Assembly (NCBI GenBank): GCA_963700235.1
Contig: CAVOWT010000005.1
Span: 215,057-279,056, forward strand
Reading direction: 5' to 3'
Origin: an uncultured Acidimicrobiaceae bacterium
GTDB taxonomy: Bacteria; Actinomycetota; Acidimicrobiia; Acidimicrobiales; RAAP-2
DNA length: 64,000 nt
Shown: piece after piece, positions 1 to 64,000 of the stretch
Layout of the letters: the number at the start of each line of letters is the position of its first letter
How positions within the stretch are numbered: position 1 is the stretch's first letter
The notes under the pieces: model-generated
Told to the model about the DNA's origin: nothing
Databases searched by the model: none
What the model saw: only the letters and a program-made list of their open reading frames with translations
Position numbers and translations under genes: made by a program

Positions 1-815
1 AGTAGAACCAGCCGCCCGCGGCCTTCGTGCCGCCGTCGACAGGGATGTTGTGGCCGGTGACGAAGCCCGAGAGGTCCGAGGCCAGGAACAGCGCCACCCG
101 GGCCTGGTCCTCGGGCCACCCCAGCCGCCCCACCGGTGCCCATGACGGCCAGAGGTCCTGGTGGTCCTCGGACCCCGAGAGGTAGTCGACCTGAGGTGTC
201 TGGGTCAGGTCGGGACCGATGCCGTTGACCCGGACGCCGGACCGTCCCACCGACACGGCCAGGCTGGCGGTGAAGTGGGCCACCGCGGCCTTCATGGCCG
301 CATAGACGGGTTCGCCGGGATAGCCGCGCATGCCCTCCACGGAGTGGATGTTGACGATCGAACCCTGTCGACCGCGCCGTCATGCTCCCGAGGAAGGCGC
401 GGGTGGTGGCGAAGACGTGGAACAGGTTCACGTCGTACATGGTCTTCCACGACTCCGGGGTCGACGCCTCGAACCGGACCAGAGGGCGGTAGTCCCCGAC
501 GTTGTTGACCACCACGTCCACGTGCCCGTGCTCGGCCAGTACGTCGGAGGCGAACCGGTCGACGTCATCCGGCGATGTCACGTCGACCACGTGCGCCCGG
601 ACCACACCGCCGTCCCGGCCGATGCTCCGTCGGATGGTCTCGGCCCGCGCCGCGTCCAACTCGGCGATCTCCACCCGGGCGCCATGCCGGGCGAAGAGCT
701 CCGAGACGGCCGCGCCGATCCCGGCACCGCCCCCGGTGACCACGGCCACCTTTCCGTCGAGGAGTCGATTCCAATCCTCGATGGGGGAGACGTTGTCCGG
801 TGTTTGCGAAGGCAT
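1..815 (-). pseudogene. Short-chain dehydrogenase/reductase (SDR); 3-prime end beyond window; one frameshift as sequenced
   Basis: Minus-strand translation from ATG 815 reads MPSQTPDNVSPIEDW..GKVAVVTGGGAGIGAAV (TGxxxGxG), VVNNVG. The frame changes near 372-375, then GSIVNIHSVEG..YAAMKAAV (YxxxK)..GHNIPVDGG runs to the window edge. Confidence 0.8.
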
Positions 816-1049
816 GGTCGAAAGCTCCTTGTCCGGGGACACCTGTTCCTACCCTGTGTGGCCGCTGTCCGCCTCGCCCCCGGCCATTCAGGTCAGCCGG
901 TGGCCGGAGTGCGGAGCGGTTGCCCCCGGGTTCGGTGCCGCGACGGCAGCCGCGGCGCGGGCACCGTCGATCGTGACCATCCACCACTGTCTAATTGGCT
1001 CTGGTTAGGGTTTTTGACCGGGGGAAGTCTTGTCGGAGGAGGTCGTTCC

Positions 1050-1913
1050 ATGGCCCTGGTGTTCATCATCGTGGTGGCCTGGCTCGTCATTCTCGGCCCG
1101 AGCATGTTGAAGCGTCGATCGCGCACCGCCGGCGGCATCAATTCGATCTCCCACTTCCACCGCCAGCTGCGGATCCTCGAGCATTCCGGTCCGGAGCCCA
1201 TCGTGACCCCTGCCTTCCGGCTGCGGTCCGTCGACGGCGCCGCCGCCCCGGGGTCGGATTCCGACCGTCAGACCGGTGGTGGCGCCGCGGCCGCGACGGT
1301 GGCTCCGAAGCTCTCCGTGGTCGGTGCCGACCAGCTGCCCCGTCCGGCGTTGGCCTTCCTGGGCCAGGAGCCGGCCGGTGCGACCTCCGGTCCGCCCGGT
1401 GGCGCCGGAGACGTAGCCGACGGTGCGTGGAACGACGGGCGGTACGACAGGACACCGCGGTACGAACCGCCAGCGCGGTACGAACCGCCAGTGGCCCGAC
1501 CACCGCAGGTGAATGTCCGTGCCCTGGTCCGTCGGCGCCGCCGCGACACACTCGTGATACTCGCCGGTGTGGTCGCCACCACCTTCCTCATCGGATTCAT
1601 CCCCGGGGCCGGATTGGCGTGGGTCGTGACGCTCGTGTCGGCGTTGGCGCTGACGGCGTACGTGGCCATGCTGGTGCGCATGCGGAAGCTCGTCGAGGAG
1701 CGCGGACAGAAGCTCTACCACCTGCGACCCGGCCACGCCCTGCCCTATGACGACGCTCTGCCCTACGACGACGTTCTGTCTCACGACGACAGCCTGTCCT
1801 ACGACGACGTCTTCGATGCCGGCGTGGCCCTGCCGCCGGGCGTGAGCGGCATGCCCGTCCGTGTCAGCGGGCGGTACGCCCACCCCTCCAACCAGGCGGC
1901 CGCCGCCCACTGA
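1050..1913 (+). CDS. Hypothetical membrane protein with short tandem peptide repeats
   Basis: ATG 1050 is in frame with listed ORF 330..1913, whose upstream part overlaps the SDR gene. N-terminal TM MALVFIIVVAWLVILGP and two C-terminal TMs. Repeats PRYEPPARYEPP and ALPYDDALPYDDVLSHDDSLSYDD. No family recognised. Confidence 0.6.
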   Translation: MALVFIIVVAWLVILGPSMLKRRSRTAGGINSISHFHRQLRILEHSGPEPIVTPAFRLRSVDGAAAPGSDSDRQTGGGAAAATVAPKLSVVGADQLPRPALAFLGQEPAGATSGPPGGAGDVADGAWNDGRYDRTPRYEPPARYEPPVARPPQVNVRALVRRRRRDTLVILAGVVATTFLIGFIPGAGLAWVVTLVSALALTAYVAMLVRMRKLVEERGQKLYHLRPGHALPYDDALPYDDVLSHDDSLSYDDVFDAGVALPPGVSGMPVRVSGRYAHPSNQAAAAH

Positions 1914-1945
1914 GCTTGCCGTTCGACCACTGGGTAGGATGCGGC

Positions 1946-2677
1946 ATGACCTCTGACCCGACGCCCCCCACGCCTTCTGCCTCCGCTCCGCTGCCTGCCA
2001 CCGGGCCCACCTACGCCGCCATTGCCGACGCGGTGACCCACGCCGTCGACGGCCGGGCCCTGTTGACGCATCCCTTCTACCAGCGCTGGGAGGCGGGCGA
2101 GCTGGCTCCTGGCGAGCTGGCCGAGTACGCCGTCCACTATCGGGCCTTCGAGGAGGCCCTGCCGCAGATCCTGGCCGTGGTGGTCGGCGACCTCGAGGCG
2201 GGCGGTGAGCACCGGGCGGCGGCCCTCGTGGCCCAGAACCTGGCCGACGAGCTCGGCCGGCCCGAGCCCCATCTGGCCCTCTTCGACCGCTTCGCCGACG
2301 CCATTCCCGCTGAGGCCCCGGTGTCGGCCACGTCGCCCGGGCCGGCGGCCCAGCGGCTGGTGGCGACCTACCGGGACCTGGTGGAGGAGGGACCGGTGGC
2401 GGCACTGGCCGGACTGGCGGCCTACGAGACCCAGGCGTCGCCCATCGCCCACACCAAGGGGGACGGCCTCCGCCGTTGGTACGGCATGGACGAAGAGGGC
2501 ACCGAGTTCTGGGACGTGCACGCGGACATGGACGCCGACCACGGCGACTGGGCCCTCGACGCCCTGGCCCTGCTCGACGCCGACCCCGCCAGGTGGGCCA
2601 GTCGGCCCGGCGCGGTGCTGCGGCCTGGTGGGCCTTCCTCGACGAGCGCCAGGCCGGAGCGGCCCAGGCGGGCCTGA
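1946..2677 (+). CDS. Heme-oxygenase-like fold redox enzyme (PqqC/TenA/CADD-type family)
   Basis: HPFYQRWEAGEL..EYAVHYRAFEEALP..LAAYETQ pattern is typical of this family. Start taken at ATG 1946 with AGGA 8 nt upstream. The last ~30 aa are low complexity, while another frame reads SARRGAAAWWAFLDERQAG, so a C-terminal frameshift is possible. Confidence 0.6.
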   Translation: MTSDPTPPTPSASAPLPATGPTYAAIADAVTHAVDGRALLTHPFYQRWEAGELAPGELAEYAVHYRAFEEALPQILAVVVGDLEAGGEHRAAALVAQNLADELGRPEPHLALFDRFADAIPAEAPVSATSPGPAAQRLVATYRDLVEEGPVAALAGLAAYETQASPIAHTKGDGLRRWYGMDEEGTEFWDVHADMDADHGDWALDALALLDADPARWASRPGAVLRPGGPSSTSARPERPRRA

Positions 2678-2688
2678 GGCCTGGTCGG

Positions 2689-3879
2689 TCAGCCCAGCTC
2701 GGTGCCGACCACCGACACGAACGAGACCATCTCACCGGGGTAGCCGCCGAGGTTGTGGGTGAGGGCCAGCGTCTTGTCGGTGTGGATCTGGCGCTCGGGC
2801 GTGGCCTCGCCGCGGAGCTGCAGCCAGGTCTCGAAGAACATGCGCAGACCCGAGGCCCCCACCGGGTGGCCGAAGCTCTTGAGCCCGCCGTCCGGGTTGA
2901 CGGGCAGCTCGCCGTTCCGGTCGAAGGTGCCGGCCAGGACCTCCTTCCACGCCGTGCCCCGCTCGGCGAAGCCGAGGTCTTCCATGAGCACCAGCTCTGT
3001 GGGCGTGAAGCAGTCGTGGACCTCGGCCATGGCCAGCTGGTGCCGCGGATCGGTGAGGCCGGCCTGGTGGTAGGCGTCCTCGGCGGCGCGTGCGCACTCG
3101 GGGAACCAGGTGTAGTCGTAGTCGGGGTCGTTCAGTCCCGAGCCACTGCCGGCGGAGAACGAGAGCGCCTTGATGTAGAGGGGCGTGTCGGTGTAGCGGA
3201 GAGCGTCCTCGGCCCGGACGACGATGGCGGCGGCGGCACCGTCGGCCACGCCGGCGCAGTCGAACACACCGAGGCGCCCGGCCACCCGAGGCGAGGCGCA
3301 GATGGTCTCGATCGAGACCTCCTTGCGGAACTGGGCCCGCGGGTTCTGGGCCCCGTTCTGATGGTTCTTCCACGAGATCCGGGCCAGTACCTCGGCCAGC
3401 TCGTCCTCACCCACGCCGTACTTCTTTCCGTAGGCCGGGGCCACCATCGAGAACATGGCCGCTGCCGTCAGGGTCCGGGCCGTGCCGTCGCCCGGGATCG
3501 GGAAGGCGTTGAGACCCTGGTAACCGGAGTCTTTGACCTTCTCGGCCCCGACCGCCATGGCCACGTCGTAGGCCCCCGACGCCACGGCGTAGGCCGCGCC
3601 CCGGAGTGCCTCGGATCCCGAGGTGCAGTAGTTCTCGACCCGGGTGACGGGCTTGCCCTCGAGCTGCAGCGGCCGGGCCAGGGTGATCCCGCTCATGCCC
3701 GACTGCGCGGTGCCCAGCCAGTAGGCGTCGACATCGTCCTTGGTCACGCCGGCCGAGGCGAAGGTGTCCTCGGACGCCTCGATGATGAGGTCGTCGAGGC
3801 CCTTGTCCCAGTGCTCGGCGAACCGGGTGCAGCCCATCCCGACGATGGCCACCCGGTCCTTGATCCCATGCGATGCCAT
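2689..3879 (-). CDS. Thiolase, SCP-x / lipid-transfer (archaeal-type acetoacetyl-CoA thiolase-like)
   Basis: 396 aa ORF with VENYCTSGSEAL (nucleophilic Cys), EVHDCF and NPDGGLKSFGHPVGASG motifs characteristic of SCP-x-type thiolases. Confidence 0.85.
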   Translation of the reverse strand: MASHGIKDRVAIVGMGCTRFAEHWDKGLDDLIIEASEDTFASAGVTKDDVDAYWLGTAQSGMSGITLARPLQLEGKPVTRVENYCTSGSEALRGAAYAVASGAYDVAMAVGAEKVKDSGYQGLNAFPIPGDGTARTLTAAAMFSMVAPAYGKKYGVGEDELAEVLARISWKNHQNGAQNPRAQFRKEVSIETICASPRVAGRLGVFDCAGVADGAAAAIVVRAEDALRYTDTPLYIKALSFSAGSGSGLNDPDYDYTWFPECARAAEDAYHQAGLTDPRHQLAMAEVHDCFTPTELVLMEDLGFAERGTAWKEVLAGTFDRNGELPVNPDGGLKSFGHPVGASGLRMFFETWLQLRGEATPERQIHTDKTLALTHNLGGYPGEMVSFVSVVGTELG

Positions 3880-3927
3880 GGTGTGTCTCCTTTTGTGCTC
3901 GGATTCGTCGCGGCAGGCCCGGCCCGG

Positions 3928-5397
3928 TCAGTGCTCGGTGGCGTCCTTGCCGATCTTGCCGTCGGTGCTGTCCCCGGTGAAGCCGGCCCGGACCGGCTTG
4001 GCCTTCCAGAAGTAGTCGTGGATGCCGTCGGCGGTGTACAGCCGGCGGAACGTCATGGTCACCTTGTCCCCGATGTCGACCGTGGCCGGATCGACGTCGG
4101 TGAGCTCCACCGGGTACCGGCCGCCCCCGTCGAAGTCGAGCACGGCGAAGACGATGGGCGGGCTGGCCGAGTAGGACAGGTGGTCGATGGTGTAGGTGGC
4201 GATGGTGGCCTCCGTGTCGGCCCGGTCGATCGGGTCCATGTCGTCGACCGCCCCGCCCTTCATCGAGATGCGGGCCGGTGGTAGGTGGACGGCACCCGAG
4301 GACCGGTCCTCGGATCCGACGAACCCGAACTTCCACTCCTCGTTCCGCCAGGCCGCCGAGGACGACACCCGCTGGGGTTCGGGGCGGCGTGGCGGCTCCG
4401 GGGTGACCATGCCCCGCCAGGTCAGGAACTTTCCGTAGCTGATGTCGGTGGCCGTCCCGATCTGATCGGCCACGGTCTCGACGGCCGACCACGAGGCCAG
4501 GGCGGCGGTGGTGCGGAAGATCAGCACGTCGGCCCCGTCGGCCAGGGACAGGACGGCCACCACCTGCCCGGGCTCCGACGTCTCGATCATGGCCGCCAGG
4601 ACCAGCCCCGGATGGGCCGCCCCGGTCTGGCCCACCGTGGCGGTCAGGTCGTCGGCCAGGGAACCGTCCCGCACCCCGAGCTTGCGGGCCAGGGCCTTGA
4701 CGGCCCGGCCGTGCATGCCCGTCACCGCCACCCGGTCCACCTGGTCGGCGGTGACGCCGGCCGATTTGAGGGCCGACTCCCATGCTGCCGAGCCCAGGGG
4801 GACGTACCGGGTCTCGCCGAACCGCTCCTCCCAGACCTTGGATCTGCGGTCGCCGGCGGTCCGCCACCGGTCGAGGAACTCGTCGGTCACCGAGGCGCCC
4901 CCGAGGTAGTCGGCGATCAGCGGGGAACCCGGACCGTCGTCCCCGACGACCACTGCCGCGGCACCGTCCCCGCCTGCGGCCTCGTCGGGCGACGTGGGCA
5001 GCCCGTCGCGGAGGTCGGACAGGACCACCAGTGTGGTGCCGGTGCCCGTGGCGGCCAGACCGGACCGCAGGGCACCGACCCCGGATCGGAGGGCTCCGCC
5101 GAAGTCGAAGGCGCCGACCTGGGCCGGCTGGCGTAGGGCGGCGTGGATGGTGGTGGCGTTGGTCTTGTCGAGATAGGCCGGGGTGGCGGTGGCGAACCAG
5201 ACGGCCTCGGGGGCCGCCGACGGGGCGGACCGGAGGGCCAGCCGGGCCGCCTCCACCCCCATGGTGGTGGTGTCCTCGTCGTGGGAGGCCACCGACCGTG
5301 TGCCCTTGCCGCCACCGGAGCCGAACAGCTGGCTCACGGCGGAGCGCTGCAGGCGTCGATAGGGGACGTATCCGGCGATACTGACGATGCCTCTCAT
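3928..5397 (-). CDS. HMG-CoA synthase/KASIII-like domain fused to a DUF35-type OB-fold domain; contains no cysteine
   Basis: ORF 3928..5421; start preferred at ATG 5397 (AGGA 7 nt upstream). N-terminal IVSIAGYVPYRRL..SHDEDTTTMGVEAA is HMGCS-like. C-terminal ..IATYTIDHL..PPIVFAVLDFDGGGRYPVELTDV..GDKVTMTFRR is DUF35 OB-fold-like. No Cys appears anywhere in the translation. Confidence 0.7.
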   Translation of the reverse strand: MRGIVSIAGYVPYRRLQRSAVSQLFGSGGGKGTRSVASHDEDTTTMGVEAARLALRSAPSAAPEAVWFATATPAYLDKTNATTIHAALRQPAQVGAFDFGGALRSGVGALRSGLAATGTGTTLVVLSDLRDGLPTSPDEAAGGDGAAAVVVGDDGPGSPLIADYLGGASVTDEFLDRWRTAGDRRSKVWEERFGETRYVPLGSAAWESALKSAGVTADQVDRVAVTGMHGRAVKALARKLGVRDGSLADDLTATVGQTGAAHPGLVLAAMIETSEPGQVVAVLSLADGADVLIFRTTAALASWSAVETVADQIGTATDISYGKFLTWRGMVTPEPPRRPEPQRVSSSAAWRNEEWKFGFVGSEDRSSGAVHLPPARISMKGGAVDDMDPIDRADTEATIATYTIDHLSYSASPPIVFAVLDFDGGGRYPVELTDVDPATVDIGDKVTMTFRRLYTADGIHDYFWKAKPVRAGFTGDSTDGKIGKDATEH

Positions 5398-5666
5398 CGG
5401 CTGTCCTGACGGTGCTCTCATCGGGCGGTCTCATCGGTGGGTTCGTCCCTTTCACGGTCTGTGGGCTCCGGCGGTGTCGGTGTGGCCTACGGCGTCGAAG
5501 GTGCAGGTCAAACCCACGCCCTTGTCCGCTCCCCGTGGCCGACCGGTCCGGCGGGAGGAAGACGTTGGCCCGGGGTGCCCTCTCATCCTATGATGTCCAC
5601 AGTATCTGACGGTCAGTCAGGAAACCACCGCGGCGCCCGCCGCATCGGCACGATGGAGGCCACGCC

Positions 5667-6848
5667 ATGGACTTCGAGTTCACCCCCGAACAGCTCGAAT
5701 TCATCAAAGAGGTCGAGGAATTCCTCGACGCCAACGACGATCCCGAAGTCTTCGATCTCACCCGCGAGAACATGGCCCAGATCGTGGACACCCCGCTGCG
5801 ACGGGCCTTCATGGCCAGGGTCGGGGAGCAGGGCTGGCTCGGGATCACCTGGCCCGAGGAGTACGGGGGCAAGAACGGCGAGGGAATCTACGAGTACCTG
5901 TTGAACGAGGCCCTGGCCGCCCGGGGGGGCCCGCAGATCGGCAAGGGCGTCGGCATCATCGGCAAGACCATCATCAGCCACGGCAGCGACACCCTGAAGC
6001 AGGAGTTCCTCCCGAAGATCCTGCGCAACGAGGTCGAGTTCGCCGTCGGCTACTCCGAGCCCAACGCCGGCTCGGACGCAGCATCCATGCAGTTGAAGGC
6101 GACCAAGGTCGACGGCGGTTGGCGCCTCAACGGGCAGAAGACCTGGACCACCTCGGCCCACTTCGCCGACTGGTACTGGGTGGGGGCCCGCACCGATCCG
6201 GACGCGCCCAAGCACTACGGGATCACGTTGTTCCTCGTGCCGATGGACCACCCGGGGATCACGGTCAAGGGCATCTGGACCATGGGGGACGAGCGGACCA
6301 ACGAGGTCTATCTGGACGACGTCTTCGTTCCCGACGACTACGTGGTGGGGGAGTTGAACAAGGGGTTCCAGTACATCTCCGAAGCCCTGGACCTCGAGCG
6401 GTTCACGCTGTTCACCTACTCGCCCATCGCCCAGCGTCTGGACCTCCTGACCGAGTACGTGAAGGGCGCCACCCGCGACAGTGAGCCGCTGAAGGACGAC
6501 GCCGTGATCCGCTCGAAGATCGCGCACCTCCACACCGAGGCAGAGGTGGCCCGGGTGCTCGGCCTCAAGTTCGTGTTCGCCTCCTCCCAGGGCGGGGCCC
6601 CGCCGACCTCGGAGGCATCCGAGTACAAGCTGTTCACGACGGAGTACTCGCGGCGGCTGGCCAACGCGTCGATGGACATCGGGGGCCCCGGTGCCCAGCT
6701 GCGGGTCCGGGACGAGGACGCCCCGATGGCGGGCCGGTCCGAGTCGACGTACCGCTACACGGTGATCGACACCATCGGCGGCGGGGCGTCGGAGATCCAG
6801 AAGAACATCATCGCCCGTCGCAAGCTCGGCCTGCCGAAGAACTTCTGA
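5667..6848 (+). CDS. Acyl-CoA dehydrogenase
   Basis: 393 aa: MDFEFTPEQLEF.., GYSEPNAGSD, TWTTSAHFADW, LDLERF, C-terminal GGGASEIQKNIIARR. Typical ACAD architecture (LCAD/IVD-like C-terminus). Confidence 0.85.
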   Translation: MDFEFTPEQLEFIKEVEEFLDANDDPEVFDLTRENMAQIVDTPLRRAFMARVGEQGWLGITWPEEYGGKNGEGIYEYLLNEALAARGGPQIGKGVGIIGKTIISHGSDTLKQEFLPKILRNEVEFAVGYSEPNAGSDAASMQLKATKVDGGWRLNGQKTWTTSAHFADWYWVGARTDPDAPKHYGITLFLVPMDHPGITVKGIWTMGDERTNEVYLDDVFVPDDYVVGELNKGFQYISEALDLERFTLFTYSPIAQRLDLLTEYVKGATRDSEPLKDDAVIRSKIAHLHTEAEVARVLGLKFVFASSQGGAPPTSEASEYKLFTTEYSRRLANASMDIGGPGAQLRVRDEDAPMAGRSESTYRYTVIDTIGGGASEIQKNIIARRKLGLPKNF

Positions 6849-6938
6849 TCGCGCCCTGACCGCCGTGACCGAAACACACCCCCAGACGCTGCCGTCGCGC
6901 TCTCGCCGACACCCGCTGCCGTCGCGCCCGGCGGCCCG

Positions 6939-8147
6939 GTGGGCCCGATGAGCCCGGCCCACCCCGGGGGCCCCCTCACCGGCATCACCGTGCTCGATCT
7001 GGCCAGCGTGGGCCCGGCGGCCCGGTGTACGCGGCTGTTGGCCGACTACGGAGCCACCGTGGTCAAGGTGGGCGCGGTCCCGGGCCGCGGCGCGGCACCC
7101 ATCCAGCCGCCGTTCTACGCCTACAGCGGGTCGCGCTATCTCCGGCGCACCGCCATCGACCTGAAGGAGCCCGAGGGCCGCGAGGTGCTCCTCACCCTGG
7201 CGGCCACGGCCGACGTGGTGGTCGAGAGCTTCCGCCCGGGTGTGGTCGACCGACTGGGGATCGGCTACGCCGACCTGTGTGCGGTGAACCCCCGGATCAT
7301 CCTGTGCTCGACCACCGGGTACGGCCAGACGGGGCCGCACGCGGCGTGGGCCGGGCACGACATCAACTACCTGGCCGTGGGGGGCTACCTGGCCACCACC
7401 GAGCCCCGGTCCGACGGCGGGCCACCGGTGTCGGGCGCCACCATCGCCGACGCGGCCGGCGGCGGCATGCAGGCGGCCCTGGCCGTCATGTCTGCGCTCA
7501 TCGGTCGGGGACACGACGGTCCCGGTAGCCATCTCGACGTGTCCATCGCCGACGGCGTGCTCTGGATCACCTCGCTGGCCGTGGACGAGCACCTGGCCAC
7601 CGGGGAACCGGTGGGGCCCGGCCACAACATCATCACCGGCCGGTACGCCTGCTACGACACGTACCAGGCCGCCGACGGCGGATGGCTGGCCGTCGGTGCC
7701 ATCGAGGCCAAGTTCTTCGCCAACCTCTGCCGGCTGCTCGGCTGTGAGCAGTGGATCCCACACCAGCTGGACGACGGGGCCCAGGACAAGATCCGGGCGG
7801 ACTTCCGGTCCGCCTTCGCCACCCGGCCCCGCCAGGACTGGGTGGACGTGCTGGCCGGGGCCGACACCTGCGTGACCCCGGTGCTGTCCGTGGACGAGCT
7901 GGTCGACGACGAGCAGTACGAGGCCCGGGGGGCCATCGTGGAGGCGGTCGTCGAGAAGGGCAGCGAAACCCCGAGGCGGTTCCGTCAGGTGGGCCCGCTG
8001 CTGGCCGGCATGGTGGCCCCGAGCGGTCCGATCGAGGTGGCCGACGCCACCGACCCGGCCGGCACCGACACCGACCGGCTGCTGGGTGACGCCGGCCTCA
8101 CGCCGCAGCGCATCAGCGAGCTACGGGACAAGGGGGTGGTGGCGTGA
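6939..8147 (+). CDS. Family III CoA-transferase (CaiB/BaiF; alpha-methylacyl-CoA racemase-like)
   Basis: GPLTGITVLDLASVGPAARCTRLLADYGATVVKV and GHDINYLAVGG motifs. 402 aa; alternative start ATG 6948. Confidence 0.8.
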   Translation: MGPMSPAHPGGPLTGITVLDLASVGPAARCTRLLADYGATVVKVGAVPGRGAAPIQPPFYAYSGSRYLRRTAIDLKEPEGREVLLTLAATADVVVESFRPGVVDRLGIGYADLCAVNPRIILCSTTGYGQTGPHAAWAGHDINYLAVGGYLATTEPRSDGGPPVSGATIADAAGGGMQAALAVMSALIGRGHDGPGSHLDVSIADGVLWITSLAVDEHLATGEPVGPGHNIITGRYACYDTYQAADGGWLAVGAIEAKFFANLCRLLGCEQWIPHQLDDGAQDKIRADFRSAFATRPRQDWVDVLAGADTCVTPVLSVDELVDDEQYEARGAIVEAVVEKGSETPRRFRQVGPLLAGMVAPSGPIEVADATDPAGTDTDRLLGDAGLTPQRISELRDKGVVA

Positions 8148-8701
8148 GCGGGATCGGCGAGGCCGACGTCGCCGGACTGATCGGCGTGGAGCAGTACGAG
8201 GAGCGGGGCGAGTTCCCCGTGGAGCAGGGATACGTGTGGACCACCTGCTCTTCGGTGGAGAACGCCAACCCGCTCTTCTGGGACGAGGTGGTGGCCGACG
8301 AGGTGACCGGTGGCCCGATCGCCCCCCCGACCATGGTGTCGGTGTGGTTCCGCCCCCACCACTGGGCGCCCGGGCGGACCACCCAGGGACTTCCCCTCCA
8401 GATCCACTTCGACCTCAAAGAGGGGCTCGGCCTTCCCGAGGCGGTCATGAGCGACAACACCATCATCTTCCACGAGCCGGTCCGCCCGGGCGACCGGCTG
8501 GTGACCCGCCAGATCCTCCGGTCGGTCAGCGAGCCCAAGACCACCCGGTTGGGCACCGGTCGCTTCTGGGTCATCGACGTCGAGTACAAGAACCAACGGG
8601 ACGAGCTGGTGGCGGTCGAGAGCTACACCGGGTTCGGCTACCGGCGGAATCCCGTTGGAGCCGACGCTCCGCCGAACCCGGGATCGGAGGACCGGACGTG
8701 A
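8144..8701 (+). CDS. Hotdog-fold dehydratase subunit (FAS1-like/MaoC N-terminal type)
   Basis: 185 aa ORF. Its start overlaps the preceding stop (8144-8147) and its TGA overlaps the GTG of the next gene (GTGA at 8698-8701), indicating translational coupling. Confidence 0.6.
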   Translation: MSGIGEADVAGLIGVEQYEERGEFPVEQGYVWTTCSSVENANPLFWDEVVADEVTGGPIAPPTMVSVWFRPHHWAPGRTTQGLPLQIHFDLKEGLGLPEAVMSDNTIIFHEPVRPGDRLVTRQILRSVSEPKTTRLGTGRFWVIDVEYKNQRDELVAVESYTGFGYRRNPVGADAPPNPGSEDRT

Positions 8702-9183
8702 GTGCCACCGTCACCCGCCGCCTGCTCGACACGGTCTCGGTCGGGGACGAGCTGCCCGAGCTGGCCTACCCGGTCACGGCCACGACGGTGGTGCTCGGCG
8801 CGCTGGCGTCCCGTGACTGGCGTCCGATGCACCACGACAAGGACTTTGCCGTCAACCGCAACGGCACCCAGGACATCTTCCTCAACACACCGAACCTGGC
8901 CGCCTGGTTCGAACGCTTCATCACCGACTGGACCGGTCCCTACGGTCGACTGCAGCGGGTGACGTTCCGCATGCTCGGCTCCATCTTCCCCGGGGACACC
9001 ATGGTCTTCCGTGGCTCCGTCACCGACACCGGTGTGGACGACACCGGCTGTGGATGGGTGGCCATCGACATCTCGGTGTCGGTGGATGACGACGCCAAGA
9101 CCACGTGTGCGGCGAGGGTGGCCCTGCCGGTGACCGAGGACGACAATCCGTGGGAGCGGAAGGGGGACCGGTGGCAGCCGTGA
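8698..9183 (+). CDS. MaoC-like (R)-specific enoyl-CoA hydratase subunit (hotdog fold)
   Basis: GTG 8698 in frame with ORF 8086..9183. VGDELPELAYPVT..ASRDWRPMHHDKDFA..GTQDIFLNTPN is the MaoC dehydratase pattern. Confidence 0.7.
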   Translation: MSATVTRRLLDTVSVGDELPELAYPVTATTVVLGALASRDWRPMHHDKDFAVNRNGTQDIFLNTPNLAAWFERFITDWTGPYGRLQRVTFRMLGSIFPGDTMVFRGSVTDTGVDDTGCGWVAIDISVSVDDDAKTTCAARVALPVTEDDNPWERKGDRWQP

Positions 9184-9343
9184 CCGCCGAAGCCGGCCCC
9201 AGCACCGGCGGCTCCACCATGTGCGGGGTGCCAGCGCGCTTCCACGCACTGAGCCGTCACAGGACGAGCCGCTACCGAACCTGCCGCCACCGACCCGACC
9301 TGCGCCTGACGCCATTCGCACCACCCGAACAGGAGACCTGATC

Positions 9344-10474
9344 ATGTTGGACCTGCAATTCAGCCCCGAACAAGAGATGCTTCGAGAGACCGTCCGTGGC
9401 GTGTGTGCCGCCACCAGCCCGCTGAGCGTGGTCCGTGAGCTCGAAGACGACGCCGTGGGCTACTCACCCGACCTCTGGAAGCAACTGGCCCATCTCGACC
9501 TGATCGGTCTGCAGCTCCCCGAGGAGTTCGGCGGCTCGGGCATGTCGGCGTTGGAGAGCGTTGTCGTCTACGAGGAGTTCGGCCGATCGCTGGCCCCCTC
9601 GCCCCACTTCGTGAGCTCGATCCTGTCGGGCGGAGCGCTGGCCCGGTCCGGCAGCCAACAGTTGAAAGAGGAGTGGCTCCCCCGCATCGTCACCGGCGAG
9701 GCCATCCTGACCCCGGCGTGGTTGGAGCCGGAGAACGGTTTCGGCCCGGCCGGTGTGCAGGTTCGGGCCGTTCCCGACGGCGACGGGTTCACGATCACCG
9801 GGGCCAAGCGGCACGTGGCCTTCGCCCGGGCCGCCGACCGCCTGGTGGTACTGGCCCGGACCGGCGACGCGCCGGGGGACGTCGACCTGTTCCTCGTCGA
9901 CCCGACCGCAACCGGTGTCAGCCTGACCCAGCAGATGTCCATCTCCTCCGACACCCAGTACCGGGTCGACCTCGACCGTGTGCGGGTGAGCGGTGCCGAC
10001 CGCATCGGCGGCGCCGGCCGCGGCTGGGCCACGTGGGACGCGGTGATGCACGACGGGATCATCTTGGCCGCAGCACAGGCGGTGGGCGGAGCGCAGTACG
10101 CCATGGAGATCACCGTGCAGTACGCCAAGGACCGCCAGCAGTTCGACAAGCCGCTCGGGGCGTTCCAGGCCCTGGCCCACTACATGGCCGACGCCGCCAC
10201 CAACGTGGACGGGGCCGAGGTGCTGGTCCACGAGGCGGCCTGGGCGCGGTCGGAGGGTCGCAGCGTGGCCAAGCTGGCCCCGATGGCCAAGCTGTTCGCG
10301 TGCCAGACGTTCCGCGACGTGACCGCCACGGCCCAGCAGATCTTCGGCGGCATCGGATTCACGGTCGAGTTCGACATCCAGCTCTATTTCCGCCGGGCCA
10401 AGCAGCTCCAGATCTCGTGGTGGGACACCCGCTACCTCGAGGAGCTGGTGGCCGCGGCCGTGCTCGACAGCTGA
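9344..10474 (+). CDS. Acyl-CoA dehydrogenase family protein (possibly a non-catalytic partner subunit)
   Basis: ATG 9344 with AGGAGA at 9331-9336. MLDLQFSPEQEMLRE.., LPEEFGGSGMS, FGGIGFTVEFDIQLYFRRAK. The C-terminus reads QISWWDTRY where ACADs usually have YEGT. Confidence 0.75.
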   Translation: MLDLQFSPEQEMLRETVRGVCAATSPLSVVRELEDDAVGYSPDLWKQLAHLDLIGLQLPEEFGGSGMSALESVVVYEEFGRSLAPSPHFVSSILSGGALARSGSQQLKEEWLPRIVTGEAILTPAWLEPENGFGPAGVQVRAVPDGDGFTITGAKRHVAFARAADRLVVLARTGDAPGDVDLFLVDPTATGVSLTQQMSISSDTQYRVDLDRVRVSGADRIGGAGRGWATWDAVMHDGIILAAAQAVGGAQYAMEITVQYAKDRQQFDKPLGAFQALAHYMADAATNVDGAEVLVHEAAWARSEGRSVAKLAPMAKLFACQTFRDVTATAQQIFGGIGFTVEFDIQLYFRRAKQLQISWWDTRYLEELVAAAVLDS

Positions 10475-10605
10475 GCCTCGACACTTGCTCCACCAGGGCG
10501 GCTGACCCGGGGGCCAGGTAAAACGCCCGGTCAAGGCCTCCGTTGCGCTACGGTCGATTGTGCAGTCCGCAAGGATCGCGTCGCGAAACAGCAGGGGGAG
10601 ACCGA

Positions 10606-12426
10606 ATGACAGACACCACGGCAACGCTGTCCGCCGGTGCGGGCGGCGGGACGACTTCGAATCACAGTCCGTTGTTCCGCTTCCTGTTCGTGCACGAGGT
10701 CGACGAGTACCCGAGCAACGGACAGCGGACCGGCTACCTGGCGCTGGCCGTGCTGGCCACCATCGTCCTCTACTACACGTACTTCACACAGACCGGGGTC
10801 ACCCCCAACATCCTGCAGTACTACCACATGTCGTTCGCCTACTACGTGGGCATCGTGGTGATCTCGAACCTCATCGGCGCCTTTGCCTCCCTGCCGGCCA
10901 GCAAGACCGACAAATTCGGCCGTTCCAACGTGATCATCTACGGACTGCTGGTGGTGGGCCTGCTGGTCGCCGTGGGCGTCCCGGCCAGCAAGACCGAGTT
11001 GCAGTTCGCCATCGTCATCTGCGTCCTCGGCCTGGTGGAAGGGGCCATCCTCGTGGCCACGCCCTCGCTGGTGCGGGACTTCAGCCCCCAGGTGGGCCGG
11101 GCCTCGGCCATGGGGTTCTGGACGGTGGGGCCGGTGGCCGGCAGCCTGCTCACCAGCATCGTGGCCAACCACACCCTCGACCACTTCCTGGCCCACAGCC
11201 CCGGGGCCGGATGGAAGAGCCAGTTCGTCATTTCGGGCGTCACGTCACTGGTGGTGTTCGTGCTCTCCCTCCTGTTGATGAAGGACATGTCCTCCAGGCT
11301 CCGCGACCAGTTGATGGTCTCGGCCCAAGACCAGGCCCTCATCGAAGCCAGAGCCCGGGGCCTCTCCGACCAGCAGGTGCTGTTGGCCACCACACGGCCC
11401 TGGCAGCAGATCCTCAAGTGGGACCTGATCGGCTCGGCCATCGGCATCTCGCTCTTCCTGCTGCTGTACTACGCAGCATCGGCGTTCTTCACCATCTACT
11501 GGGCCACGGTCTTCAAGAATCCGAATGGCCTCAACCTGACCACCGGGCAGGCCAACGGGCTCAACGCCTGGTTCTGGTGGTCGGACGCCTTCTTCCTGAT
11601 CGTCTTCGGCATCCTCTCGGACCGGTTCCGGGTGCGCAAACCGTTCATGTTGGTCGGCGCCATCGGATCCATCGCCATGCTGATCGTCTTTCTCAGCCAA
11701 GCCACCGACGCCCACACCCCCCACAACGAACTGGTGCTGGTCGAGGTGGCCCTGGCCGCTTTCATCTCGCTGACGTACGCGCCGTGGATGGCCGGCTACA
11801 CCGAGATGATCGAGGCGAAGAACCCGGCCCTGGTCGGCACCGGGCTGGCCCTGTGGGGGTGGATCCTCCGCCTCACCGTGGGCCTGTCCTTCATCTTCCT
11901 GCCCCTGGTGGTCAACTCGGTCAACCCGGTGGTGGACAATCTTCCCTACGCCACACCGGCCATCCAGAGCTTCCTGGTCGAACACCCCGACTCGGTGGCC
12001 TTCGCCCAGAAGCATGCCGCCCTCCTAACCCTGGTGCAGAAGCACCAGTTCGTCGTCGAGCGGGCCAACTACTACCCGACGACGGCCAACCTGCTGGCCG
12101 TCATCGCCGCCATCGGAGAGAAGAACGCGCTCGAGCTCAACTCGCTGAAGGTGCAGTTCAACAAGCTGGTCGTTCCCTACCAGGCCCAGCTGAACCAGCT
12201 CTCGGCCCACCAGAAGCAGCTGACCCAGCTGCAGAACGGCGTGAGCAAGTCGCCGAAGCAGTGGCAGCACTGGTTCTGGGTCTGCATCGGCGGCATGGTG
12301 CTCTTCATCCCCACCATCTTCTTGAACCGGGGTCGATGGAGCCCCCGCAAGGCCCGCGACGACGAGCTCCGGCACGAAGAGGACGTGGCCCGGGAGCTCA
12401 GGGAGCTGGTGGGGGCGCCCGCCTGA
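10606..12426 (+). CDS. MFS transporter with long C-terminal helical extension and an extra TM
   Basis: ATG 10606 (GGGGGA upstream), 606 aa, about 12 hydrophobic helices. Then a ~130 aa soluble helical stretch (QAQLNQLSAHQKQLTQLQNG) and a final TM WFWVCIGGMVLFIPTIFL. Confidence 0.75.
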   Translation: MTDTTATLSAGAGGGTTSNHSPLFRFLFVHEVDEYPSNGQRTGYLALAVLATIVLYYTYFTQTGVTPNILQYYHMSFAYYVGIVVISNLIGAFASLPASKTDKFGRSNVIIYGLLVVGLLVAVGVPASKTELQFAIVICVLGLVEGAILVATPSLVRDFSPQVGRASAMGFWTVGPVAGSLLTSIVANHTLDHFLAHSPGAGWKSQFVISGVTSLVVFVLSLLLMKDMSSRLRDQLMVSAQDQALIEARARGLSDQQVLLATTRPWQQILKWDLIGSAIGISLFLLLYYAASAFFTIYWATVFKNPNGLNLTTGQANGLNAWFWWSDAFFLIVFGILSDRFRVRKPFMLVGAIGSIAMLIVFLSQATDAHTPHNELVLVEVALAAFISLTYAPWMAGYTEMIEAKNPALVGTGLALWGWILRLTVGLSFIFLPLVVNSVNPVVDNLPYATPAIQSFLVEHPDSVAFAQKHAALLTLVQKHQFVVERANYYPTTANLLAVIAAIGEKNALELNSLKVQFNKLVVPYQAQLNQLSAHQKQLTQLQNGVSKSPKQWQHWFWVCIGGMVLFIPTIFLNRGRWSPRKARDDELRHEEDVARELRELVGAPA

Positions 12427-12534
12427 ACCGGCCGGCGGGTCCAGGGACGGTGTGACACGGCCGATATGACCCTCCGCCCTCGGGCCTCCGAACAGGGCCG
12501 AACGTACGACACCGTGTAGCACCGGCGATCTACG

Positions 12535-13191
12535 GTGGGCGGCGTGGACGACCCAGGAGAGCGCGGTCCCGGATTCGCCGTGGTGGACGTGGAGACCACC
12601 GGGTTCGTGGCCGAACAGGAGCGGATCATCGAGGTGGGCGTGGTGCTGCTCGACCCCGCCGGCCTCGAAGTCGGCGCGTTCTGCACGCTGGTCGACCCGG
12701 GCTGTGACCCGGGCCCGACCCACATCCACGGCATCTCGCCCGACATGCTGGCCGGAGCACCCACCTTCGACCACATCCAGCCGTTTCTGGCCGACCTGTT
12801 GTCCGGACGCGTGGTGGTGGGGCACAACGTCGATCGCTTCGATCTGGCCTTCTTGAGGGCCGAGTGCTTCCGGAGCGGGGGAGAGGGGCTGGTGCCCGGG
12901 CCGGTGACCACCGTGGACACCCTCCTCGTGGCCCAGCACCATCTCGGGCTCCGGGGTCGCGCCACCCTGGTGGAGTGCTGCACGCACTACGGGCTCCGAT
13001 GGGCCGATCATCACAACGCCCTGGCCGATGCCCGGGTCACGGCGGCCCTGTTCACGTCCATGCGGGGTGACCTCGGAGACATCCGGCTGGGGATCCCCGA
13101 GCGTCTCGACCAGGCCGGAGGAACGGCATGGCCCGGCGCCTCGCCCACACCGCCGCCCGGTCTCGTCCGGGCCGAGTCCCTGACCGGCTGA
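12535..13191 (+). CDS. DEDDh 3-prime-5-prime exonuclease (DnaQ/epsilon-like)
   Basis: FAVVDVETTG (Exo I), VVVGHNVDRFDLAFL (Exo II), HHNALADARVTA (Exo III). Confidence 0.8.
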   Translation: MGGVDDPGERGPGFAVVDVETTGFVAEQERIIEVGVVLLDPAGLEVGAFCTLVDPGCDPGPTHIHGISPDMLAGAPTFDHIQPFLADLLSGRVVVGHNVDRFDLAFLRAECFRSGGEGLVPGPVTTVDTLLVAQHHLGLRGRATLVECCTHYGLRWADHHNALADARVTAALFTSMRGDLGDIRLGIPERLDQAGGTAWPGASPTPPPGLVRAESLTG

Positions 13192-13323
13192 GGACCCCGG
13201 GTAGGCGCCCCGGTCGCCGGCTCCCGTCCGGCCGGGTGGCGACGGTTAGCCTGGCCCGGTGGATACCGGAGCGACCCCTGGAGCGGAGACCGTCACCAAG
13301 GGTGCACGCGGGAACGGAGTCCT

Positions 13324-14156
13324 GTGCAGGTCGTGATCCTGGGCAGCGGCAGCCCCCTGCCCGATCCGCACCGGGCCGGCCCGTCCACCCTGGTCCGCAC
13401 GTCGGCCGGCGACCTCATGTTCGACTGCGGCCGGGGTGTCCTCATGCGGGCCGCGGCGGCGGCTTCGGGTGCCGGTGGCCCTGACCGCGCGTGTTCCTCA
13501 CCCACCTGCACAGCGACCACATCACCGACCTCAACGACATCGTCACCTCGCGCTGGGTCATGTCGTTCCAACCCAACCCCCTGCCGGTGTTCGGCCCGCG
13601 CCGGTACCGAGGCGTTGCTGCGGCTCGGTCGAGGCCATGTTGGGACCCGACATCGGCTACCGGCTGGCCCATCACGACGACCTCACCTGGCCGCCCACGT
13701 CGGCGGTGACCGAGGTGGACGGCGGCGTCGTCTTCGAGCAGTCGCGGGGTCACGGTGACGGCGGCGCCGACCGATCACGCACCGGTGCGTCCCACGGTCG
13801 GCTACCGCATCGACGACGGCGGGCACTCGGTGGTCATCGCCGGCGACACCGTGCCGTGCCCGGGCTTGGACGAGCTGAGCCGGGGCGCCGACGTGCTGGT
13901 CCACACCGTGGTGCGTCGCGACCTCATCGAGCCGATCGGCCTGCCCCGGCTGACCGACGTCCTCGACTACCACTCGTCGGTGGAGGATGCCGCGGCCACG
14001 GCCTCACGGGCCGGAGTGCGGACCCTGGTGCTCACCCACCTCGTGCCGGCGCCGGCCCCGGGGACCGAGCAGGAGTGGCTGGACCGGGCCCGAGCCCACT
14101 TCGACGGCGAGGTGGTGCTGGCCACCGACCTGGCCACCGTCGAGGCCACGGACTGA
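13324..14156 (+). pseudogene. MBL-fold metallo-hydrolase (RNase Z-like), at least 3-4 frameshifts
   Basis: Homologous pieces lie in different frames. [25 protein letters not shown] (frame of 13324), [18 protein letters not shown] (HxHxDH, frame of 13491), [19 protein letters not shown] (frame of 13436), TAAPTDHAPV..VVIAGDT..LVLTHL (frame of 13755). Confidence 0.8.
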
Positions 14157-14213
14157 ACGGACCCGGGCCGGAACAACCGGCCCGTCAGCCGGCGGGACCG
14201 GTCCCGAACGGCG

Positions 14214-15226
14214 TCACCGCCTCGACCCCGCGGACCCCGCCCTCCTGTCCGGGCCACGTGCTGCACGGGCGACTGCGGTCCGGTTCGGGGCCAGCCTGAC
14301 CGGCGCCGTCGCTTGGCCCGCTGGCGGGCTCCGCCGAGCATCTCGTCGAGGTCCCCGGCCTCGTGCGGTCCCGGCCACCAGGGGTGAGCGGGCCAGGATG
14401 ACCACGCCGGCCACCAGCACCGCCAGGGCCAGGACCTCGAGCGAGATCCATCCGACGCCCGATCGCAGCCGGTCCGACGAAGAGGGTGACCCCGAGGACG
14501 ATGCTGACCAGCGGGTTGATGGTGACCAGGGTGGTCCGCGAGGCGGTGATGGGTCCGGCGTGGAGGGCGTTCTGCAGCAGGAAGACGGTGCCCAGGCCGG
14601 TGACGGCCAGCATGTAGGGCTGGAAGTGGGTGAACACGTGGCCCCACCCCTCGGTGGTGTACGTGGTGATGGCCTTGGTCAGCGACGCCGTGTAGGCCGC
14701 GGTGATGGCGGTGGCCGCACCGAACGCCGCCGCCCGCCACCAGCGGGGCCCGCGCAGGGCGGCCACGATGAAGGCGGCGATGGACCCGAGCAGCACGATC
14801 GACGCCACCAGCCACTGGCCGCCGTTGGGGATGGCGTTGCCGCCGCTCGGCGCCGCGGCCAGGAAGAAGCCGCCGAGCCCGGCCACGATGACGAGCGGCC
14901 CCGAGCCACTCCTTCCATCCCAGGTGGTAGCGGAACCATCCGCCCAGGATCAGCATGAGGAAGAGCAGCTCGGTGGTCAGGACGGGCTGGACCACGCTCA
15001 GTTCGCCGAACCGCAGGGCGGTGGCCTGCAGGCCGAAGACCACCAGCATGAGGGCGAAGCCGATGAGCCAGATACCCCGCTTGATGGCATGGCTCATCAG
15101 GCTGAGGCGCATGGTGTCGGAGTCGGGCGCCGTCTCCACGCCGATCCTCTGCAGGACCGAGGTCAGGGCATTGACGAAGGCCGCACTGGCTGCCAGGACG
15201 TAGGCCACACCCCTGTTGTACTCCAT
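14214..15226 (-). pseudogene. EamA/DMT-family transporter, at least 2 frameshifts
   Basis: Hydrophobic EamA-like pieces in three frames. MEYNRGVAYVLAASAAFVNALTSVLQRIG.. (15226 frame), ..LGSIAAFIVAALRG..VTINPLVSIVLGVTLF (14886 frame), ..LVAGVVILARSP (14420 frame). Confidence 0.7.
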
Positions 15227-15347
15227 ATTCGACGAGATGCGCCGGTGTCCGGCCGACCGGGGCCACCGGGGAGCCGGCGGCGGGCCCGCTGACGTGCCAG
15301 TGGATCAGCCGCTCCGGACGGGTCCGGGCCTGTCTGGGACCCCTGGT

Positions 15348-15755
15348 CTATGACCCCTGGGTGGCCTCGTGGAGCTGTGGCCGGGACGAGGCCCGCCATG
15401 CCGCCCAGGCCTGGTAGCCGCCGGCCAGATCGCTGGCGTGGCGATAGCCCAGGGTGGCCAGCGACTCGGCTGCCAGCGAGGAGGCGTAGCCGGCCGAACA
15501 GACCACCACCACGGGTTGGTCGAAACCGGTGACCTCGGGGAGCCGGTGGGAGCCGGCCGGATCGAGCCGCCACTCGAGGACGTTGCGCTCCACGACGAGG
15601 GCCCCGGGCAGCTCACCCTCGGACGCCCGTTGGTCCTCGGGGCGGATGTCGATGATGAGGCCCCCGGCCGAGGACACCGCCGCCAGGTCCTGCGGTTCGG
15701 TGCGGTCGATGTGGCGTCGGGCCAGGTCGACCAGATCGTCGGCCGACGGGCTCAT
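15348..15755 (-). CDS. Rhodanese-like sulfurtransferase domain protein
   Basis: 135 aa with active-site loop VVVCSAGYASS. The ATG overlaps the stop of the upstream cupin gene (ATGA at 15752-15755). Confidence 0.8.
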   Translation of the reverse strand: MSPSADDLVDLARRHIDRTEPQDLAAVSSAGGLIIDIRPEDQRASEGELPGALVVERNVLEWRLDPAGSHRLPEVTGFDQPVVVVCSAGYASSLAAESLATLGYRHASDLAGGYQAWAAWRASSRPQLHEATQGS

Positions 15756-16364
15756 GACGGATCGTGGTCGCTGGTGACGTCGAAGGGCCCCACTGGAGGG
15801 ACGTCCTCGGTGCGCACCAGGCGGACACGGTCAGCCGGTCCCATCTCGTAGTACGCCATGGTGGCGAGCTTCGGACTGTAGACGTGCACGCTGATGGCCG
15901 GCCCGTCTCCCTCGTTGAGGAGGTCGTGGATGTAGCCGGGTCCGAATCGCCGGTGTTCGCCGGCCGCCACGTGGTGGGTGGCGATGTGGGGCCACGCCGG
16001 AGTCGGTGGAACGGAGCGAGGTCTCGGTCAGGCATCCCCGGGCCACGACCACCGCTCCGCTCGAACGACCGTGGTCGTGGAGCTCGATCCGGCCGCCGGG
16101 GGGCCAGCCGATGGCCCAGGCCTCGAACAGATCGCTCACGGCCAGGAGCACCCACGACCGCTCGGTGATCTCCTGCAGCTCGGGGATGGCGGGGGCCGAG
16201 ACGGCGAACCCCTCGGCGATGGACAGCAGGTCGATCCGGCGGTGTCGTCGGGAGCCCCGAACAAGGGGGTCCCCCGATCCGGTCGGCAGGTCTTCGGAGC
16301 GAGTTGGGGACGAAACTGGGAGAAGACCTGCCGCCGGATCGAGGTAGGCAACTGCCATGCCCAC
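15752..16364 (-). pseudogene. Cysteine dioxygenase type I-like cupin, one frameshift
   Basis: The N-terminal part WPPGGRIELHDHGRSSGAVVVARG (ORF 15831..16364) continues in another frame as GEHRRFGPGYIHDLLNEGDGPAISVHVYSP (ORF 15752..15970). The junction is near 15985-16010. Confidence 0.7.
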
Positions 16365-16377
16365 ACTGTAGACAGTT

Positions 16378-16403
16378 AAAGTCGACTAATCAAGTCGATT
16401 TTA
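16378..16403. promoter_or_regulatory. AT-rich near-perfect palindrome upstream of the cupin-rhodanese operon (candidate operator/promoter)
   Basis: AAAGTCGACT-AATCA-AGTCGATTTT. The arms match 9/10 as inverted repeats. It sits 14-40 nt upstream of start 16364, in a locally AT-rich spacer within ~70% GC DNA. Confidence 0.4.
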
Positions 16404-16484
16404 TATGATTCGGGATCCGGACCTCCGGGGGGCTAGCAGCCGGTCACCTGGTGGCCCGTCGACGGCGCCGCCCGGTAGCGCCGG

Positions 16485-17141
16485 TCAGCCGGCGGCGGCG
16501 TCCTCGGCCCGTCCCTCCTCGGAGGTGAGGACCTCGTCGGAGGGCAGGTCGGCCGGGCCGTCCCCGGCGGTGGTGTCCTCGTCCTCGGAGCCGGGGTCGT
16601 CGATACCGGCCTTGGCCGGCATGTGGAGGCCGAGGGAGTAGCCCTCCAAGAACAGGTCGGCGTCCTCACGTCTCGGGTAGCGCGACTCGAGCTCGCGGAA
16701 CCTGGCCGAGTGGTTGGGTTCGATGAGGTGGGCCAACTCGTGGACGATCACGGCATCGAGGACCCACTCCGGTGCCACCCGCAGCCGCTCGGAGATGCGG
16801 ATCTCCCGGGTCTGGAGCGTGCAGGAGCCCCACCGCTTGTTCTGGGTCGTGGACCACCGGATGGACGCCGGGGTCAGGCCGTCGAAGTATCTCGATCCGA
16901 GGGCCGCGGCCCGTCGCTCCAGTACCTCGTCGGAGGCGTGCAGGTTCGGCCGGTGGAGGATCAGCCGGCGGGAGAGCGAGTCCACCATCAGGTCGCGCTC
17001 GGTGCCCCGGAGGTGGGTGGGAACCACCACCACGATGCGGTCGCCCTCCCAGTGGGCGCCCGCAGTCTTCTTCCGACGCTTGCTCACGCGGACTTCGACG
17101 TGGGGATGGAACAGGGTGGGGGGTTGGGTCGTGTAGGTCAT
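16485..17141 (-). CDS. YgjP/DUF45-type (M48-like) zinc metallopeptidase
   Basis: 218 aa with HELAHL (HExxH) and ..RWGSCT..REIRISERL.. typical of the family. Acidic C-terminal tail. Confidence 0.75.
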   Translation of the reverse strand: MTYTTQPPTLFHPHVEVRVSKRRKKTAGAHWEGDRIVVVVPTHLRGTERDLMVDSLSRRLILHRPNLHASDEVLERRAAALGSRYFDGLTPASIRWSTTQNKRWGSCTLQTREIRISERLRVAPEWVLDAVIVHELAHLIEPNHSARFRELESRYPRREDADLFLEGYSLGLHMPAKAGIDDPGSEDEDTTAGDGPADLPSDEVLTSEEGRAEDAAAG

Positions 17142-17259
17142 GTGGGCACGGTACGGCGGGGCTGTGACGGGGGGTCGGGGCCACCCCTGTTTCTAGCCGC
17201 CCGACCGGTCCGGAGGCGACCACCGAACCGGGGCGGCGGAGCGGACCGGCGGGGGCCGG

Positions 17260-18039
17260 CTACTCGGGCTGGGGTCGCCGGCCGTAGGGTGCCGGTGCGC
17301 CGGCCTCGGACACCTCTTCGGACATCTCGTCCGACGCCGGTCGGAGGGCCCGCCACGCCGCCCCGCCGAGGATGCCGCCGACGACGGGGAAGACGATGAA
17401 CACCCAGAGCTGGCTCAGGGCCCAGCTCCCTTGGAACACCGCCGTGGACAGGCTCCGGGCCGGGTTGACCGAGGTGTTGTCGATGGGGATGGAGATCAGG
17501 TGGATGATGGTCAGGGTGAGTCCGACGGTCACCCCGGTCAGCCCCACCGGCATCGACAGCCGACTGGTCGAGGCGATGACGAACACGAAGACACCGGTGA
17601 AGAACACCTCGGCCAGCATCACCGCGCCGAGCTTGAACCCGCCCGGTGAGTGGATCCCGTAGCCGTTGGAGGCGAAGCCCGACGTCTTGGCGCTGAAGGC
17701 CACCGAGCTGCTCTTGGCGATGATGAAGATGATGGTGGCCCCGATGAGTCCGCCGATGATCTGGCCCACGATGTAGAAGGGCAGCTCTTTGGTCTTGGTC
17801 TTGCCGATGACCCACAGGCCCAACGTGACCGCTGGGTTGATGTGGCAACCGGAGATGGAGCCGATGGCGTAGGCCGCCACCAGCAGGCTGAGCCCGAAGG
17901 CCAGCGCCACGCCGAGGACACCGACCGATCCCTTGGGGAAGAAGTTGCCCGTGGCCAGCACGGCCGTCCCCGGACCTCCCACGATCAGGATCATCGTCCC
18001 GATGGCCTCGGCGAAGCCGATTCTCACACGCTCGTCCAT
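17260..18039 (-). CDS. aqpZ: Aquaporin Z (MIP family water channel)
   Basis: ATG 18039 within ORF 17260..18237. Two NPA boxes (HINPAVT, VNPARS). SGFASNGYG.HSPGG and LIHLISIP..NTSVNPARS closely resemble AqpZ. Confidence 0.9.
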   Translation of the reverse strand: MDERVRIGFAEAIGTMILIVGGPGTAVLATGNFFPKGSVGVLGVALAFGLSLLVAAYAIGSISGCHINPAVTLGLWVIGKTKTKELPFYIVGQIIGGLIGATIIFIIAKSSSVAFSAKTSGFASNGYGIHSPGGFKLGAVMLAEVFFTGVFVFVIASTSRLSMPVGLTGVTVGLTLTIIHLISIPIDNTSVNPARSLSTAVFQGSWALSQLWVFIVFPVVGGILGGAAWRALRPASDEMSEEVSEAGAPAPYGRRPQPE

Positions 18040-18305
18040 GGACTTGCCCTTTCGATCGGCGGTGGCGAACTGATCCGAGCCGCCTACTTCCGCGTCCGGA
18101 TGCTGGTGCAAAGGGACCGGAAAAATACTAGGCAGTGTCGCTGCCAATTTCGGGGATGTTCCCTGGTCCGCAGGGGTATCTCCGCCTCCGGCGCCGCCAC
18201 CGGAGGCCGCTCGTGCGCCCCGGACGTGGCCCGGCACCGCGAATGGGACGGGGCGGGGCCCGACGGTACGATTGCCTCGTGCGTCGATACTTCACACCCC
18301 GTTGC

Positions 18306-18810
18306 ATGGGGATGCACGTGACGCTCCTGATTCTGCTGCCCGTCTTCGCCTGGTTGACGAAGTGGCAACTGGATCGGGCGCTCGGGGGCAACACGTTGAG
18401 TTGGGCCTACACCTTCGAGTGGCCGCTCTTCGCCGGCTACGCCGTCTATGTGTGGTGGCAGCTCATCCACGACCAGACCACCGCGGTCACCCGCCGGATC
18501 GTCCCGGGCTCGACCGGCGGGGACGGGTCCGGGGACGACTCCCGCCAACCCGGCTGGGCCCTCAGCGGGGGTCGCGCGCAAGAACGTGGCCATCGCGGCC
18601 CGGTCCGCCGTCGACGAGGAGGCTCCGCCCAGGGGCGAGCGATTCGCCGATCAGACACCCGACGAAGCCGCCCGGCTGGCGGCCTACAACCGCTATCTGG
18701 CCGAACTGGCCGCCGCCGATGGAGTGGAGGCCCGAACTCCGGGTCCGACCGATGCCGCCGGGTCGACCGAACCGGCCGCGGCCACCGATTCGGGCGTCTC
18801 GAACCGATGA
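18306..18810 (+). pseudogene. Hypothetical membrane protein, one frameshift at a G5 run
   Basis: MGMHVTLLILLPVFAWLTKWQL..FAGYAVYVWWQLIHDQ (frame of 18135) continues after GGGGG 18567-18571 as VARKNVAIAARSAVDEE..DEAARLAAYNRYLAELAA (frame of 18448). Confidence 0.5.
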
Positions 18811-18880
18811 GGTCGCCGGGTGGGCCCCAGCGCCACCGGTCCGGCACCGAACGGTCGGCTCACCCAGGTCCGGGGGTGTC

Positions 18881-19273
18881 GTGCACGGGGCGTTGATCCG
18901 CTACCGGGTGATGGCCTTCGTGGTGGGGACGGCGCTGATCTGTCTGACCGTCGTGATCATCTTCCAGGCGTTCGGGGACCATCCGAAGTTGGCCGAGGAG
19001 ATCGTGGCCCCGATCCACGGCTACCTCTACCTCGTCTACCTGGTCACCGCGGCCGACCTGGCCCGCCGGGCCCACTGGAGATTGGGCCGGATCCTCCTGG
19101 TGGTGGCGGCCGGCTTCGTGCCCACGCTGGCCTTCATCGTGGAACATCGCGTCTACCAGCAGATGCAGGTCGAGTTCGCAGCCGAGGCCGCAGCCCAGGC
19201 GGCAGCCGGGGGGTCCCCGGTGGCGGAGGCGGACGCCAGGGCCGACGTCGGACCGCCCGTCGACCGTTCCTGA
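18881..19273 (+). CDS. Small integral membrane protein (DUF3817-like)
   Basis: GTG 18881 in frame with ORF 18272..19273. Three or four hydrophobic helices. IHGYLYLVYLVTAADLARR motif. The family call is from memory only. Confidence 0.5.
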   Translation: MHGALIRYRVMAFVVGTALICLTVVIIFQAFGDHPKLAEEIVAPIHGYLYLVYLVTAADLARRAHWRLGRILLVVAAGFVPTLAFIVEHRVYQQMQVEFAAEAAAQAAAGGSPVAEADARADVGPPVDRS

Positions 19274-19288
19274 CGCCGGGATCGTCGG

Positions 19289-21011
19289 TCAGCGTGCTCC
19301 GCGCAACAGGGCTCCGGGCCGGGCTCCGGTCTCACGGCCGCCGGCGAAGGTGGTGACGCCGGACTTGATGGTCTCGACGTAGCCGGTGGCGTCCTGGACG
19401 ATGCGCCGGCCGTGGGCCGGCAGGTCGTCGACCACCACCGGGTTGCCCAACTGCAGGTTGTCGTAGTCGATGATGTTCAGGTCGGCCAGGGCACCGACCT
19501 CGATGGTGCCGCGGTCGGTGAGGCCGTAGAGCCGGGCCGTGTCGTGGGTCTGCTTCTTCACGATCCACTCCAGCGGGAGGCGGTCACCGCGGTCGCGGTC
19601 ACGGGTCCAGTGGGTGAGCATGAACGTAGGCTGACCGGCGTCACAGATGACCCCGCAGTGGGCTCCACCGTCGGCCAGTCCGGCCGCAGCCCGGGGATGG
19701 AGCAGCATCTCGCGTGCCGGTCCGAGGTTGCCGTCGGAGTAGTTCAGGATGGGCACGTACAGCAGGCCCCGCCCGTCGTTCTCGAGCATGGCGTCGTAGG
19801 CCACCTGCAACGGGGACCTGCCGGTGGCGGCGGCGATGCTGGCCAGCGAACGCTCGGGGCCCGGCTCGTACTCCGGAGGGCTGCCCAGGGTGAAGGTGGT
19901 GCGGTAGGCCTGGTCCATGCGGGCCGCGTCGCCCTCGGGCTCCCACGACTCGATGGACGCACGGACCTCGGGGGTGCGCAGCGCCTCGACGAACTCCTCG
20001 GGTGAGAGCCCCTTGGCCTTCAGCTGCTGGTAGGCCGGGACCAGATCGAACAGGCTGTAGGTGGTGAAGTGCCCCGACAGCAGCCCTGTGGCCCGGCCGG
20101 CCACCTGGGGCCACAGGTCGGCCCCCTCCTCCACGGCCCGCAGCGACTCGTCCATCAACTCGCGCCAGAGCTCGGGCGCCGCGTCCACCTGGAGCAGGGC
20201 GAAGGTGACCGGTCGCCGGATGGTGGCGGAGAGCCGTCGCATCCAGTCGACCTCCTTCTTCGGGCCGACGATGTCCTCGCCGGCCGATCCCTGCGGGGCC
20301 AGTTCGAAGACCCCGGTGCCCAACTCGCCGAGGGCGCTCCCGATGCCGAACAGTTCGTCCTCGGCCGCGAACGTGCCCGGGACCGGCTCGCCGTCGATGG
20401 CGATGTGGGCGATGGTGCGTGACGTCGAGAACCCCAGGGCCCCGGCGGTGATGGCCTCTTTGACCAACTCCTTCATCTGGGCGATGTCCTCGGCCGTGGC
20501 CGCCTCGTTGCGCGCCCCGCGGTCTCCCATCACGTAGGACCGCACCGCTCCGTGGGCGATCTGGGTGCCCACGTCCATGGTCCACTTCCGCTGATCCAAG
20601 GTGTCGAGGTACTCGGGGAAGCTCTCCCACTCCCACTTCATGCCCTCGGAGAGGGCGGTGCCGGGGATGTCCTCGACCCCTTCCATCAGGCCGATGAGCC
20701 ACTCGTGGCGGTCGGGACGCGCCGGGGCGAAGCCCACGCCGCAGTTGCCGGTCACGATGGTGGTGACCCCGTGCCAGCTGCTCGGGGCCAGTACCTCGTC
20801 CCAGGTGGCCTGGCCGTCGTAGTGGGTGTGGATGTCCGACCCAACCCGGGGTGACGAGCAGGCCGTCGGCGTCCACCGTCCGGTTGGCCGGCTCGTCGGC
20901 GAAGGAACCGACACCGCTGATCCGTCCGCGGTCCACGGCCACGTCGGCGACCCGGGCCGCCGCTCCGGTTCCGTCGACCACCGTCCCACCGCGAATGACC
21001 AGGTCATGCAT
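19289..21011 (-). pseudogene. N-acyl-D-amino-acid deacylase (D-aminoacylase) family amidohydrolase, one frameshift
   Basis: ATG 21011 (AAGGGGGA upstream) gives MHDLVIRGGTVVDGTG..DADGLLVTPGWV. One extra base at about 20837 separates it from DIHTHYDGQATWD.. (ORF 19289..21007), which is intact for the remaining ~515 aa. Confidence 0.8.
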
Positions 21012-21097
21012 GCTCGGTTCCCCCTTGGAAGTCGGTGTCACGATGCTGACACGGACCGATGGCCGAATGCAATGACGCCACCGGCCGCCGGTGCCGG

Positions 21098-21520
21098 CTA
21101 CCGAGGGGGGATCGAGTAGGTGACTTGGGCTTTGGCCACCAGGTCGTCGTTCCCGACGGAGTACAGCGCCACCTCGGCCACGCCCAGTCGCTTCCCGAGC
21201 TTGAGCAGCGTGCCTTCGGCCACGAGGTCGACCAGCTCCGGCCTCCGGAAGAAGTCGATGTGAAGGCTGGTGGTCACCGACAGCGCCACCGGTCCGATCT
21301 GGCCCACGATCACCATCCAGGCTGCGCAGTCGGCCAGGGCCATCAGGGTCGGGCCCGACACCGTCCCGCCCGGTCGGCTGTCGAAGACCCCGATCTCCTG
21401 TCGCATCCGGACCGTGGTCGCGGTGATCTCCTCCACGACGTAGGGAATCTTGTGGCCGGGGAAGGCGGCGTCCAGCATCTGTTGGAGCTGCTCGGCGGTC
21501 ATGGCGGGTGACGCGGTCAT
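21098..21520 (-). CDS. PaaI-family hotdog thioesterase
   Basis: C-terminal 140 aa of ORF 21098..22363: ..RPGGTVSGPTLMALADCAAWMVIV..SLHIDFFRRP..GKRLGVAEVAL. Start ATG 21520 (alternative 21502). Confidence 0.75.
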   Translation of the reverse strand: MTASPAMTAEQLQQMLDAAFPGHKIPYVVEEITATTVRMRQEIGVFDSRPGGTVSGPTLMALADCAAWMVIVGQIGPVALSVTTSLHIDFFRRPELVDLVAEGTLLKLGKRLGVAEVALYSVGNDDLVAKAQVTYSIPPR

Positions 21521-21726
21521 GATTCGGGGCAGCGTACCCACTGCGGGCCCGATGTCCCGCAGTGAACGGCCGGTATCGGCGTGACGGGCGGTTTGTCGGG
21601 CAGACTGGTGCACTCCGGCGAACGGGCACCCGCCCGGGCACCGGAGGGCAGGACCATGATGCTGAGGACTCCATCGGATCGAGGGGGAGAGCGTGGCGCC
21701 GAACGGGCCGAGTCGTCGGGGTGACC

Positions 21727-22501
21727 ATGGCACCGAATGAAGACGTGGCCCTGAGCCGCGAGCATCGGGCCGCCGTGGAGCTGGCCACAGAGGCCGGCGC
21801 CGTTCTGATCGAGCTCCGGTCCGGTCCGGAGTCCGGTAAGGCCCTGGGCCAGGAGGGCGATCGGCAGTCGCACCGGCTCCTGATGGAGCGCATCGCCGGC
21901 CGATTCCCCGACGATCGCATCCGCTCGGAGGAGGCGGACCAGTCCGCAGAGCTCGGCCCGGTCGCGGGTCGGATCTGGATCGTCGATCCGCTGGACGGCA
22001 CCCGCGAGTACTCGGAGGGGCGGGAGGACTGGGCCGTCCACGTGGCCCTGGCCGTCGACGGCGATCCGGTGGTCGGCGCGGTGGCGTTGCCGGCCATCGG
22101 GGCTGGTGCTGGGAACCGTGAGCCCCCCTCCGCCCCGGGCGGCCCCGTCCATCCCCCGGATGGTGGTGAGTCGCACCCGGCCCCCCGCGTTCGTGCCGTT
22201 CGTGGCCGACCGGCTGGGGGCCGAGACGGTACCGATGGGATCGGCCGGAGCCAAGATCGCCGCCGTCATCCGGGGCGAGGCCGAGGTCTATGTCCACGCC
22301 GGAGGCCAGTACGAGTGGGACTCGGCTGCGCCGGTGGCGGTGGCCCTGGCCATGGGGCTCCACGCCAGCCGGCTGGACGGTTCACCCCTCCGGTACTCGC
22401 AACCCGACCCGTGGCTCCCCGACCTGGTGGTGTGCCATCCGAGCCTGACCGATGCGGTGATGGCGGCGTTGCGGGATGCCGACGTCTCCGGAACGGGATA
22501 G
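21727..22501 (+). pseudogene. Inositol monophosphatase / CysQ-type 3-prime(2-prime),5-prime-bisphosphate nucleotidase, one frameshift at a G4 run
   Basis: MAPNEDV..EEADQS..RIWIVDPLDGTREY..AVALPAIG (frame of 21562), then after GGGG 22099-22102 LVLGTVSPPP..MGSAGAKIAAV..GQYEWDSAAPVAVA (frame of 22106). Confidence 0.75.
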
Positions 22502-22559
22502 ACCGTTGCCACCGGCAGAACGAGGAGGTGGTCGGAGATGAGTCCGGCGCGGAGTCCTG

Positions 22560-23740
22560 ATGACGAAGGGGCCGGCCGTCTTCGGTCCGGCCCGTCTCGG
22601 CCCACTCTCCCTCAAGAACAGGGTCATCAAGTCGGCGACGTTCGAGGGCGCCACCCCGAAGGGGGTGGTCGGCGACGGGCTGGTGGAATTCCACCGCCGC
22701 ACGGCCGACGGCGGGGTGGCCATGTCGACGGTGGCCTACCTGGCCGTCTCGCCCGAGGGCCGGACCGACCGCCACTGCGTGCTGCTGGGGGACGATGCGG
22801 TCCCCGGACTCCGGCGGGTCACCGACGCCGTCCACGAGGCCGGTGCAGCGGCGTCGGCCCAGATCGGTCACGCCGGACCTGTGGCCAACGCCCGATCCAA
22901 CCGGGCCCCGGCTCTGGCTCCGACCCGCCGGCTCAACGCCAGCGGGGGAGTGACCAGGGCCGCCACTGACGATGACATCGCCCGCATCACCGGGGAGTAT
23001 CGCCGCGGTGCCGCGCTGGCCGTCGAGGCCGGCTTCGACTGTATCGAGATCCATCTGGGGCACAACTACCTGCTGAGCGCGTTCTTGAGCCCGAAACTGA
23101 ACCGACGGAACGATCGGTGGGGTGGGAGCCTCGACAACCGGGCCCGCTTCCCCCTCCAGGTGGTCGAGGCGGTGAGGGAGGCGGTGGGGGATCCGGGCCG
23201 CGGTCACGGCCAAGCTCAACATGGCCGACGGCGTCGACGGTGGATTCTGGTTGGACGAGAGCGTCGAGTTCGGGCGCATGCTGGAGTCCGGCGGTGCCCT
23301 CGACGCACTCGAGCTGACCGGGGGTAGCTCGCTGTCGAATCCGATGTATCTGTTCCGGGGTGAGGCACCGACGGGTGGAGTTCGCCGCCACCCTGCCGGC
23401 GCCGTTGCGCGCCGGATTTCGGGTGGTGGGTTCGCGCTTCCTCCTCGAGTATCCCTTCGAGGAGGCCTACTTCCTTCCCTACGCCCGCCAGTTCCTCGAC
23501 GCCCTCTCCCTGCCCCTCATCCTGCTCGGCGGTGTGAACAGGCTCGAGACGGTGGAGGGCGCGCTGGCCGAAGGGTTCGCGTTCGTGGCCATGGCCCGGG
23601 CGCTGTTGCGGGAGCCCGATCTGGTCAAGCGATGGGAGAAGGGATCGGCGGACGAGGGACTGTGCATCCACTGCAACAAGTGCATGCCAACCATCTACTC
23701 AGGCACCCGGTGCGTGCTCGTGCCCGAACCGTCGGCGTGA
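22560..23740 (+). pseudogene. Old Yellow Enzyme-type NADH:flavin oxidoreductase, two frameshifts
   Basis: Three consecutive pieces. ..LKNRVIKSATFEG..QIGHAGP..DCIEIHLGHNYLLSAFLSP..NDRWGGSLDNR (22560 frame); AVTAKLNMADGV..ELTGGSS (23221 frame); ..LILLGGV..GFAFVAMARALLREPDL (23360 frame). Junctions near 23195-23205 and 23372-23380. Confidence 0.8.
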
Positions 23741-23744
23741 GTCG

Positions 23745-25325
23745 TCAGCCGTGGGACGCGTCGATCGACGCTGCCGCCGTCGGCGCGGAAGGGACCGGAC
23801 GGTCAGCGTAGAGTGACCCGCCTGGCGGCGTGGACAGCTGCTGGAGGTTTCCCCTCGCCAGTACCAAGGCGGCGATGACCGCGCCGACGACGAAGATGAG
23901 CGACGACCACAGGAACGCCGTGGTGTAGCTGTGCAGGGCCGCGGCCCGCAGGTTGGCCGGGGTCGCGGCCCTGCCCACCAGGTAGGCGGTGGCGGCCCCG
24001 GCGGCCAGCGTGTTGAGCAGGGCCGTGCCGATGGAGCCGCCGACCTGCTGGGAGGTGTTCAGGGTGGCCGAACCCACCCCGGCGTCGTGGGGGGCGCAGT
24101 CCGAGGGTGCCGGTGCTGAAGGCCGGGGCCAGGCTCAGACCGAAGCCCAGGCCCAGCAGCACGATGTAGGGCAGTACGTGAGCTGGCGTAGGAGCTGTGC
24201 AGACCGAGCAGGTGGAGCAGGTAGAGGGCCGCCGACGCCATGACCAGGCCGATGGGGATGATCGGCTTGGGCCCGAACTTGGGCAGCAGGACCCGGTTGG
24301 ACACCTGGGCCATGCCGGCCAGTGCCGCCACCATGGGGAGAAAGGCGACGCCGGTCTTGACCGGGCTGAACCCGAGTGTTCCCTGTAGGTAGTAGGTGAG
24401 GAACAAGAAGACCCCGAAGATGCCGATGCTGGCGAACAGCATGGCCAGGATCGAACCGCCTCGGGTCCGGTTGAGCACGACCCGGGGCGGCAGCAGCGGG
24501 TACTTCACCCGGAATTCGATCAGGCCGAAGGTGGCCAGCAGGACCACGCCCGAGCACCAGGAACCCGATGGTGTAGGGGTTGCTCCATGCCGTGGTCTCG
24601 GCGTGGGAGAAGCCGAAGACGAGGCAGAACAGAGCCGCCGGTGACCAGGACGAGGCCCGGGAAGGTCGAGCGGGTCGTGGTCGGCGGCCTTGTCGTTCTT
24701 CAGCCAGAGCAGGGCGCCGGTGGCGGCGACGGCGGCGAACACCAGGTTGACGAAGAGCGTCCAGCGCCAGGAGGCGTACGAGGTGAGGATCCCGCCGAGC
24801 AGCAGGCCGAGGGCACCGCCGGCGCCGGCGATGCCGCCGTAGATGGCGAACGCCTTGGCCCGTTCGCTCCCGTTGGTGAAGGTGGTGGTCAGCAGGGCGA
24901 GTACCGACGGGGCGAGGAGGGCTCCGAACGCGCCCTGGATCGGTGCGGGCGGTGACGAGCATGGGGAAGTTGACGGAGGCGCCGCCGAGGGCCGAGGCTC
25001 CGGCGAAGCCGATCAGGCCGACCATCAGGGTCCGCTTCCGTCCGAAGATGTCGCCGATCCGTCCGCCGAGCAGGAGGAGGCTGCCGAAGGCCAGGGAGTA
25101 GGCGGTCACGACCCACTGACGGTCGGCGTTGGAGAAGCCGAGCGCGTGCTGGGCCGTGGGCAGCGCGATGTTGACGATGGTGTTGTCGAGGATCACCATC
25201 AGCTGGGCGACGCCCAGCACGGCCAGGATCCACCACCGCCGGTCGTGGTTGGCCTGTGAATCGGAGATACCGGCTCCGGCGGTCTCTTCGGCAGTGCCTT
25301 CGGTGGGGGTGGTCGCAGTCGTCAT
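23745..25325 (-). pseudogene. MFS drug:H+ antiporter (DHA2/EmrB-QacA type), about six frameshifts
   Basis: N-terminus ..WWILAVLGVAQLMVILDNTIVNIALP..GGRIGDIFGRKR. Recognisable TM pieces then alternate between all three minus frames (..FAIYGGIAGAGGALG.., ..LFCLVFGFSHAETTAW.., ..IGIFGVFLFLTYYLQG.., ..LLGLGFGLSLAP.., ..SQQVGGSIGTALLNT..). Confidence 0.8.
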
Positions 25326-25438
25326 CGGGTCGCTGCCGATCTGAAGTGGAGTCGCTATCTCCGGTTATTCGACTACTCTACACACGTCCGGAGAACCGGA
25401 ATCCACGTACCGCGAGGAACCGTCTGAGGTTCACGAAG

Positions 25439-26104
25439 ATGAAGACCGCAGTAGACGAGGAGGGCAGGCCCCTGCGAGCGGACGCCGCCCGCAACCGGGA
25501 GCGGATCCTGACCGCGGCGGCGGAGGTGTTCGCCGAACGTGGGCTGGACGCCACGCTCGACGAGATCGCGCATCGCGCTGGAGTCGGGGTGGGCACGGTC
25601 TACCGCCGCTTTCCGGGCAAGGAAGAGCTGATCGAGGCCCTCTTCGAGCAGGCGGTGAACGAACTGGTCGACCTGGCCGAGGCGGCGTTGGCCCACGAGG
25701 ACTCGTGGGACGGACTGGTCTGGTTTCTGGAACGCGCCGCCTCCATGCAGGCCACAGACCGCGGGCTGCGAGACGTCGTCCTGCACAGTGGCTACGGACT
25801 CGAGCGGGTGGCCCACGCCCGAGGTTGCATCGTGCCCATCGTCACGCGGCTGATCGAACGGGCCCAGGCCGACGGCTACCTGCGCCCGGACCTCGTGCCT
25901 GCGGATGTGCCGATCATCGAGCTGATGGTCAGTACGGTGGCCACGTATACCAGCGGTCTCGCCCCGGACCTCTGGCGCCGTTACCTGAACATCGTCCTGG
26001 ACGGCCTCGCCACCGACCGGGTACACCGGACGGATCTGTCGGCTGCCCCGAGTCACGACATCGTCGAGGCGGCGATGAGGTGTAACAAGTCACGGAGGCT
26101 GTGA
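25439..26104 (+). CDS. TetR-family transcriptional regulator (divergent from the decayed MFS pump)
   Basis: ATG 25439 within ORF 25256..26104. HTH ..RILTAAAEVFAERGLDATLDEIAHRAGVGVGTVYRRF.. 221 aa, intact. Confidence 0.85.
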   Translation: MKTAVDEEGRPLRADAARNRERILTAAAEVFAERGLDATLDEIAHRAGVGVGTVYRRFPGKEELIEALFEQAVNELVDLAEAALAHEDSWDGLVWFLERAASMQATDRGLRDVVLHSGYGLERVAHARGCIVPIVTRLIERAQADGYLRPDLVPADVPIIELMVSTVATYTSGLAPDLWRRYLNIVLDGLATDRVHRTDLSAAPSHDIVEAAMRCNKSRRL

Positions 26105-26173
26105 GGACCCGGCTCCGTCCGGCCCGTGGGGACGCGTCATGACCGGGGTGGCGTTGGCCCGAGGCCGCGAACG

Positions 26174-26527
26174 TCAGACTTCGTCCGAGTCGGGCTCGAC
26201 GTCGCCGGCGACGATCGGGGCATCGAGATCCCATCCCTCCTGGTCTTCCGCCTGGGCGCGTTCCCGATTGGTCGGACCACCCAATCCGTCGGGGTCGTCC
26301 ATACCGCCGTCCAAGGTGGCCAGGTCCTCGGGGTCGTCGAGCTCGGCACCGGCCTCTTCCAACTCGCGGTCGTCGGCCTGCAGCGTCGGGTCGAGCGAGG
26401 GATCCAGTTCGACGGCCTCGAGGAAGTCGGGATCGAGCTGCTCCTTCTCATCGAGGGCCTCGTCACCCTGCTCGAAGGGATCGGAGCCGGACGGCTCGTC
26501 GGGGGACCACTGGTCGTCGGGGCTCAT
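26174..26527 (-). CDS. Strongly acidic small protein, family not assigned
   Basis: 117 aa ORF, very Asp/Glu rich (..LDPDFLEAVELDPSLDPTLQADDRELEEAGAELDDPEDL..). Codon bias is consistent with coding on the minus strand. Confidence 0.5.
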   Translation of the reverse strand: MSPDDQWSPDEPSGSDPFEQGDEALDEKEQLDPDFLEAVELDPSLDPTLQADDRELEEAGAELDDPEDLATLDGGMDDPDGLGGPTNRERAQAEDQEGWDLDAPIVAGDVEPDSDEV

Positions 26528-26674
26528 CGTGCTCCTTTAGGTTCTGCGTCGATGGTGCCGGTGTACCGGTTGATCGTAGGCTCTTCGTCTCCTCCTCCGA
26601 GTCCGCTACGGCGACGAGATCGTGCGTTCGGTCGGATCACGACGTACCAACCTCTTCGGCGTCGGCCCCCGACA

Positions 26675-26791
26675 TGGCCGCCCTTGCCCGGTGGCCGTCA
26701 TAACCCGGTGGCCGCCCTTGCCCGGTGGCCGTCATAACCCGGTGGCCGTCCTTGCCCGGTTGCCGTCATTGCCCGGTGGCCGTCGAAGGGG
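26675..26791. repeat. Tandem array of about seven 17-bp units (GGTGGCCGYCNTTRCCC), iteron-like
   Basis: Units start at 26690, 26707, 26724, 26741, 26758 and 26775, plus a partial first unit. Two unit types alternate (..GTCATAACCC / ..GCCCTTGCCC), giving a 34-bp higher-order repeat. It lies 48 nt upstream of tRNA-Arg. Confidence 0.85.
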
Positions 26792-26838
26792 GGAAAGGCG
26801 GCAGCCAGAGGAGATCTACACTCCAGGGTTCGGGACCC

Positions 26839-26911
26839 GCCCACGTAGCTCAGGGGATAGAGCACTCGTTTCCTAAATGAGGTGTCGCAGGTTCAAATCC
26901 TGCCGTGGGCA
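26839..26911 (+). tRNA. tRNA-Arg (anticodon CCT)
   Basis: 73 nt cloverleaf folded by hand. Acceptor GCCCACG/CGTGGGC, D stem GCTC/GAGC, anticodon stem CTCGT/ATGAG with loop TTCCTAA, variable loop GTGTC, T arm GCAGG-TTCAAAT-CCTGC, discriminator A. CCA not encoded. Confidence 0.9.
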
Positions 26912-26913
26912 CT

Positions 26914-27178
26914 GTATAAAACTGACAGGGGAGAGAGGGAGACGCGCAGCCAAACGGGCCAAAACCCCCACGCCGGAGCGCGCCGGAAGGCCAGAGCCAA
27001 GGAGCCCAGACCCCGGGACCACGACCGCAACAGGCCGGGGCACCAGGGCGAACGGCCGGAACCCGGCAGCGGGCCGGGCGGCCGGACGGCGCGAGGGCCC
27101 CACCGGAAACGGGGAGGGGCGGGTCGGCGGGGAGGGGGGGCTTAGGTGTTGATGGGCTCGGTTATTGAGTGCCCCCAA
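26914..27178 (+). repeat. GC-rich junction element, copy A1 (starts 3 nt after the tRNA)
   Basis: Near-identical to 36546-36790 over ~225 nt. Head GTATAAAACTGACA-GGGGAGAGAGGGAGA. Tail GAGGGCCCCACCGGAAACGGGGAGGGG..GGCGGGGAGGGG, then TTATTGAGTGCCCCCAACGGCAC. Confidence 0.85.
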
Positions 27179-28085
27179 CGGCACTTTGATTAGCTGAACT
27201 GCTTAGGTGGTGGTAACGGAGCGGGAGGTGAGATGGGTGGTATTGTATTGGTAGCGATTGGAGCGTAGGACAGCGAAGATGCGGAAGGTTGCTGGACGAT
27301 GAGGATTTTGGCATTCGATAGATCACTAGACAACGTGTGGGCGGTATGAAGGGGCAGGCAGTTTTGGCGGGATACGTGAAGAGGCTGACGAGATCGCAAG
27401 AAGTGGACAAGGAGTGGTGTGGATATACGAGAAGGTATGGCGGGTATGTAGGTGAAATACATCTTCACACAGAGCGATCGAAGCGGAGGGCTTCGTTCGG
27501 AATGGGCTATTTGCACTTCGCAATAGAGCGACAGTTTATTTGAGTGCATTTGCTTCATACCGCTGGGTTGGTGGGATACGCAGAGGTTTCAACAGGGGAT
27601 CAGAGGCTACGGGCGACTCTTCCGAGACTATGAGGTGGTTATTGTGCTGGTTTCGATTTGGAACTCGCACTTGGACAGGGCTCGACGAGGATTTAGGTTG
27701 TTAAGGTTCGTTCGTAATCTATGAGCTGAAGCGTTTCGCTGCACACTGTCAAATCCAATGGTTTGCTGCACGATCGTCAACTTGGTTGTGATTTTTGGCG
27801 ACTGACGATTGGTTACTGGGTTCGTTAATGAGTTTGCTTTGTCGGCATCGGCTGAACTCGCTCACCTTGGAACTTCGGCAAGAGCTGATGCTATTGCGTC
27901 GGCGAGAGTTGTTGTGTCACCGCTCACTTAGGTTTGAACACGATTCGTACCATTAGATGTTGGCTGAGTCTCATCGTTTCTAAAGCTGAATGCGCATCGA
28001 CGGAACTGAGTCGAATGTGCTCAGAAGGAGCTGAGGTAGCTCAAAACGCTGGGTGGCGGTTAGGCAGGAGTGCTAGAATCACATC

Positions 28086-28315
28086 ATGCGCATCAGCTAC
28101 GACGCTGAGGTGAACGCTGCTACATCCGTATCGTGGATGACATCGAACTTGGTGCATCGGTTACTCAGGTTCGGTGCTCAGTTCGCAGGTGACGCTGACT
28201 TCATCTCGACTTTGATGCTGAAGGACGATTACTCGGAATCGACGTTATGGGAGCAACGGGGGGACTCCGCTCGGAGACGCTTGCTCTGCAAAGCGCTACG
28301 GCTGACTGCTTCTGA
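28086..28315 (+). pseudogene. DUF2283-family small protein relic, at least 2 frameshifts
   Basis: MRISYDAEVNAA (frame 1), YIRIVDDIELGASVTQV (frame 2), LDFDAEGRLLGIDVMGATG (frame 3). Together they reproduce the DUF2283 pattern (..YD.E.DA.YI..... iDfD..G.l.GIe.l.A). Confidence 0.6.
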
Positions 28316-28966
28316 TCGCTGGGAGCGGGGCGGTTATCGGGGTATGGCTGAACGGCACATTCGGGCTACTCTGCGGAGCTGTTAGGCTGCTTTCTCCATT
28401 GCTGTTGGTAGCTACTCGGCGAGGCAGTTCTCATCGAGAATGGTTTTATCCACCACTTGCTGAATCAGGAAGTCGAAGACGAGGCAGACGCTGCTCATGA
28501 CGAGAAAAGAGGAATCTGAGGTTGGGCATCGGCATTGGGTGAACGATGCTCACGATTGCTTCAGCGATGACCAAAAGCGCTTCGGCGAGAAGAGGACGAC
28601 CGAACTAACAGCGGTGCTGTAAGCGGTGACTTCGTAGCGAACTCTTGTTCCGACGGGTTAGATGATGCTTCTCCGATTAGTGAGGGCTTGGCTATTTTGT
28701 TTGGGTTTAGGGAGGGTGTGAGCTTCTCCGAACTATTCGCTGGGTTGGTATGCTGTTACTTTGAATGAGGCTCGATCAGCACGCTCGGGTGATGCTTTCG
28801 GTAAAGAACTCGGACATGCGAAGGGCTGATCGTGAATCAATGTTTGTGGCAGCGGGATCGGTGAGTGCTGCTTGTAGCCGCCGCACCACCTCGTTTAGGT
28901 TAGCTCCTACTAGGACCGTCGCTCGATCTCGCTTCAAGTGACGAATGATCTATTCGGCTCGCTCAG

Positions 28967-29412
28967 CTATTCTTTACCATCGGCAGACGCTGTTAGTTGA
29001 TTGAGCGTGCTTCTGATCGCTGGCTCTGGGAGCGTTATCTCTCCGTGACGGGTTAGTCTGCACTCTTTGCTAGAACCTCCGCTTTCTTGGCATATCGGGA
29101 CGCTAGTTGTTGTGAGAATCCCCACTTTTTCGATCTCTCCGATTGACATCTCGGTGAGTTAAGTTCGCGGATCACCGTAAGGCGGAGCTTGTGGCAGGTT
29201 GTTTCGTAGGCTCTGAGTGCGTTATTCGTTGATTGCTGTGGTAAATGGAGCAGCGTTCTCTGGAGCGCTGTTTCAACGTCGATACTACGGTTGATGTTCT
29301 TCATGGCTCGCTTCAAGCGCTATCTCATTCTTCCGCAGCACTTGCTGAGCGGCTTTGTTTGCTTCGATCAGCTTCTGCATCGCTGTTGCTACGGTTTCGA
29401 TGGTGCTGGACA
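28967..29412 (-). pseudogene. Possible disrupted helical/HTH-like ORF
   Basis: Abutting minus-strand pieces: MSSTIETVATAMQKLIEANKAAQQVLRKNEIALEAS.. (stop), then MKRAMKNINRSIDVETALQRTL..RLTVIRELN.. and MSIGEIEKVG.. in shifted frames. The plus strand is T-rich and A-poor, consistent with minus-strand coding. No family assigned. Confidence 0.3.
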
Positions 29413-29598
29413 TAGGCTTTATGTGGAAGCGCTATTTATGAGGTTGATCTCTCTTCGGCGTCAGCTGGTTAGCGTTTACGGTGCTCCGAACGCTGGGTTG
29501 GTGGGGTATCGGGCTAGGGCAAAGGCGCTCATAGACAATCTGACGATTAGATGAAGACGATCGGGTCAACGGCGGACGTTGCCATACGATGCTGACTC

Positions 29599-30373
29599 AT
29601 GAATCTCTCACGTCGAACCTTGATCAAGGTTCCAGAGATCACAGTTCTGTTCTGGGTGATCAAACTGCTTAGTACCGCCATGGGAGAGGCGACGTCCGAC
29701 TATCTGGTCAATCGCATGAATCCCGTGGTTGCAGTGGGACTGGGGGGTATCGCTCGTGGTCGTGTTGGTCATCCAGTTTCGGGCAGACCGGTATGTGCCC
29801 TGGATCTACTGGCTCACCGTGCTGATGGTTGCCATCACCGGCACCATGGCTGCCGACGTTCTACACATTCAGTTTCACGTGCCCTATGCCGCATCAACGC
29901 CGTTCTTCGCTGTTGTTCTGGCCGTGGTGTTCATCGCCTGGCACCGGACAGAAGGAACGCTTTCCATTCACAGCATCTTCACTCCACGGCGTGAGCTCTT
30001 CTATTGGGCGACCGTCATGGCCACCTTCGCCATGGGAACAGCGCTGGGGGATCTGACAGCAACGACGTTCCACCTTGGCTATCTGGTGTCAGCATTTCTC
30101 TTCGCAGGTCTGATGTTGATCCCCGTCGTTGCCTATTGGGGCTTCGGAGCCGATGAGGTATTCGCCTTTTGGTTCGCCTACGTGCTGACCAGGCCGCTCG
30201 GAGCCTCCATCGCCGACTGGCTCGGAAAGCCCCATCGAGTCGGGGGCCTCGCCCTTGGTGATGGGATCGTTAGCCTTATCTTTGGCGTTCTTATTGCAGG
30301 ATGCGTCGCCTATCTGACGATGTCCCGTGAAGACGTACCTCGGGAAGGTACCGCTACGACCGAGATTGGGTAG
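29599..30373 (+). pseudogene. COG4705-like membrane-anchored protein, one frameshift at a G6 run
   Basis: MNLSRRTLIKVPEITVLFWVIKLLSTAMGEATSDYL..AVGLGG (frame of 29599). After GGGGGG 29742-29747 it continues as VSLVVVLVIQFRADRYVPWIYWLTVLMV.. (ORF 29729..30373), with six or so TMs. Confidence 0.6.
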
Positions 30374-31268
30374 TTCCGACTGTCCCCGATCGCCTCCAAC
30401 TGCCCTGCCCGGCGCCGGGCCAGTCGGATGGTACTGACCTGGCGACAACTCAAGGTCTACACCTATACGCACTTCCGCCCACTGTCTCCAAGCGGTGGGG
30501 CGTTTGAGCCGCTAGGTATCGGATTTGAGTTCGCCTAACCGACGCTGGTACTCGGGGCTTCGGCGAGCATTCCAGAACATCCGCAGGGACGACTCATCGG
30601 CGGTCTCGACATCACTGAATACGTTTTCGGCAACCAAAGTGCGGCGCATCTCTTCGACTGTCGTGGCGTCGATGGCCATGCTTGACCTTCCGTGGGAGGT
30701 TGCTCAATTAGCTTCCGAAGCGGCGTATCCCTCGACTCGAGTTCAATGTAACCGCTTCGTCACCTGTCGTCACCCCGAAGGGGCGACGTGATCGTGAGGC
30801 GACGATGTCACAGTGTGAGTCATGGGTGGCAAGGCGTGAGTCGGATCTATGAAGTGGTGGTCAGGGGAACACTCAAGAGAAGTAAATAGCCCGTGGAGTC
30901 GGGCCTGGTCGACATCGTGGTCGACGAGGTAGCTGGTTTCAGACAGTCAGTCAGTTACCAGCAGGTTGAACTCGACCTAGCCCAGAAGCTGGAGCTTAGA
31001 ACCCGAAACGGTCCTGGGCTCGCCGTGCCGATGTCGATGATGGTGGCGCAGACCCATCGCCAGCCGTGGAGTTCATCGGCGTGCTCGATACACGCCGCCA
31101 CGTCGGGCCTATGGCCTCCACGGGAAAAGGCAAATGCCCACGTCTGAGGCAGCGGTCGCGGCAACTACCCTCGACTCTGGTTGGTTGGACCCCGTTGAGC
31201 CACAGATTCCGCCGTCCGTGGCTCCGGGGCCCAGCCACCTACGTCCAGAAAGGCCCTATGCCGGTCCC

Positions 31269-31487
31269 TTAGACCTTTGGGGCCGTGACCCGCTGAACGG
31301 AGACCAAATCGGCCCGATGACCATCGCACGCCACGACGGTGTGCCACTTACAGGCAGCATCCTGGAACCGCCCCCGCCATCGGAGGGCGTATGGACAATG
31401 TTGGGCATGGCCAGTTCCATCCTCGGCCTGGATCATTCTGAAGCAGTGGGTGCTCTGGCAGGTGAAGGCGTTGGCGTAGTGCTCCAC
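31269..31487 (-). CDS. Hypothetical protein sharing its first ~10 codons and leader with 45798..46070
   Basis: GTG start. MEHYANAFTC.. versus MEHYAEAFTC.. in the paralogous module. The remainder is unrelated and Cys/His-rich. Confidence 0.35.
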   Translation of the reverse strand: MEHYANAFTCQSTHCFRMIQAEDGTGHAQHCPYALRWRGRFQDAACKWHTVVACDGHRADLVSVQRVTAPKV

Positions 31488-31659
31488 GTCGGGAGAGATT
31501 AGGGCGGAGGCGTGACAGGTGTCGCTTGCGGCTTCACGACGCCCGGAGGTCTGAACTGAGGTCGGGCGATTCCGAGCCGCAATCCCGACACTTCAGATTG
31601 ACACCACGGAGGGTTTTCCGCCAGGCGATCTCGCCGCCCATCTTCGCAAGGCACCGCGA

Positions 31660-32769
31660 TCAGCTTGGTGCCGATGGTGCCGATGGTGCCGATGGTGCCG
31701 ATGGTGCCGATGGTGCCGATGGTGCCGATGGTGCCGACCCACCCCGTTCAGCTTGACTGGCGGCCTGGCTCAGAGGAGTCACGAAATGGACTTCGGGAGT
31801 AAGCGCCAGGTCGTCATTCAGGATGCCCGCAAACTGGCAAGTCAAGGGTGGACGTTGGGCAGCGCTCTCGGAGTCGACACCGAAGTCACCTGATGCCTGG
31901 GTACAAGCAGCAATCAGCGAGCTGACGGCCGATGCCGAATCGATGGGCACGTTATAGGCCCCGGTCGTGAAGCTGATGACCTGATCCTCAAATCCATCAA
32001 CCGTGCAGTCCCAATCGGTTTGACCCGAGTAGTAACCCCCGAAGTCGTCGTAGCGCCACGACCCGTTGGCACTCTGACAACCCTGGACTGCCGCTTGGAC
32101 ATTTGAGGGAGGAAAGCTGAGGGCAGCGCTCGGAGTTCCCGGATTGTTGACCGGATCTCCGACGCCACTAACCACGCAGTCGGATGGTGGAGAGGTGCCT
32201 CCAGCCGACTGGATACTTCCACCGGCCGCGTGACACTGGGTTGTCAGTTGATCGGCGACCTCGGTGTTGGCTTGGGAGTAGCTGGCGTTGTCGGCCTGCG
32301 CTTCGCCTTGAAGTCGTGAGACGGCCTGATTGAATTCCGAAGGATCGCTCGATGCGAATTGAAGGGACTCCAGCATGCCGTCACTCTGGGGAACCTCCAG
32401 GTTGAATGTGCCGCCGGATAGGGTGCCGAACCTCTCCAGACCACCATTGAAACTCACACCGATCGAAGATCCGTTCACAACTCCGGAAACGGAGGTGGAC
32501 TTGGTACTGGTGGTTCGGCTCGGCGGTGCACCGGAAAGTGTGACCAAGGTCATCGTGCCATCGAGCATTCCGGCAGTTGGACTCCACTGGATGAGGGCGG
32601 CGCTCTCTGGTCCCGTTGCGACGTAGTCGGATCCAACGGATGGAGATCCTGAATAGAACAGACCGAAGTAGACAGCTATGCCTGCTATGACGGCAGCGGT
32701 CACCCCGAAAATGACTCTGAGCCTCACTTTCGAGGTCCTTCCCGTCCGGGCCCCTCTGGGAAGGTGCAT
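31660..32769 (-). CDS. Membrane-anchored extracytoplasmic protein with C-terminal (SAP)n repeat
   Basis: 369 aa. N-terminal TM VIFGVTAAVIAGIAVYFGLFY, Ser/Gly/Thr-rich ectodomain with paired Cys, and a C-terminus SAPSAPSAPSAPSAPSAPSAPS encoded by a 9-bp tandem repeat. Confidence 0.65.
   Translation of the reverse strand: MHLPRGARTGRTSKVRLRVIFGVTAAVIAGIAVYFGLFYSGSPSVGSDYVATGPESAALIQWSPTAGMLDGTMTLVTLSGAPPSRTTSTKSTSVSGVVNGSSIGVSFNGGLERFGTLSGGTFNLEVPQSDGMLESLQFASSDPSEFNQAVSRLQGEAQADNASYSQANTEVADQLTTQCHAAGGSIQSAGGTSPPSDCVVSGVGDPVNNPGTPSAALSFPPSNVQAAVQGCQSANGSWRYDDFGGYYSGQTDWDCTVDGFEDQVISFTTGAYNVPIDSASAVSSLIAACTQASGDFGVDSESAAQRPPLTCQFAGILNDDLALTPEVHFVTPLSQAASQAERGGSAPSAPSAPSAPSAPSAPSAPSAPS
31667..31738. 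repeat. 9-bp tandem repeat GGTGCCGAT x7 plus one variant unit
   Basis: Perfect units at 31667, 31676, 31685, 31694, 31703, 31712 and 31721. Variant GGTGCCGAC at 31730. In frame within the 3-prime end of CDS 31660..32769. Confidence 0.95.
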
Positions 32770-32815
32770 GCTATCGCGTGTAGTGCTATAGCAAGCAGCC
32801 CGTCACATTGGATTC

Positions 32816-33073
32816 ATGTCTCCGGCTGGCCCGGCCGCCCAACGGTCCCCCATCGATCTCGCGTTCGGGCGGGTGCTGCGATCCTTGCGCCTTGAACGAG
32901 GTCTCTCCCAAGAGGGACTTGGGAATGCGAGCGGCAATGGCCGCACTTACGTCGGCCAGTTGGAGCGGGGAGAACGTGGCGCCTCGCTCAAGACCGTCTT
33001 CGCCCTTTCAAACGTGTTGGACGTAGCGCCGTCCGAAATAGTCCGCAGGGTTGCCAAAGACTTGAAGGGATAG
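32816..33073 (+). CDS. XRE-family helix-turn-helix regulator
   Basis: 85 aa. LRLERGLSQEGLGNASGNGRTYVGQLERGERGASLKTVFALSNVL is a classic Cro/C1-type HTH. Divergent from 31660..32769 with a 46-bp spacer. Confidence 0.8.
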   Translation: MSPAGPAAQRSPIDLAFGRVLRSLRLERGLSQEGLGNASGNGRTYVGQLERGERGASLKTVFALSNVLDVAPSEIVRRVAKDLKG

Positions 33074-33124
33074 CAAAAACCGGTACCACGGACTGCCGGA
33101 CGTCGTCCGGACCGACCGATTGAC

Positions 33125-33340
33125 CTACCTCAGGCGGCCCCGGGGGACCGAGCGACTTGAGGATCGATGGCCCACGAGGGGTGGCCGATGTTGTGGACCT
33201 TGAGAGGAGAAGCCTCCCAGCCGTAGCCACATTCGTCGCATGTCCACGCTACGGAGGACTCCGTGCTGTTCCTGGATCCGGCGGAACGGCGTCTTTGCAT
33301 CACACCGCGGGCAGATCAGGCTCAAACTGCTGGGCTCCAT
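33125..33340 (-). pseudogene. Small zinc-ribbon protein, frameshifted copy of 47733..47915
   Basis: MEPSSLSLICPRCDAKTPFRRIQE.. matches MEPSSVSLVCPRCDEKTPFRRIQD... The second Cys pair (..WTCDECGYGWEASPLKVHNIGHP) is only readable in another frame. Confidence 0.6.
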
Positions 33341-33803
33341 GAGTCGCTACCTCCCAACGTACACATCTCCTGCGATTGTTGTAACCCAGCCTCAGCTCGG
33401 GTCATTCCCATCGCCCGCCAACCAGCTTTCCCGGACCTGGTGGCACCCCAGCGGGTCCGGGTCCAATCGGAGGCCACCCATGACTCCGGCTCCGAGAAGT
33501 GCGCTCGGGCCAGCACCGCTCGTGCAGCCAGGTCCTCCAGGTGCCGGCGGACTGACGTGTGCGGCAGGTCGAGGCGGGCAGCGAAGGTGGCGGTGGTCAT
33601 CATCGTACTCGGTGGCCAATGCCAGTTCGAGCACCCTCCGCCGGATTGGGTGCATCCCGTCGAGGGGCACCTGGGCCAGGAGCGAGCCAGATCTCCCGAT
33701 CCGAGACCCCGAGCACCCTGAGAGCGCACCAGCAGCTGACCCAGCTGCCCCAGGAGCCGGCCGATACCCTCGGGCGGTGGCACCCGGAGGATGGCATCCC
33801 CCT
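33322..33803 (-). pseudogene. C-terminal fragment of a winged-helix protein, truncated by the IS21 element and internally frameshifted
   Basis: Minus-strand pieces ..LDGMHPIRRRVLELALATEY.. and ..MTTATFAARLDLPHTSVRRHLEDLAARAVLAR.. (wHTH-like). The reading frame runs straight into the IS21 terminus at 33804. Confidence 0.4.
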
Positions 33804-33866
33804 TGTGAACGCTCATCCAATCCAGCAGCGCGCGATCGTCGAAAACGACAGCACGTTGGTAGTCGG

Positions 33867-34685
33867 TCAGTCTGCCTGAGTCCTCGTGGGCTTCGCCACT
33901 GATTCGGTGTTCCTGGTGCGGCGGGTCCGGGCCTTCGCGTCGTGGAGCCGGTAGCTCTCGCCCTTGGTCTCGATGATCCGGCAGCGGTGGGTCAGGCGGT
34001 CGAGCGTGGCCCCGGTCAGGCGCTCCGAACCGAGCACCTCCGTCCATGACTCGAAGGGCAGGTTGGTGGTGACGATCATCGAGGTCCGCTCATAGGCGGT
34101 GGCGATGACGTCGAACAGCAGCTCGGCCCCGACCTTGGAGGCGGGCACGTAGCCGAGCTCGTCCAGCACCAGCAGATCGAGCTTGGCCAGGTTGGCCTTC
34201 AGCCGCAGGAAGGTGCGTTCGTCTCGAGCCTCGATGAGCATGGTGACCAGCTCGGTGGCCCGGAAGAAGCGCACCCGATAGCCCTTGGCGCACGCCTCGG
34301 CCGCCAAGGCCGTGGCCAGGTGGGACTTGCCGGTGCCCGGATTCCCCACCAGCAGGAGGTTCTCCCGCTTGTCGATGAACTCGCACCGGGCCAGCTCGGC
34401 CACCAGCACCTTGTTGACGCTCGGCCGGGCGGCGAAGTCGAAGCTCTCCAGGGTCTTCATGGTCGGGAACCGGGCTGCCTTCAGGCGCCGCTCGGCGGAC
34501 CGCTTCTCCCGGTCCAAGAGCTCCAGCTCGCACAGCTGCAGCAGGTAGCTCAGGTGATCGACGTTGTCACGGGCGGCTTGGGCGGCCACCTTCTCGGCCT
34601 CGGCGCCGACGGTGGGCAGGCGCAGGACCTTCAGGTGATGGCGCAAGAGCACCAGGGACTTGGACTCCAGGGACTTCATGGTCAT
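33867..34685 (-). CDS. istB: IS21 helper ATPase IstB
   Basis: 272 aa, Walker A GNPGTGKSH, ..LLVLDELGY.. (Walker B). Overlaps the istA stop. Confidence 0.9.
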   Translation of the reverse strand: MTMKSLESKSLVLLRHHLKVLRLPTVGAEAEKVAAQAARDNVDHLSYLLQLCELELLDREKRSAERRLKAARFPTMKTLESFDFAARPSVNKVLVAELARCEFIDKRENLLLVGNPGTGKSHLATALAAEACAKGYRVRFFRATELVTMLIEARDERTFLRLKANLAKLDLLVLDELGYVPASKVGAELLFDVIATAYERTSMIVTTNLPFESWTEVLGSERLTGATLDRLTHRCRIIETKGESYRLHDAKARTRRTRNTESVAKPTRTQAD

Positions 34686-36187
34686 GCTCCTTGGCTGGTC
34701 AGGGTGCCATAGGCACCGAGGTCGGGGGGTTCGAGGGCAACGGACTTCAAGTGGGGGTGGCCGTCCAGGCTGAACAGGCCGACCGGCCGTTCGGCCCGGT
34801 GGGTGAGGATGAGCGAGACGGCATCGGCACTGGTGGCCCCGATCTCCAGGGCGGCCTCGATGGCCCCGGTCAGCTCACCGAGGGTGGCCCGTTCCATCAG
34901 CCGCAACACCTTGATGAACTCCTTGGTGCCGAGATGACCGAGGTCGGACTCGAGCCGCCGGCGGAGCAGGGCGAAGCACTCGGGCAGATCCCAGTCGGCC
35001 AGCGGTCGGGCGGCATCCAGGGCTCCGGGCTTTCGTTCCAGGAGGGCCAGGTAGTGACGGGGGTCATAGGTGGTGTGCTCCTTGCCCCAGTGGCGGACGT
35101 GGGTGGCCACCAGCTCGGTGCCCGACAGGATCGAGATCCGGCTGATGCCACCCAACACGGTGACCTCGTGATGGGCGACGGCCGTCGGGACGGAGTAGTC
35201 GTTCCGGTCGAAGCGCACGAGGGAGAGGGAGTTCACCCGGCGCTGCTCCACCCGACGGGCCTCGAAGGGCTCGGCCGGGATGGGCAGCATGGCGGCACGA
35301 TCCTCGGCCAGGCGGGCGTGCTTGCCCTCGGGCTTGCCCCGCACGGCGCGGTCGAGATCGGCCCGGCAGGCCGCCGTCAGGTGGGCGTTCAGCTCGTCGA
35401 AGGTGGCAAAGGCCGGGATCGGGACCAAGAAGTTGCGTCGTCCATAGCCGACCAGGTTCTCGACGTGGCCCTTCTCGTTGCCCCGGGCCACCCGGCAGAA
35501 CCGGTGGGTGAAGAGGAAGTGGCTCTCCAGGCGGAGGAACTCCCTGGTCAGTTCCCGCTCGCTCGGGCCCACCACCTTCTTCACGGCGATGGTGGTGTTG
35601 TCATAGGCGCACTTGGTGGGGACGCCGCCGAAGAACTCGAACGCCGAGAGATGGCCCTGCTGGAAGGTCTCGGTGCACTCCCTCGGATAGGCCGAGACGA
35701 AGAAGGCGTCCGAGTAGGGAAGGGTCATCACCGCCAGGGCCGCCTTCACCTGCTCGCCGCCGATCTCGACCGTGGCCTCCCCGAAGTCGAACTGGGCCTC
35801 GCCCGGCGGCTGGTTGAGCGGGACGAAGACCTCGGAGCGCACCCTGCGGTGCTGGCTCACGTATCGGCGGACCTGGACCTCGCTGCCGGAATAGCCGTAT
35901 TCGTCGCGCAGGCGCTCATAGATGCGGCGGGAGGTGTGGCGCTGCTTCTTCGGCGTCTCCGGTTTGGCGTCGGTGGCCAGGATCTCGTCGATGACTCCGA
36001 CGAAGGGGCCCAGCTTGGGACGGGTCCGCTCTTCCTGACGTCGATAGCCGGGGGGTTCGGCGTGCTCGAGCATCTTGTTGAGCGTCCACCAGCCGATGCC
36101 GTAGTCACGACAGATTGACCGCTTGGAGACGCCCTCGACGAGCACCTTGCGCCGGATCTCTGTCCATTGCTCCATGTCGGTGTGCAC
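34682..36187 (-). CDS. istA: IS21 transposase IstA
   Basis: 501 aa, N-terminal HTH (..VSKRSICRDYGIGWWTLNKML..), DDE core (..QFDFGEA..MTLPYSDAFF..YDNTTIAV..). Confidence 0.9.
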   Translation of the reverse strand: MHTDMEQWTEIRRKVLVEGVSKRSICRDYGIGWWTLNKMLEHAEPPGYRRQEERTRPKLGPFVGVIDEILATDAKPETPKKQRHTSRRIYERLRDEYGYSGSEVQVRRYVSQHRRVRSEVFVPLNQPPGEAQFDFGEATVEIGGEQVKAALAVMTLPYSDAFFVSAYPRECTETFQQGHLSAFEFFGGVPTKCAYDNTTIAVKKVVGPSERELTREFLRLESHFLFTHRFCRVARGNEKGHVENLVGYGRRNFLVPIPAFATFDELNAHLTAACRADLDRAVRGKPEGKHARLAEDRAAMLPIPAEPFEARRVEQRRVNSLSLVRFDRNDYSVPTAVAHHEVTVLGGISRISILSGTELVATHVRHWGKEHTTYDPRHYLALLERKPGALDAARPLADWDLPECFALLRRRLESDLGHLGTKEFIKVLRLMERATLGELTGAIEAALEIGATSADAVSLILTHRAERPVGLFSLDGHPHLKSVALEPPDLGAYGTLTSQGA

Positions 36188-36329
36188 CCTTCTCCCATCT
36201 CCTCGGCCAGCCCGTCCGAGAAAGCCTCGGGGAGGGCCGCCGCGAAGGCGGGGATTGTCAGGTGCTGCCGTTTTCGATGATCAAAATCGCATCAGGGGTG
36301 CTGCCGTTTTCGATGAGCGTTTACATTCG

Positions 36330-36545
36330 GTTAAGGCCCTAGCCCCCCCCTCCCCGCCGCCCTGCCTTCCCCGTTTCCGGTGGGGGCCTCGCGCCGTCCG
36401 GCCGCCCGGCGCCTCGTGCCTCGGGGTCCGGGCCGTTGGGGCGCCGGGCGCTCCGTTCCGGTTTGGGGCGTGCCTGGTGGCGGCTGTCCGGGGTTCCGGG
36501 TGTGGGGGTTTTGGGGTCGTCCGCGTGCCGGTCTCCCTCTCTCCC
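36330..36545 (-). repeat. GC-rich junction element, diverged inverted copy (A-prime)
   Basis: The reverse complement shares the head GGGAGAGAGGGAGA, CCAAAACCCCC and the tail GGCGGCCGGACGGCGCGAGG.CCCCACCGGAAACGGGGA.GG..GGCGGGGAGGGG with A1/A2. The middle is diverged. Abuts the IS21 right end. Confidence 0.75.
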
Positions 36546-36790
36546 GTATAAAACTGACAGGGGAGAGAGGGAGACGCGCAGCCAAACGGGCCAAAACCCC
36601 CGCGCCGGAGCGCGCCGGAAGGCCAGAGCCAAGGAGCCCAGACCCCCCGGGACCACGACCGCAACAGGCCGGGGCACCAGGGCGAACGGCCGGAACCCGG
36701 CAGCGGGCCGGGCGGCCGGACGGCGCGAGGGCCCCACCGGAAACGGGGAGGGGCGGGTCGGCGGGGAGGCGGGGAGGGGAGGCTTGCAGA
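36546..36790 (+). repeat. GC-rich junction element, copy A2 (head-to-head with A-prime)
   Basis: About 225 nt near-identical to A1 (one substitution and one 2-nt indel seen). 14-bp perfect stem 36532-36545 / 36561-36574 around the AT-richer linker. Confidence 0.85.
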
Positions 36791-37278
36791 GTTGGTGCCT
36801 TGACCGAGGATATTCGGGCCGTTCATTTGGGCACACGAGGCAATTTCTTCTCCGGAACATTAGGGCCCGTTCCCCCAGCTTCCCTGGTCAGTAGAGAGAA
36901 AGATCGGCAATTGCGTGGAGAGCCGGCAATTGCAGAAGCACTGAGGAGAACCATGACCGCTCACGACCATGAAGATAACGAGAAGCTCGACGACGAACTG
37001 CCCGACCTTCAGGCGCAGAACGAGCTGGACGACTTCGTCCACGGTCACGGGCGATGGGCTTCAGACGGTCAGACTCCCGAAAGTTAGGACAGGCCACCTA
37101 ACGCGAATGTTGTGAGGCTGGTTTTCGCAGTCCAAGAAGCTGGCTGTTTCGCGCTCCAAGCCCGTGCCCCACTTGCTCGTCGAAAGCCGATCATGGGATG
37201 ACCCTCTCCCACCGACCGGCTTCAGCACGAACGATGCAACAATCACAGTTTCGATGGTTTTCCTGTTGATGAATAGAG

Positions 37279-37674
37279 TTGGCGCTACACGAAAGAAACG
37301 GGAGACCAAACGTGAGCGAATCAAGTTCGAACGATTTCGAAGTCTTTAAGAGCTTCGACACCGCTCTTTGGCTTCTCGCAGCTAGGCGTCAGGACACCGG
37401 CGATTCGCCGATGGACAATCAGTGGCTCTGGAACGAGATCCGACGGCTACGGGACGAAGAGGAGGAGCCGATCAGGTACCTGGAATCGATCGGAGCTCTT
37501 GTCGGGGCATTGATCGAGGTGTCGTCGTTCTTTCTGACGGGGTGGGCGAATTCGGCCGGTGAGGATCCGGAAGCAATCATTGCCCTCACGCGTCGTATCT
37601 GCGAAGAGCAGTATACGGACCACGGATCGAGTTCGGAGAGCGATCCGCTGGACTCGCAAGGATGCCCTGGATGA
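37279..37674 (+). CDS. Hypothetical protein
   Basis: 131 aa ORF (alternative GTG near 37312) with plausible helical sequence ..NQWLWNEIRRLRDEEEEPIRYLESIGALVGALIEV... No family recognised. Converges on the CheY gene. Confidence 0.35.
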   Translation: MALHERNGRPNVSESSSNDFEVFKSFDTALWLLAARRQDTGDSPMDNQWLWNEIRRLRDEEEEPIRYLESIGALVGALIEVSSFFLTGWANSAGEDPEAIIALTRRICEEQYTDHGSSSESDPLDSQGCPG

Positions 37675-37680
37675 AGGCCC

Positions 37681-38067
37681 TTAACTCTGATGATGAAGAA
37701 GCCACCTCTCCAAGCCAGTAGCCAGTACGTCGATTCGGAGTGGCTTGAGCAAATGCTGATCTATGCCGGCGTCAACGCAAGTCTGCTGGTCTTCCGATGA
37801 GAGGCTCGCCGTCATCGCTACGATTGTGGGATGTAGGCCGACAGAGTCTTGCGAGCGGATCCGGCGGGTTGCTTCGATCCCATCCATCTCTGGCATCCGA
37901 AGGTCCATCAGGATTACATCGTAAGTCGCTGCACAAGCTGCGACGAGAGCTTCGGAGCCATTGGAAGCTCGATGCGCTGGGTAGCCGAGATGCATCAGCA
38001 TCAGAAGGACGATTTCCTGAGTTATCGGATCGTCTTCGACGACCAAGATTCTTAACCTGGTCGGCAT
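37681..38067 (-). CDS. Single-domain CheY-like response regulator
   Basis: 128 aa with canonical residues: ILVVEDD, DVILMDLRMPEMDG (phospho-acceptor Asp), VAMTAS, LLKP. Confidence 0.85.
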   Translation of the reverse strand: MPTRLRILVVEDDPITQEIVLLMLMHLGYPAHRASNGSEALVAACAATYDVILMDLRMPEMDGIEATRRIRSQDSVGLHPTIVAMTASLSSEDQQTCVDAGIDQHLLKPLRIDVLATGLERWLLHHQS

Positions 38068-38519
38068 TGGTTCGACTTGGCGTGACCGTTCCTGAACCTC
38101 TTGGTCAATTGGCGACCTTGCTGTTGCGCAGCGCTCAAGGGCTGGGGACCAGGTGAGCAGTTCACGACCGATCGACCCACTCTCGCGCGAAACCTGGGTC
38201 GCGTTTGAGGCTGTTGTCCGGTGCGGTCAAGTTCATGGTCGACTGGCTGTCGTTGCAGTCGATCCGCAGGTGTTCGCTGTGACGAATCATTCTGTGCAAC
38301 CTGTTCCCAAAGCTATCTACTGGCGCTGATATGACGTCGACGCATTCAAAGCGACACGACATTCATCGGCGATGCTGCGCCGGTTAGGGAGTAGGGTTCG
38401 CCCTCCTTTTGGAGAGAGTCAGATACCAATTGTGCCTACTGCAACAATGCGGGCACCAACAATGAAGTGGGTCACCCTTCCGGCGGATTTAGTCTGAAGA
38501 CCGCACCTATGCGTTTGAC

Positions 38520-39311
38520 ATGCCGGATCTCGATGCCCGTCCCGAATCATGTCGTTTCCTTGAACAGAAAGGTCGGAATGTGCTTCAGACAATCCGCTCT
38601 TCAATCAGTGTTGTGATCACAAGTGACAGCTTCTTGGTCGGCGATGGACTTGCGTCACTCTTGGACGGGACACCCGACATTGTCGTGGTCGGACGAACTC
38701 GCAACCTGAATGAACTGATAGGTCTCCTGAGGGATAATGTGCCGAGGGCGGTAATCATTTACATCCACTCGAAGATATGCACCACCAAAGCCATCGTTAC
38801 TGTGATCCGTCATCTGCGAAAAACCTATCCGGACATGGCGGTAGTCGTTATCTCTGATCGCGTAGACGAGTTTGCCGTTGAGCGCCTTCGTGGCGGTTCG
38901 TTCGGAGTGGCGTTTCTGTTAGGCAAACACCTTCCTGAAGCGCGGGACGTGGTGGACAAGTTACGAGCAATCAAGCTAAGCCAGACACCGCCAGCGGATC
39001 CGAACCTCGCCGATTCATTCACTAGCTACCGCAATGGCGCCGGACTCGAGAGTCTGACCTCCAGAGAGGTGGACTATCTGGATCTACTCGCTCACGGCCT
39101 GTCAAATAGGGCAATTGCCGATGCGCTGAGCGTGTCAATGAAGGCCGTGGAGAATACCAATACGTCGATATTTCTGAAGCTCGGACCTTTTGACGGGGGG
39201 GCGTCCGATCGTAGGGTCTGCGCAGCCTTGATGTACCTGAGCACCAAATCTGATCCGTTCAGCGCTGACAGCGAAATCGAAGCCCCGATCACGGCGGATC
39301 GTGATCGATAA
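38520..39311 (+). CDS. LuxR/NarL-type regulator with atypical (probably non-phosphorylatable) receiver domain
   Basis: C-terminal LuxR HTH ..LTSREVDYLDLLAHGLSNRAIADALSVSMKAVENTNTSIF... The receiver-like N-terminus has VVITSDS instead of DD, and AVIIYIHS where the phospho-Asp is expected. Likely start GTG 38580. Paralog of 51434..52219. Confidence 0.75.
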   Translation: MPDLDARPESCRFLEQKGRNVLQTIRSSISVVITSDSFLVGDGLASLLDGTPDIVVVGRTRNLNELIGLLRDNVPRAVIIYIHSKICTTKAIVTVIRHLRKTYPDMAVVVISDRVDEFAVERLRGGSFGVAFLLGKHLPEARDVVDKLRAIKLSQTPPADPNLADSFTSYRNGAGLESLTSREVDYLDLLAHGLSNRAIADALSVSMKAVENTNTSIFLKLGPFDGGASDRRVCAALMYLSTKSDPFSADSEIEAPITADRDR

Positions 39312-39552
39312 TCCCAAGGTGTGCGACACCCCCCACACGACCGCTCCTGGCTCACTTTCAGTCGTATTTGATCCATCGTTCTTGGGAAAGGCCGACAGGG
39401 CGGATCGGAGCCCAATTTGAAACGCCTCCCCGCCCCGCAAAGGCATCAAATAAGCGCTTCAAGTGCTTTTGTCACCGAGTTGGGAGCGGAAGCGGTGGTG
39501 CCTCCCGACGGCGACCACATAATAACCGACTCGTTTCTCGTTCGGGAAGGGT

Positions 39553-40961
39553 CTATCGTTTTACGCCTTCGCGCCGCCAACCAATGACAACTCGATCGGG
39601 ATCAAATCGGTTTGAAGGTATAGCGGCCCGGAACACGCGGACAGAAGTGACGAAGCTCTGAGTAATTAGCCGCTTTTCATCGGCCGACAGTGTCAGCCAC
39701 TTTTCTTGCGGCTTTTTGCCGAGCGTAACTAGTGCGTCTCGTCCCCGGATTACCGCAGGTCGACCGGATCGCTCCGCGATCCGTGATTCGATGCGCTTTC
39801 TTTGTCCAAGCCATGCCGTGCGAGAAATCCGTCGATCGCCGAATCCGTCATCCAGGTGCTGGAGGGTCCTCTCGTCTTCCGAATTGTTGAGTACGAGATC
39901 ATGAACTGGGGCTGGGTTCTCCTCCCTGGCGACCTCGATGTGGGAAGAACGCGAAGGTACTTTGGCAAGAGCCAGAACCAATCCAAAGACGTAATCCTCG
40001 ATGGGTAAACCAGACACATTCACCCGGCCACACCCTCCGGAATCTGTGCGCGGCACCTGTAACCTCTGACCTTGCCGCTGGTCGCCCTCTTGAGGCTGCT
40101 GTCTAGATACGTACCGCATTCTCCGCAGGTGAGTACACCCCGCAACGGATAACCGAGTCTGGCTCGGCTTTGGCGCCGTGATGGATGGTTGAGAATCGTC
40201 ATCAATTGGCCCCAAATCTGAAAGCTCAGGATTGAATCCCACACTGCTTCTCCAACGATCCTGCCCCGATGCTCACGTAGTCCCGCAGCTCGTGGACTCA
40301 GAAGAATCTGCTTGAGCGAATCGATTGTCCACGTTTTCCCGTACTGGACTGAAGTCCCCGGGCTGTCCAGGCTCTTACTACGGCAGTCAGAGTATCGCCC
40401 TTTAGTATTCGTTCCGCGGCCTCACGGACGAGGGCCGCTTCGGACTCATTGTGCGTAACTCGATCCCGTTGGAATCCATACGGTCGATTGCCCCCGCCGG
40501 ACAGCAAACCTCTTTCGGCCAATTCCAATGTCTTTCGTCGTCCCCTCTGTGATGCCTTGCGAGCTTCCTCAGCAGCGAACGCACCCTTTATGCGAGCTGC
40601 GAGCAGACCGTCGCCTGTTCCCATATCGACACCGCCTCCGACAAAGGCCAACCGTGTCACCCCTGCTGCAGCGCACGAATTAACGAAGCCCTCGAGTTCG
40701 ATAGGTCGGCGCGTCAATCGATCTAGGTCGTAGACCACAACCGCATCGACTTGGCCTGATTCAATATCTGCTAGCAGCCTCCGATATTCGGGTCGGATTA
40801 CGCGTTGAGCAGTGGCCGAGAGGTTGTTGTCAACGTACTCTCCGGCTATCTCCCAATTGCGTTCGACGCGCACTTGCCTGCAGTCCTTCTCCTGACGGAC
40901 CACGCCCAGGGCGCCTCCATCACTCAGAGCTGATGCGGGCGTAGATAGCTGCTCGAGTCAC
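39553..40961 (-). pseudogene. Large serine recombinase, several frameshifts
   Basis: Pieces in different frames. VTRAAIYARIS (GTG 40961), ..GALGVVRQEKDCRQ..YVDNNLSAT..VDAVVVYDLDRLTRR (resolvase domain, ORF 40298..40903), ..LLTCGECGTYL..YRC (zinc ribbon, 40020..40244), C-terminal coiled region (39553..40242). Confidence 0.8.
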
Positions 40962-41111
40962 GGGCACCGCGAACGTCCCTGGACGGGAATCAAACCACCA
41001 AACAGAACACAACACTTGCCTGCGGTCACGACCTGTTCTTCCATCGGGAGATTCCTAACCGTACCCCCAAGCGGTAGCTAGATCGCCCTGGGCACCCTTT
41101 GTCCAATTCGC

Positions 41112-42960
41112 GTGCAGTGTGCTCATTATCGACCGGACCTGATCAGGTACTCCGTTGTCGTCGGGGGTTGTAGGTATTCCAGGTCGCTCATTAAGGAAAC
41201 AGGCGCAGAATGCCGATGTACGGCCGTGGGCCATAACGCGAGTGCAGGCGCTTCGAAACATTGGAGCTGGTACTCGCCCCACAGGGCAATCGTCTTTCTC
41301 GCCGTGCTCCTCACTACAGTCGCGGTGGCTGGAGGCACGCTTGGGGTTGTCAATGCGGCCCACGCGGAGCGATTGACTGCCCGATTGACTAGTCAGTATC
41401 TCGTACTCCAACCCCCGGTACGACAGATTCGGGCCTCGGTGTCGGCTTTCCAAGTACTAGCCGCTGAAGCCTTCAACAGCCCGACTCCGGCCGCAGGACT
41501 CGTGACAGAAGCAGTTGCAGACTCAAGCTCGACCGATAAGGCGTACCTCACGCTGCAGCACCTGCTGGCACTCCCCGGCAACGGCAATCTCGCACCCCGT
41601 CTGACTGCTCGGATGGCGGCCTATGTCGCGGCCCGATCCACTCTGGGCGCTTTCCTGGCTGGGGAGCCACGGACGGCCGTGAGCGCCCAATTGGCCAGAG
41701 ACGAAGACACTGCCGATATGAAACTCGATGCAACGTTGGCGGCGCTCCAGGCCACCGTTGCCGATCGCCTCACACAAACGGCTAATCAGGCCGAAGCCGC
41801 AGCAAACCGCGCCCGAGTTGATCTCCTTTGGTCCATTGTGGTTGGGCTGATCTTCGCAGGCACCGTCACGGTAATTCTGGCTCGGCATGCATTGCGGGTG
41901 GAAGACGAGATGTCCCGACGCGAGGAACTACAGTCAGAGCTCGGTCAGCGCACCGAGTTTGAGGCACGTCTGCAGCGGGCACTCGAAATGTCCAGGTCCG
42001 AACAGCCGGTGTTTGAGCTCGTAACCGAAGCACTCCAAGAGGCCGCACCGAACATGCGGGCGGAGTTGCTACTGGCTGATTCTAGCCGAGCACACTTTCG
42101 ACAGGTGTTGGTCAGCTCTGATCGGGAAGGTGACTCTGGCTGCAGCGTCATGTCTCCGACCGATTGTCCTGCCGCGTTCGCGAGGGCAGACCATGGTGTT
42201 CCCCTCCAGCATGGCGATCGACGCCTGTCCAAACCTTCGTGGCCGCGGGTGTTCTGCAACATGTGTTCCGGTGAGCATCAGTGGTGACTCTGTTGGGGTC
42301 TTCCACGTGACTGCGACCGACAGCTTCCCGCCTTCCGAATCAACTCGTAGCAACCTCGAAGTCGTTGCCAGAAGGGCTTCCGAGCGATTGGCCATGCTAC
42401 GAGCATTCGAGGTGTCCCAGACCCAAGCTAATAGCGACTCGCTTACTGGCCTCGTAACTCGAAGGAGAGTGGAGAGCGAGGTCCGCAAGCTCTATGAAAC
42501 TGGGACGCCCTACTCAGTTGCCTATGGTGACCTCGACCATTTCAAGGACTTGAACGACCTATTCGGCCACGATGCCGGAGATCGGGCGCTCCGTACCTTT
42601 TCACAGATTCTTCGGGATTCGTTGCGTCCGGCTGATATCCCATGTCGTTATGGCGGCGAGGAGTTCGTCATTGTTCTACCTGAGTGTCCGATCGATGAAG
42701 CCATCCAAGTTCTCGAACGGGTTAGAGGGCGCGTGAAGGACCGCTTGATGATTGCTCAACTGCCAGACTTCACGGTGAGTTTCGGAATCGCATCTTCTGA
42801 TCAGGCTGGCGATTTTCAGCAGGTGGTGTTGTTGGCCGATGAGGCACTCCTAGCTGCCAAGACCGGAGGTCAGCGACCAGATCGTTGTCGCGACAAGGAC
42901 CGACCAACTCCTCCCAGCCGTCAAAGCGTCGTGAGCGCAATGCAGCCTGACGTCCCCTGA
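41112..42960 (+). pseudogene. Membrane-bound sensor diguanylate cyclase (periplasmic helical domain-TM-GAF-like-GGDEF), at least one frameshift; start uncertain
   Basis: TM AIVFLAVLLTTVAVAGG, helical ectodomain, TM2 LLWSIVVGLIFAGTVTVIL, GAF-like region split near 42170-42185 between ORFs 41112..42287 and 42130..42960. GGDEF domain has RPADIPCRYGGEEF (RxxD I-site plus GGEEF). The extreme C-terminus may carry a second shift. Confidence 0.75.
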
Positions 42961-43828
42961 CCGCCGCTGGATTAGTTATGACGGCCGTCGGGTGTACCGT
43001 GAATGGATGGGCCGCGACTGATGAACCTTGGACAATTTGCGAATTCGTCGGGTTCACGGTCCTTCCGAGGGACAAAGGAAGATCTCAGTTTCGACCTGTG
43101 GCAGAAGAAGAGCGCTGAGGGCCTTTTCGTTTTGGTGAGGCGCTTTCGTATTTCCGCAGACCCACTACTCGAGTGGGCGAAGCACCCGCCCAGTGAGAGT
43201 GTCCCGGTCGGCTACATGGTCCCGATCGAGTATTGGGATGAGCGGGTGGACAAAGCCGGCGCTCTGACATGGACGGCTTTGTGACGGTTCCGCAAATCGC
43301 GGTTGAGCCCATCACAACTCCCCACTCGCCCTCTCGATGTGGCGGGGGCCGGCTGTTCAGGCTCGGATTAGCTGGGTCCACCCATGTGGAGGTCTATCCG
43401 GGACCGTGAGTCGATCATTCTGGGCGGACGACGTGGGACCTTTGGCCCTGTCGCTCGTCGTTGATCAGCGGCACGGTGTCCCACGTGACAATTACTGAAA
43501 ATCACATCAAATGTGACCGGTTTGGCTGCCGCACGGAGTTGGCATACCCAGCCGGGCTCTCCCCGTATAAGGTCCGAGCACAGCACTATGAACTGGGGTG
43601 GCGGACAACCGGTCAGGTGAAGCTGCTCGACCACTGTCCCAAACACTTCAGTCAGCGGTCCCCTGGCTGACGATTTCCCCACTTTCGCCAAAGGGTGCGG
43701 TCGCGTAGGGTGGGCTCAACAGTCAGGTCGAAGCGAGGTCCCGCCACTCCGCTCCCTGCTTGGTGGGGTGCGCCAGTCCTTCCACCGAGGACTGGCGCGC
43801 TTGTGCATCTTTAGTGCGATTGCATTAC

Positions 43829-45233
43829 GGTGGCGTCCCCTCACGTGGTGGGCTTTGAACTGAGCTGGGGCATCCACCAATAGGTGGGGCCATCGGCGTG
43901 ATCCTCGGTGTGTTCCTTGCACGAACCCACCAAGAGGAGACCAACACCGATGGCCCTGGATCAGTCTGTCCTGTCCGAACTACTCGACGCGTTCCGAACC
44001 GGTGAGGGCCTCGACCTCATCAAAGAAGCAGCAGCTCTGGTGTGCCAGGAGCTGATCGAGGCCGAGCTCACCACCCAGATCGGAGCGGACCGCTATGAGC
44101 GCAACCCCGGCCGCAGTAACGAGCGCAACGGGCACCGTCCCCGGGTGCTATCGACCAAGGCTGGGGATGTGGAACTGGCCATACCCAAGCTCAGGAAGGG
44201 GAGTTTCTTCCCCTCTATCCTCGAGCCCCGCCGGCGGATCGACCAGGCCCTCTATGCCGTGGTCATGGAGGCCTACGTGCACGGGGTGTCCACCCGGGCC
44301 GTCGACGAGCTGGTGGCGGCCCTCGGGGTCAGCTCCGGCATCTCCCGGTCCGAGGTATCCCGAATCTGTGCCGGGCTGGACGAGGTGGTCGACTCGTTTC
44401 GGGAGCGGAGGCTGGACCACGTCGCTTTCCCCTATGTGTATTTGGACGCCACCTACCTCCACGTCCGAGGGCACCACCAGGTGACATCGAAGGCCGTGGT
44501 CATCGCCACCGGGGTGGCGGCCACCGGGCACAGGGAGATCCTGGGCATCGACGTCGGGGACTCGGAGAACGAGACCTTCTGGCGGGAGTTCCTGCGCAAG
44601 CTCCGGGCCCGGGGACTAGAGGGTGTGCAGCTGGTCATCTCCGACCAGCACACCGGCCTGGTGGCAGCCATCAAGCGGTGCTTCCAAGGGGCATCCCACC
44701 AGCGGTGCCGGGTCCACTTCGCCCGCAACCTGCTGGCCACCATTCCGAAGGGCCACCAACCCATGGTGTCGGCCGCCTTCAAGACCGTCTTCGCCCAAGT
44801 GTCCGGCGAGGACATGCACGCCCAGTGGGACCAGGTGAGCTCCACCCTCGAGGGCCGGTTCGACAAGGGCGCAGCCCTCATGACAGGGGCCAAGGAGGAA
44901 GTCCTCGCCTTCACCGCTTTTCCGAGTGAGCACTGGCGCCAGATCTGGTCCACCAATCCTCTGGAACGCCTCAACAAGGAACTGAAGCGGAGGTGCCGGG
45001 TGGTCGGCATCTTTCCAAACGAGGCCTCAGTCGTCCGCCTGGGTGGAGCGGTCCTCCTCGACGTGCACGACGAGTGGGTGTCGGCCGAGCGGAGGTACTT
45101 CTCCGAATCCTCTATGGCCAAGCTCTACCGGGTCGTGGATAATGACGATGCGTCCGTCAAAGAGCTAACGCCCTCTGACTGATTGCCGCCGAGGATTGCA
45201 TGCTCAATCCCCACCATTCGGCGGGACGCCACC
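43829..45233 (+). mobile_element. IS256-family insertion sequence (1405 bp) with 9-bp target duplication
   Basis: Imperfect terminal IRs GGTGGCGTCCC..TGGTGGG at both ends. Flanked by identical TTGCATTAC at 43820-43828 and 45234-45242. Confidence 0.9.
43950..45182 (+). CDS. IS256-family (mutator-type) transposase
   Basis: ATG 43950 within ORF 43908..45182. ..ERNGHRPR..LAIPKLRKGSFFPS..YLDATYL..VISDQHTGL..RCRVHFARN..NPLERLNKELKRR.. Intact, 410 aa. Confidence 0.9.
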   Translation: MALDQSVLSELLDAFRTGEGLDLIKEAAALVCQELIEAELTTQIGADRYERNPGRSNERNGHRPRVLSTKAGDVELAIPKLRKGSFFPSILEPRRRIDQALYAVVMEAYVHGVSTRAVDELVAALGVSSGISRSEVSRICAGLDEVVDSFRERRLDHVAFPYVYLDATYLHVRGHHQVTSKAVVIATGVAATGHREILGIDVGDSENETFWREFLRKLRARGLEGVQLVISDQHTGLVAAIKRCFQGASHQRCRVHFARNLLATIPKGHQPMVSAAFKTVFAQVSGEDMHAQWDQVSSTLEGRFDKGAALMTGAKEEVLAFTAFPSEHWRQIWSTNPLERLNKELKRRCRVVGIFPNEASVVRLGGAVLLDVHDEWVSAERRYFSESSMAKLYRVVDNDDASVKELTPSD

Positions 45234-45797
45234 TTGCATTACCCTTCCGCTACCCCTGTTGCGCCTGTCCAGCTCACCCGTTTGGTAGCCGTCATAGGGG
45301 CAGAACGTCGATCGCAAGCACAGCCAACCGATCCGATTCTGTTAGCTCGGAGTGAGTGGACGGTGTCCTTGGCGGGTGCACCGTCCACTCCCCGAGCGTG
45401 ACGTCGGAGCCCGGCTGCTCTCGGCACTTTGGCGTGGCGTAAATAAGGTCACGGATCGTCATGCTTTTAGATCTATCGACCAATTCTCCCTGGTCCATTC
45501 TGAGGCCACACATGCTTGTGCAGGCAAATGATTCCTTGGGCCTATACCAAGACCTCTTGGGCGACGTCTTTATTGAACCCTGGGTTCAGTTTGACGAACA
45601 TTATTCAGATAGGGAGGGTTGGGAGTGTTCGGAACCGAGACGCAGCGGATCTGCGTCTCCGCCGTATTTTCTCGAACAGCTTGGTAGATCCTGGGATCTC
45701 CTTGCGCTATCAAGTGTCGTGCGCGATCGATGGTTTCCGCGTGCCTGGAGAAGATTGGTAGGCCTAGGAGCATAGAGGCGCTAGGTCTGACCCCCCT

Positions 45798-46070
45798 TCA
45801 TCTACGGCTCCACGGTTGAATCTGTTGAAGTGCAACTTCGTTCATTCCGCTTCCAAAGTAAGCAGAGCGGCTCTCGCGTTCAGAGATAATCCATTCCAGG
45901 CCCCTATAGGTATCGATCCCAACAATCTCATCGTCTTCGAAGAGTGGCACTGAATGTTCAAAGTCGAGGCCCTGTTGCCGAGTAATCATCAGATTTCCCT
46001 CTTCGGTTCGATACCAAGAGTCGACCGTCGACCTAATGGTGCAGGTGAAGGCTTCGGCGTAGTGCTCCAC
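45798..46070 (-). CDS. Hypothetical protein (shares leader and first ~10 codons with 31269..31487)
   Basis: 90 aa, GTG start, MEHYAEAFTC... Lower-GC coding-like sequence. No family recognised. Confidence 0.4.
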   Translation of the reverse strand: MEHYAEAFTCTIRSTVDSWYRTEEGNLMITRQQGLDFEHSVPLFEDDEIVGIDTYRGLEWIISERESRSAYFGSGMNEVALQQIQPWSRR

Positions 46071-46119
46071 GTCGGCTCAGACTAGAGCGGAGGCGTGACG
46101 AGGCGTCCCGATGCAGGTC

Positions 46120-46278
46120 TCAGGACGCCCGGAGATCTGAACTGAGATCGGGCCACTCCGACCCGCAGTCCCGGCATTTCAGATCTAGCCCGCTCTCCCC
46201 GAGTCCAGAACCCCGCACCACCAGTTTGGGGACATCAAGGGATCCGCAGCCAGGACACCCGTAAGGGGCATCGCTCAC
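46120..46278 (-). CDS. Small zinc-ribbon protein (52 aa)
   Basis: GTG 46278 preceded by GGAGG. VSDAPYGCPGCGSLDVPKLVVRGSGLGESGLDLKCRDCGSEWPDLSSDLRAS has two CxxC pairs. A truncated paralog at 31534-31641 ends ..NLKCRDCGSESPDLSSDLRAS. Below the ORF-track length cutoff. Confidence 0.5.
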   Translation of the reverse strand: MSDAPYGCPGCGSLDVPKLVVRGSGLGESGLDLKCRDCGSEWPDLSSDLRAS

Positions 46279-46694
46279 GATCTGACCTCCGACAAGAGCA
46301 AGCCCCCGATTGCATTGATGCTACTCACCACTGAGGGTGGTCCGCCAGGCCCTCTCGGCGACCGTCCGCGATGCAGCTGGAACCCTACGTGGTGGCCCCA
46401 ACACCTGTGGCGACCAGGGGCTATACAAGCCGGCGTTCGAGGTTCACAGTAGAGCTCTGGACCGAGAGCAACCTCACCTCCTTCTCCCGGTCCTCGCTCT
46501 CGGGACGGGTGCGGTGTGCAAGGGGGCCACCCATCCGACCCGAGATGCTGAGCCGTCATACCAGGACGCTCGTGCTCGCCCCCCCATCGCACCCACCTGT
46601 TGCAACGGGCGCCGTGAACAGGGCCACCTCCTGGCCTACGATTCGAACAGCCCTGTACTGGAAGGGCCCAGTTGAAACCTGTGGGGGATGAGCA

Positions 46695-47528
46695 ATGTCA
46701 CGAGTAACTGCCAGATGGCTGGCAACCATTGGACTGACCGCCGCGCTCGGCGTGGGAGCGACAGTCGGGCTGAGCGGGGCCGCTGGTGCCTCATCTCGTG
46801 TAGGGCGAACCAGGCACCAAGGGTCCGCCGGCGCGGTCAGCACGACCAGCTTCTCGTTCAATGCTTCAGTCAGCGGCCTCGCACCCACGGCGGTGACGAT
46901 TACCGGATCGGGACAGGCGGACTTCAAGACTGACGCCCTCTCGCTGTCCGTTAACGTTCCTGCTGTCGTGACCAAGCTCATTCCAGGTGGTTCCGCCTCT
47001 CCGGAAGTCATCAATGTCGTCGAATCCGGGGGGACGGTTTACTTGAAGGTCCCGACTCTGGATTCCCTGATCGGAACGCCGTGGATAGCGGTGGCACTCC
47101 CGTCGAAGACCAAGGCCACTGGTGAGGGCGTGCTGAGCAAGGTTGCATCTGCCTTAGGCAATGTGCATGCCATTGTTAGTTTCGCTGAAGCACACCATGC
47201 CACGGTGACCCCATTGCCCCCGACCACCGTTGATGGCGTTCACGCTACGGGGAACCAGATCGTCGCCACCCTGTCGCACAAGGGGAGGAGTCACCCCCTG
47301 ACGGCAAGTGTCTGGGCTGATTCTTCGGATCAACTCGTTCAGGGAAACGTGTCGACGTCCCTGACGACGCCGAAGGGAACCATCGGCCTCACTGCCAGTG
47401 TGAACTTCAGCGGGTATGGCGCTCCCGTGACTGTCACGGTTCCGCCGTCCTCTCAGGTGAAGACGATCCCGTTCTCCACAATGCTCATGTTCCTCGGAAA
47501 GGGCAGCCACTCCCACGCTCGCGTCTAG
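46695..47528 (+). CDS. Secreted hypothetical protein
   Basis: 277 aa with signal-peptide-like N-terminus MSRVTARWLATIGLTAALGVGATVGLSGAAGA. Ser/Thr/Val-rich, beta-rich-looking body. No family recognised. Confidence 0.55.
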   Translation: MSRVTARWLATIGLTAALGVGATVGLSGAAGASSRVGRTRHQGSAGAVSTTSFSFNASVSGLAPTAVTITGSGQADFKTDALSLSVNVPAVVTKLIPGGSASPEVINVVESGGTVYLKVPTLDSLIGTPWIAVALPSKTKATGEGVLSKVASALGNVHAIVSFAEAHHATVTPLPPTTVDGVHATGNQIVATLSHKGRSHPLTASVWADSSDQLVQGNVSTSLTTPKGTIGLTASVNFSGYGAPVTVTVPPSSQVKTIPFSTMLMFLGKGSHSHARV

Positions 47529-47732
47529 ACCCCTGACGCGGCCGGACGAGATTCGCCGGAGCGTGGGGGCCTCATTCAAGACTGTCTTTGCCCTTTCAAA
47601 TATTCTGGGTGCGGAGCGTCCGAAATCGTCCGAAGGGTTGCAAAAGACCTGAAGGCGTAGCAGCTAGGGGTATCCACCGACCGCCGTCTGGGCCCGACCG
47701 ATTTGCGGCCTAGGCGGCTCCGGGGGACCGAG

Positions 47733-47915
47733 CTACTTGAGGATCAATCGCCCACGAGGGTGCCCGATGTTGTGAACCTTGAGAGGTGACGCCTCCCAGT
47801 CGTAGCCGCATGCACCGCATGTCCACACTACGGAAGATGCGGTGTCCTGGATCCGGCGGAACGGTGTCTTTTCGTCACACCGCGGGCAGACCAGGCTCAC
47901 ACTGCTGGGCTCCAT
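47733..47915 (-). CDS. Small zinc-ribbon protein (60 aa)
   Basis: ATG 47915 preceded by GGGAGGTAGG. MEPSSVSLVCPRCDEKTPFRRIQDTASSVVWTCGACGYDWEASPLKVHNIGHP.. (CPRC..CGAC). Intact copy of pseudogene 33125..33340. Confidence 0.6.
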   Translation of the reverse strand: MEPSSVSLVCPRCDEKTPFRRIQDTASSVVWTCGACGYDWEASPLKVHNIGHPRGRLILK

Positions 47916-48745
47916 GAGTCCTACCTCCCAACGTTCTGATAGAAGTCTCGGTGGAGGAGTGGGCGGCGTGGACACCTGCACGCTGTCTCCGTCTCAGTCC
48001 GGGGATTGCGCAGCGATTTGGAATTTGCGGATTGGCCTGGCGGACCGGATACCGAGGTCGACAGGTCGGCCGCTGGGAACGACATTCTGCTGAATGGTCC
48101 TATCGGGGCTGCCCTTGTTCAGTGCCATTACGAAACCGTCTCTAGGCTCACCCAGGATTGTGGGACGGACGTTGTCATACTGCCGACCAAACAGCGTCGA
48201 GCCATGGTCCAACCATGCACACTCGAAGGCTGATTCTTGGAAGTGCCCGCGAAAGTGGCCAGATCCAAAGATTGTCGAGTTGGCTCGGTTGCACCGCCCC
48301 CCATCGGGGGAATCTGATCCCCGACGCTGACACAGCGCGGACAGTTCGCACTTGATCTCCAGCCAGGTCTTCACCGGTGCATCGGCAGGGTTCCCTCAAC
48401 CGAAGCACGACCATCCGTTCTTGAAACCTCACCTCGGGTGACCTAGATCACGAGTGATGGTGGGAGGCGGTAGAGGGCAGCGTGGTGATCCTCGTACCGA
48501 GGCAGTCGCGTCCGCGAGGTTGGACAGCGGAGCGTTCGTGACCCGCTCCCGGCAGGTAGGGGACGCTTCGCACCCGCTCGGTACTGGCACGTCTCGGACG
48601 GGATTCAGCGCCCTGTCCCCGTCCCCCGTCCGGTCGGGACTCAACAGGGGTACGCGAATTGTCGCTTGGTCGCCGATAGCCTGTGATCTGACCTGGTCTC
48701 ATCGTGAGGCAGTGAAACGTGGGGCCCTAGGAGCAGCGGAGATAC

Positions 48746-49597
48746 GTGTCGGATAAGGAATCGTCCTCGCGATGCCTTGGCGTCGTGCACGTACCCAAGA
48801 CCGGAGGGTCCGCCCTACGTAAAGCCCTTCGGGAGGTCACGGGATGTTACGTGGGTCCGTTGTATTTCGACGAAGCGCAGTTCGGCTCAACTTCCTGGGT
48901 GGACGGCATTCCCACACCGAGGCGCGAGACGGTAGCCGAGCCTTCAGCGTTGGCGGGCATAGCACGAACCCATCGACTCGTCATCGGCCACTTCACCGTC
49001 GGATCGCTTCTGACCGCGGGTTGCACTGCCATCGCCATCCAGGTGCGCGAGCCGCGTGCCCGGGTGCTGAGTCTCTACCGGTTCTGGCAGGCCCAACCCG
49101 AGAACGAGCGTTCAAGCTGGGGTCCCTGGGGAACCGAGGTGCTATCGAAGTCAGACCTCCCGCTTAGAGACTTCCTTCGTTCTCCGAGCGTGTGGCCGGC
49201 GATCGAGAATGCCATTGCATTTCAAGCCTTGGCCCATCGCTCGTCGCAGCACCGCGTGTTCAGGCGCCAGACCATCTCCCGGCTTTGTACTGACCTCGGG
49301 AAACGACGAACGATCATGGATTGGAGCACGAGTTCGGAGAGGTTCCTCACGAGGGTCTGTGAGGGCCTGGGGGAAATTGCGGAGCCTTCCTTGGGTCGGG
49401 TGAACACCACGGAAGTGGTCGCAGGCGAACAGAAGATCGATAGGTCCACGCTTCGGCTCCTCACGCGCGTGACGAGCATCGACCGTCTCTTCCTCGACCA
49501 TCTGGGCGACGATGGAACTCTTCCGAAACGCTCACCGGTGGACCTCGATCTGGAGTTCGAGGCGACAGCCACAGAGTTGAACTTCCGTATAAGTTGA
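48746..49597 (+). CDS. Sulfotransferase family protein (Sulfotransfer_2-like)
   Basis: 283 aa. VHVPKTGGSAL (PAPS 5-prime-phosphosulfate-binding loop type) and VREPRARVLSLY (3-prime-phosphate-binding motif type). Confidence 0.65.
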   Translation: MSDKESSSRCLGVVHVPKTGGSALRKALREVTGCYVGPLYFDEAQFGSTSWVDGIPTPRRETVAEPSALAGIARTHRLVIGHFTVGSLLTAGCTAIAIQVREPRARVLSLYRFWQAQPENERSSWGPWGTEVLSKSDLPLRDFLRSPSVWPAIENAIAFQALAHRSSQHRVFRRQTISRLCTDLGKRRTIMDWSTSSERFLTRVCEGLGEIAEPSLGRVNTTEVVAGEQKIDRSTLRLLTRVTSIDRLFLDHLGDDGTLPKRSPVDLDLEFEATATELNFRIS

Positions 49598-49919
49598 TCG
49601 CCCGATCCTCCGTGGCCCGACCAGACGACCAAGACCCCCGCACACCTGACCCCTGATCTGCCGGCCCGCCCATCCACCACCCCTGAAACGCCACAAAATC
49701 CCAGGTCGCTTCCGACCCCAATCGCCAGCGCCGCCCGTCACGGCCAGTGGTGGACCCTAGGCCCTTGCCCCCTTCCCAGCCCCCCCACGAAAGGCTCTTC
49801 GCCAAAATTTCACTTCGGCTCAAATCGCGCGCGCACCGCCTCGCCCCTGGTCCCGGGCCTTGTCTGCCTTCCCGCCCCCGGGACCCGTCCCGGTCGATGC
49901 CGTCGGTCCTGGCCTTCTC

Positions 49920-49942
49920 GCCGTGGGCACTGCCGTGGGCAC
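49920..49942 (+). repeat. Duplicated tRNA-Arg 3-prime-end fragment (att-like direct repeat)
   Basis: CTGCCGTGGGCAC at 49930-49942 is identical to 26900-26912 (last 12 nt of the tRNA plus 1). It is preceded by a second tandem GCCGTGGGCAC (49920-49930) and followed at once by element B1. Confidence 0.8.
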
Positions 49943-49943
49943 C

Positions 49944-50179
49944 ATGTGATCTCGCGAGGGGAGAGAAGGGCCTAGGGCCGCGAGTGGAACAAAACTGCCG
50001 CGGACAGGGCTCCGACGCCAGGGGACCGGACCGCAGCAGGCCAGACGCCGGGGCAACCGGCGCCCGGCCGGAGTGGGAAGGCGCCAGACGGCCAGGCGGC
50101 GGGAGGGCCCCACCGGAAACGCGGAGGGCAGGCGGCGGGGAGGGGCTTGGAAGGTCCTTATTGGGTGCCCCTCAACGGC
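49944..50179 (+). repeat. GC-rich junction element, copy B1
   Basis: Head ATGTGATCTCGCGA-GGGGAGAGAAGGG. Tail GAGGGCCCCACCGGAAACGCGGAGGGCAGGCGGCGGGGAGGGGCTTGG, then TTATTGGGTGCCCCTCAACGGC. An inverted copy lies at ~57865-58074. Confidence 0.8.
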
Positions 50180-50252
50180 TGTGTCCTCAACCGGTCATCG
50201 CAACACCCCACTGATTGGCGAACAATGAGTTCGTCGATCAGGAGGTGTCAAA

Positions 50253-51383
50253 GTGTGGAAGCGTTTTCGGAGGAAGACCAGAAGACGATCTGGGACATGC
50301 CGGACGAGGGAGTGCCCCGTCAAACGCATTGCCAAGCATCTGGGGCGGCAGAACGTGTCACTCAGGAAGTTCATCGCTGACCACGGCGGAAGGCGACCTA
50401 CTCCCCGGGAACGATCGGAACTTCGTCTATCGCTCCAGGAACGCGAAGAGATCTCCCGAGGTCTGGCCGCTGGTCTGTCTATCCGGGCCATCGCGGCGGG
50501 ATTAGGGCGGTCTCCTTCAACTGTTTGTCGTGAGGTGAACAGCAACGGTGGCCGGCGAAAGTATCGAGCGCTCCAGGCTGACCGAGCAGCTCTGAAGCGG
50601 GCATCGCGTCCCAAGAGGGCGAAACTCTCCGCCGGCGGCTGCGCTCGACGGTTGAACGGAAGCTCGAGGCCAGGTGGTCACCGGAGCAGATCTCGGCGCG
50701 GTTGGCTGACACCTACCCCGACCGCCCGGAGATGCAGGTGTCCCACGAGACCATCTACCAGTCCCTCTTCGTCCAGGGCCGTGGTGCGCTGCGAAAAGAG
50801 CTGCACACGTGCCTAAGTGGTTCTACCCACAGACCTTGTTGACGCGGAGATCCCCCAGATGAAGTGAGCCCCCGAGGCAGTGTGGAGCTGTCTACACAAC
50901 CACACAGCCCCCGGGAGGCTCACCATGCACCGTAATGCTCCACTTGCACCTGAAGGCCGACTCCGCCTTTGCAACCTGATCGAGCCCCACAGTCGATACG
51001 TCATCCTCTTGAGGCTTCCCAACGGGCACGGGGCCGAGTCAGTACGAAAAGTGATGACCAAACGCATCCTGACCCTGCCGGCCCAGCTGCAACGATCGGT
51101 CACCTGGGATCAAGGCAAGGAAATGGCCGAACACGTCCAGTTCACCGTCGACGCCGGTGTCGAGCTCTACTTCTGTGATCCGAAGAGCCCATGGCGACGC
51201 GGAAGCAACGAGAACACCAACGGACTGCTCCGTCAGTACTTGCCCAAGTCGGCCGATCCTTCCCAATGCACCCAACGAGAACTTGACGCCATCGCACGCT
51301 CACTCAACACACGCCCTCGACAGACCCTCGAATGGATGACACCATCAAAGGCGTTCGCCGATGCCGCTGCGATGACCGGTTGA
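50253..51383 (+). mobile_element. IS30-family transposase remnant (frameshifts plus internal deletion)
   Basis: HTH region ..LSLQEREEISRGLAAGLSIRAIAAGLGRSPSTVCREVNSNGG.., then ..WSPEQISARLADTYPDRPEMQVSHETIYQSLF in another frame. The catalytic C-terminus ..SRYVILLRLP..VTWDQGKEMAEH..YFCDPKSPWRRGSNENTNGLLRQYLPK.. is ORF 50880..51383. The segment that should carry the GHWEGD motif is missing. Confidence 0.8.
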
Positions 51384-51433
51384 GGGCATAGCACATTCGG
51401 GCGACTGGATAACGACCGAATCCGGCGTTCAAA

Positions 51434-52219
51434 TCAGGCGTTGAAGTGACGCTTCACGTCCGGCGCATGGCTAACACATTCGTCGACATCAGTTGTTGGC
51501 ATTCGGATCCAACATTTCTCAACCTCGCGATGACTCGGAATGGGTCCGAACGGATCTGTCTGTGCTCGGAGGAAGGTGATAGCCGCGGTTACCCTCCGAT
51601 CGGCACCGCAGTTGAACGGGCCCACCTTGATGAAGATGGAGGTGATGCCTTTTTCGATGGATTTCGTCGAAATGTTCAGTGCCTCAGCGATTGCCTTGTT
51701 GGACAAGCCGCGGGCCAAGTGCGCCAAGATATCGGTCTCCCGAGAGGTGAGGTCATTCATACCCGTTCTGTCGCCACGCCTAATGAAAGAGTCGACGACA
51801 CTCGGATCCATTACCGATTGCCCGGCCTTCACATCCCGTAGAGCTCCGACGAGTGTTGCGATAGAAGGAAGTCGCTCGTCGAACAGGAATGCGATCCCCG
51901 ATGATCCATCCCGGAACACATCGAGGGCGAATCCCTCGCAGCGATCGGAGACCACAGCAATCCCCAGCTCCGGGTGCAACGTCTTCAACCGACGGAGGGT
52001 CTCGACGGCAACCGATGTCGTGACGACCTGGGCCCGGACAGTAACGATAACCGCCTCTGGATCCAGCGTTTCGGTCATACAGAATAGATTGTCCATCCGG
52101 TCAGTCCGTCCCACCACCTCGACTCTGGGCACTCGAGCCAGGAGCGAAACAAGCCCGTCACCGATTAGAACACTGTCAGACGCGATTACCACCGTGAGCG
52201 GATCCGCCTTGGTCGACAC
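51434..52219 (-). CDS. LuxR/NarL-type regulator with atypical receiver domain (paralog of 38520..39311)
   Basis: 261 aa. LTSRETDILAHLARGLSNKAIAEALNISTKSIEKGITSIF (LuxR HTH). Receiver-like N-terminus has VVIASDS and AVIVTVRAQ in place of the acidic pocket and phospho-Asp. Confidence 0.75.
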   Translation of the reverse strand: MSTKADPLTVVIASDSVLIGDGLVSLLARVPRVEVVGRTDRMDNLFCMTETLDPEAVIVTVRAQVVTTSVAVETLRRLKTLHPELGIAVVSDRCEGFALDVFRDGSSGIAFLFDERLPSIATLVGALRDVKAGQSVMDPSVVDSFIRRGDRTGMNDLTSRETDILAHLARGLSNKAIAEALNISTKSIEKGITSIFIKVGPFNCGADRRVTAAITFLRAQTDPFGPIPSHREVEKCWIRMPTTDVDECVSHAPDVKRHFNA

Positions 52220-52409
52220 GCACTCATTCCCTTATGCCAACAGGTCGCAATAGCTGTTGCCCAGCACGCGACCTCTCTGTCACCATACGCTCCCCCCTCC
52301 CCGTTATTCCGCATCCACGTGAAAGCTGGCACTGTGCCAGGTACGAACAGGGCCTTCGCCCTCCAAAGACTTAGGCCCTACCCTCCATCATCCGTGTGGC
52401 ACAGTAGGG

Positions 52410-52691
52410 CTAGGGCCCTGGCGTGCCGGTGCGATCCTCGTCATGGACACGGTTGAGAGGGATATCGAAAGTGGTGTAGGCGTGAAATGCCAACCGGTTA
52501 CCTGGGACGGGGGGTCTCCCGCCGTATCGTGCGACCACGATGGGTGCCGGAATGAAAAGATGCTTGACGAAAAACCGATCAGCCTTGAGGCTAAGGAACT
52601 CCACGACTTCGTCCATCGTCAAGGCCGATGGGCCCGGGGTGGACTCAGGGCGCGTCACGACCTCCCCGTGGTAGTCCAGGTTCAGAACCAA
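52410..52691 (-). CDS. Hypothetical protein; a related fragment lies at 36860..37048 (-)
   Basis: 93 aa. ..LTMDEVVEFLSLKADRFFVKHLFIPAPIV.. resembles MTVDEVVQLVLRLKVGQFVVELLVIFMVV at 36860-37048. No family recognised. Confidence 0.35.
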   Translation of the reverse strand: MVLNLDYHGEVVTRPESTPGPSALTMDEVVEFLSLKADRFFVKHLFIPAPIVVARYGGRPPVPGNRLAFHAYTTFDIPLNRVHDEDRTGTPGP

Positions 52692-52861
52692 GACTGATCG
52701 CTCAGCCGGCTCGTCGAAGGGTGACTCCTATCACCGGGTCAGGGGGATACCCACAGTGCTGCAAAGCGGCATCGTCGGAATTGGTTTCGTAAATCGGTCG
52801 AGTCCTTCGTCGGACGGACCTGGAGCCCGGTGGAGAGTCAGCCATATTGTTTGGACTCTGT

Positions 52862-53474
52862 TCAAAGGGGAGTGCCGGTCAGCCGACCGCTCGGGACCGT
52901 CCGTCCGCACATAACGAGCGCTAGGTCTTCGGCTGCTCCTCTCAGTAGCTGTCCTGATCCGTAGGACCAGGCAAGGTCGGTGGCCTGGAAGAGCCGCCCT
53001 CCAATGTCCGTGCCAAAGTGCTCGTGACCGTTTCCCTTGGTGAGGTCGTCAAGTACAACACGGATTGCAATCATCAGAGACAATGCGCGTCTCACCGACG
53101 GGCACGGTCACGTCGAGACCATGGATGACCGCGTGGTTGAGGGCTCCGTGGTAGCCCCCTCCGGGTGGAGTCCAATGGTGGAGCACGTCCGAGCCCAGGT
53201 CGGCGACAAGTTGGGTAGTTGGAAGCTCCGCATCCTTGCTGGCGATCTCATTCGACAGACAAGTGAAGTCGTATCCGCAACGCTCAAGCTCTGCTATGAA
53301 CTCGCCCTCCGAATACCGAACCGGCATGGTCATGTGAGCAACCACTTCGCGAACCCGCCAACCGGCACAGAGCGATTCTGTATCCCACGTTGCATCGGAG
53401 GCAGTTGAGAGTAGACCGGAAAGGGCCAAGAACTGAGCGGCCACCGCGGCTTGCAGTTCAGCATCATCGATCAA
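52862..53474 (-). pseudogene. DinB/mycothiol-dependent maleylpyruvate isomerase-like (TIGR03083-type) protein, one frameshift
   Basis: N-terminal ..SLCAGWRVREVVAHMT..HHWTPPGGGYHGALNHAVIHGLDV.. (ORF 53049..53474) continues in another frame as ..AIRVVLDDLTKG..ATDLAWSYGSGQLLRGAAEDLALVMCGR (ORF 52862..53095). Confidence 0.65.
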
Positions 53475-53755
53475 GCGGTCACCCCTGGGTCTCGAACCTT
53501 CAGATCTCGGAGACTCCGATGGTGGACAGTCTCGGATCTCAGCGATGTACCCGAACAGGGTATCCCCGAACGCTTAATGCACGTATGATCCATTTGGTAT
53601 CTCAGTGAGGACCAGTCGGCTTCTCTCTTCTTCAATCCGCCTCCAGGGCCGAAGAGAAGTGCCAATGCGTCGACTTGGACGGTCTCATCGAATCCGAGCT
53701 GATCATCGATGATGTGGAGGGTTGCTTTTCTCTCATCGGACATGCCTTCCTCCTT

Positions 53756-55894
53756 TCATCGGTGGTTGATGTTGTGAGCGGCGAGATCCCAACCGGGGCT
53801 CTTGGCATCGTCGGCGCAGTGCCCAGCTGGCGATGCGAGGATTCGGATGGCGTCAATGTCGCTGGCGATCCCGATGAGGACAAGTTCATCCCCGCCTTCC
53901 AGCACTGTGGACCCCTCGGGCACGACGAGGTCTTGATGCCTTTGAATGGTGGTCACGATGATGCTGATGGGCAACCTTGCCTCGCGAAGAGATCGTCCCG
54001 CCAGCGGGGACCCGGCCTCGATGAGCACCCGGTCTGAGCCAGTTGGCTCGCCCTCGGCATTCACCCGTTGCAGGCTGGCCAGGAGACCCAGGCGGTAGCC
54101 CCTGACCACATCGGACGTGGCAATCGTGCCGACCACCCTCCGGTCCGAGTCAAGGACCGAAACCCAGTGCTGGGCCGAGGTAGTCATGGCATCAACTGCG
54201 ACATCAAGGAACGCGGACTCCGACACCGTCGCTGCCGACACATCCACGACCGATGCGAGCCGCCACTCGGGACCTTCCTTGGCCTCGTCGAGGCTGCTCA
54301 AGGAGACTGTGCCTTCGAACCGGCCCTGTTCGTCCACGACAGGCGCCTCGGCCAGCCCGTGCTCTATGAGCTTCTGACGAGTGGTCCCCGCCGACGTCCC
54401 GCCCGTGATGATCAGTCGGGGAGGCGCCATGGCCTGGCGGACCGGGACGCTGGCCAAGACGGGCATGCCCATCAAGAGCCTCTTGGCTGGGGCGTCGGCC
54501 CGTGACTTCAGTTGGCTTCGGTAGATGGTGTCGTCAGTTCGGCGCACGATGAACCACGCCAGCCCGACAGCGATCATGGCCGGACCGAGGATGGAGAGGC
54601 TCCCGGTCATCTCGGCCACCATCAGCATCACGGCCAGCGGCGCACGGGAGATCCCGCCGAAACAGCACATCATCCCAATGATCACGTAGGGCGCTGGGTT
54701 GTGGCCCATGGAGGGGATAACCGGTTCGAACAGTCGCCATACCGAGGCTCCGATAAAAGCACCGATGACCAGGCCGGGTCCGAAGATGCCGCCGGAACCC
54801 CCAGAGCCGATGGAAAGGCCGGTGGCCAGGATCCGGGCGAACGGCAGAATCAGAACGATCCACAATGGCAGAGTCAGTAGCTGACGACCGAGGCCCTGTT
54901 GAATCCATCCGTATCCGGTCCCGAGCACTTCAGGAATGGCCAAGGCCATGAGCCCGACAATCACTCCACCGACCGCTGGCTTGATCCAACGGGGGCTGTG
55001 CATCCGCCCGAAGAGGTCAGCGATGCCATAGAAGCTCTTGGCGTAGAGAAGGCCGATCAATCCACCGAGCACTCCTATCAGTGCGAACCACGGCAAACGA
55101 GCGGGGTCGGTGAAGTGGTAGCTGCCGGCGAAGCCAAAGATGGGCGTGAAGCCCACCACGGCACCGAAGATGATGTAGCCGACAAACGAGGCCACGAAAC
55201 TCGGTAGGAGTGCCTCTGCGTCGAAGTCATCTCGGTAGAGGATCTCGGTGGCCAAGACCGCCCCGCCGAGCGGGGCGCCGAAGATGGCCCCGATCCCCGA
55301 ACCGATCCCAGTGACAACTGCGACGCGGGCGTCGGCTGGACTGAGATCCAGCTCTCGGGCCAGTAGGGAAGCAAAGCCGGCGCTGATCTGGCCGGTGGGG
55401 CCCTCTCGACCTCCCGAGCCGCCCGAGCCGATGGTGAGGGCCGACGCCACGATCTTGACGATGACGGCGCGGAAGCGGATGCCCCGAGGATTGTGATGGA
55501 CGGCCGAGATCGCCGCGTCGGTACCGTGACCCTCCGCTTCGGGAGCGAAACGAAATACGAGGATCGATCCCAACAATGCTCCCAGTCCGACAACCAGTGG
55601 GAGCGCCCAAGGTCGGGCGAAGGACGCCGAAGCCCTGTGTCCGCCTTCACCGACCGGAGTTGGCACGTGGTAGCCGGCCAGTGTCCCGAGGAAGAAGTGG
55701 GTGCAGGCCAGGAGCACTTCGTAGAACACGACGGCACCGACGCCGGCCATGGTCCCGATAAGCACACCGAGAATCAACCACTTCTGCAGATAGGACGCAC
55801 CACCCAGCCACCGTGATGAACGGGTCATCATGGCCCGCCATGAGGTCCGACGGAAGACGGTCACGGCTTCTGATGTCCCATCTAGAGATCCCAT
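53756..55894 (-). CDS. ClC-family chloride channel/antiporter with C-terminal CBS pair and TrkA-C (RCK_C) domain
   Basis: 712 aa. GSGGSGGREGP and GGIFGPGLVIGA selectivity-filter-type motifs, about 10 or more TMs, two CBS-like repeats (..APVVDEQGRFEGTVS.., ..VSVLDSDRRVVGTIA..), then ..RVLIEAGSPLAGRSLREARLP..VVPEGSTVLEGGDELVLIG. The start may be internal (55831). Confidence 0.85.
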   Translation of the reverse strand: MGSLDGTSEAVTVFRRTSWRAMMTRSSRWLGGASYLQKWLILGVLIGTMAGVGAVVFYEVLLACTHFFLGTLAGYHVPTPVGEGGHRASASFARPWALPLVVGLGALLGSILVFRFAPEAEGHGTDAAISAVHHNPRGIRFRAVIVKIVASALTIGSGGSGGREGPTGQISAGFASLLARELDLSPADARVAVVTGIGSGIGAIFGAPLGGAVLATEILYRDDFDAEALLPSFVASFVGYIIFGAVVGFTPIFGFAGSYHFTDPARLPWFALIGVLGGLIGLLYAKSFYGIADLFGRMHSPRWIKPAVGGVIVGLMALAIPEVLGTGYGWIQQGLGRQLLTLPLWIVLILPFARILATGLSIGSGGSGGIFGPGLVIGAFIGASVWRLFEPVIPSMGHNPAPYVIIGMMCCFGGISRAPLAVMLMVAEMTGSLSILGPAMIAVGLAWFIVRRTDDTIYRSQLKSRADAPAKRLLMGMPVLASVPVRQAMAPPRLIITGGTSAGTTRQKLIEHGLAEAPVVDEQGRFEGTVSLSSLDEAKEGPEWRLASVVDVSAATVSESAFLDVAVDAMTTSAQHWVSVLDSDRRVVGTIATSDVVRGYRLGLLASLQRVNAEGEPTGSDRVLIEAGSPLAGRSLREARLPISIIVTTIQRHQDLVVPEGSTVLEGGDELVLIGIASDIDAIRILASPAGHCADDAKSPGWDLAAHNINHR

Positions 55895-56373
55895 CCCGTC
55901 GACCAGTCCTGCTCGGGTACCTCGCCGGCAGCGGCGGTGAGGCGCTGCAGCGAGTCGACCAGCGCGGCCTGTTGCTCGGACGGGATCGCCTCTAGGAGGT
56001 GGGCGATTTCCACCCGTCTCCTCTTAGTCACGTCATTCACCAGCTTGTGACCCTTTTTGGCCAAAGAAAGCCGGATCAGACGCCGGTCGCCCCGGTCGTG
56101 ACGGCGCATGATCAAACCCTTCTTGAGCAAGCGATCGCACATCCGAGTTGCGGTCGGCGGTGTCACATCGATCGCTTCGGCCAGCTCGGCCAGGCTCTGT
56201 GGGCCACGGGAGGCCAGGACAACCAAGGTGCGGTACTGGGTGAGCGTCACCTCTTCGGCCACGTCCCCAAGGGAACGGGCGGCCACGGCCACGAGTACTC
56301 GGCTGGCACTCAGCACGGCGTCGACGATGAGATCCCGACGAACTTCGACAGCAGGTCTGGTCTTAGTCGGCAT
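55882..56373 (-). CDS. MarR-family transcriptional regulator
   Basis: 163 aa. ..LTQYRTLVVLASRGPQSLAELAEAIDVTPPTATRMCDRLLKKGLIMRRHDRGDRR.. winged helix. Overlaps the ClC ORF start by 13 nt. Confidence 0.85.
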   Translation of the reverse strand: MPTKTRPAVEVRRDLIVDAVLSASRVLVAVAARSLGDVAEEVTLTQYRTLVVLASRGPQSLAELAEAIDVTPPTATRMCDRLLKKGLIMRRHDRGDRRLIRLSLAKKGHKLVNDVTKRRRVEIAHLLEAIPSEQQAALVDSLQRLTAAAGEVPEQDWSTGWDL

Positions 56374-56493
56374 ATACTAATGATTGTAGTAGCTAATCGA
56401 TGGCGTACGTTCCACTGCCAGCTCGTGTCTGACCGCAAAGCGCAAGTCCGGGGCAGCCTGGCTGCGACGCCTACAGCAGGAAGGCAACAAACT

Positions 56494-56721
56494 ATGGCGA
56501 ACCCGGGAGATGATCTTTGGGACGCCTATGTCGAGACCAAACGAGATGCTCTGACGGTCGTCATGAGAAGAACCTTTGAGGCCCACCACGACGATCCGAT
56601 GCAAGAGGTCATGGTGGGTCTGCGTCAAGAGCTTGAGCGGATCGGTCTTCCGGCTTCCGATACCTGGATGCTCCCTTATGCGGAAAGCATCTCAGGGGGG
56701 TATCAGGTTATGTTGAAGTAG
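56494..56721 (+). CDS. Hypothetical small protein
   Basis: ATG 56494 (CAGGAAGG ~11 nt upstream) within ORF 55999..56721. 75 aa MANPGDDLWDAYVETKRDALTVVMRRTFEAHHDDPMQEVMVGLRQELERIGL.. Divergent from marR. Confidence 0.4.
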   Translation: MANPGDDLWDAYVETKRDALTVVMRRTFEAHHDDPMQEVMVGLRQELERIGLPASDTWMLPYAESISGGYQVMLK

Positions 56722-56771
56722 CGACCCATTCCAGGTCGGAAAACGCTCCCTACCGTGTGACTGCGTGGCTG

Positions 56772-57773
56772 TTAGGCAATCGCAAGCAGCGTTACAACAA
56801 ATCCTGCGTAGCCAAGGATGATCAGCCATCCTGACCATGGACGCAAACCCCGTCCGGCATATGCCAGTGCCAGTGTTAATACCGTAAGGCCCACGTACCA
56901 CCCAGCGACGACGAAATCCACACCCGACAGGTGAGTCAAACCAATGAAGATCGCCGGGAGTAGAAGACCAACCGCCACATTTAGGGTATTGCTGTTTAGC
57001 CCCGTGCTTAGCGCTGCCTCTCCTCTTCCATTTCGCGCCAAGTGCACTGCGGCAACGGCATTTGGCAAACTAGTCACGGCCGCAAGTACCAGAGCGCCAA
57101 TGACAATCTCGGCAATGCCGAAGTGAAGACCGAGCGAGGACGCTCCTCGCTCCATTGCCACGCTTGCGGCGACAACAACCACAAGCGACATGCCGGCAAC
57201 CAGTATGTCAACAGGCCTGCCTCGTTGCGGGCGGATAGCGACCACAAGCTCCAACTCCTCTTCATCGACGGCCGAAAGAAGCCATCTCTTCCACCGCGAA
57301 GGGAAAGGGAACCGTCGAAGACCCGTGCGGTGTGCGGCGAGCAGCACAACATAAGGAAGCAACACAACGAGAACGAGCATGAATCCAACGGTGGGCCCGA
57401 CCACAGCAGTAACAGTAACGAGACAAACGAATGCCACCCACAGAGCGACCGTGCCGCCGAGCCAGATCACTTTCCGATGAAGTCCGAATCCTCCGGCGAC
57501 CACAGCCCCAAGACCCAACAACGCAGCAAGATTGAAAACGTTCGATCCAATGACGACCCCGGCCCCTACCGCTCGCTCGTTGTGGGCGAGCGCCGTGATC
57601 GAAGCCGTGATCTCCGGCGCGTCGGCGGCGAGTGCGGCAACCATTCCGAGCAAGGCCTCCGAAAGGCCCACCCGCTCACCGACGCGCTCGAGTCGGGAAA
57701 CCACTACCCAACTCATCCCCAAGCTGACAACTGCACCGGCGACAAATTCGTCAATTGAGACTCCGACTCCCAC
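56772..57773 (-). CDS. Ca2+/cation antiporter (CaCA family, YrbG-like)
   Basis: 333 aa with two alpha-repeat motifs (GSNVFNLAALLGLG and NSNTLNVAVGLLLP) and about 10 TMs. Confidence 0.8.
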   Translation of the reverse strand: MGVGVSIDEFVAGAVVSLGMSWVVVSRLERVGERVGLSEALLGMVAALAADAPEITASITALAHNERAVGAGVVIGSNVFNLAALLGLGAVVAGGFGLHRKVIWLGGTVALWVAFVCLVTVTAVVGPTVGFMLVLVVLLPYVVLLAAHRTGLRRFPFPSRWKRWLLSAVDEEELELVVAIRPQRGRPVDILVAGMSLVVVVAASVAMERGASSLGLHFGIAEIVIGALVLAAVTSLPNAVAAVHLARNGRGEAALSTGLNSNTLNVAVGLLLPAIFIGLTHLSGVDFVVAGWYVGLTVLTLALAYAGRGLRPWSGWLIILGYAGFVVTLLAIA

Positions 57774-57864
57774 GTCGGCTCCGTTTCGCTGTTGAATACC
57801 TTGCCGACGAGGTCTCCCGGCTATCCGCGCTGTAATCTACCAATTGGTCAATTGCCGCATGGAT

Positions 57865-58074
57865 CCAAAAGGGAGTGCCCGCCCACAACCTTCGCCAAAC
57901 TCCTCAACCCTCTCCCGCCGCCTGCCCTCCCGGCCGCCTGGCCGTCTGGCGCCTTTCCACTCGGGCCGGGCGCCGGTTGCCCCGGCGTCCGGCCTACTGC
58001 GGTCCGGTCCCTTGGTGTCGGAGTCCTGTGCGCGGCGGTTTTGTTCCACTCGCGGCCCCAGGCCCCTCTCTCCC
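57865..58074 (-). repeat. GC-rich junction element, inverted copy B2 (with ~21-nt internal deletion)
   Basis: The reverse complement matches B1 (..CCGCCTGGCCGTCTGGCGCC..GTTTTGTTCCACTCGCGGCCC.AGGCCC.TCTCTCCC) but lacks the CCACCGGAAACG tail motif. It is followed at 58075-58108 by a direct-orientation head, ATGTGATGTCGCGAGGGGATAAGGGATAAGGGGG. Confidence 0.75.
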
Positions 58075-58514
58075 ATGTGATGTCGCGAGGGGATAAGGGA
58101 TAAGGGGGTCCGAAACTCCCTACCCCGTAGGAATCGCCGCTGCCCCAGGTTCAAGACCTGCCGCCACCGGGTCGAATCATCAGGCCCGGGCGCCACACCG
58201 GAAAAAGGGAAGGGCCAGGGCCGAAACGGGGCCAGTCGGACGACATGCGAGTGGGATTATTTGGGTGTCATCTACCGGCATTCCCCACTTTGGTATGAGG
58301 GCGTCAAAGTGGGCACCTGAACCGTCTCGGTTCGTCGAGCGAGATCTCGTCGGATTCAGGCAGCTCGCCGGAGAAGTCCGTTTCGTCGGCTCTCTTCTCT
58401 GGCAGGCGTTTCCGCGTTCGGTCACATGAGCGGTGGCCAACGAGGAACCGGTTTTCCTCTTGGGTTTCAAACCTGGCGTTGACACAACCGATGTGCGCTC
58501 TCTAATCTTGTCCT

Positions 58515-59027
58515 ATGGCAATAGGACAAAGGGGTAATGGAGCGGTCGCCCGAGCGAACGCTCCGCTTGGCGGGAAGAGCGGTCCGGCGTCGCCGATCGA
58601 GTTCCGGCTCGATCCAGCCTCAGGTGTGCCGACCTACCTCCAGCTGGTTCACCAGGTCGAGCACGCGTTGCGTCTCGGCTACCTCAAGACTGGCGACCAG
58701 CTACCCAAGGTCAGGGACGTGGTCGCATCGCTGGCCATCAACCCGAACACGGTGTCGAAGGCTTACCGCGAGCTGGAGACAAAGGGCCTCATCATTGGGC
58801 GGCCGGGCCAGGGCACCTTCATCCTGGCCACTCTCAGTCAGGTCGCGCTCACCGAGCTGACCGGGCTGCGACGGTCCCTGCACTCCTGGCTGTCCAAGGC
58901 CGAAACGGCGGGGCTGGACGAGCAAGGGATCTTGGCGCTCGTCGCAAGTGAGCTACGGGATTTGTATGAGCGCCGCAGCGGGTCACGCGATGGCGCGTCA
59001 AGCGGCGAAACTGAGGGCGTTGCATGA
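58515..59027 (+). CDS. GntR-family regulator (YtrA-like, short effector domain)
   Basis: ..VPTYLQLVHQVEHALRLGYLKTGDQLPKVRDVVASLAINPNTVSKAYRELETKGLIIGRPGQGTFI.. Overlaps the downstream ABC ATPase start. The true start may be internal. Confidence 0.8.
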   Translation: MAIGQRGNGAVARANAPLGGKSGPASPIEFRLDPASGVPTYLQLVHQVEHALRLGYLKTGDQLPKVRDVVASLAINPNTVSKAYRELETKGLIIGRPGQGTFILATLSQVALTELTGLRRSLHSWLSKAETAGLDEQGILALVASELRDLYERRSGSRDGASSGETEGVA

Positions 59028-59935
59028 ACGTCCTTGAGACTCACGGCCTCGGGAAGTCCTATGGTGCGACCAAAGCGCTCTACGACTGCAGCCTGGCGAT
59101 CCCCGAAGGGCACGTGGCCGCACTGGTCGGGCCGAACGGTGCCGGAAAGTCGACATTGCTGAACCTCGCGGTCGGACTGGCAACGCCAACAAGCGGTGAG
59201 CTGACCGTCCTCGGTGGCTGCCGCGCCGGCTCCCTGCCGGCACTCGACGGCATCGCTTTCGTCGCGCAAGACACGCCGCTGTACAAGAACCTCTCCGCCG
59301 CCGATATGTTGCATCTCACCCGCAATCTCAACCGGCAATTCGATCAAGTCTACGCCGAGGCCCGGCTGGCTGAGCTGGGCATCCCGAAGAAGCGCAAGGC
59401 AGGCAAGCTGTCCGGCGGGCAGCAGGCCCAGCTCGCGTTGACCCTGGCGCTGGCCCGCCGACCGCGCCTTCTCGTACTCGATGAGCCGGTGGCGATGCTC
59501 GACCCGATTGCCCGCCACGATTTCATGGCTACGGTGCTGACAGCGGCGGCCGACGACGGAGTTTCGGTGCTGCTGTCCTCGCACGTGCTCGCCGAACTCG
59601 AGCGCGTGGCCGACTACTTGATCATGATGTCCTTAGGCCGTATCCAGTTGGCGGGCGGGGTCGACGACTTGCTCGCCAGTCACCGGGTGTTGACCGGCCC
59701 GGCAGCCCAGGCCAACCGATACGACGAACGGCCAGTGGTCTCTGTCCGCCGCGGTGATGCCCAGGCTCACCTGCTGGTTCGGACAACCGCGGACGATCCG
59801 GTCCCACGGGGTTGGGAGGCGCATCCAGTCGGCTTGGAAGAGCTCGCTCTGGCTTATCTGCGCGAGCCCGGCGCCGCCGCGCTGCCTGGCCCGGTTCGCA
59901 ACTGGGATGCCGATCCGTCGGAGGTGACGAGATGA
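59024..59935 (+). CDS. ABC transporter ATP-binding protein
   Basis: 303 aa. Walker A GPNGAGKST, signature LSGGQQ, Walker B LLVLDEP. Confidence 0.9.
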   Translation: MNVLETHGLGKSYGATKALYDCSLAIPEGHVAALVGPNGAGKSTLLNLAVGLATPTSGELTVLGGCRAGSLPALDGIAFVAQDTPLYKNLSAADMLHLTRNLNRQFDQVYAEARLAELGIPKKRKAGKLSGGQQAQLALTLALARRPRLLVLDEPVAMLDPIARHDFMATVLTAAADDGVSVLLSSHVLAELERVADYLIMMSLGRIQLAGGVDDLLASHRVLTGPAAQANRYDERPVVSVRRGDAQAHLLVRTTADDPVPRGWEAHPVGLEELALAYLREPGAAALPGPVRNWDADPSEVTR

Positions 59936-60996
59936 CCGCGCCGAGCACGATGTCGGCACCCGCGCTCGTGGAGGACCGCGCTGACCTGCAGCCGCTGCCG
60001 TGGCGACGGATGGCTTGGGTCACCTGGCGTCAGCACCGCACGGCGTTGATCGGCGCGTTCGCGTTGATCGGCGCGCTCGCCCTGTGCTTGTTGATCGTCG
60101 GCCTTCAGTTGCACCACGCGTACAACGCCGCGGCTGCGTGCCATCCGGCGAACTCGGCAGCCTGCACTGCCCTGGTCGACAACTTCAATGGCATCGGCAA
60201 CTTTCTGTCCAATGGCGGTCTCTTTCAGATCGTGCCGCCGTTGATCGGAGCATTCGTCGGGGCGCCGATACTTGCCCGCGAGTTCGAAGCCGGTACCTTT
60301 CGCTACGCCTGGACACAAGGCTTCGGGCGGTGGCGTTGGACGCTCGCCAAGTTGGTGGCGCTCGGGGTCGCGGTCGCCGCGGCCAGCGCAGCCCTCAGCA
60401 TCTTGGCCTCGTGGTACTACCAGCCGTATTTCGCCTCAGGCAACCAGTCCCTGTCCCTTACGGAGTTCAATCCGCTCAATCCCGGATTGTTCGACCAGCG
60501 CGGCCTTGCTTTCGCCGCATGGACCCTGACCGCCTTCGCCATCGGCGCCCTGGCCGGTGTGCTCATTCGCAAGGTCGTCCCTGCCATCGTGACCACTCTG
60601 GTTGTTTACGCAGGACTCGCCTTCGCGACCGGGGGGTGGCTACGCATGCACTACCTGACTCCGCTGGTCACCAAGGGACTCAACGTGCCGGGTTCTGCGC
60701 GGATCGTGAGCCAATGGGGAAGCAGGGCCGGCCGGGTCGTCTTCACCGGCCCGCCGACCTTTCCTATCTACCAGCAGTACTGTCCCGCTCAGGCTGGCCT
60801 GGGCAAGGGCGGCGGCGGGCCAGCGTCAGGGAATCCCCTCCAGTGCTTGGCCCTGCACGGCTTCACGTTCGGGACCAGCTACCAGCCGGCCAGCCGGTTC
60901 TGGGCGTTCCAGTGGATCGAAGGCGGCTGGCTGCTCGCACTGTCGGTCCTACTCATCGCCGTGACCGTCTGGTTAGTCCGTCGCCGCGCTGCCTGA
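59932..60996 (+). CDS. ABC-2-type transporter permease
   Basis: ATG 59932 overlaps the ATPase stop (ATGA). 354 aa, six or so TMs, ..APILAREFEAGTFRYAWTQG.. typical of ABC-2 permeases in YtrA-type operons. Confidence 0.7.
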   Translation: MTAPSTMSAPALVEDRADLQPLPWRRMAWVTWRQHRTALIGAFALIGALALCLLIVGLQLHHAYNAAAACHPANSAACTALVDNFNGIGNFLSNGGLFQIVPPLIGAFVGAPILAREFEAGTFRYAWTQGFGRWRWTLAKLVALGVAVAAASAALSILASWYYQPYFASGNQSLSLTEFNPLNPGLFDQRGLAFAAWTLTAFAIGALAGVLIRKVVPAIVTTLVVYAGLAFATGGWLRMHYLTPLVTKGLNVPGSARIVSQWGSRAGRVVFTGPPTFPIYQQYCPAQAGLGKGGGGPASGNPLQCLALHGFTFGTSYQPASRFWAFQWIEGGWLLALSVLLIAVTVWLVRRRAA

Positions 60997-61272
60997 AGGT
61001 TGCCATCCGCCGATCACTGCCCCGGCTCTGCGTGAACGCGGACGCGGCTGACGCGGACGAAGAACTCCGCAGAGGCATGGAGAGCACGGAAATTCCCCTA
61101 TCGATGCCTGGCCCCGCGTCCGCACTGGCCCAGCCCATGCCGCCTCTATCTGCCAGCCATCAGGCTCTTGGCTCAGAGCATTGCTATCTAGCGGACTCCT
61201 GACGATGTGCCCTGATCAACCGGCTGTGGGTCCGAAATCCGGAGGTGACTCTCTGGCTGCTTGCAACCGGCC

Positions 61273-61671
61273 CTAGCTGTCCTGACAATCGATCTCTACT
61301 CGGCTCGTGACGTCGTCGGTCACGGTGACAGGTCCTGATGCCTGACAGTCACCAGTGCCCCCCTTGAACTGGGGACTCCGCCCTGCGACGGCGTAGCGAC
61401 CGACGGGGAGGTGGACTGAGAACCGGCCGTTGGCGGAGAGGTAGATGGTGGCGATGTTCCCGTTCGACCCATGGAACGTGACGGAACCGCTGAGCGGTCG
61501 CGGCGTCCCAGCCGGACCACCGACAGCCTGGAGTTTGCCGTCAAGGGTTCCCTCGTCCGGATGCGACGAACAGCTGGCGAACGACACCCCTGCACAGAGT
61601 GCTACGAGTGCCGCGAGGGCGGTCAATGGGGCCCGACGAAAGCCAAACTTCGATTTTGCCATAGTGATCAC
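61273..61671 (-). CDS. Probable lipoprotein, beta-sandwich-like
   Basis: 132 aa with signal peptide and lipobox-like ..LCAGVSFASCSS. Overlaps the stop of the upstream FtsX-type permease gene. Confidence 0.55.
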   Translation of the reverse strand: MITMAKSKFGFRRAPLTALAALVALCAGVSFASCSSHPDEGTLDGKLQAVGGPAGTPRPLSGSVTFHGSNGNIATIYLSANGRFSVHLPVGRYAVAGRSPQFKGGTGDCQASGPVTVTDDVTSRVEIDCQDS

Positions 61672-63902
61672 TCGTTCCGGGCTACCTCGGGCCCCGTGAT
61701 CCGATCGAGGATGGGGAAGGTCGCGGCGATGATTGCCATCGACGCGGCCAGCCCTCCGATCACCGTGGCCCAGTAGGAGAGTCCGGGAAGGCTGAAGGCG
61801 AGGCCGACCTGTGAGCGCAGGTAGAGGGCGGCCGCCAGCAGTCCAACGACGATGGAGACCGCAGCGACGATGAGCAGCGGCAGCGCACTCTCCAGCGTCA
61901 CAACCCGGTGTAGGAGCTTTCGCGGGACCCCCGTAAGTCTGAGCAGGCTGAATGGGCGCCTCCGCTCAGCGAGACCGGCCGCGATGTTCACAGCCAGGCT
62001 GCACGCAGCGATAATCAGGCTGGCCACGATGATCACGTCAGTCATGGCCTGGATCACGGTCAGCAGGCGCGCCGTCGAGGGCTCCAGTGCCTCCACGGTC
62101 ACCGGTGTGCCTTGGAATGGGAATTCGCGCTCGAGTTCCGTTCGCACCCGTTCGATCGCACTCGAAGACCCGTTCGTCGCGACCACGACCGCGCTCACGG
62201 GGAGGGCTGCGAGCTGTGTCGCCGACAGCTTCCATGAGGGCCATGTCGTGGAGGACGCATTGGCGGTGTGCCCCAGAACCTTCGAGAGAAAGTAACCGAC
62301 GGATGCCACGGTGGCCTGCGGTGCGCATCGGCCGATGGCCGGAGTCTCTGCGAGTTCGTCACACGCGACCAGGCCGAAGGATCGCCCCTCTTGCGTCTGC
62401 GTGGGAGCCTCATGGACCACCGCCACCCCTTGCACCCCCGGCGTTGCCCGGAGCTTGTTAAGGACCGAGGGAGGGATGGAAGCCACCACGGACGCCGTTG
62501 GGCAGTCGGAGGTCGAATAGGTGCAGAACGGGTCGGCGAGGGTATTCAGACTGGCGTCGGAGTTATTCCCTCGGGTCACTTGCGTCACCGAGCTGAGGGC
62601 ACCGATCGCTGCGCTGGCGACGAAGAGGGCGATGACGAGACCACTGACAAAGCGGAAGGCAGCCTTAGGGTTGTCGAGAAGGTGACGACCGGCGATAAGG
62701 GTGGCGGGGCGACTCGCTCTTCTGGCCATGATCCGAGACCCTGCCGTTGTGAACCACGGCCCGGCCAGAACCAGACCCACGATCAGAAGCGCGAATCCAA
62801 CCAGGAGCTCGAGGAGCTGGCTCCCGATGGCGGTGGGCTTTCCGGCCGCATCGAAGTAGGCGAGGAAGGCGATACCTGCCAACAAAGGGACGATCCGGGC
62901 GATCCCCGGAGGTCGCTTCCTGACCTGTCGCGTGACTCCGAGAGGCGAAATCTGTACCCGGCGCAGAGCGAGGCGTGCGGAGAAAACGGCGGCAATGGGG
63001 ACTCCGACCACCGCGATAAGGATGTCGACAGTGTGCAGGGAGAGGTCGCCGTGCACCAACGGGGATCCGGTGATCGGCACGTGGTACAGCAGCGGTCGGA
63101 CTGCGAAGAAGAGTCCGAAACCGATGACGACTCCGGCGAGGGCGGCGATGACCGCTTCGACGGCCGAAATCGTCGAGATCTGGCGAGGAGTTGCGCCGAC
63201 GAGCCGCATAGAGGCGAAGCGTTCTTCGCGCCGGACGGCCGACAGTCTGCTCGCCGTCGCAATCAGGATCAGAATTGGCAGCACGAGCGCCACGGCCGCG
63301 CCGACCATAATGAATTCCAGAACTGGCCCGCTCCCGACCACGCTCTGGCAGCTATAGCAATTAGCCAGGTCACTGTGGATCGCCCCGATCTCGATGGCAG
63401 CCGGCTGCTTCGAGAGCTCGTCGGCGCTGTGACCGATGACGATGATCAACGAGTTGGGAGACGGCAGCCCCGCGCTGCCGATGATGCCCACCAGGCGACC
63501 GGAGTAGCGATCGCGCAGCTCGTCGGCGGGCTGGGAGCGGATCAGACTCACCAGCTTGGGCGAGGCGACGTACTGGCCCGGACCCGGCAGGCGGGACACT
63601 CCGGGAGGGATGGGCGCCCCCGGCCCGGCCGCTGCGACGTCGATCCGGTCGATGAGCTGACCCCCGAACGAGTCAGTGCTCGGTTCCCACCACAGGCCAC
63701 TGGCGGTCGAGGTCGGCGGCGTCGGTTGAACCGCCGAGTTCAGCCAGGCACCCCGATCGCTCTGGGCGTGGAGACCATTGATGCCGGCCATGGCGGCCAG
63801 CAACAAGCCGACCCCGAGTGCGACCGCAGCCGCAGTGACGAGGACCCGTAGGAAGGCTTCACGACCACTCCCCAAGGTCAGCCGCAAGCCGAGTCGGATC
63901 AT
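61668..63902 (-). CDS. FtsX-like ABC transporter permease (two FtsX domains)
   Basis: 744 aa with N- and C-terminal four-helix FtsX-type modules separated by large extracytoplasmic regions. The ATG overlaps the stop of the upstream ATPase gene (ATGA at 63899-63902). Confidence 0.75.
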   Translation of the reverse strand: MIRLGLRLTLGSGREAFLRVLVTAAAVALGVGLLLAAMAGINGLHAQSDRGAWLNSAVQPTPPTSTASGLWWEPSTDSFGGQLIDRIDVAAAGPGAPIPPGVSRLPGPGQYVASPKLVSLIRSQPADELRDRYSGRLVGIIGSAGLPSPNSLIIVIGHSADELSKQPAAIEIGAIHSDLANCYSCQSVVGSGPVLEFIMVGAAVALVLPILILIATASRLSAVRREERFASMRLVGATPRQISTISAVEAVIAALAGVVIGFGLFFAVRPLLYHVPITGSPLVHGDLSLHTVDILIAVVGVPIAAVFSARLALRRVQISPLGVTRQVRKRPPGIARIVPLLAGIAFLAYFDAAGKPTAIGSQLLELLVGFALLIVGLVLAGPWFTTAGSRIMARRASRPATLIAGRHLLDNPKAAFRFVSGLVIALFVASAAIGALSSVTQVTRGNNSDASLNTLADPFCTYSTSDCPTASVVASIPPSVLNKLRATPGVQGVAVVHEAPTQTQEGRSFGLVACDELAETPAIGRCAPQATVASVGYFLSKVLGHTANASSTTWPSWKLSATQLAALPVSAVVVATNGSSSAIERVRTELEREFPFQGTPVTVEALEPSTARLLTVIQAMTDVIIVASLIIAACSLAVNIAAGLAERRRPFSLLRLTGVPRKLLHRVVTLESALPLLIVAAVSIVVGLLAAALYLRSQVGLAFSLPGLSYWATVIGGLAASMAIIAATFPILDRITGPEVARNE

Positions 63903-64000
63903 GCGCCGACCGCCATCGGGCTGGCGACCCGGCCGTCGCGTACGATCACCTCTCGGTCGGCGTAGGCGGCAACGCGGGGTTCGTGGGTGACGAGGACGAC
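63899..64000 (-). CDS. ABC transporter ATP-binding protein, C-terminal end only (5-prime part beyond window)
   Basis: The minus-strand translation ends ..VVLVTHEPRVAAYADREVIVRDGRVASPMAVGA-stop, typical of MacB/LolD-type ATPase C-termini. Confidence 0.6.
   Translation of the reverse strand, partial: VVLVTHEPRVAAYADREVIVRDGRVASPMAVGA

Follow-up and report, generated by a model that had tools for sequence, protein, structure and literature searches.

GC-rich repeats behind a tRNA-Arg gene form the long inverted ends of 8-10 kb units that are probably mobile cargo elements

Results

The locus

The window analysed here is a 64-kb stretch of DNA from a species of Acidimicrobiales. A tRNA-Arg(CCT) gene lies at 26839-26912 on the forward strand (ARAGORN; Rfam tRNA, 66 bits) and is followed by a 9,617-bp unit, E1 (26929-36545), by an older resident block, E2, and by an 8,116-bp unit, E3 (49959-58074). 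According to Pfam searches of ORFs and six frames, E1 carries genes for a DUF347 membrane protein, a secreted protein, an XRE regulator and a Zn-ribbon protein, together with an IS21-family copy (IstA/IstB; 33806-36326, minus strand). The ends of this IS21 element, TGTGAACGC... and ...GCGTTTACA, agree with other copies of the IS, and it is not a member of the repeat family described below. The Pfam-assigned cargo of E3 is a LuxR regulator, MDMPI, a CLC channel, MarR and a Na/Ca exchanger, and an IS30-like element with inverted repeats at 50153-50202 and 51368-51417 is inserted in this unit. E2 contains the sole site-specific recombinase remnant of the region, a frameshifted large serine recombinase (39400-40903, minus strand) whose Resolvase, Recombinase and Zn_ribbon_recom domains are spread across two frames. 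A displaced 13-nt copy of the tRNA-Arg 3' end, CTGCCGTGGGCAC, is found at 49930-49942 (plus strand) and a partial extra copy at 49920-49929. The 13-nt fragment is followed by CCA, and the displaced copy thus has an encoded CCA end.

A family of six repeats

The earlier note described an unclassified family of five GC-rich copies, each at a junction of the accessory region and with no reading frame conserved among them, and on these points it was correct. The five copies align as a single family (MAFFT) and are scored at E = 5e-54 to 5e-40 by an nhmmer profile: A1 (26929-27142, plus), A' (36330-36545, minus), A2 (36561-36790, plus), B1 (49959-50152, plus) and B2 (57865-58074, minus; E = 1e-44). 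The neighbors named for them were also found, i.e., the tRNA gene beside A1, the displaced tRNA fragment before B1, and the IS21 end 3 nt from the tail of A'. The total of five did not stand, because the stretch at 58075-58108, taken for a 34-nt head, opens a degenerate but full-length sixth copy, C (58075-58282, plus, with its arm at 58090-58282; nhmmer E = 4.5e-25), which aligns with the A copies above shuffles (z = 3.5-4.9). The profile detects zero copies beyond these six in the 64-kb window.

A1 and A2 share 98.3% identity over 229 nt, and within the arm they differ, as had been noted, by one substitution and one 2-nt indel. B1 and B2, in inverted orientation, are 92% identical over 151 nt, with a 21-nt deletion between GGAGGGC repeats in the tail of B2. 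A1 and A' are 74% identical overall; their first 15 nt are the same, and the 101 nt closest to the tail agree at 85%. The termini are the best-conserved portions of the copies, in line with the first description. The motif TTATTGRGTGCCCC.CAACGGC had been reported after A1 (27164-27184, TTATTGAGTGCCCCCAACGGC) and B1 (followed by TTATTGGGTGCCCCTCAACGGC and then by the IS30-like element). It is indeed present there, and it also stands after C, which had been missed; a related form occurs upstream of a GntR operon in a relative. Homology to the GntR-upstream region of relatives (alignment with L017 and L018) starts at ~58250, and C is a decayed copy that borders the native GntR-upstream region. 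The family was seen in one species only and remains unclassified: the arms have no Rfam family match, a plasmid collection gave no match to the repeats, and the 21-nt conserved tail motif had no match in a viral collection and chance matches only in the collections of genomes and metagenomes.

The copies are paired ends flanked by 15-bp direct repeats

Rather than standing alone, the copies pair as the left and right terminal inverted repeats (TIRs) of the 8-10 kb units, A1 with A' for E1 and B1 with B2 for E3. These inverted repeats are ~200-260 bp long and have the conserved terminus GGGAGAGAGGG. The earlier view, in which each 210-265 bp copy was an element of its own and a transposon was dismissed because the head and tail of a single copy are not inverted repeats, therefore does not hold: no copy has internal inverted symmetry, and the symmetry lies between copies. 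What had been read as a 14-nt linker turns out to be a direct repeat of 15 nt, placed immediately against the GGGAGAG arm terminus. For E1 this repeat is GTATAAAACTGACAG, with 15/15 identity between 26914-26928 and 36546-36560 (both plus). For E3 it is ATGTGATsTCGCGAG (ATGTGATCTCGCGAG in the left copy), with 14/15 identity between 49944-49958 and 58075-58089 (both plus). The two 15-mers are mutually unrelated, though equal in length and placement.

The spacing is fixed as well. The tRNA-linked plus-strand arms A1 and B1 both begin 16 nt past a tRNA-Arg(CCT) 3' end (GGGCAC), and A2 and C each begin 15 nt past the end of the preceding arm. A2 and C are the left ends of older residents, that of E2 in the case of A2 and a solo end in the case of C. 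For E2, we detected neither a right arm nor a matching second 15-mer, and thus this block falls outside the scheme.

E1 is polymorphic among strains

Three other, independent assemblies of the same species, L020 (MAG GCA_050011455.1), L021 and L026, have flanks that are 98-99.7% identical to the window and a TetR protein that is 100% identical. In all three the order is tRNA, T, a single GTATAAAACTGACAG, A2 directly behind it and then the E2 genes; E1 is absent. Therefore, E1 is a strain-specific insertion of 9.6 kb. The exact E1 DUF347 protein is likewise found on one contig only, as against several contigs for exact E2, E3 and flank proteins. At each of the three differences between A1 and A2, these assemblies have the A2 state. 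The crossover for E1 is confined only to the interval 26913-26970. They also lack the IS256 copy, so that they look ancestral rather than deleted. Alternatively, homologous recombination between A1 and A2 could have deleted E1 there, or the assemblies could have collapsed over the 57 nt that are exactly alike at the two junctions. E3 is present in all strains examined for it (L032, L033 and L012), with its direct-repeat pair seen in L032 and L033. The comparison, suggested earlier, to find which copy is native pointed to none clearly.

The arms are nearly free of thymine

On the head-to-tail strand, T makes up 0.5-1.3% of A1, A2 and A' (2 of 214 nt in A1, 1 of 208 nt in A'), compared with a window mean of 17.7% (sd 4.6; binomial P ~1e-16). 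The first description of the repeats did not mention this depletion. The B arms contain 3.6-6.7% T and C contains 9.9%, a gradient that agrees with the newest element being beside the tRNA and the oldest farthest from it. The composition and the conserved termini are kept among copies that are only 62-74% identical, which argues for constraint over drift. A T-free strand has room for neither start nor stop codons, the 2-nt indel between A1 and A2 likewise speaks against a coding role, and the arms show no coding or RNA signal. Their folding energies equal those of shuffled sequences (z = +0.36 and -0.26), and the consensus structure, checked for compensatory changes, has a positive (unfavorable) covariation term and many broken pairs. 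The earlier lead of a tRNA trailer or non-coding RNA is thus not borne out.

Discussion

On balance, and with moderate confidence, we favor a reading in which the arms are the DNA-level ends of mobile elements that carry cargo and form a tandem stack behind tRNA-Arg(CCT); these elements would be non-autonomous, inserted by a ruler-type duplicative mechanism and mobilized in trans. The repeats and how they pair, the 15-bp repeats, the constant spacing, the E1 polymorphism and the lack of RNA or coding signals are observed, whereas we infer the duplicative insertion, the anchoring at the tRNA, the mobilization in trans and the order of events. Insertion would always take place at the 15 bp that follow position +1 beyond the tRNA 3' end, the fixed anchor or "leader". 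These 15 bp would be duplicated each time, and the newcomer would settle between the tRNA and the previous resident. Such insertion would produce both junction types, tRNA-15mer-arm(+) and the head-to-head arm(-)-15mer-arm(+). In the order that we propose, an early element would have left behind the decayed end C, and the native trailer would then have received E3. The E2 block would have arrived separately, by recombination in the final 13 nt of the tRNA, bringing its own 15-mer and arm A2. Finally, E1 may have entered the 15-mer of E2, in the window strain only. Pfam searches of ORFs and six frames detected no recombinase of its own in E1, and between 26.9 and 58.1 kb they detected no Cas1, PolB, tyrosine integrase or other enzyme that might explain a 15-bp duplication; the only rve genes are those of the IS21 and IS30 copies, each with inverted repeats of its own. 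As no element encodes a plausible enzyme, the units would have to be non-autonomous and moved in trans. That the family was seen in one species only counts against this reading.

The pattern is best known from Cas1-driven casposons (self-synthesizing transposons, families 1-4), and the proposed insertion mode would be the one shown for them, in which a 15-bp staggered cut is positioned by the upstream tRNA leader. The casposase of A. boonei makes a 15-bp duplication, a "15 bp yardstick", and requires the 15-bp segment together with the 18 bp beside it, i.e., the 3' end of tRNA-Pro (PMC5137440). Casposon TIRs are 25-602 nt long, with a median duplication of 15 bp (PMC4046053). Casposons in tandem have the duplicated segment in common with their neighbors, solo TIRs occur, and casposons sit together with integrase elements at tRNA-Leu (PMC4779613). 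The architecture here appears to match in each of these respects: long TIRs, 14-15 bp duplications, an upstream leader supplied by a tRNA 3' end, a leader-proximal tandem array with a common duplicated segment, a solo remnant and an integrase-type island at the same tRNA. However, our units lack cas1 and polB and carry ordinary transporter and regulator genes, and they lie behind a tRNA, whereas all reported sites of bacterial (family 3) casposons are intergenic (PMC4779613). In the casposon literature that we searched, we found no description of near-T-free TIRs and no natural non-autonomous derivatives.

Other mobile elements share fewer features with these units. The ISTde1 subgroup of the IS1202 family (DDE transposase) makes 15-17 bp direct repeats (bioRxiv 10.1101/2022.12.17.520857), similar in length to ours, and elements of the related ISAjo2 group are put at ~1.5 kb (PMC10132070). 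ISTde1-type elements have 24-26 bp inverted repeats starting with TGT and an rve-type transposase of their own, in contrast to the GGGAGAG termini and ~200 bp ends here. Tn7-like transposons also insert at a fixed point downstream of a conserved gene, accumulate in tandem into islands and have 100-200 bp ends with several binding sites. Their 5-bp duplication, TGT...ACA termini and tnsABC/tniQ genes are all absent here. MITEs and REP-type repeats are likewise small, non-coding, repeated and GC-rich, with no internal transposase; the single copy here is asymmetric, and in this window the copies lie solely at element ends and work as pairs 8-10 kb apart.

A live rival, though one that we consider rather unlikely, is that the arms belong to attachment sites of integrase-type islands whose recombinase gene is lost or elsewhere. 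A circular form would carry, as its attP, a quasi-palindrome of right arm, 15-bp core and left arm. The attB would consist of the tRNA end, an identical core and a resident arm, and a tyrosine or serine recombinase would exchange strands between the two within the core. Conservative recombination of a circular A'-15mer-A1 with tRNA-15mer-A2 would give the same arm-15mer-arm product as duplicative insertion, and the mapped crossover interval is too wide to separate the two. Because A1 shares 98% identity with the resident A2 and only 74% with its partner A', sibling att regions fit as well as TIRs, and E1 and E2 look like siblings whose core is possibly common by descent. Further, the E2 block is bounded by the 13-nt repeat of the tRNA 3' end, a classical integrase signature, and contains the serine recombinase pseudogene. 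The motif CCGGA, 10-fold enriched in a single orientation and at homologous positions in A1 and A', would represent putative arm-type binding sites. Insertion at tRNA 3' ends and accretion at one tRNA are also familiar from tRNA-targeting islands and actinomycete integrative elements (attL/attR). Against this, a tyrosine integrase is absent and the lone serine recombinase is frameshifted in every strain examined. Overlap regions are 6-8 bp for tyrosine and 2 bp for serine recombinases, as opposed to the 15 bp that lie between inverted binding sites here. The two 15-mers, which are unrelated, both fall in a non-conserved trailer, entirely outside the tRNA, so that the core would have to be fitted to the target of each element. 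In addition, the tRNA end, which would be the left half of attB, is unlike an arm terminus, and att sites are not known to have inverted arms of 150-210 bp.

Local duplication, inversion and homologous recombination of a GC-rich, low-complexity trailer, with no dedicated mobility, appear improbable. The empty site could then have arisen by deletion between A1 and A2, which as near-identical direct repeats are a good deletion substrate, or could be an assembly collapse over the 57-nt stretch common to both junctions, as may happen in short-read metagenome assembly. IS elements, which promote rearrangement, are abundant in the region. However, a pure A2 state in 3/3 empty-site assemblies needs a crossover in the first 57 of ~240 nt each time, and those strains look ancestral. 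Two independent units with unrelated 15-mers of the same length and placement, and the constraint on composition and termini, are also at odds with such an origin.

Finally, a structured RNA or a tRNA 3' trailer or processing element co-transcribed with the tRNA is very improbable: two copies lie directly behind a tRNA 3' end, read-through from the tRNA promoter is likely since no intrinsic terminator was found, or is possible, in the T-free arm stretch, and the conserved tail block holds a GNRA-like CCG-GAAA-CGG hairpin, but, besides the folding results above, only the tRNA passes Rfam gathering thresholds on either strand (relaxed scans gave sub-threshold miRNA-like hairpins only), the GAAA hairpin is broken in B1, and half of the copies are inverted and distant from any tRNA.

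A junction-associated repeat family behind tRNA-Arg(CCT)

Downstream of tRNA-Arg(CCT) (26839-26912) there is about 31 kb of accessory DNA, with a GC content of 54-65% against ~69%. The source belongs to the Acidimicrobiales; in the MAG GCA_050011455.1 and several JGI metagenome contigs the TetR protein is 100% identical to that of the window, and the flanks are 98-99.7% identical. The earlier note had described five copies of a GC-rich repeat of ~210-265 bp in this region, here called arms, each with an outer end (head) and an inner end (tail). A joint alignment and an nhmmer profile (E = 5e-54 to 5e-40) place all five, A1, A', A2, B1 and B2, in one family, and the profile revealed a sixth, degenerate copy, C (58075-58282; E = 4.5e-25). 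The 34-nt head that had been listed separately does exist, but it is part of copy C and not free-standing. The profile found no further copies in the 64-kb window, and no copy lies away from junctions in the window or in the 36 fetched loci, where only the same junctions were seen. Neither a family copy nor tRNA-Arg(CCT) is present in the GntR neighbourhoods of relatives (L017-L019) or in the exchanger neighbourhoods (L014-L016). Chance accounts for the matches of the 21-nt tail motif that is conserved among the copies, one in a collection of 185,579 representative genomes and two in the JGI metagenome collection, with none in IMG/VR viral contigs, and A1 and B1 had no blastn match among plasmids. 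Searching Rfam at the gathering threshold and at E <= 10 returned nothing relevant, the tRNA being the sole family match. In this part the interpretation in the earlier note holds: the copies form a genuine family, so far unclassified, that is tied to junctions. A TTATTG... motif was considered as an inverted repeat of IS30 and dropped; the same motif is found beside C and in the relative L018.

Two units with inverted ends and 15-bp direct repeats

The interpretation in the earlier note overlooked the inverted symmetry between paired copies and the 15-bp repeats that accompany them. E1 (26929-36545, arms A1 and A') and E3 (49959-58074, arms B1 and B2) each have long terminal inverted repeats and a flanking 15-bp direct repeat. 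Read to the single base, every arm starts with GGGAGAG, and GGGAGAGAGGG is the terminal sequence of the arm-flanked units. The B1/B2 pair is 92% identical over 151 nt; in the A1/A' pair the first 15 nt are identical, and identity is 85% over the tail-proximal 101 nt and 74% overall. The 15-mer of E1, GTATAAAACTGACAG, lies directly upstream of A1 (26914-26928) and again, with 15/15 matches, at 36546-36560, where it fills the gap between A', ending at 36545, and A2, starting at 36561. That of E3 lies directly upstream of B1 as ATGTGATCTCGCGAG (49944-49958) and, with 14/15 matches, as ATGTGATGTCGCGAG between the end of B2 (58074) and the start of C (58090). The two 15-mers are unrelated to each other, and each begins 2 nt past a discriminator base, that of tRNA-Arg for E1 and that of the tRNA's displaced 13-nt 3' fragment (49930-49942) for E3. 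The tRNA-linked arms, A1 and B1, start 16 nt past the GGGCAC of the tRNA or of this fragment. E1 and E3 have the anatomy of transposon ends bordered by a target duplication.

E1 is polymorphic: present in the window strain, absent from three other assemblies

In three loci from other assemblies (L020, an NCBI MAG; L021 and L026, from JGI), the order is the tRNA, a T, a single 15-mer, an A2-type arm and the genes of E2, the block that starts at arm A2. These loci show the A2 state at the SNP (26971/36603), the 2-nt indel and the tail, and they also lack the IS256 copy (43829-45233). The interior of E1 was found in none of the other fetched loci. The exact DUF347 protein of E1 occurs on one contig only, while the exact proteins of E2, E3 and the flanks occur on several. 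E3 and both its junctions are present in all strains seen (L012, L032 and L033). Since A1 is nearly identical to A2, the E1 event can be placed only within 26913-26970. A deletion of E1 by homologous recombination would leave an identical empty site, as would an assembly collapse over the 57-nt stretch that is exactly common to the two junctions, and either may be the true cause.

Arms are nearly free of thymine, and neither structured RNA nor coding

On the head-to-tail strand, T makes up 0.5-1.3% of A1, A2 and A', 3.6% of B1, 6.7% of B2 and 9.9% of C, against a window mean of 17.7% (binomial P ~1e-16 for the A copies), with A at ~20% and purines at 59-67%. Because this gradient runs parallel to the apparent age of the units (E1 strain-specific, E3 in all strains, C decayed), it suggests that the T-free state is kept up in active copies and erodes later. 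That the ends are almost devoid of thymine is odd in its own right and may point to a constraint on end recognition or processing. CCGGA is enriched tenfold; it always points the same way and occupies homologous positions in A1 and A'. GGGNAGGG is enriched as well. As polar motifs of the KOPS/TraB kind, these two could be assigned to no protein in the window.

A structured RNA was rejected: the minimum free energies equal those of shuffled sequences, and in alifold the consensus covariation term is unfavourable and many pairs are broken. Coding is ruled out by the 2-nt indel between the near-identical A1 and A2 and by the T-free strand, which cannot hold a start or stop codon because it lacks T. 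Scanning the arms found no promoters or terminators.

Cargo genes and the search for a mobility enzyme

E1 carries genes for a DUF347 protein, a secreted repeat protein, an XRE regulator and a Zn-ribbon protein, together with a truncated HTH ORF and an IS21 copy. E2 contains regulators, a GGDEF protein, a frameshifted large serine recombinase and IS256, and E3 contains an IS30-like copy, LuxR, MDMPI, a CLC channel, MarR and a Na/Ca exchanger. ORF-level Pfam and NCBIfam searches and six-frame Pfam searches of unannotated stretches (27140-31660, 36790-38520, 39311-42200 and 45234-49930, at E <= 0.1) gave no match to Cas1 (PF01867 or other), to PolB (DNA_pol_B) or to a tyrosine integrase (Phage_integrase). 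The sole recombinase is the frameshifted one in E2; E1 and E3 have none. The IS21-truncated ORF, with its winged-helix-like C-terminus, was considered as the tail of a casposase and rejected, with no PDB match at E <= 10 and weak HTH matches only.

E1 and E2 have a right-hand module in common, with 80-83% DNA identity, which consists of an XRE-family regulator and a Zn-ribbon protein encoded in divergent orientation (31458-31642 in E1 and 46041-46366 in E2; 32978-33360 and 47566-47934). The homology of E1 to the E2 module stops ~445 bp short of the IS21 insertion. E2 (36953-37087) and E3 (52530-52650) have in common a small ORF that contains the motif (N/K)EL(D/H)DFVH.(H/Q)GRWA, with 72% DNA identity over 79 nt; the E2 copy begins ~160 nt past A2, and in L020 and L021 it is annotated as a gene of 44 aa. 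The GGDEF gene (41112-42960) is split into two overlapping ORFs of 391 and 276 aa in the window and is a single gene of 497 aa in L021 and of 404 aa in L020; it is probably frameshifted in the window strain. At 31657-31746, ~8 copies of the 9-nt tandem repeat TGGTGCCGA encode, on the minus strand, the (PSA)n C-terminal tail of a 369-aa secreted protein.

How the units may have been inserted

We consider it the most likely explanation, with somewhat better than even confidence, that the arms terminate elements that were mobilised in trans and inserted in tandem in the manner of casposons. Repeated insertion of units at a fixed distance past the tRNA 3' end would leave the newest unit nearest the tRNA. 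Casposons target a 15-bp segment together with the adjacent 18-bp tRNA 3' end and produce a 15-bp duplication, the '15-bp yardstick' (PMC5137440). Their terminal inverted repeats measure 25-602 nt and their duplications have a median of 15 bp (PMC4046053), and they occur in tandem arrays, leave solo terminal inverted repeats and share a tRNA-Leu with integrase elements (PMC4779613). Likewise, E1 and E3 have inverted repeats at both ends, abutted by a direct repeat of ~14-15 bp that is single-copy in the empty-site strains; we infer that it arose as a target duplication. The upstream tRNA 3' end would correspond to the leader, and of the units it is E1, the strain-specific one, that lies closest to the tRNA. 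In contrast to casposons, E1, E2 and E3 have no Cas1-family casposase and no family B DNA polymerase. Because these defining genes are absent, we describe the units as non-autonomous and as working like casposons, not as casposons.

The main rival, which we rank second and regard as unlikely, is that the arms are att arms of an integrase acting by conservative recombination at a palindromic attP. Such recombination leads to an identical product and agrees with A1 and A2 being siblings, but it requires a 15-bp core outside the tRNA that is tailored to each target. It also requires an integrase, and none is present: unlike integrase-type tRNA islands, E1, E2 and E3 contain no intact integrase gene. 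A direct repeat of a tRNA segment is seen for E2 (13 nt), whereas the repeats of E1 and E3 lie outside the tRNA. Insertion sequences of the IS1202/ISTde1 type, a DDE family whose ISTde1 subgroup is known to make direct repeats of 15-17 bp (bioRxiv 10.1101/2022.12.17.520857), have TGT termini, inverted repeats of ~25 bp and their own transposase, and were rejected as only the repeat length fits, the GGGAGAG termini and the size being different and no unit owning a transposase.

For the casposon-like mode, a more specific form is doubtful and is offered tentatively. The units could be natural non-autonomous cargo derivatives, in Acidimicrobiales, whose parent is either a casposon-like system or a ruler-type transposase not yet described. 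An enzyme acting in trans would recognise their T-free 200-bp ends and insert them with a 15-bp stagger behind tRNA-Arg, giving a chronological, CRISPR-array-like stack of cassettes, and the end-processing chemistry would require the T-free strand.

If the casposon-like insertion mode is true, this bacterial lineage would have a '15-bp yardstick' system, Cas1-like or equivalent, that moves ordinary cargo lacking an enzyme of its own and stacks elements newest-first behind a tRNA gene. Integration in the style of casposons and CRISPR adaptation would then extend to non-autonomous elements and to Acidimicrobiia, and a natural pair of filled and empty sites would be available for testing. If an ordinary integrase is responsible, what remains is a palindromic att site of an unusual kind from a little-studied group.

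E2, tRNA remnants and neighbouring repeats

E2 is a misfit with both the casposon-like and the att-site schemes. No right arm was detected for this block; a G-rich, T-poor candidate at 49745-49921 was no better than shuffled sequences (z <= 1.4) and had no nhmmer match. Since E2 is bounded by the 13-nt repeat of the tRNA 3' end, its entry was probably a separate event of the integrase type, which brought an arm beside its own tRNA-like sequence. CCA comes directly after the displaced native tRNA 3' fragment (49930-49946), in GGGCA-CCA-TG. In the current tRNA gene (26900-26916) the sequence is GGGCA-CTG, so that CCA is no longer encoded, and on our reading the 3' end of this gene arrived with the E2 block. 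Inside C, the stretch CCAGGTTCAAGACCTGCCGCCACCGGG (58140-58175) is similar to a tRNA T-arm and acceptor 3' strand (compare GCAGGTTCAAATCCTGCCGTGGGCAC) and may, judging from this similarity, be the leftover of another tRNA 3' fragment; ARAGORN called no tRNA there.

The IS256-family element (43829-45233; Mutator-type transposase at 43908-45182) is absent from L020, L021 and L032. Its junction shows a 9-bp overlap of the alignments, as would be expected from a target duplication of that length, and the copy has the look of a recent insertion confined to the window strain. The IS21 copy (33806-36326; loci L002-L009) has no target duplication visible at its ends in the window. At least 25 metagenome contigs, whose flanks are unrelated, carry copies with a 100% identical IstB, and thus this IS is active in the community.

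Just upstream of tRNA-Arg, at 26675-26793, there are ~7 tandem copies of the 17-nt unit TGGCCGYCNTTGCCCGG. Gaps and overlaps in this array, seen when L020 and L021 are aligned to it with blastn, suggest that its copy number differs between strains. Upstream of the GntR-ABC operon, at 58285-58315, lies a hairpin with a 10-bp stem, CCCCACTTTGG...CAAAGTGGGG. It is kept in L017 and L018 (~9365-9400), relatives whose ABC ATPase is 88-91% identical, and could serve in regulation or as a terminator.
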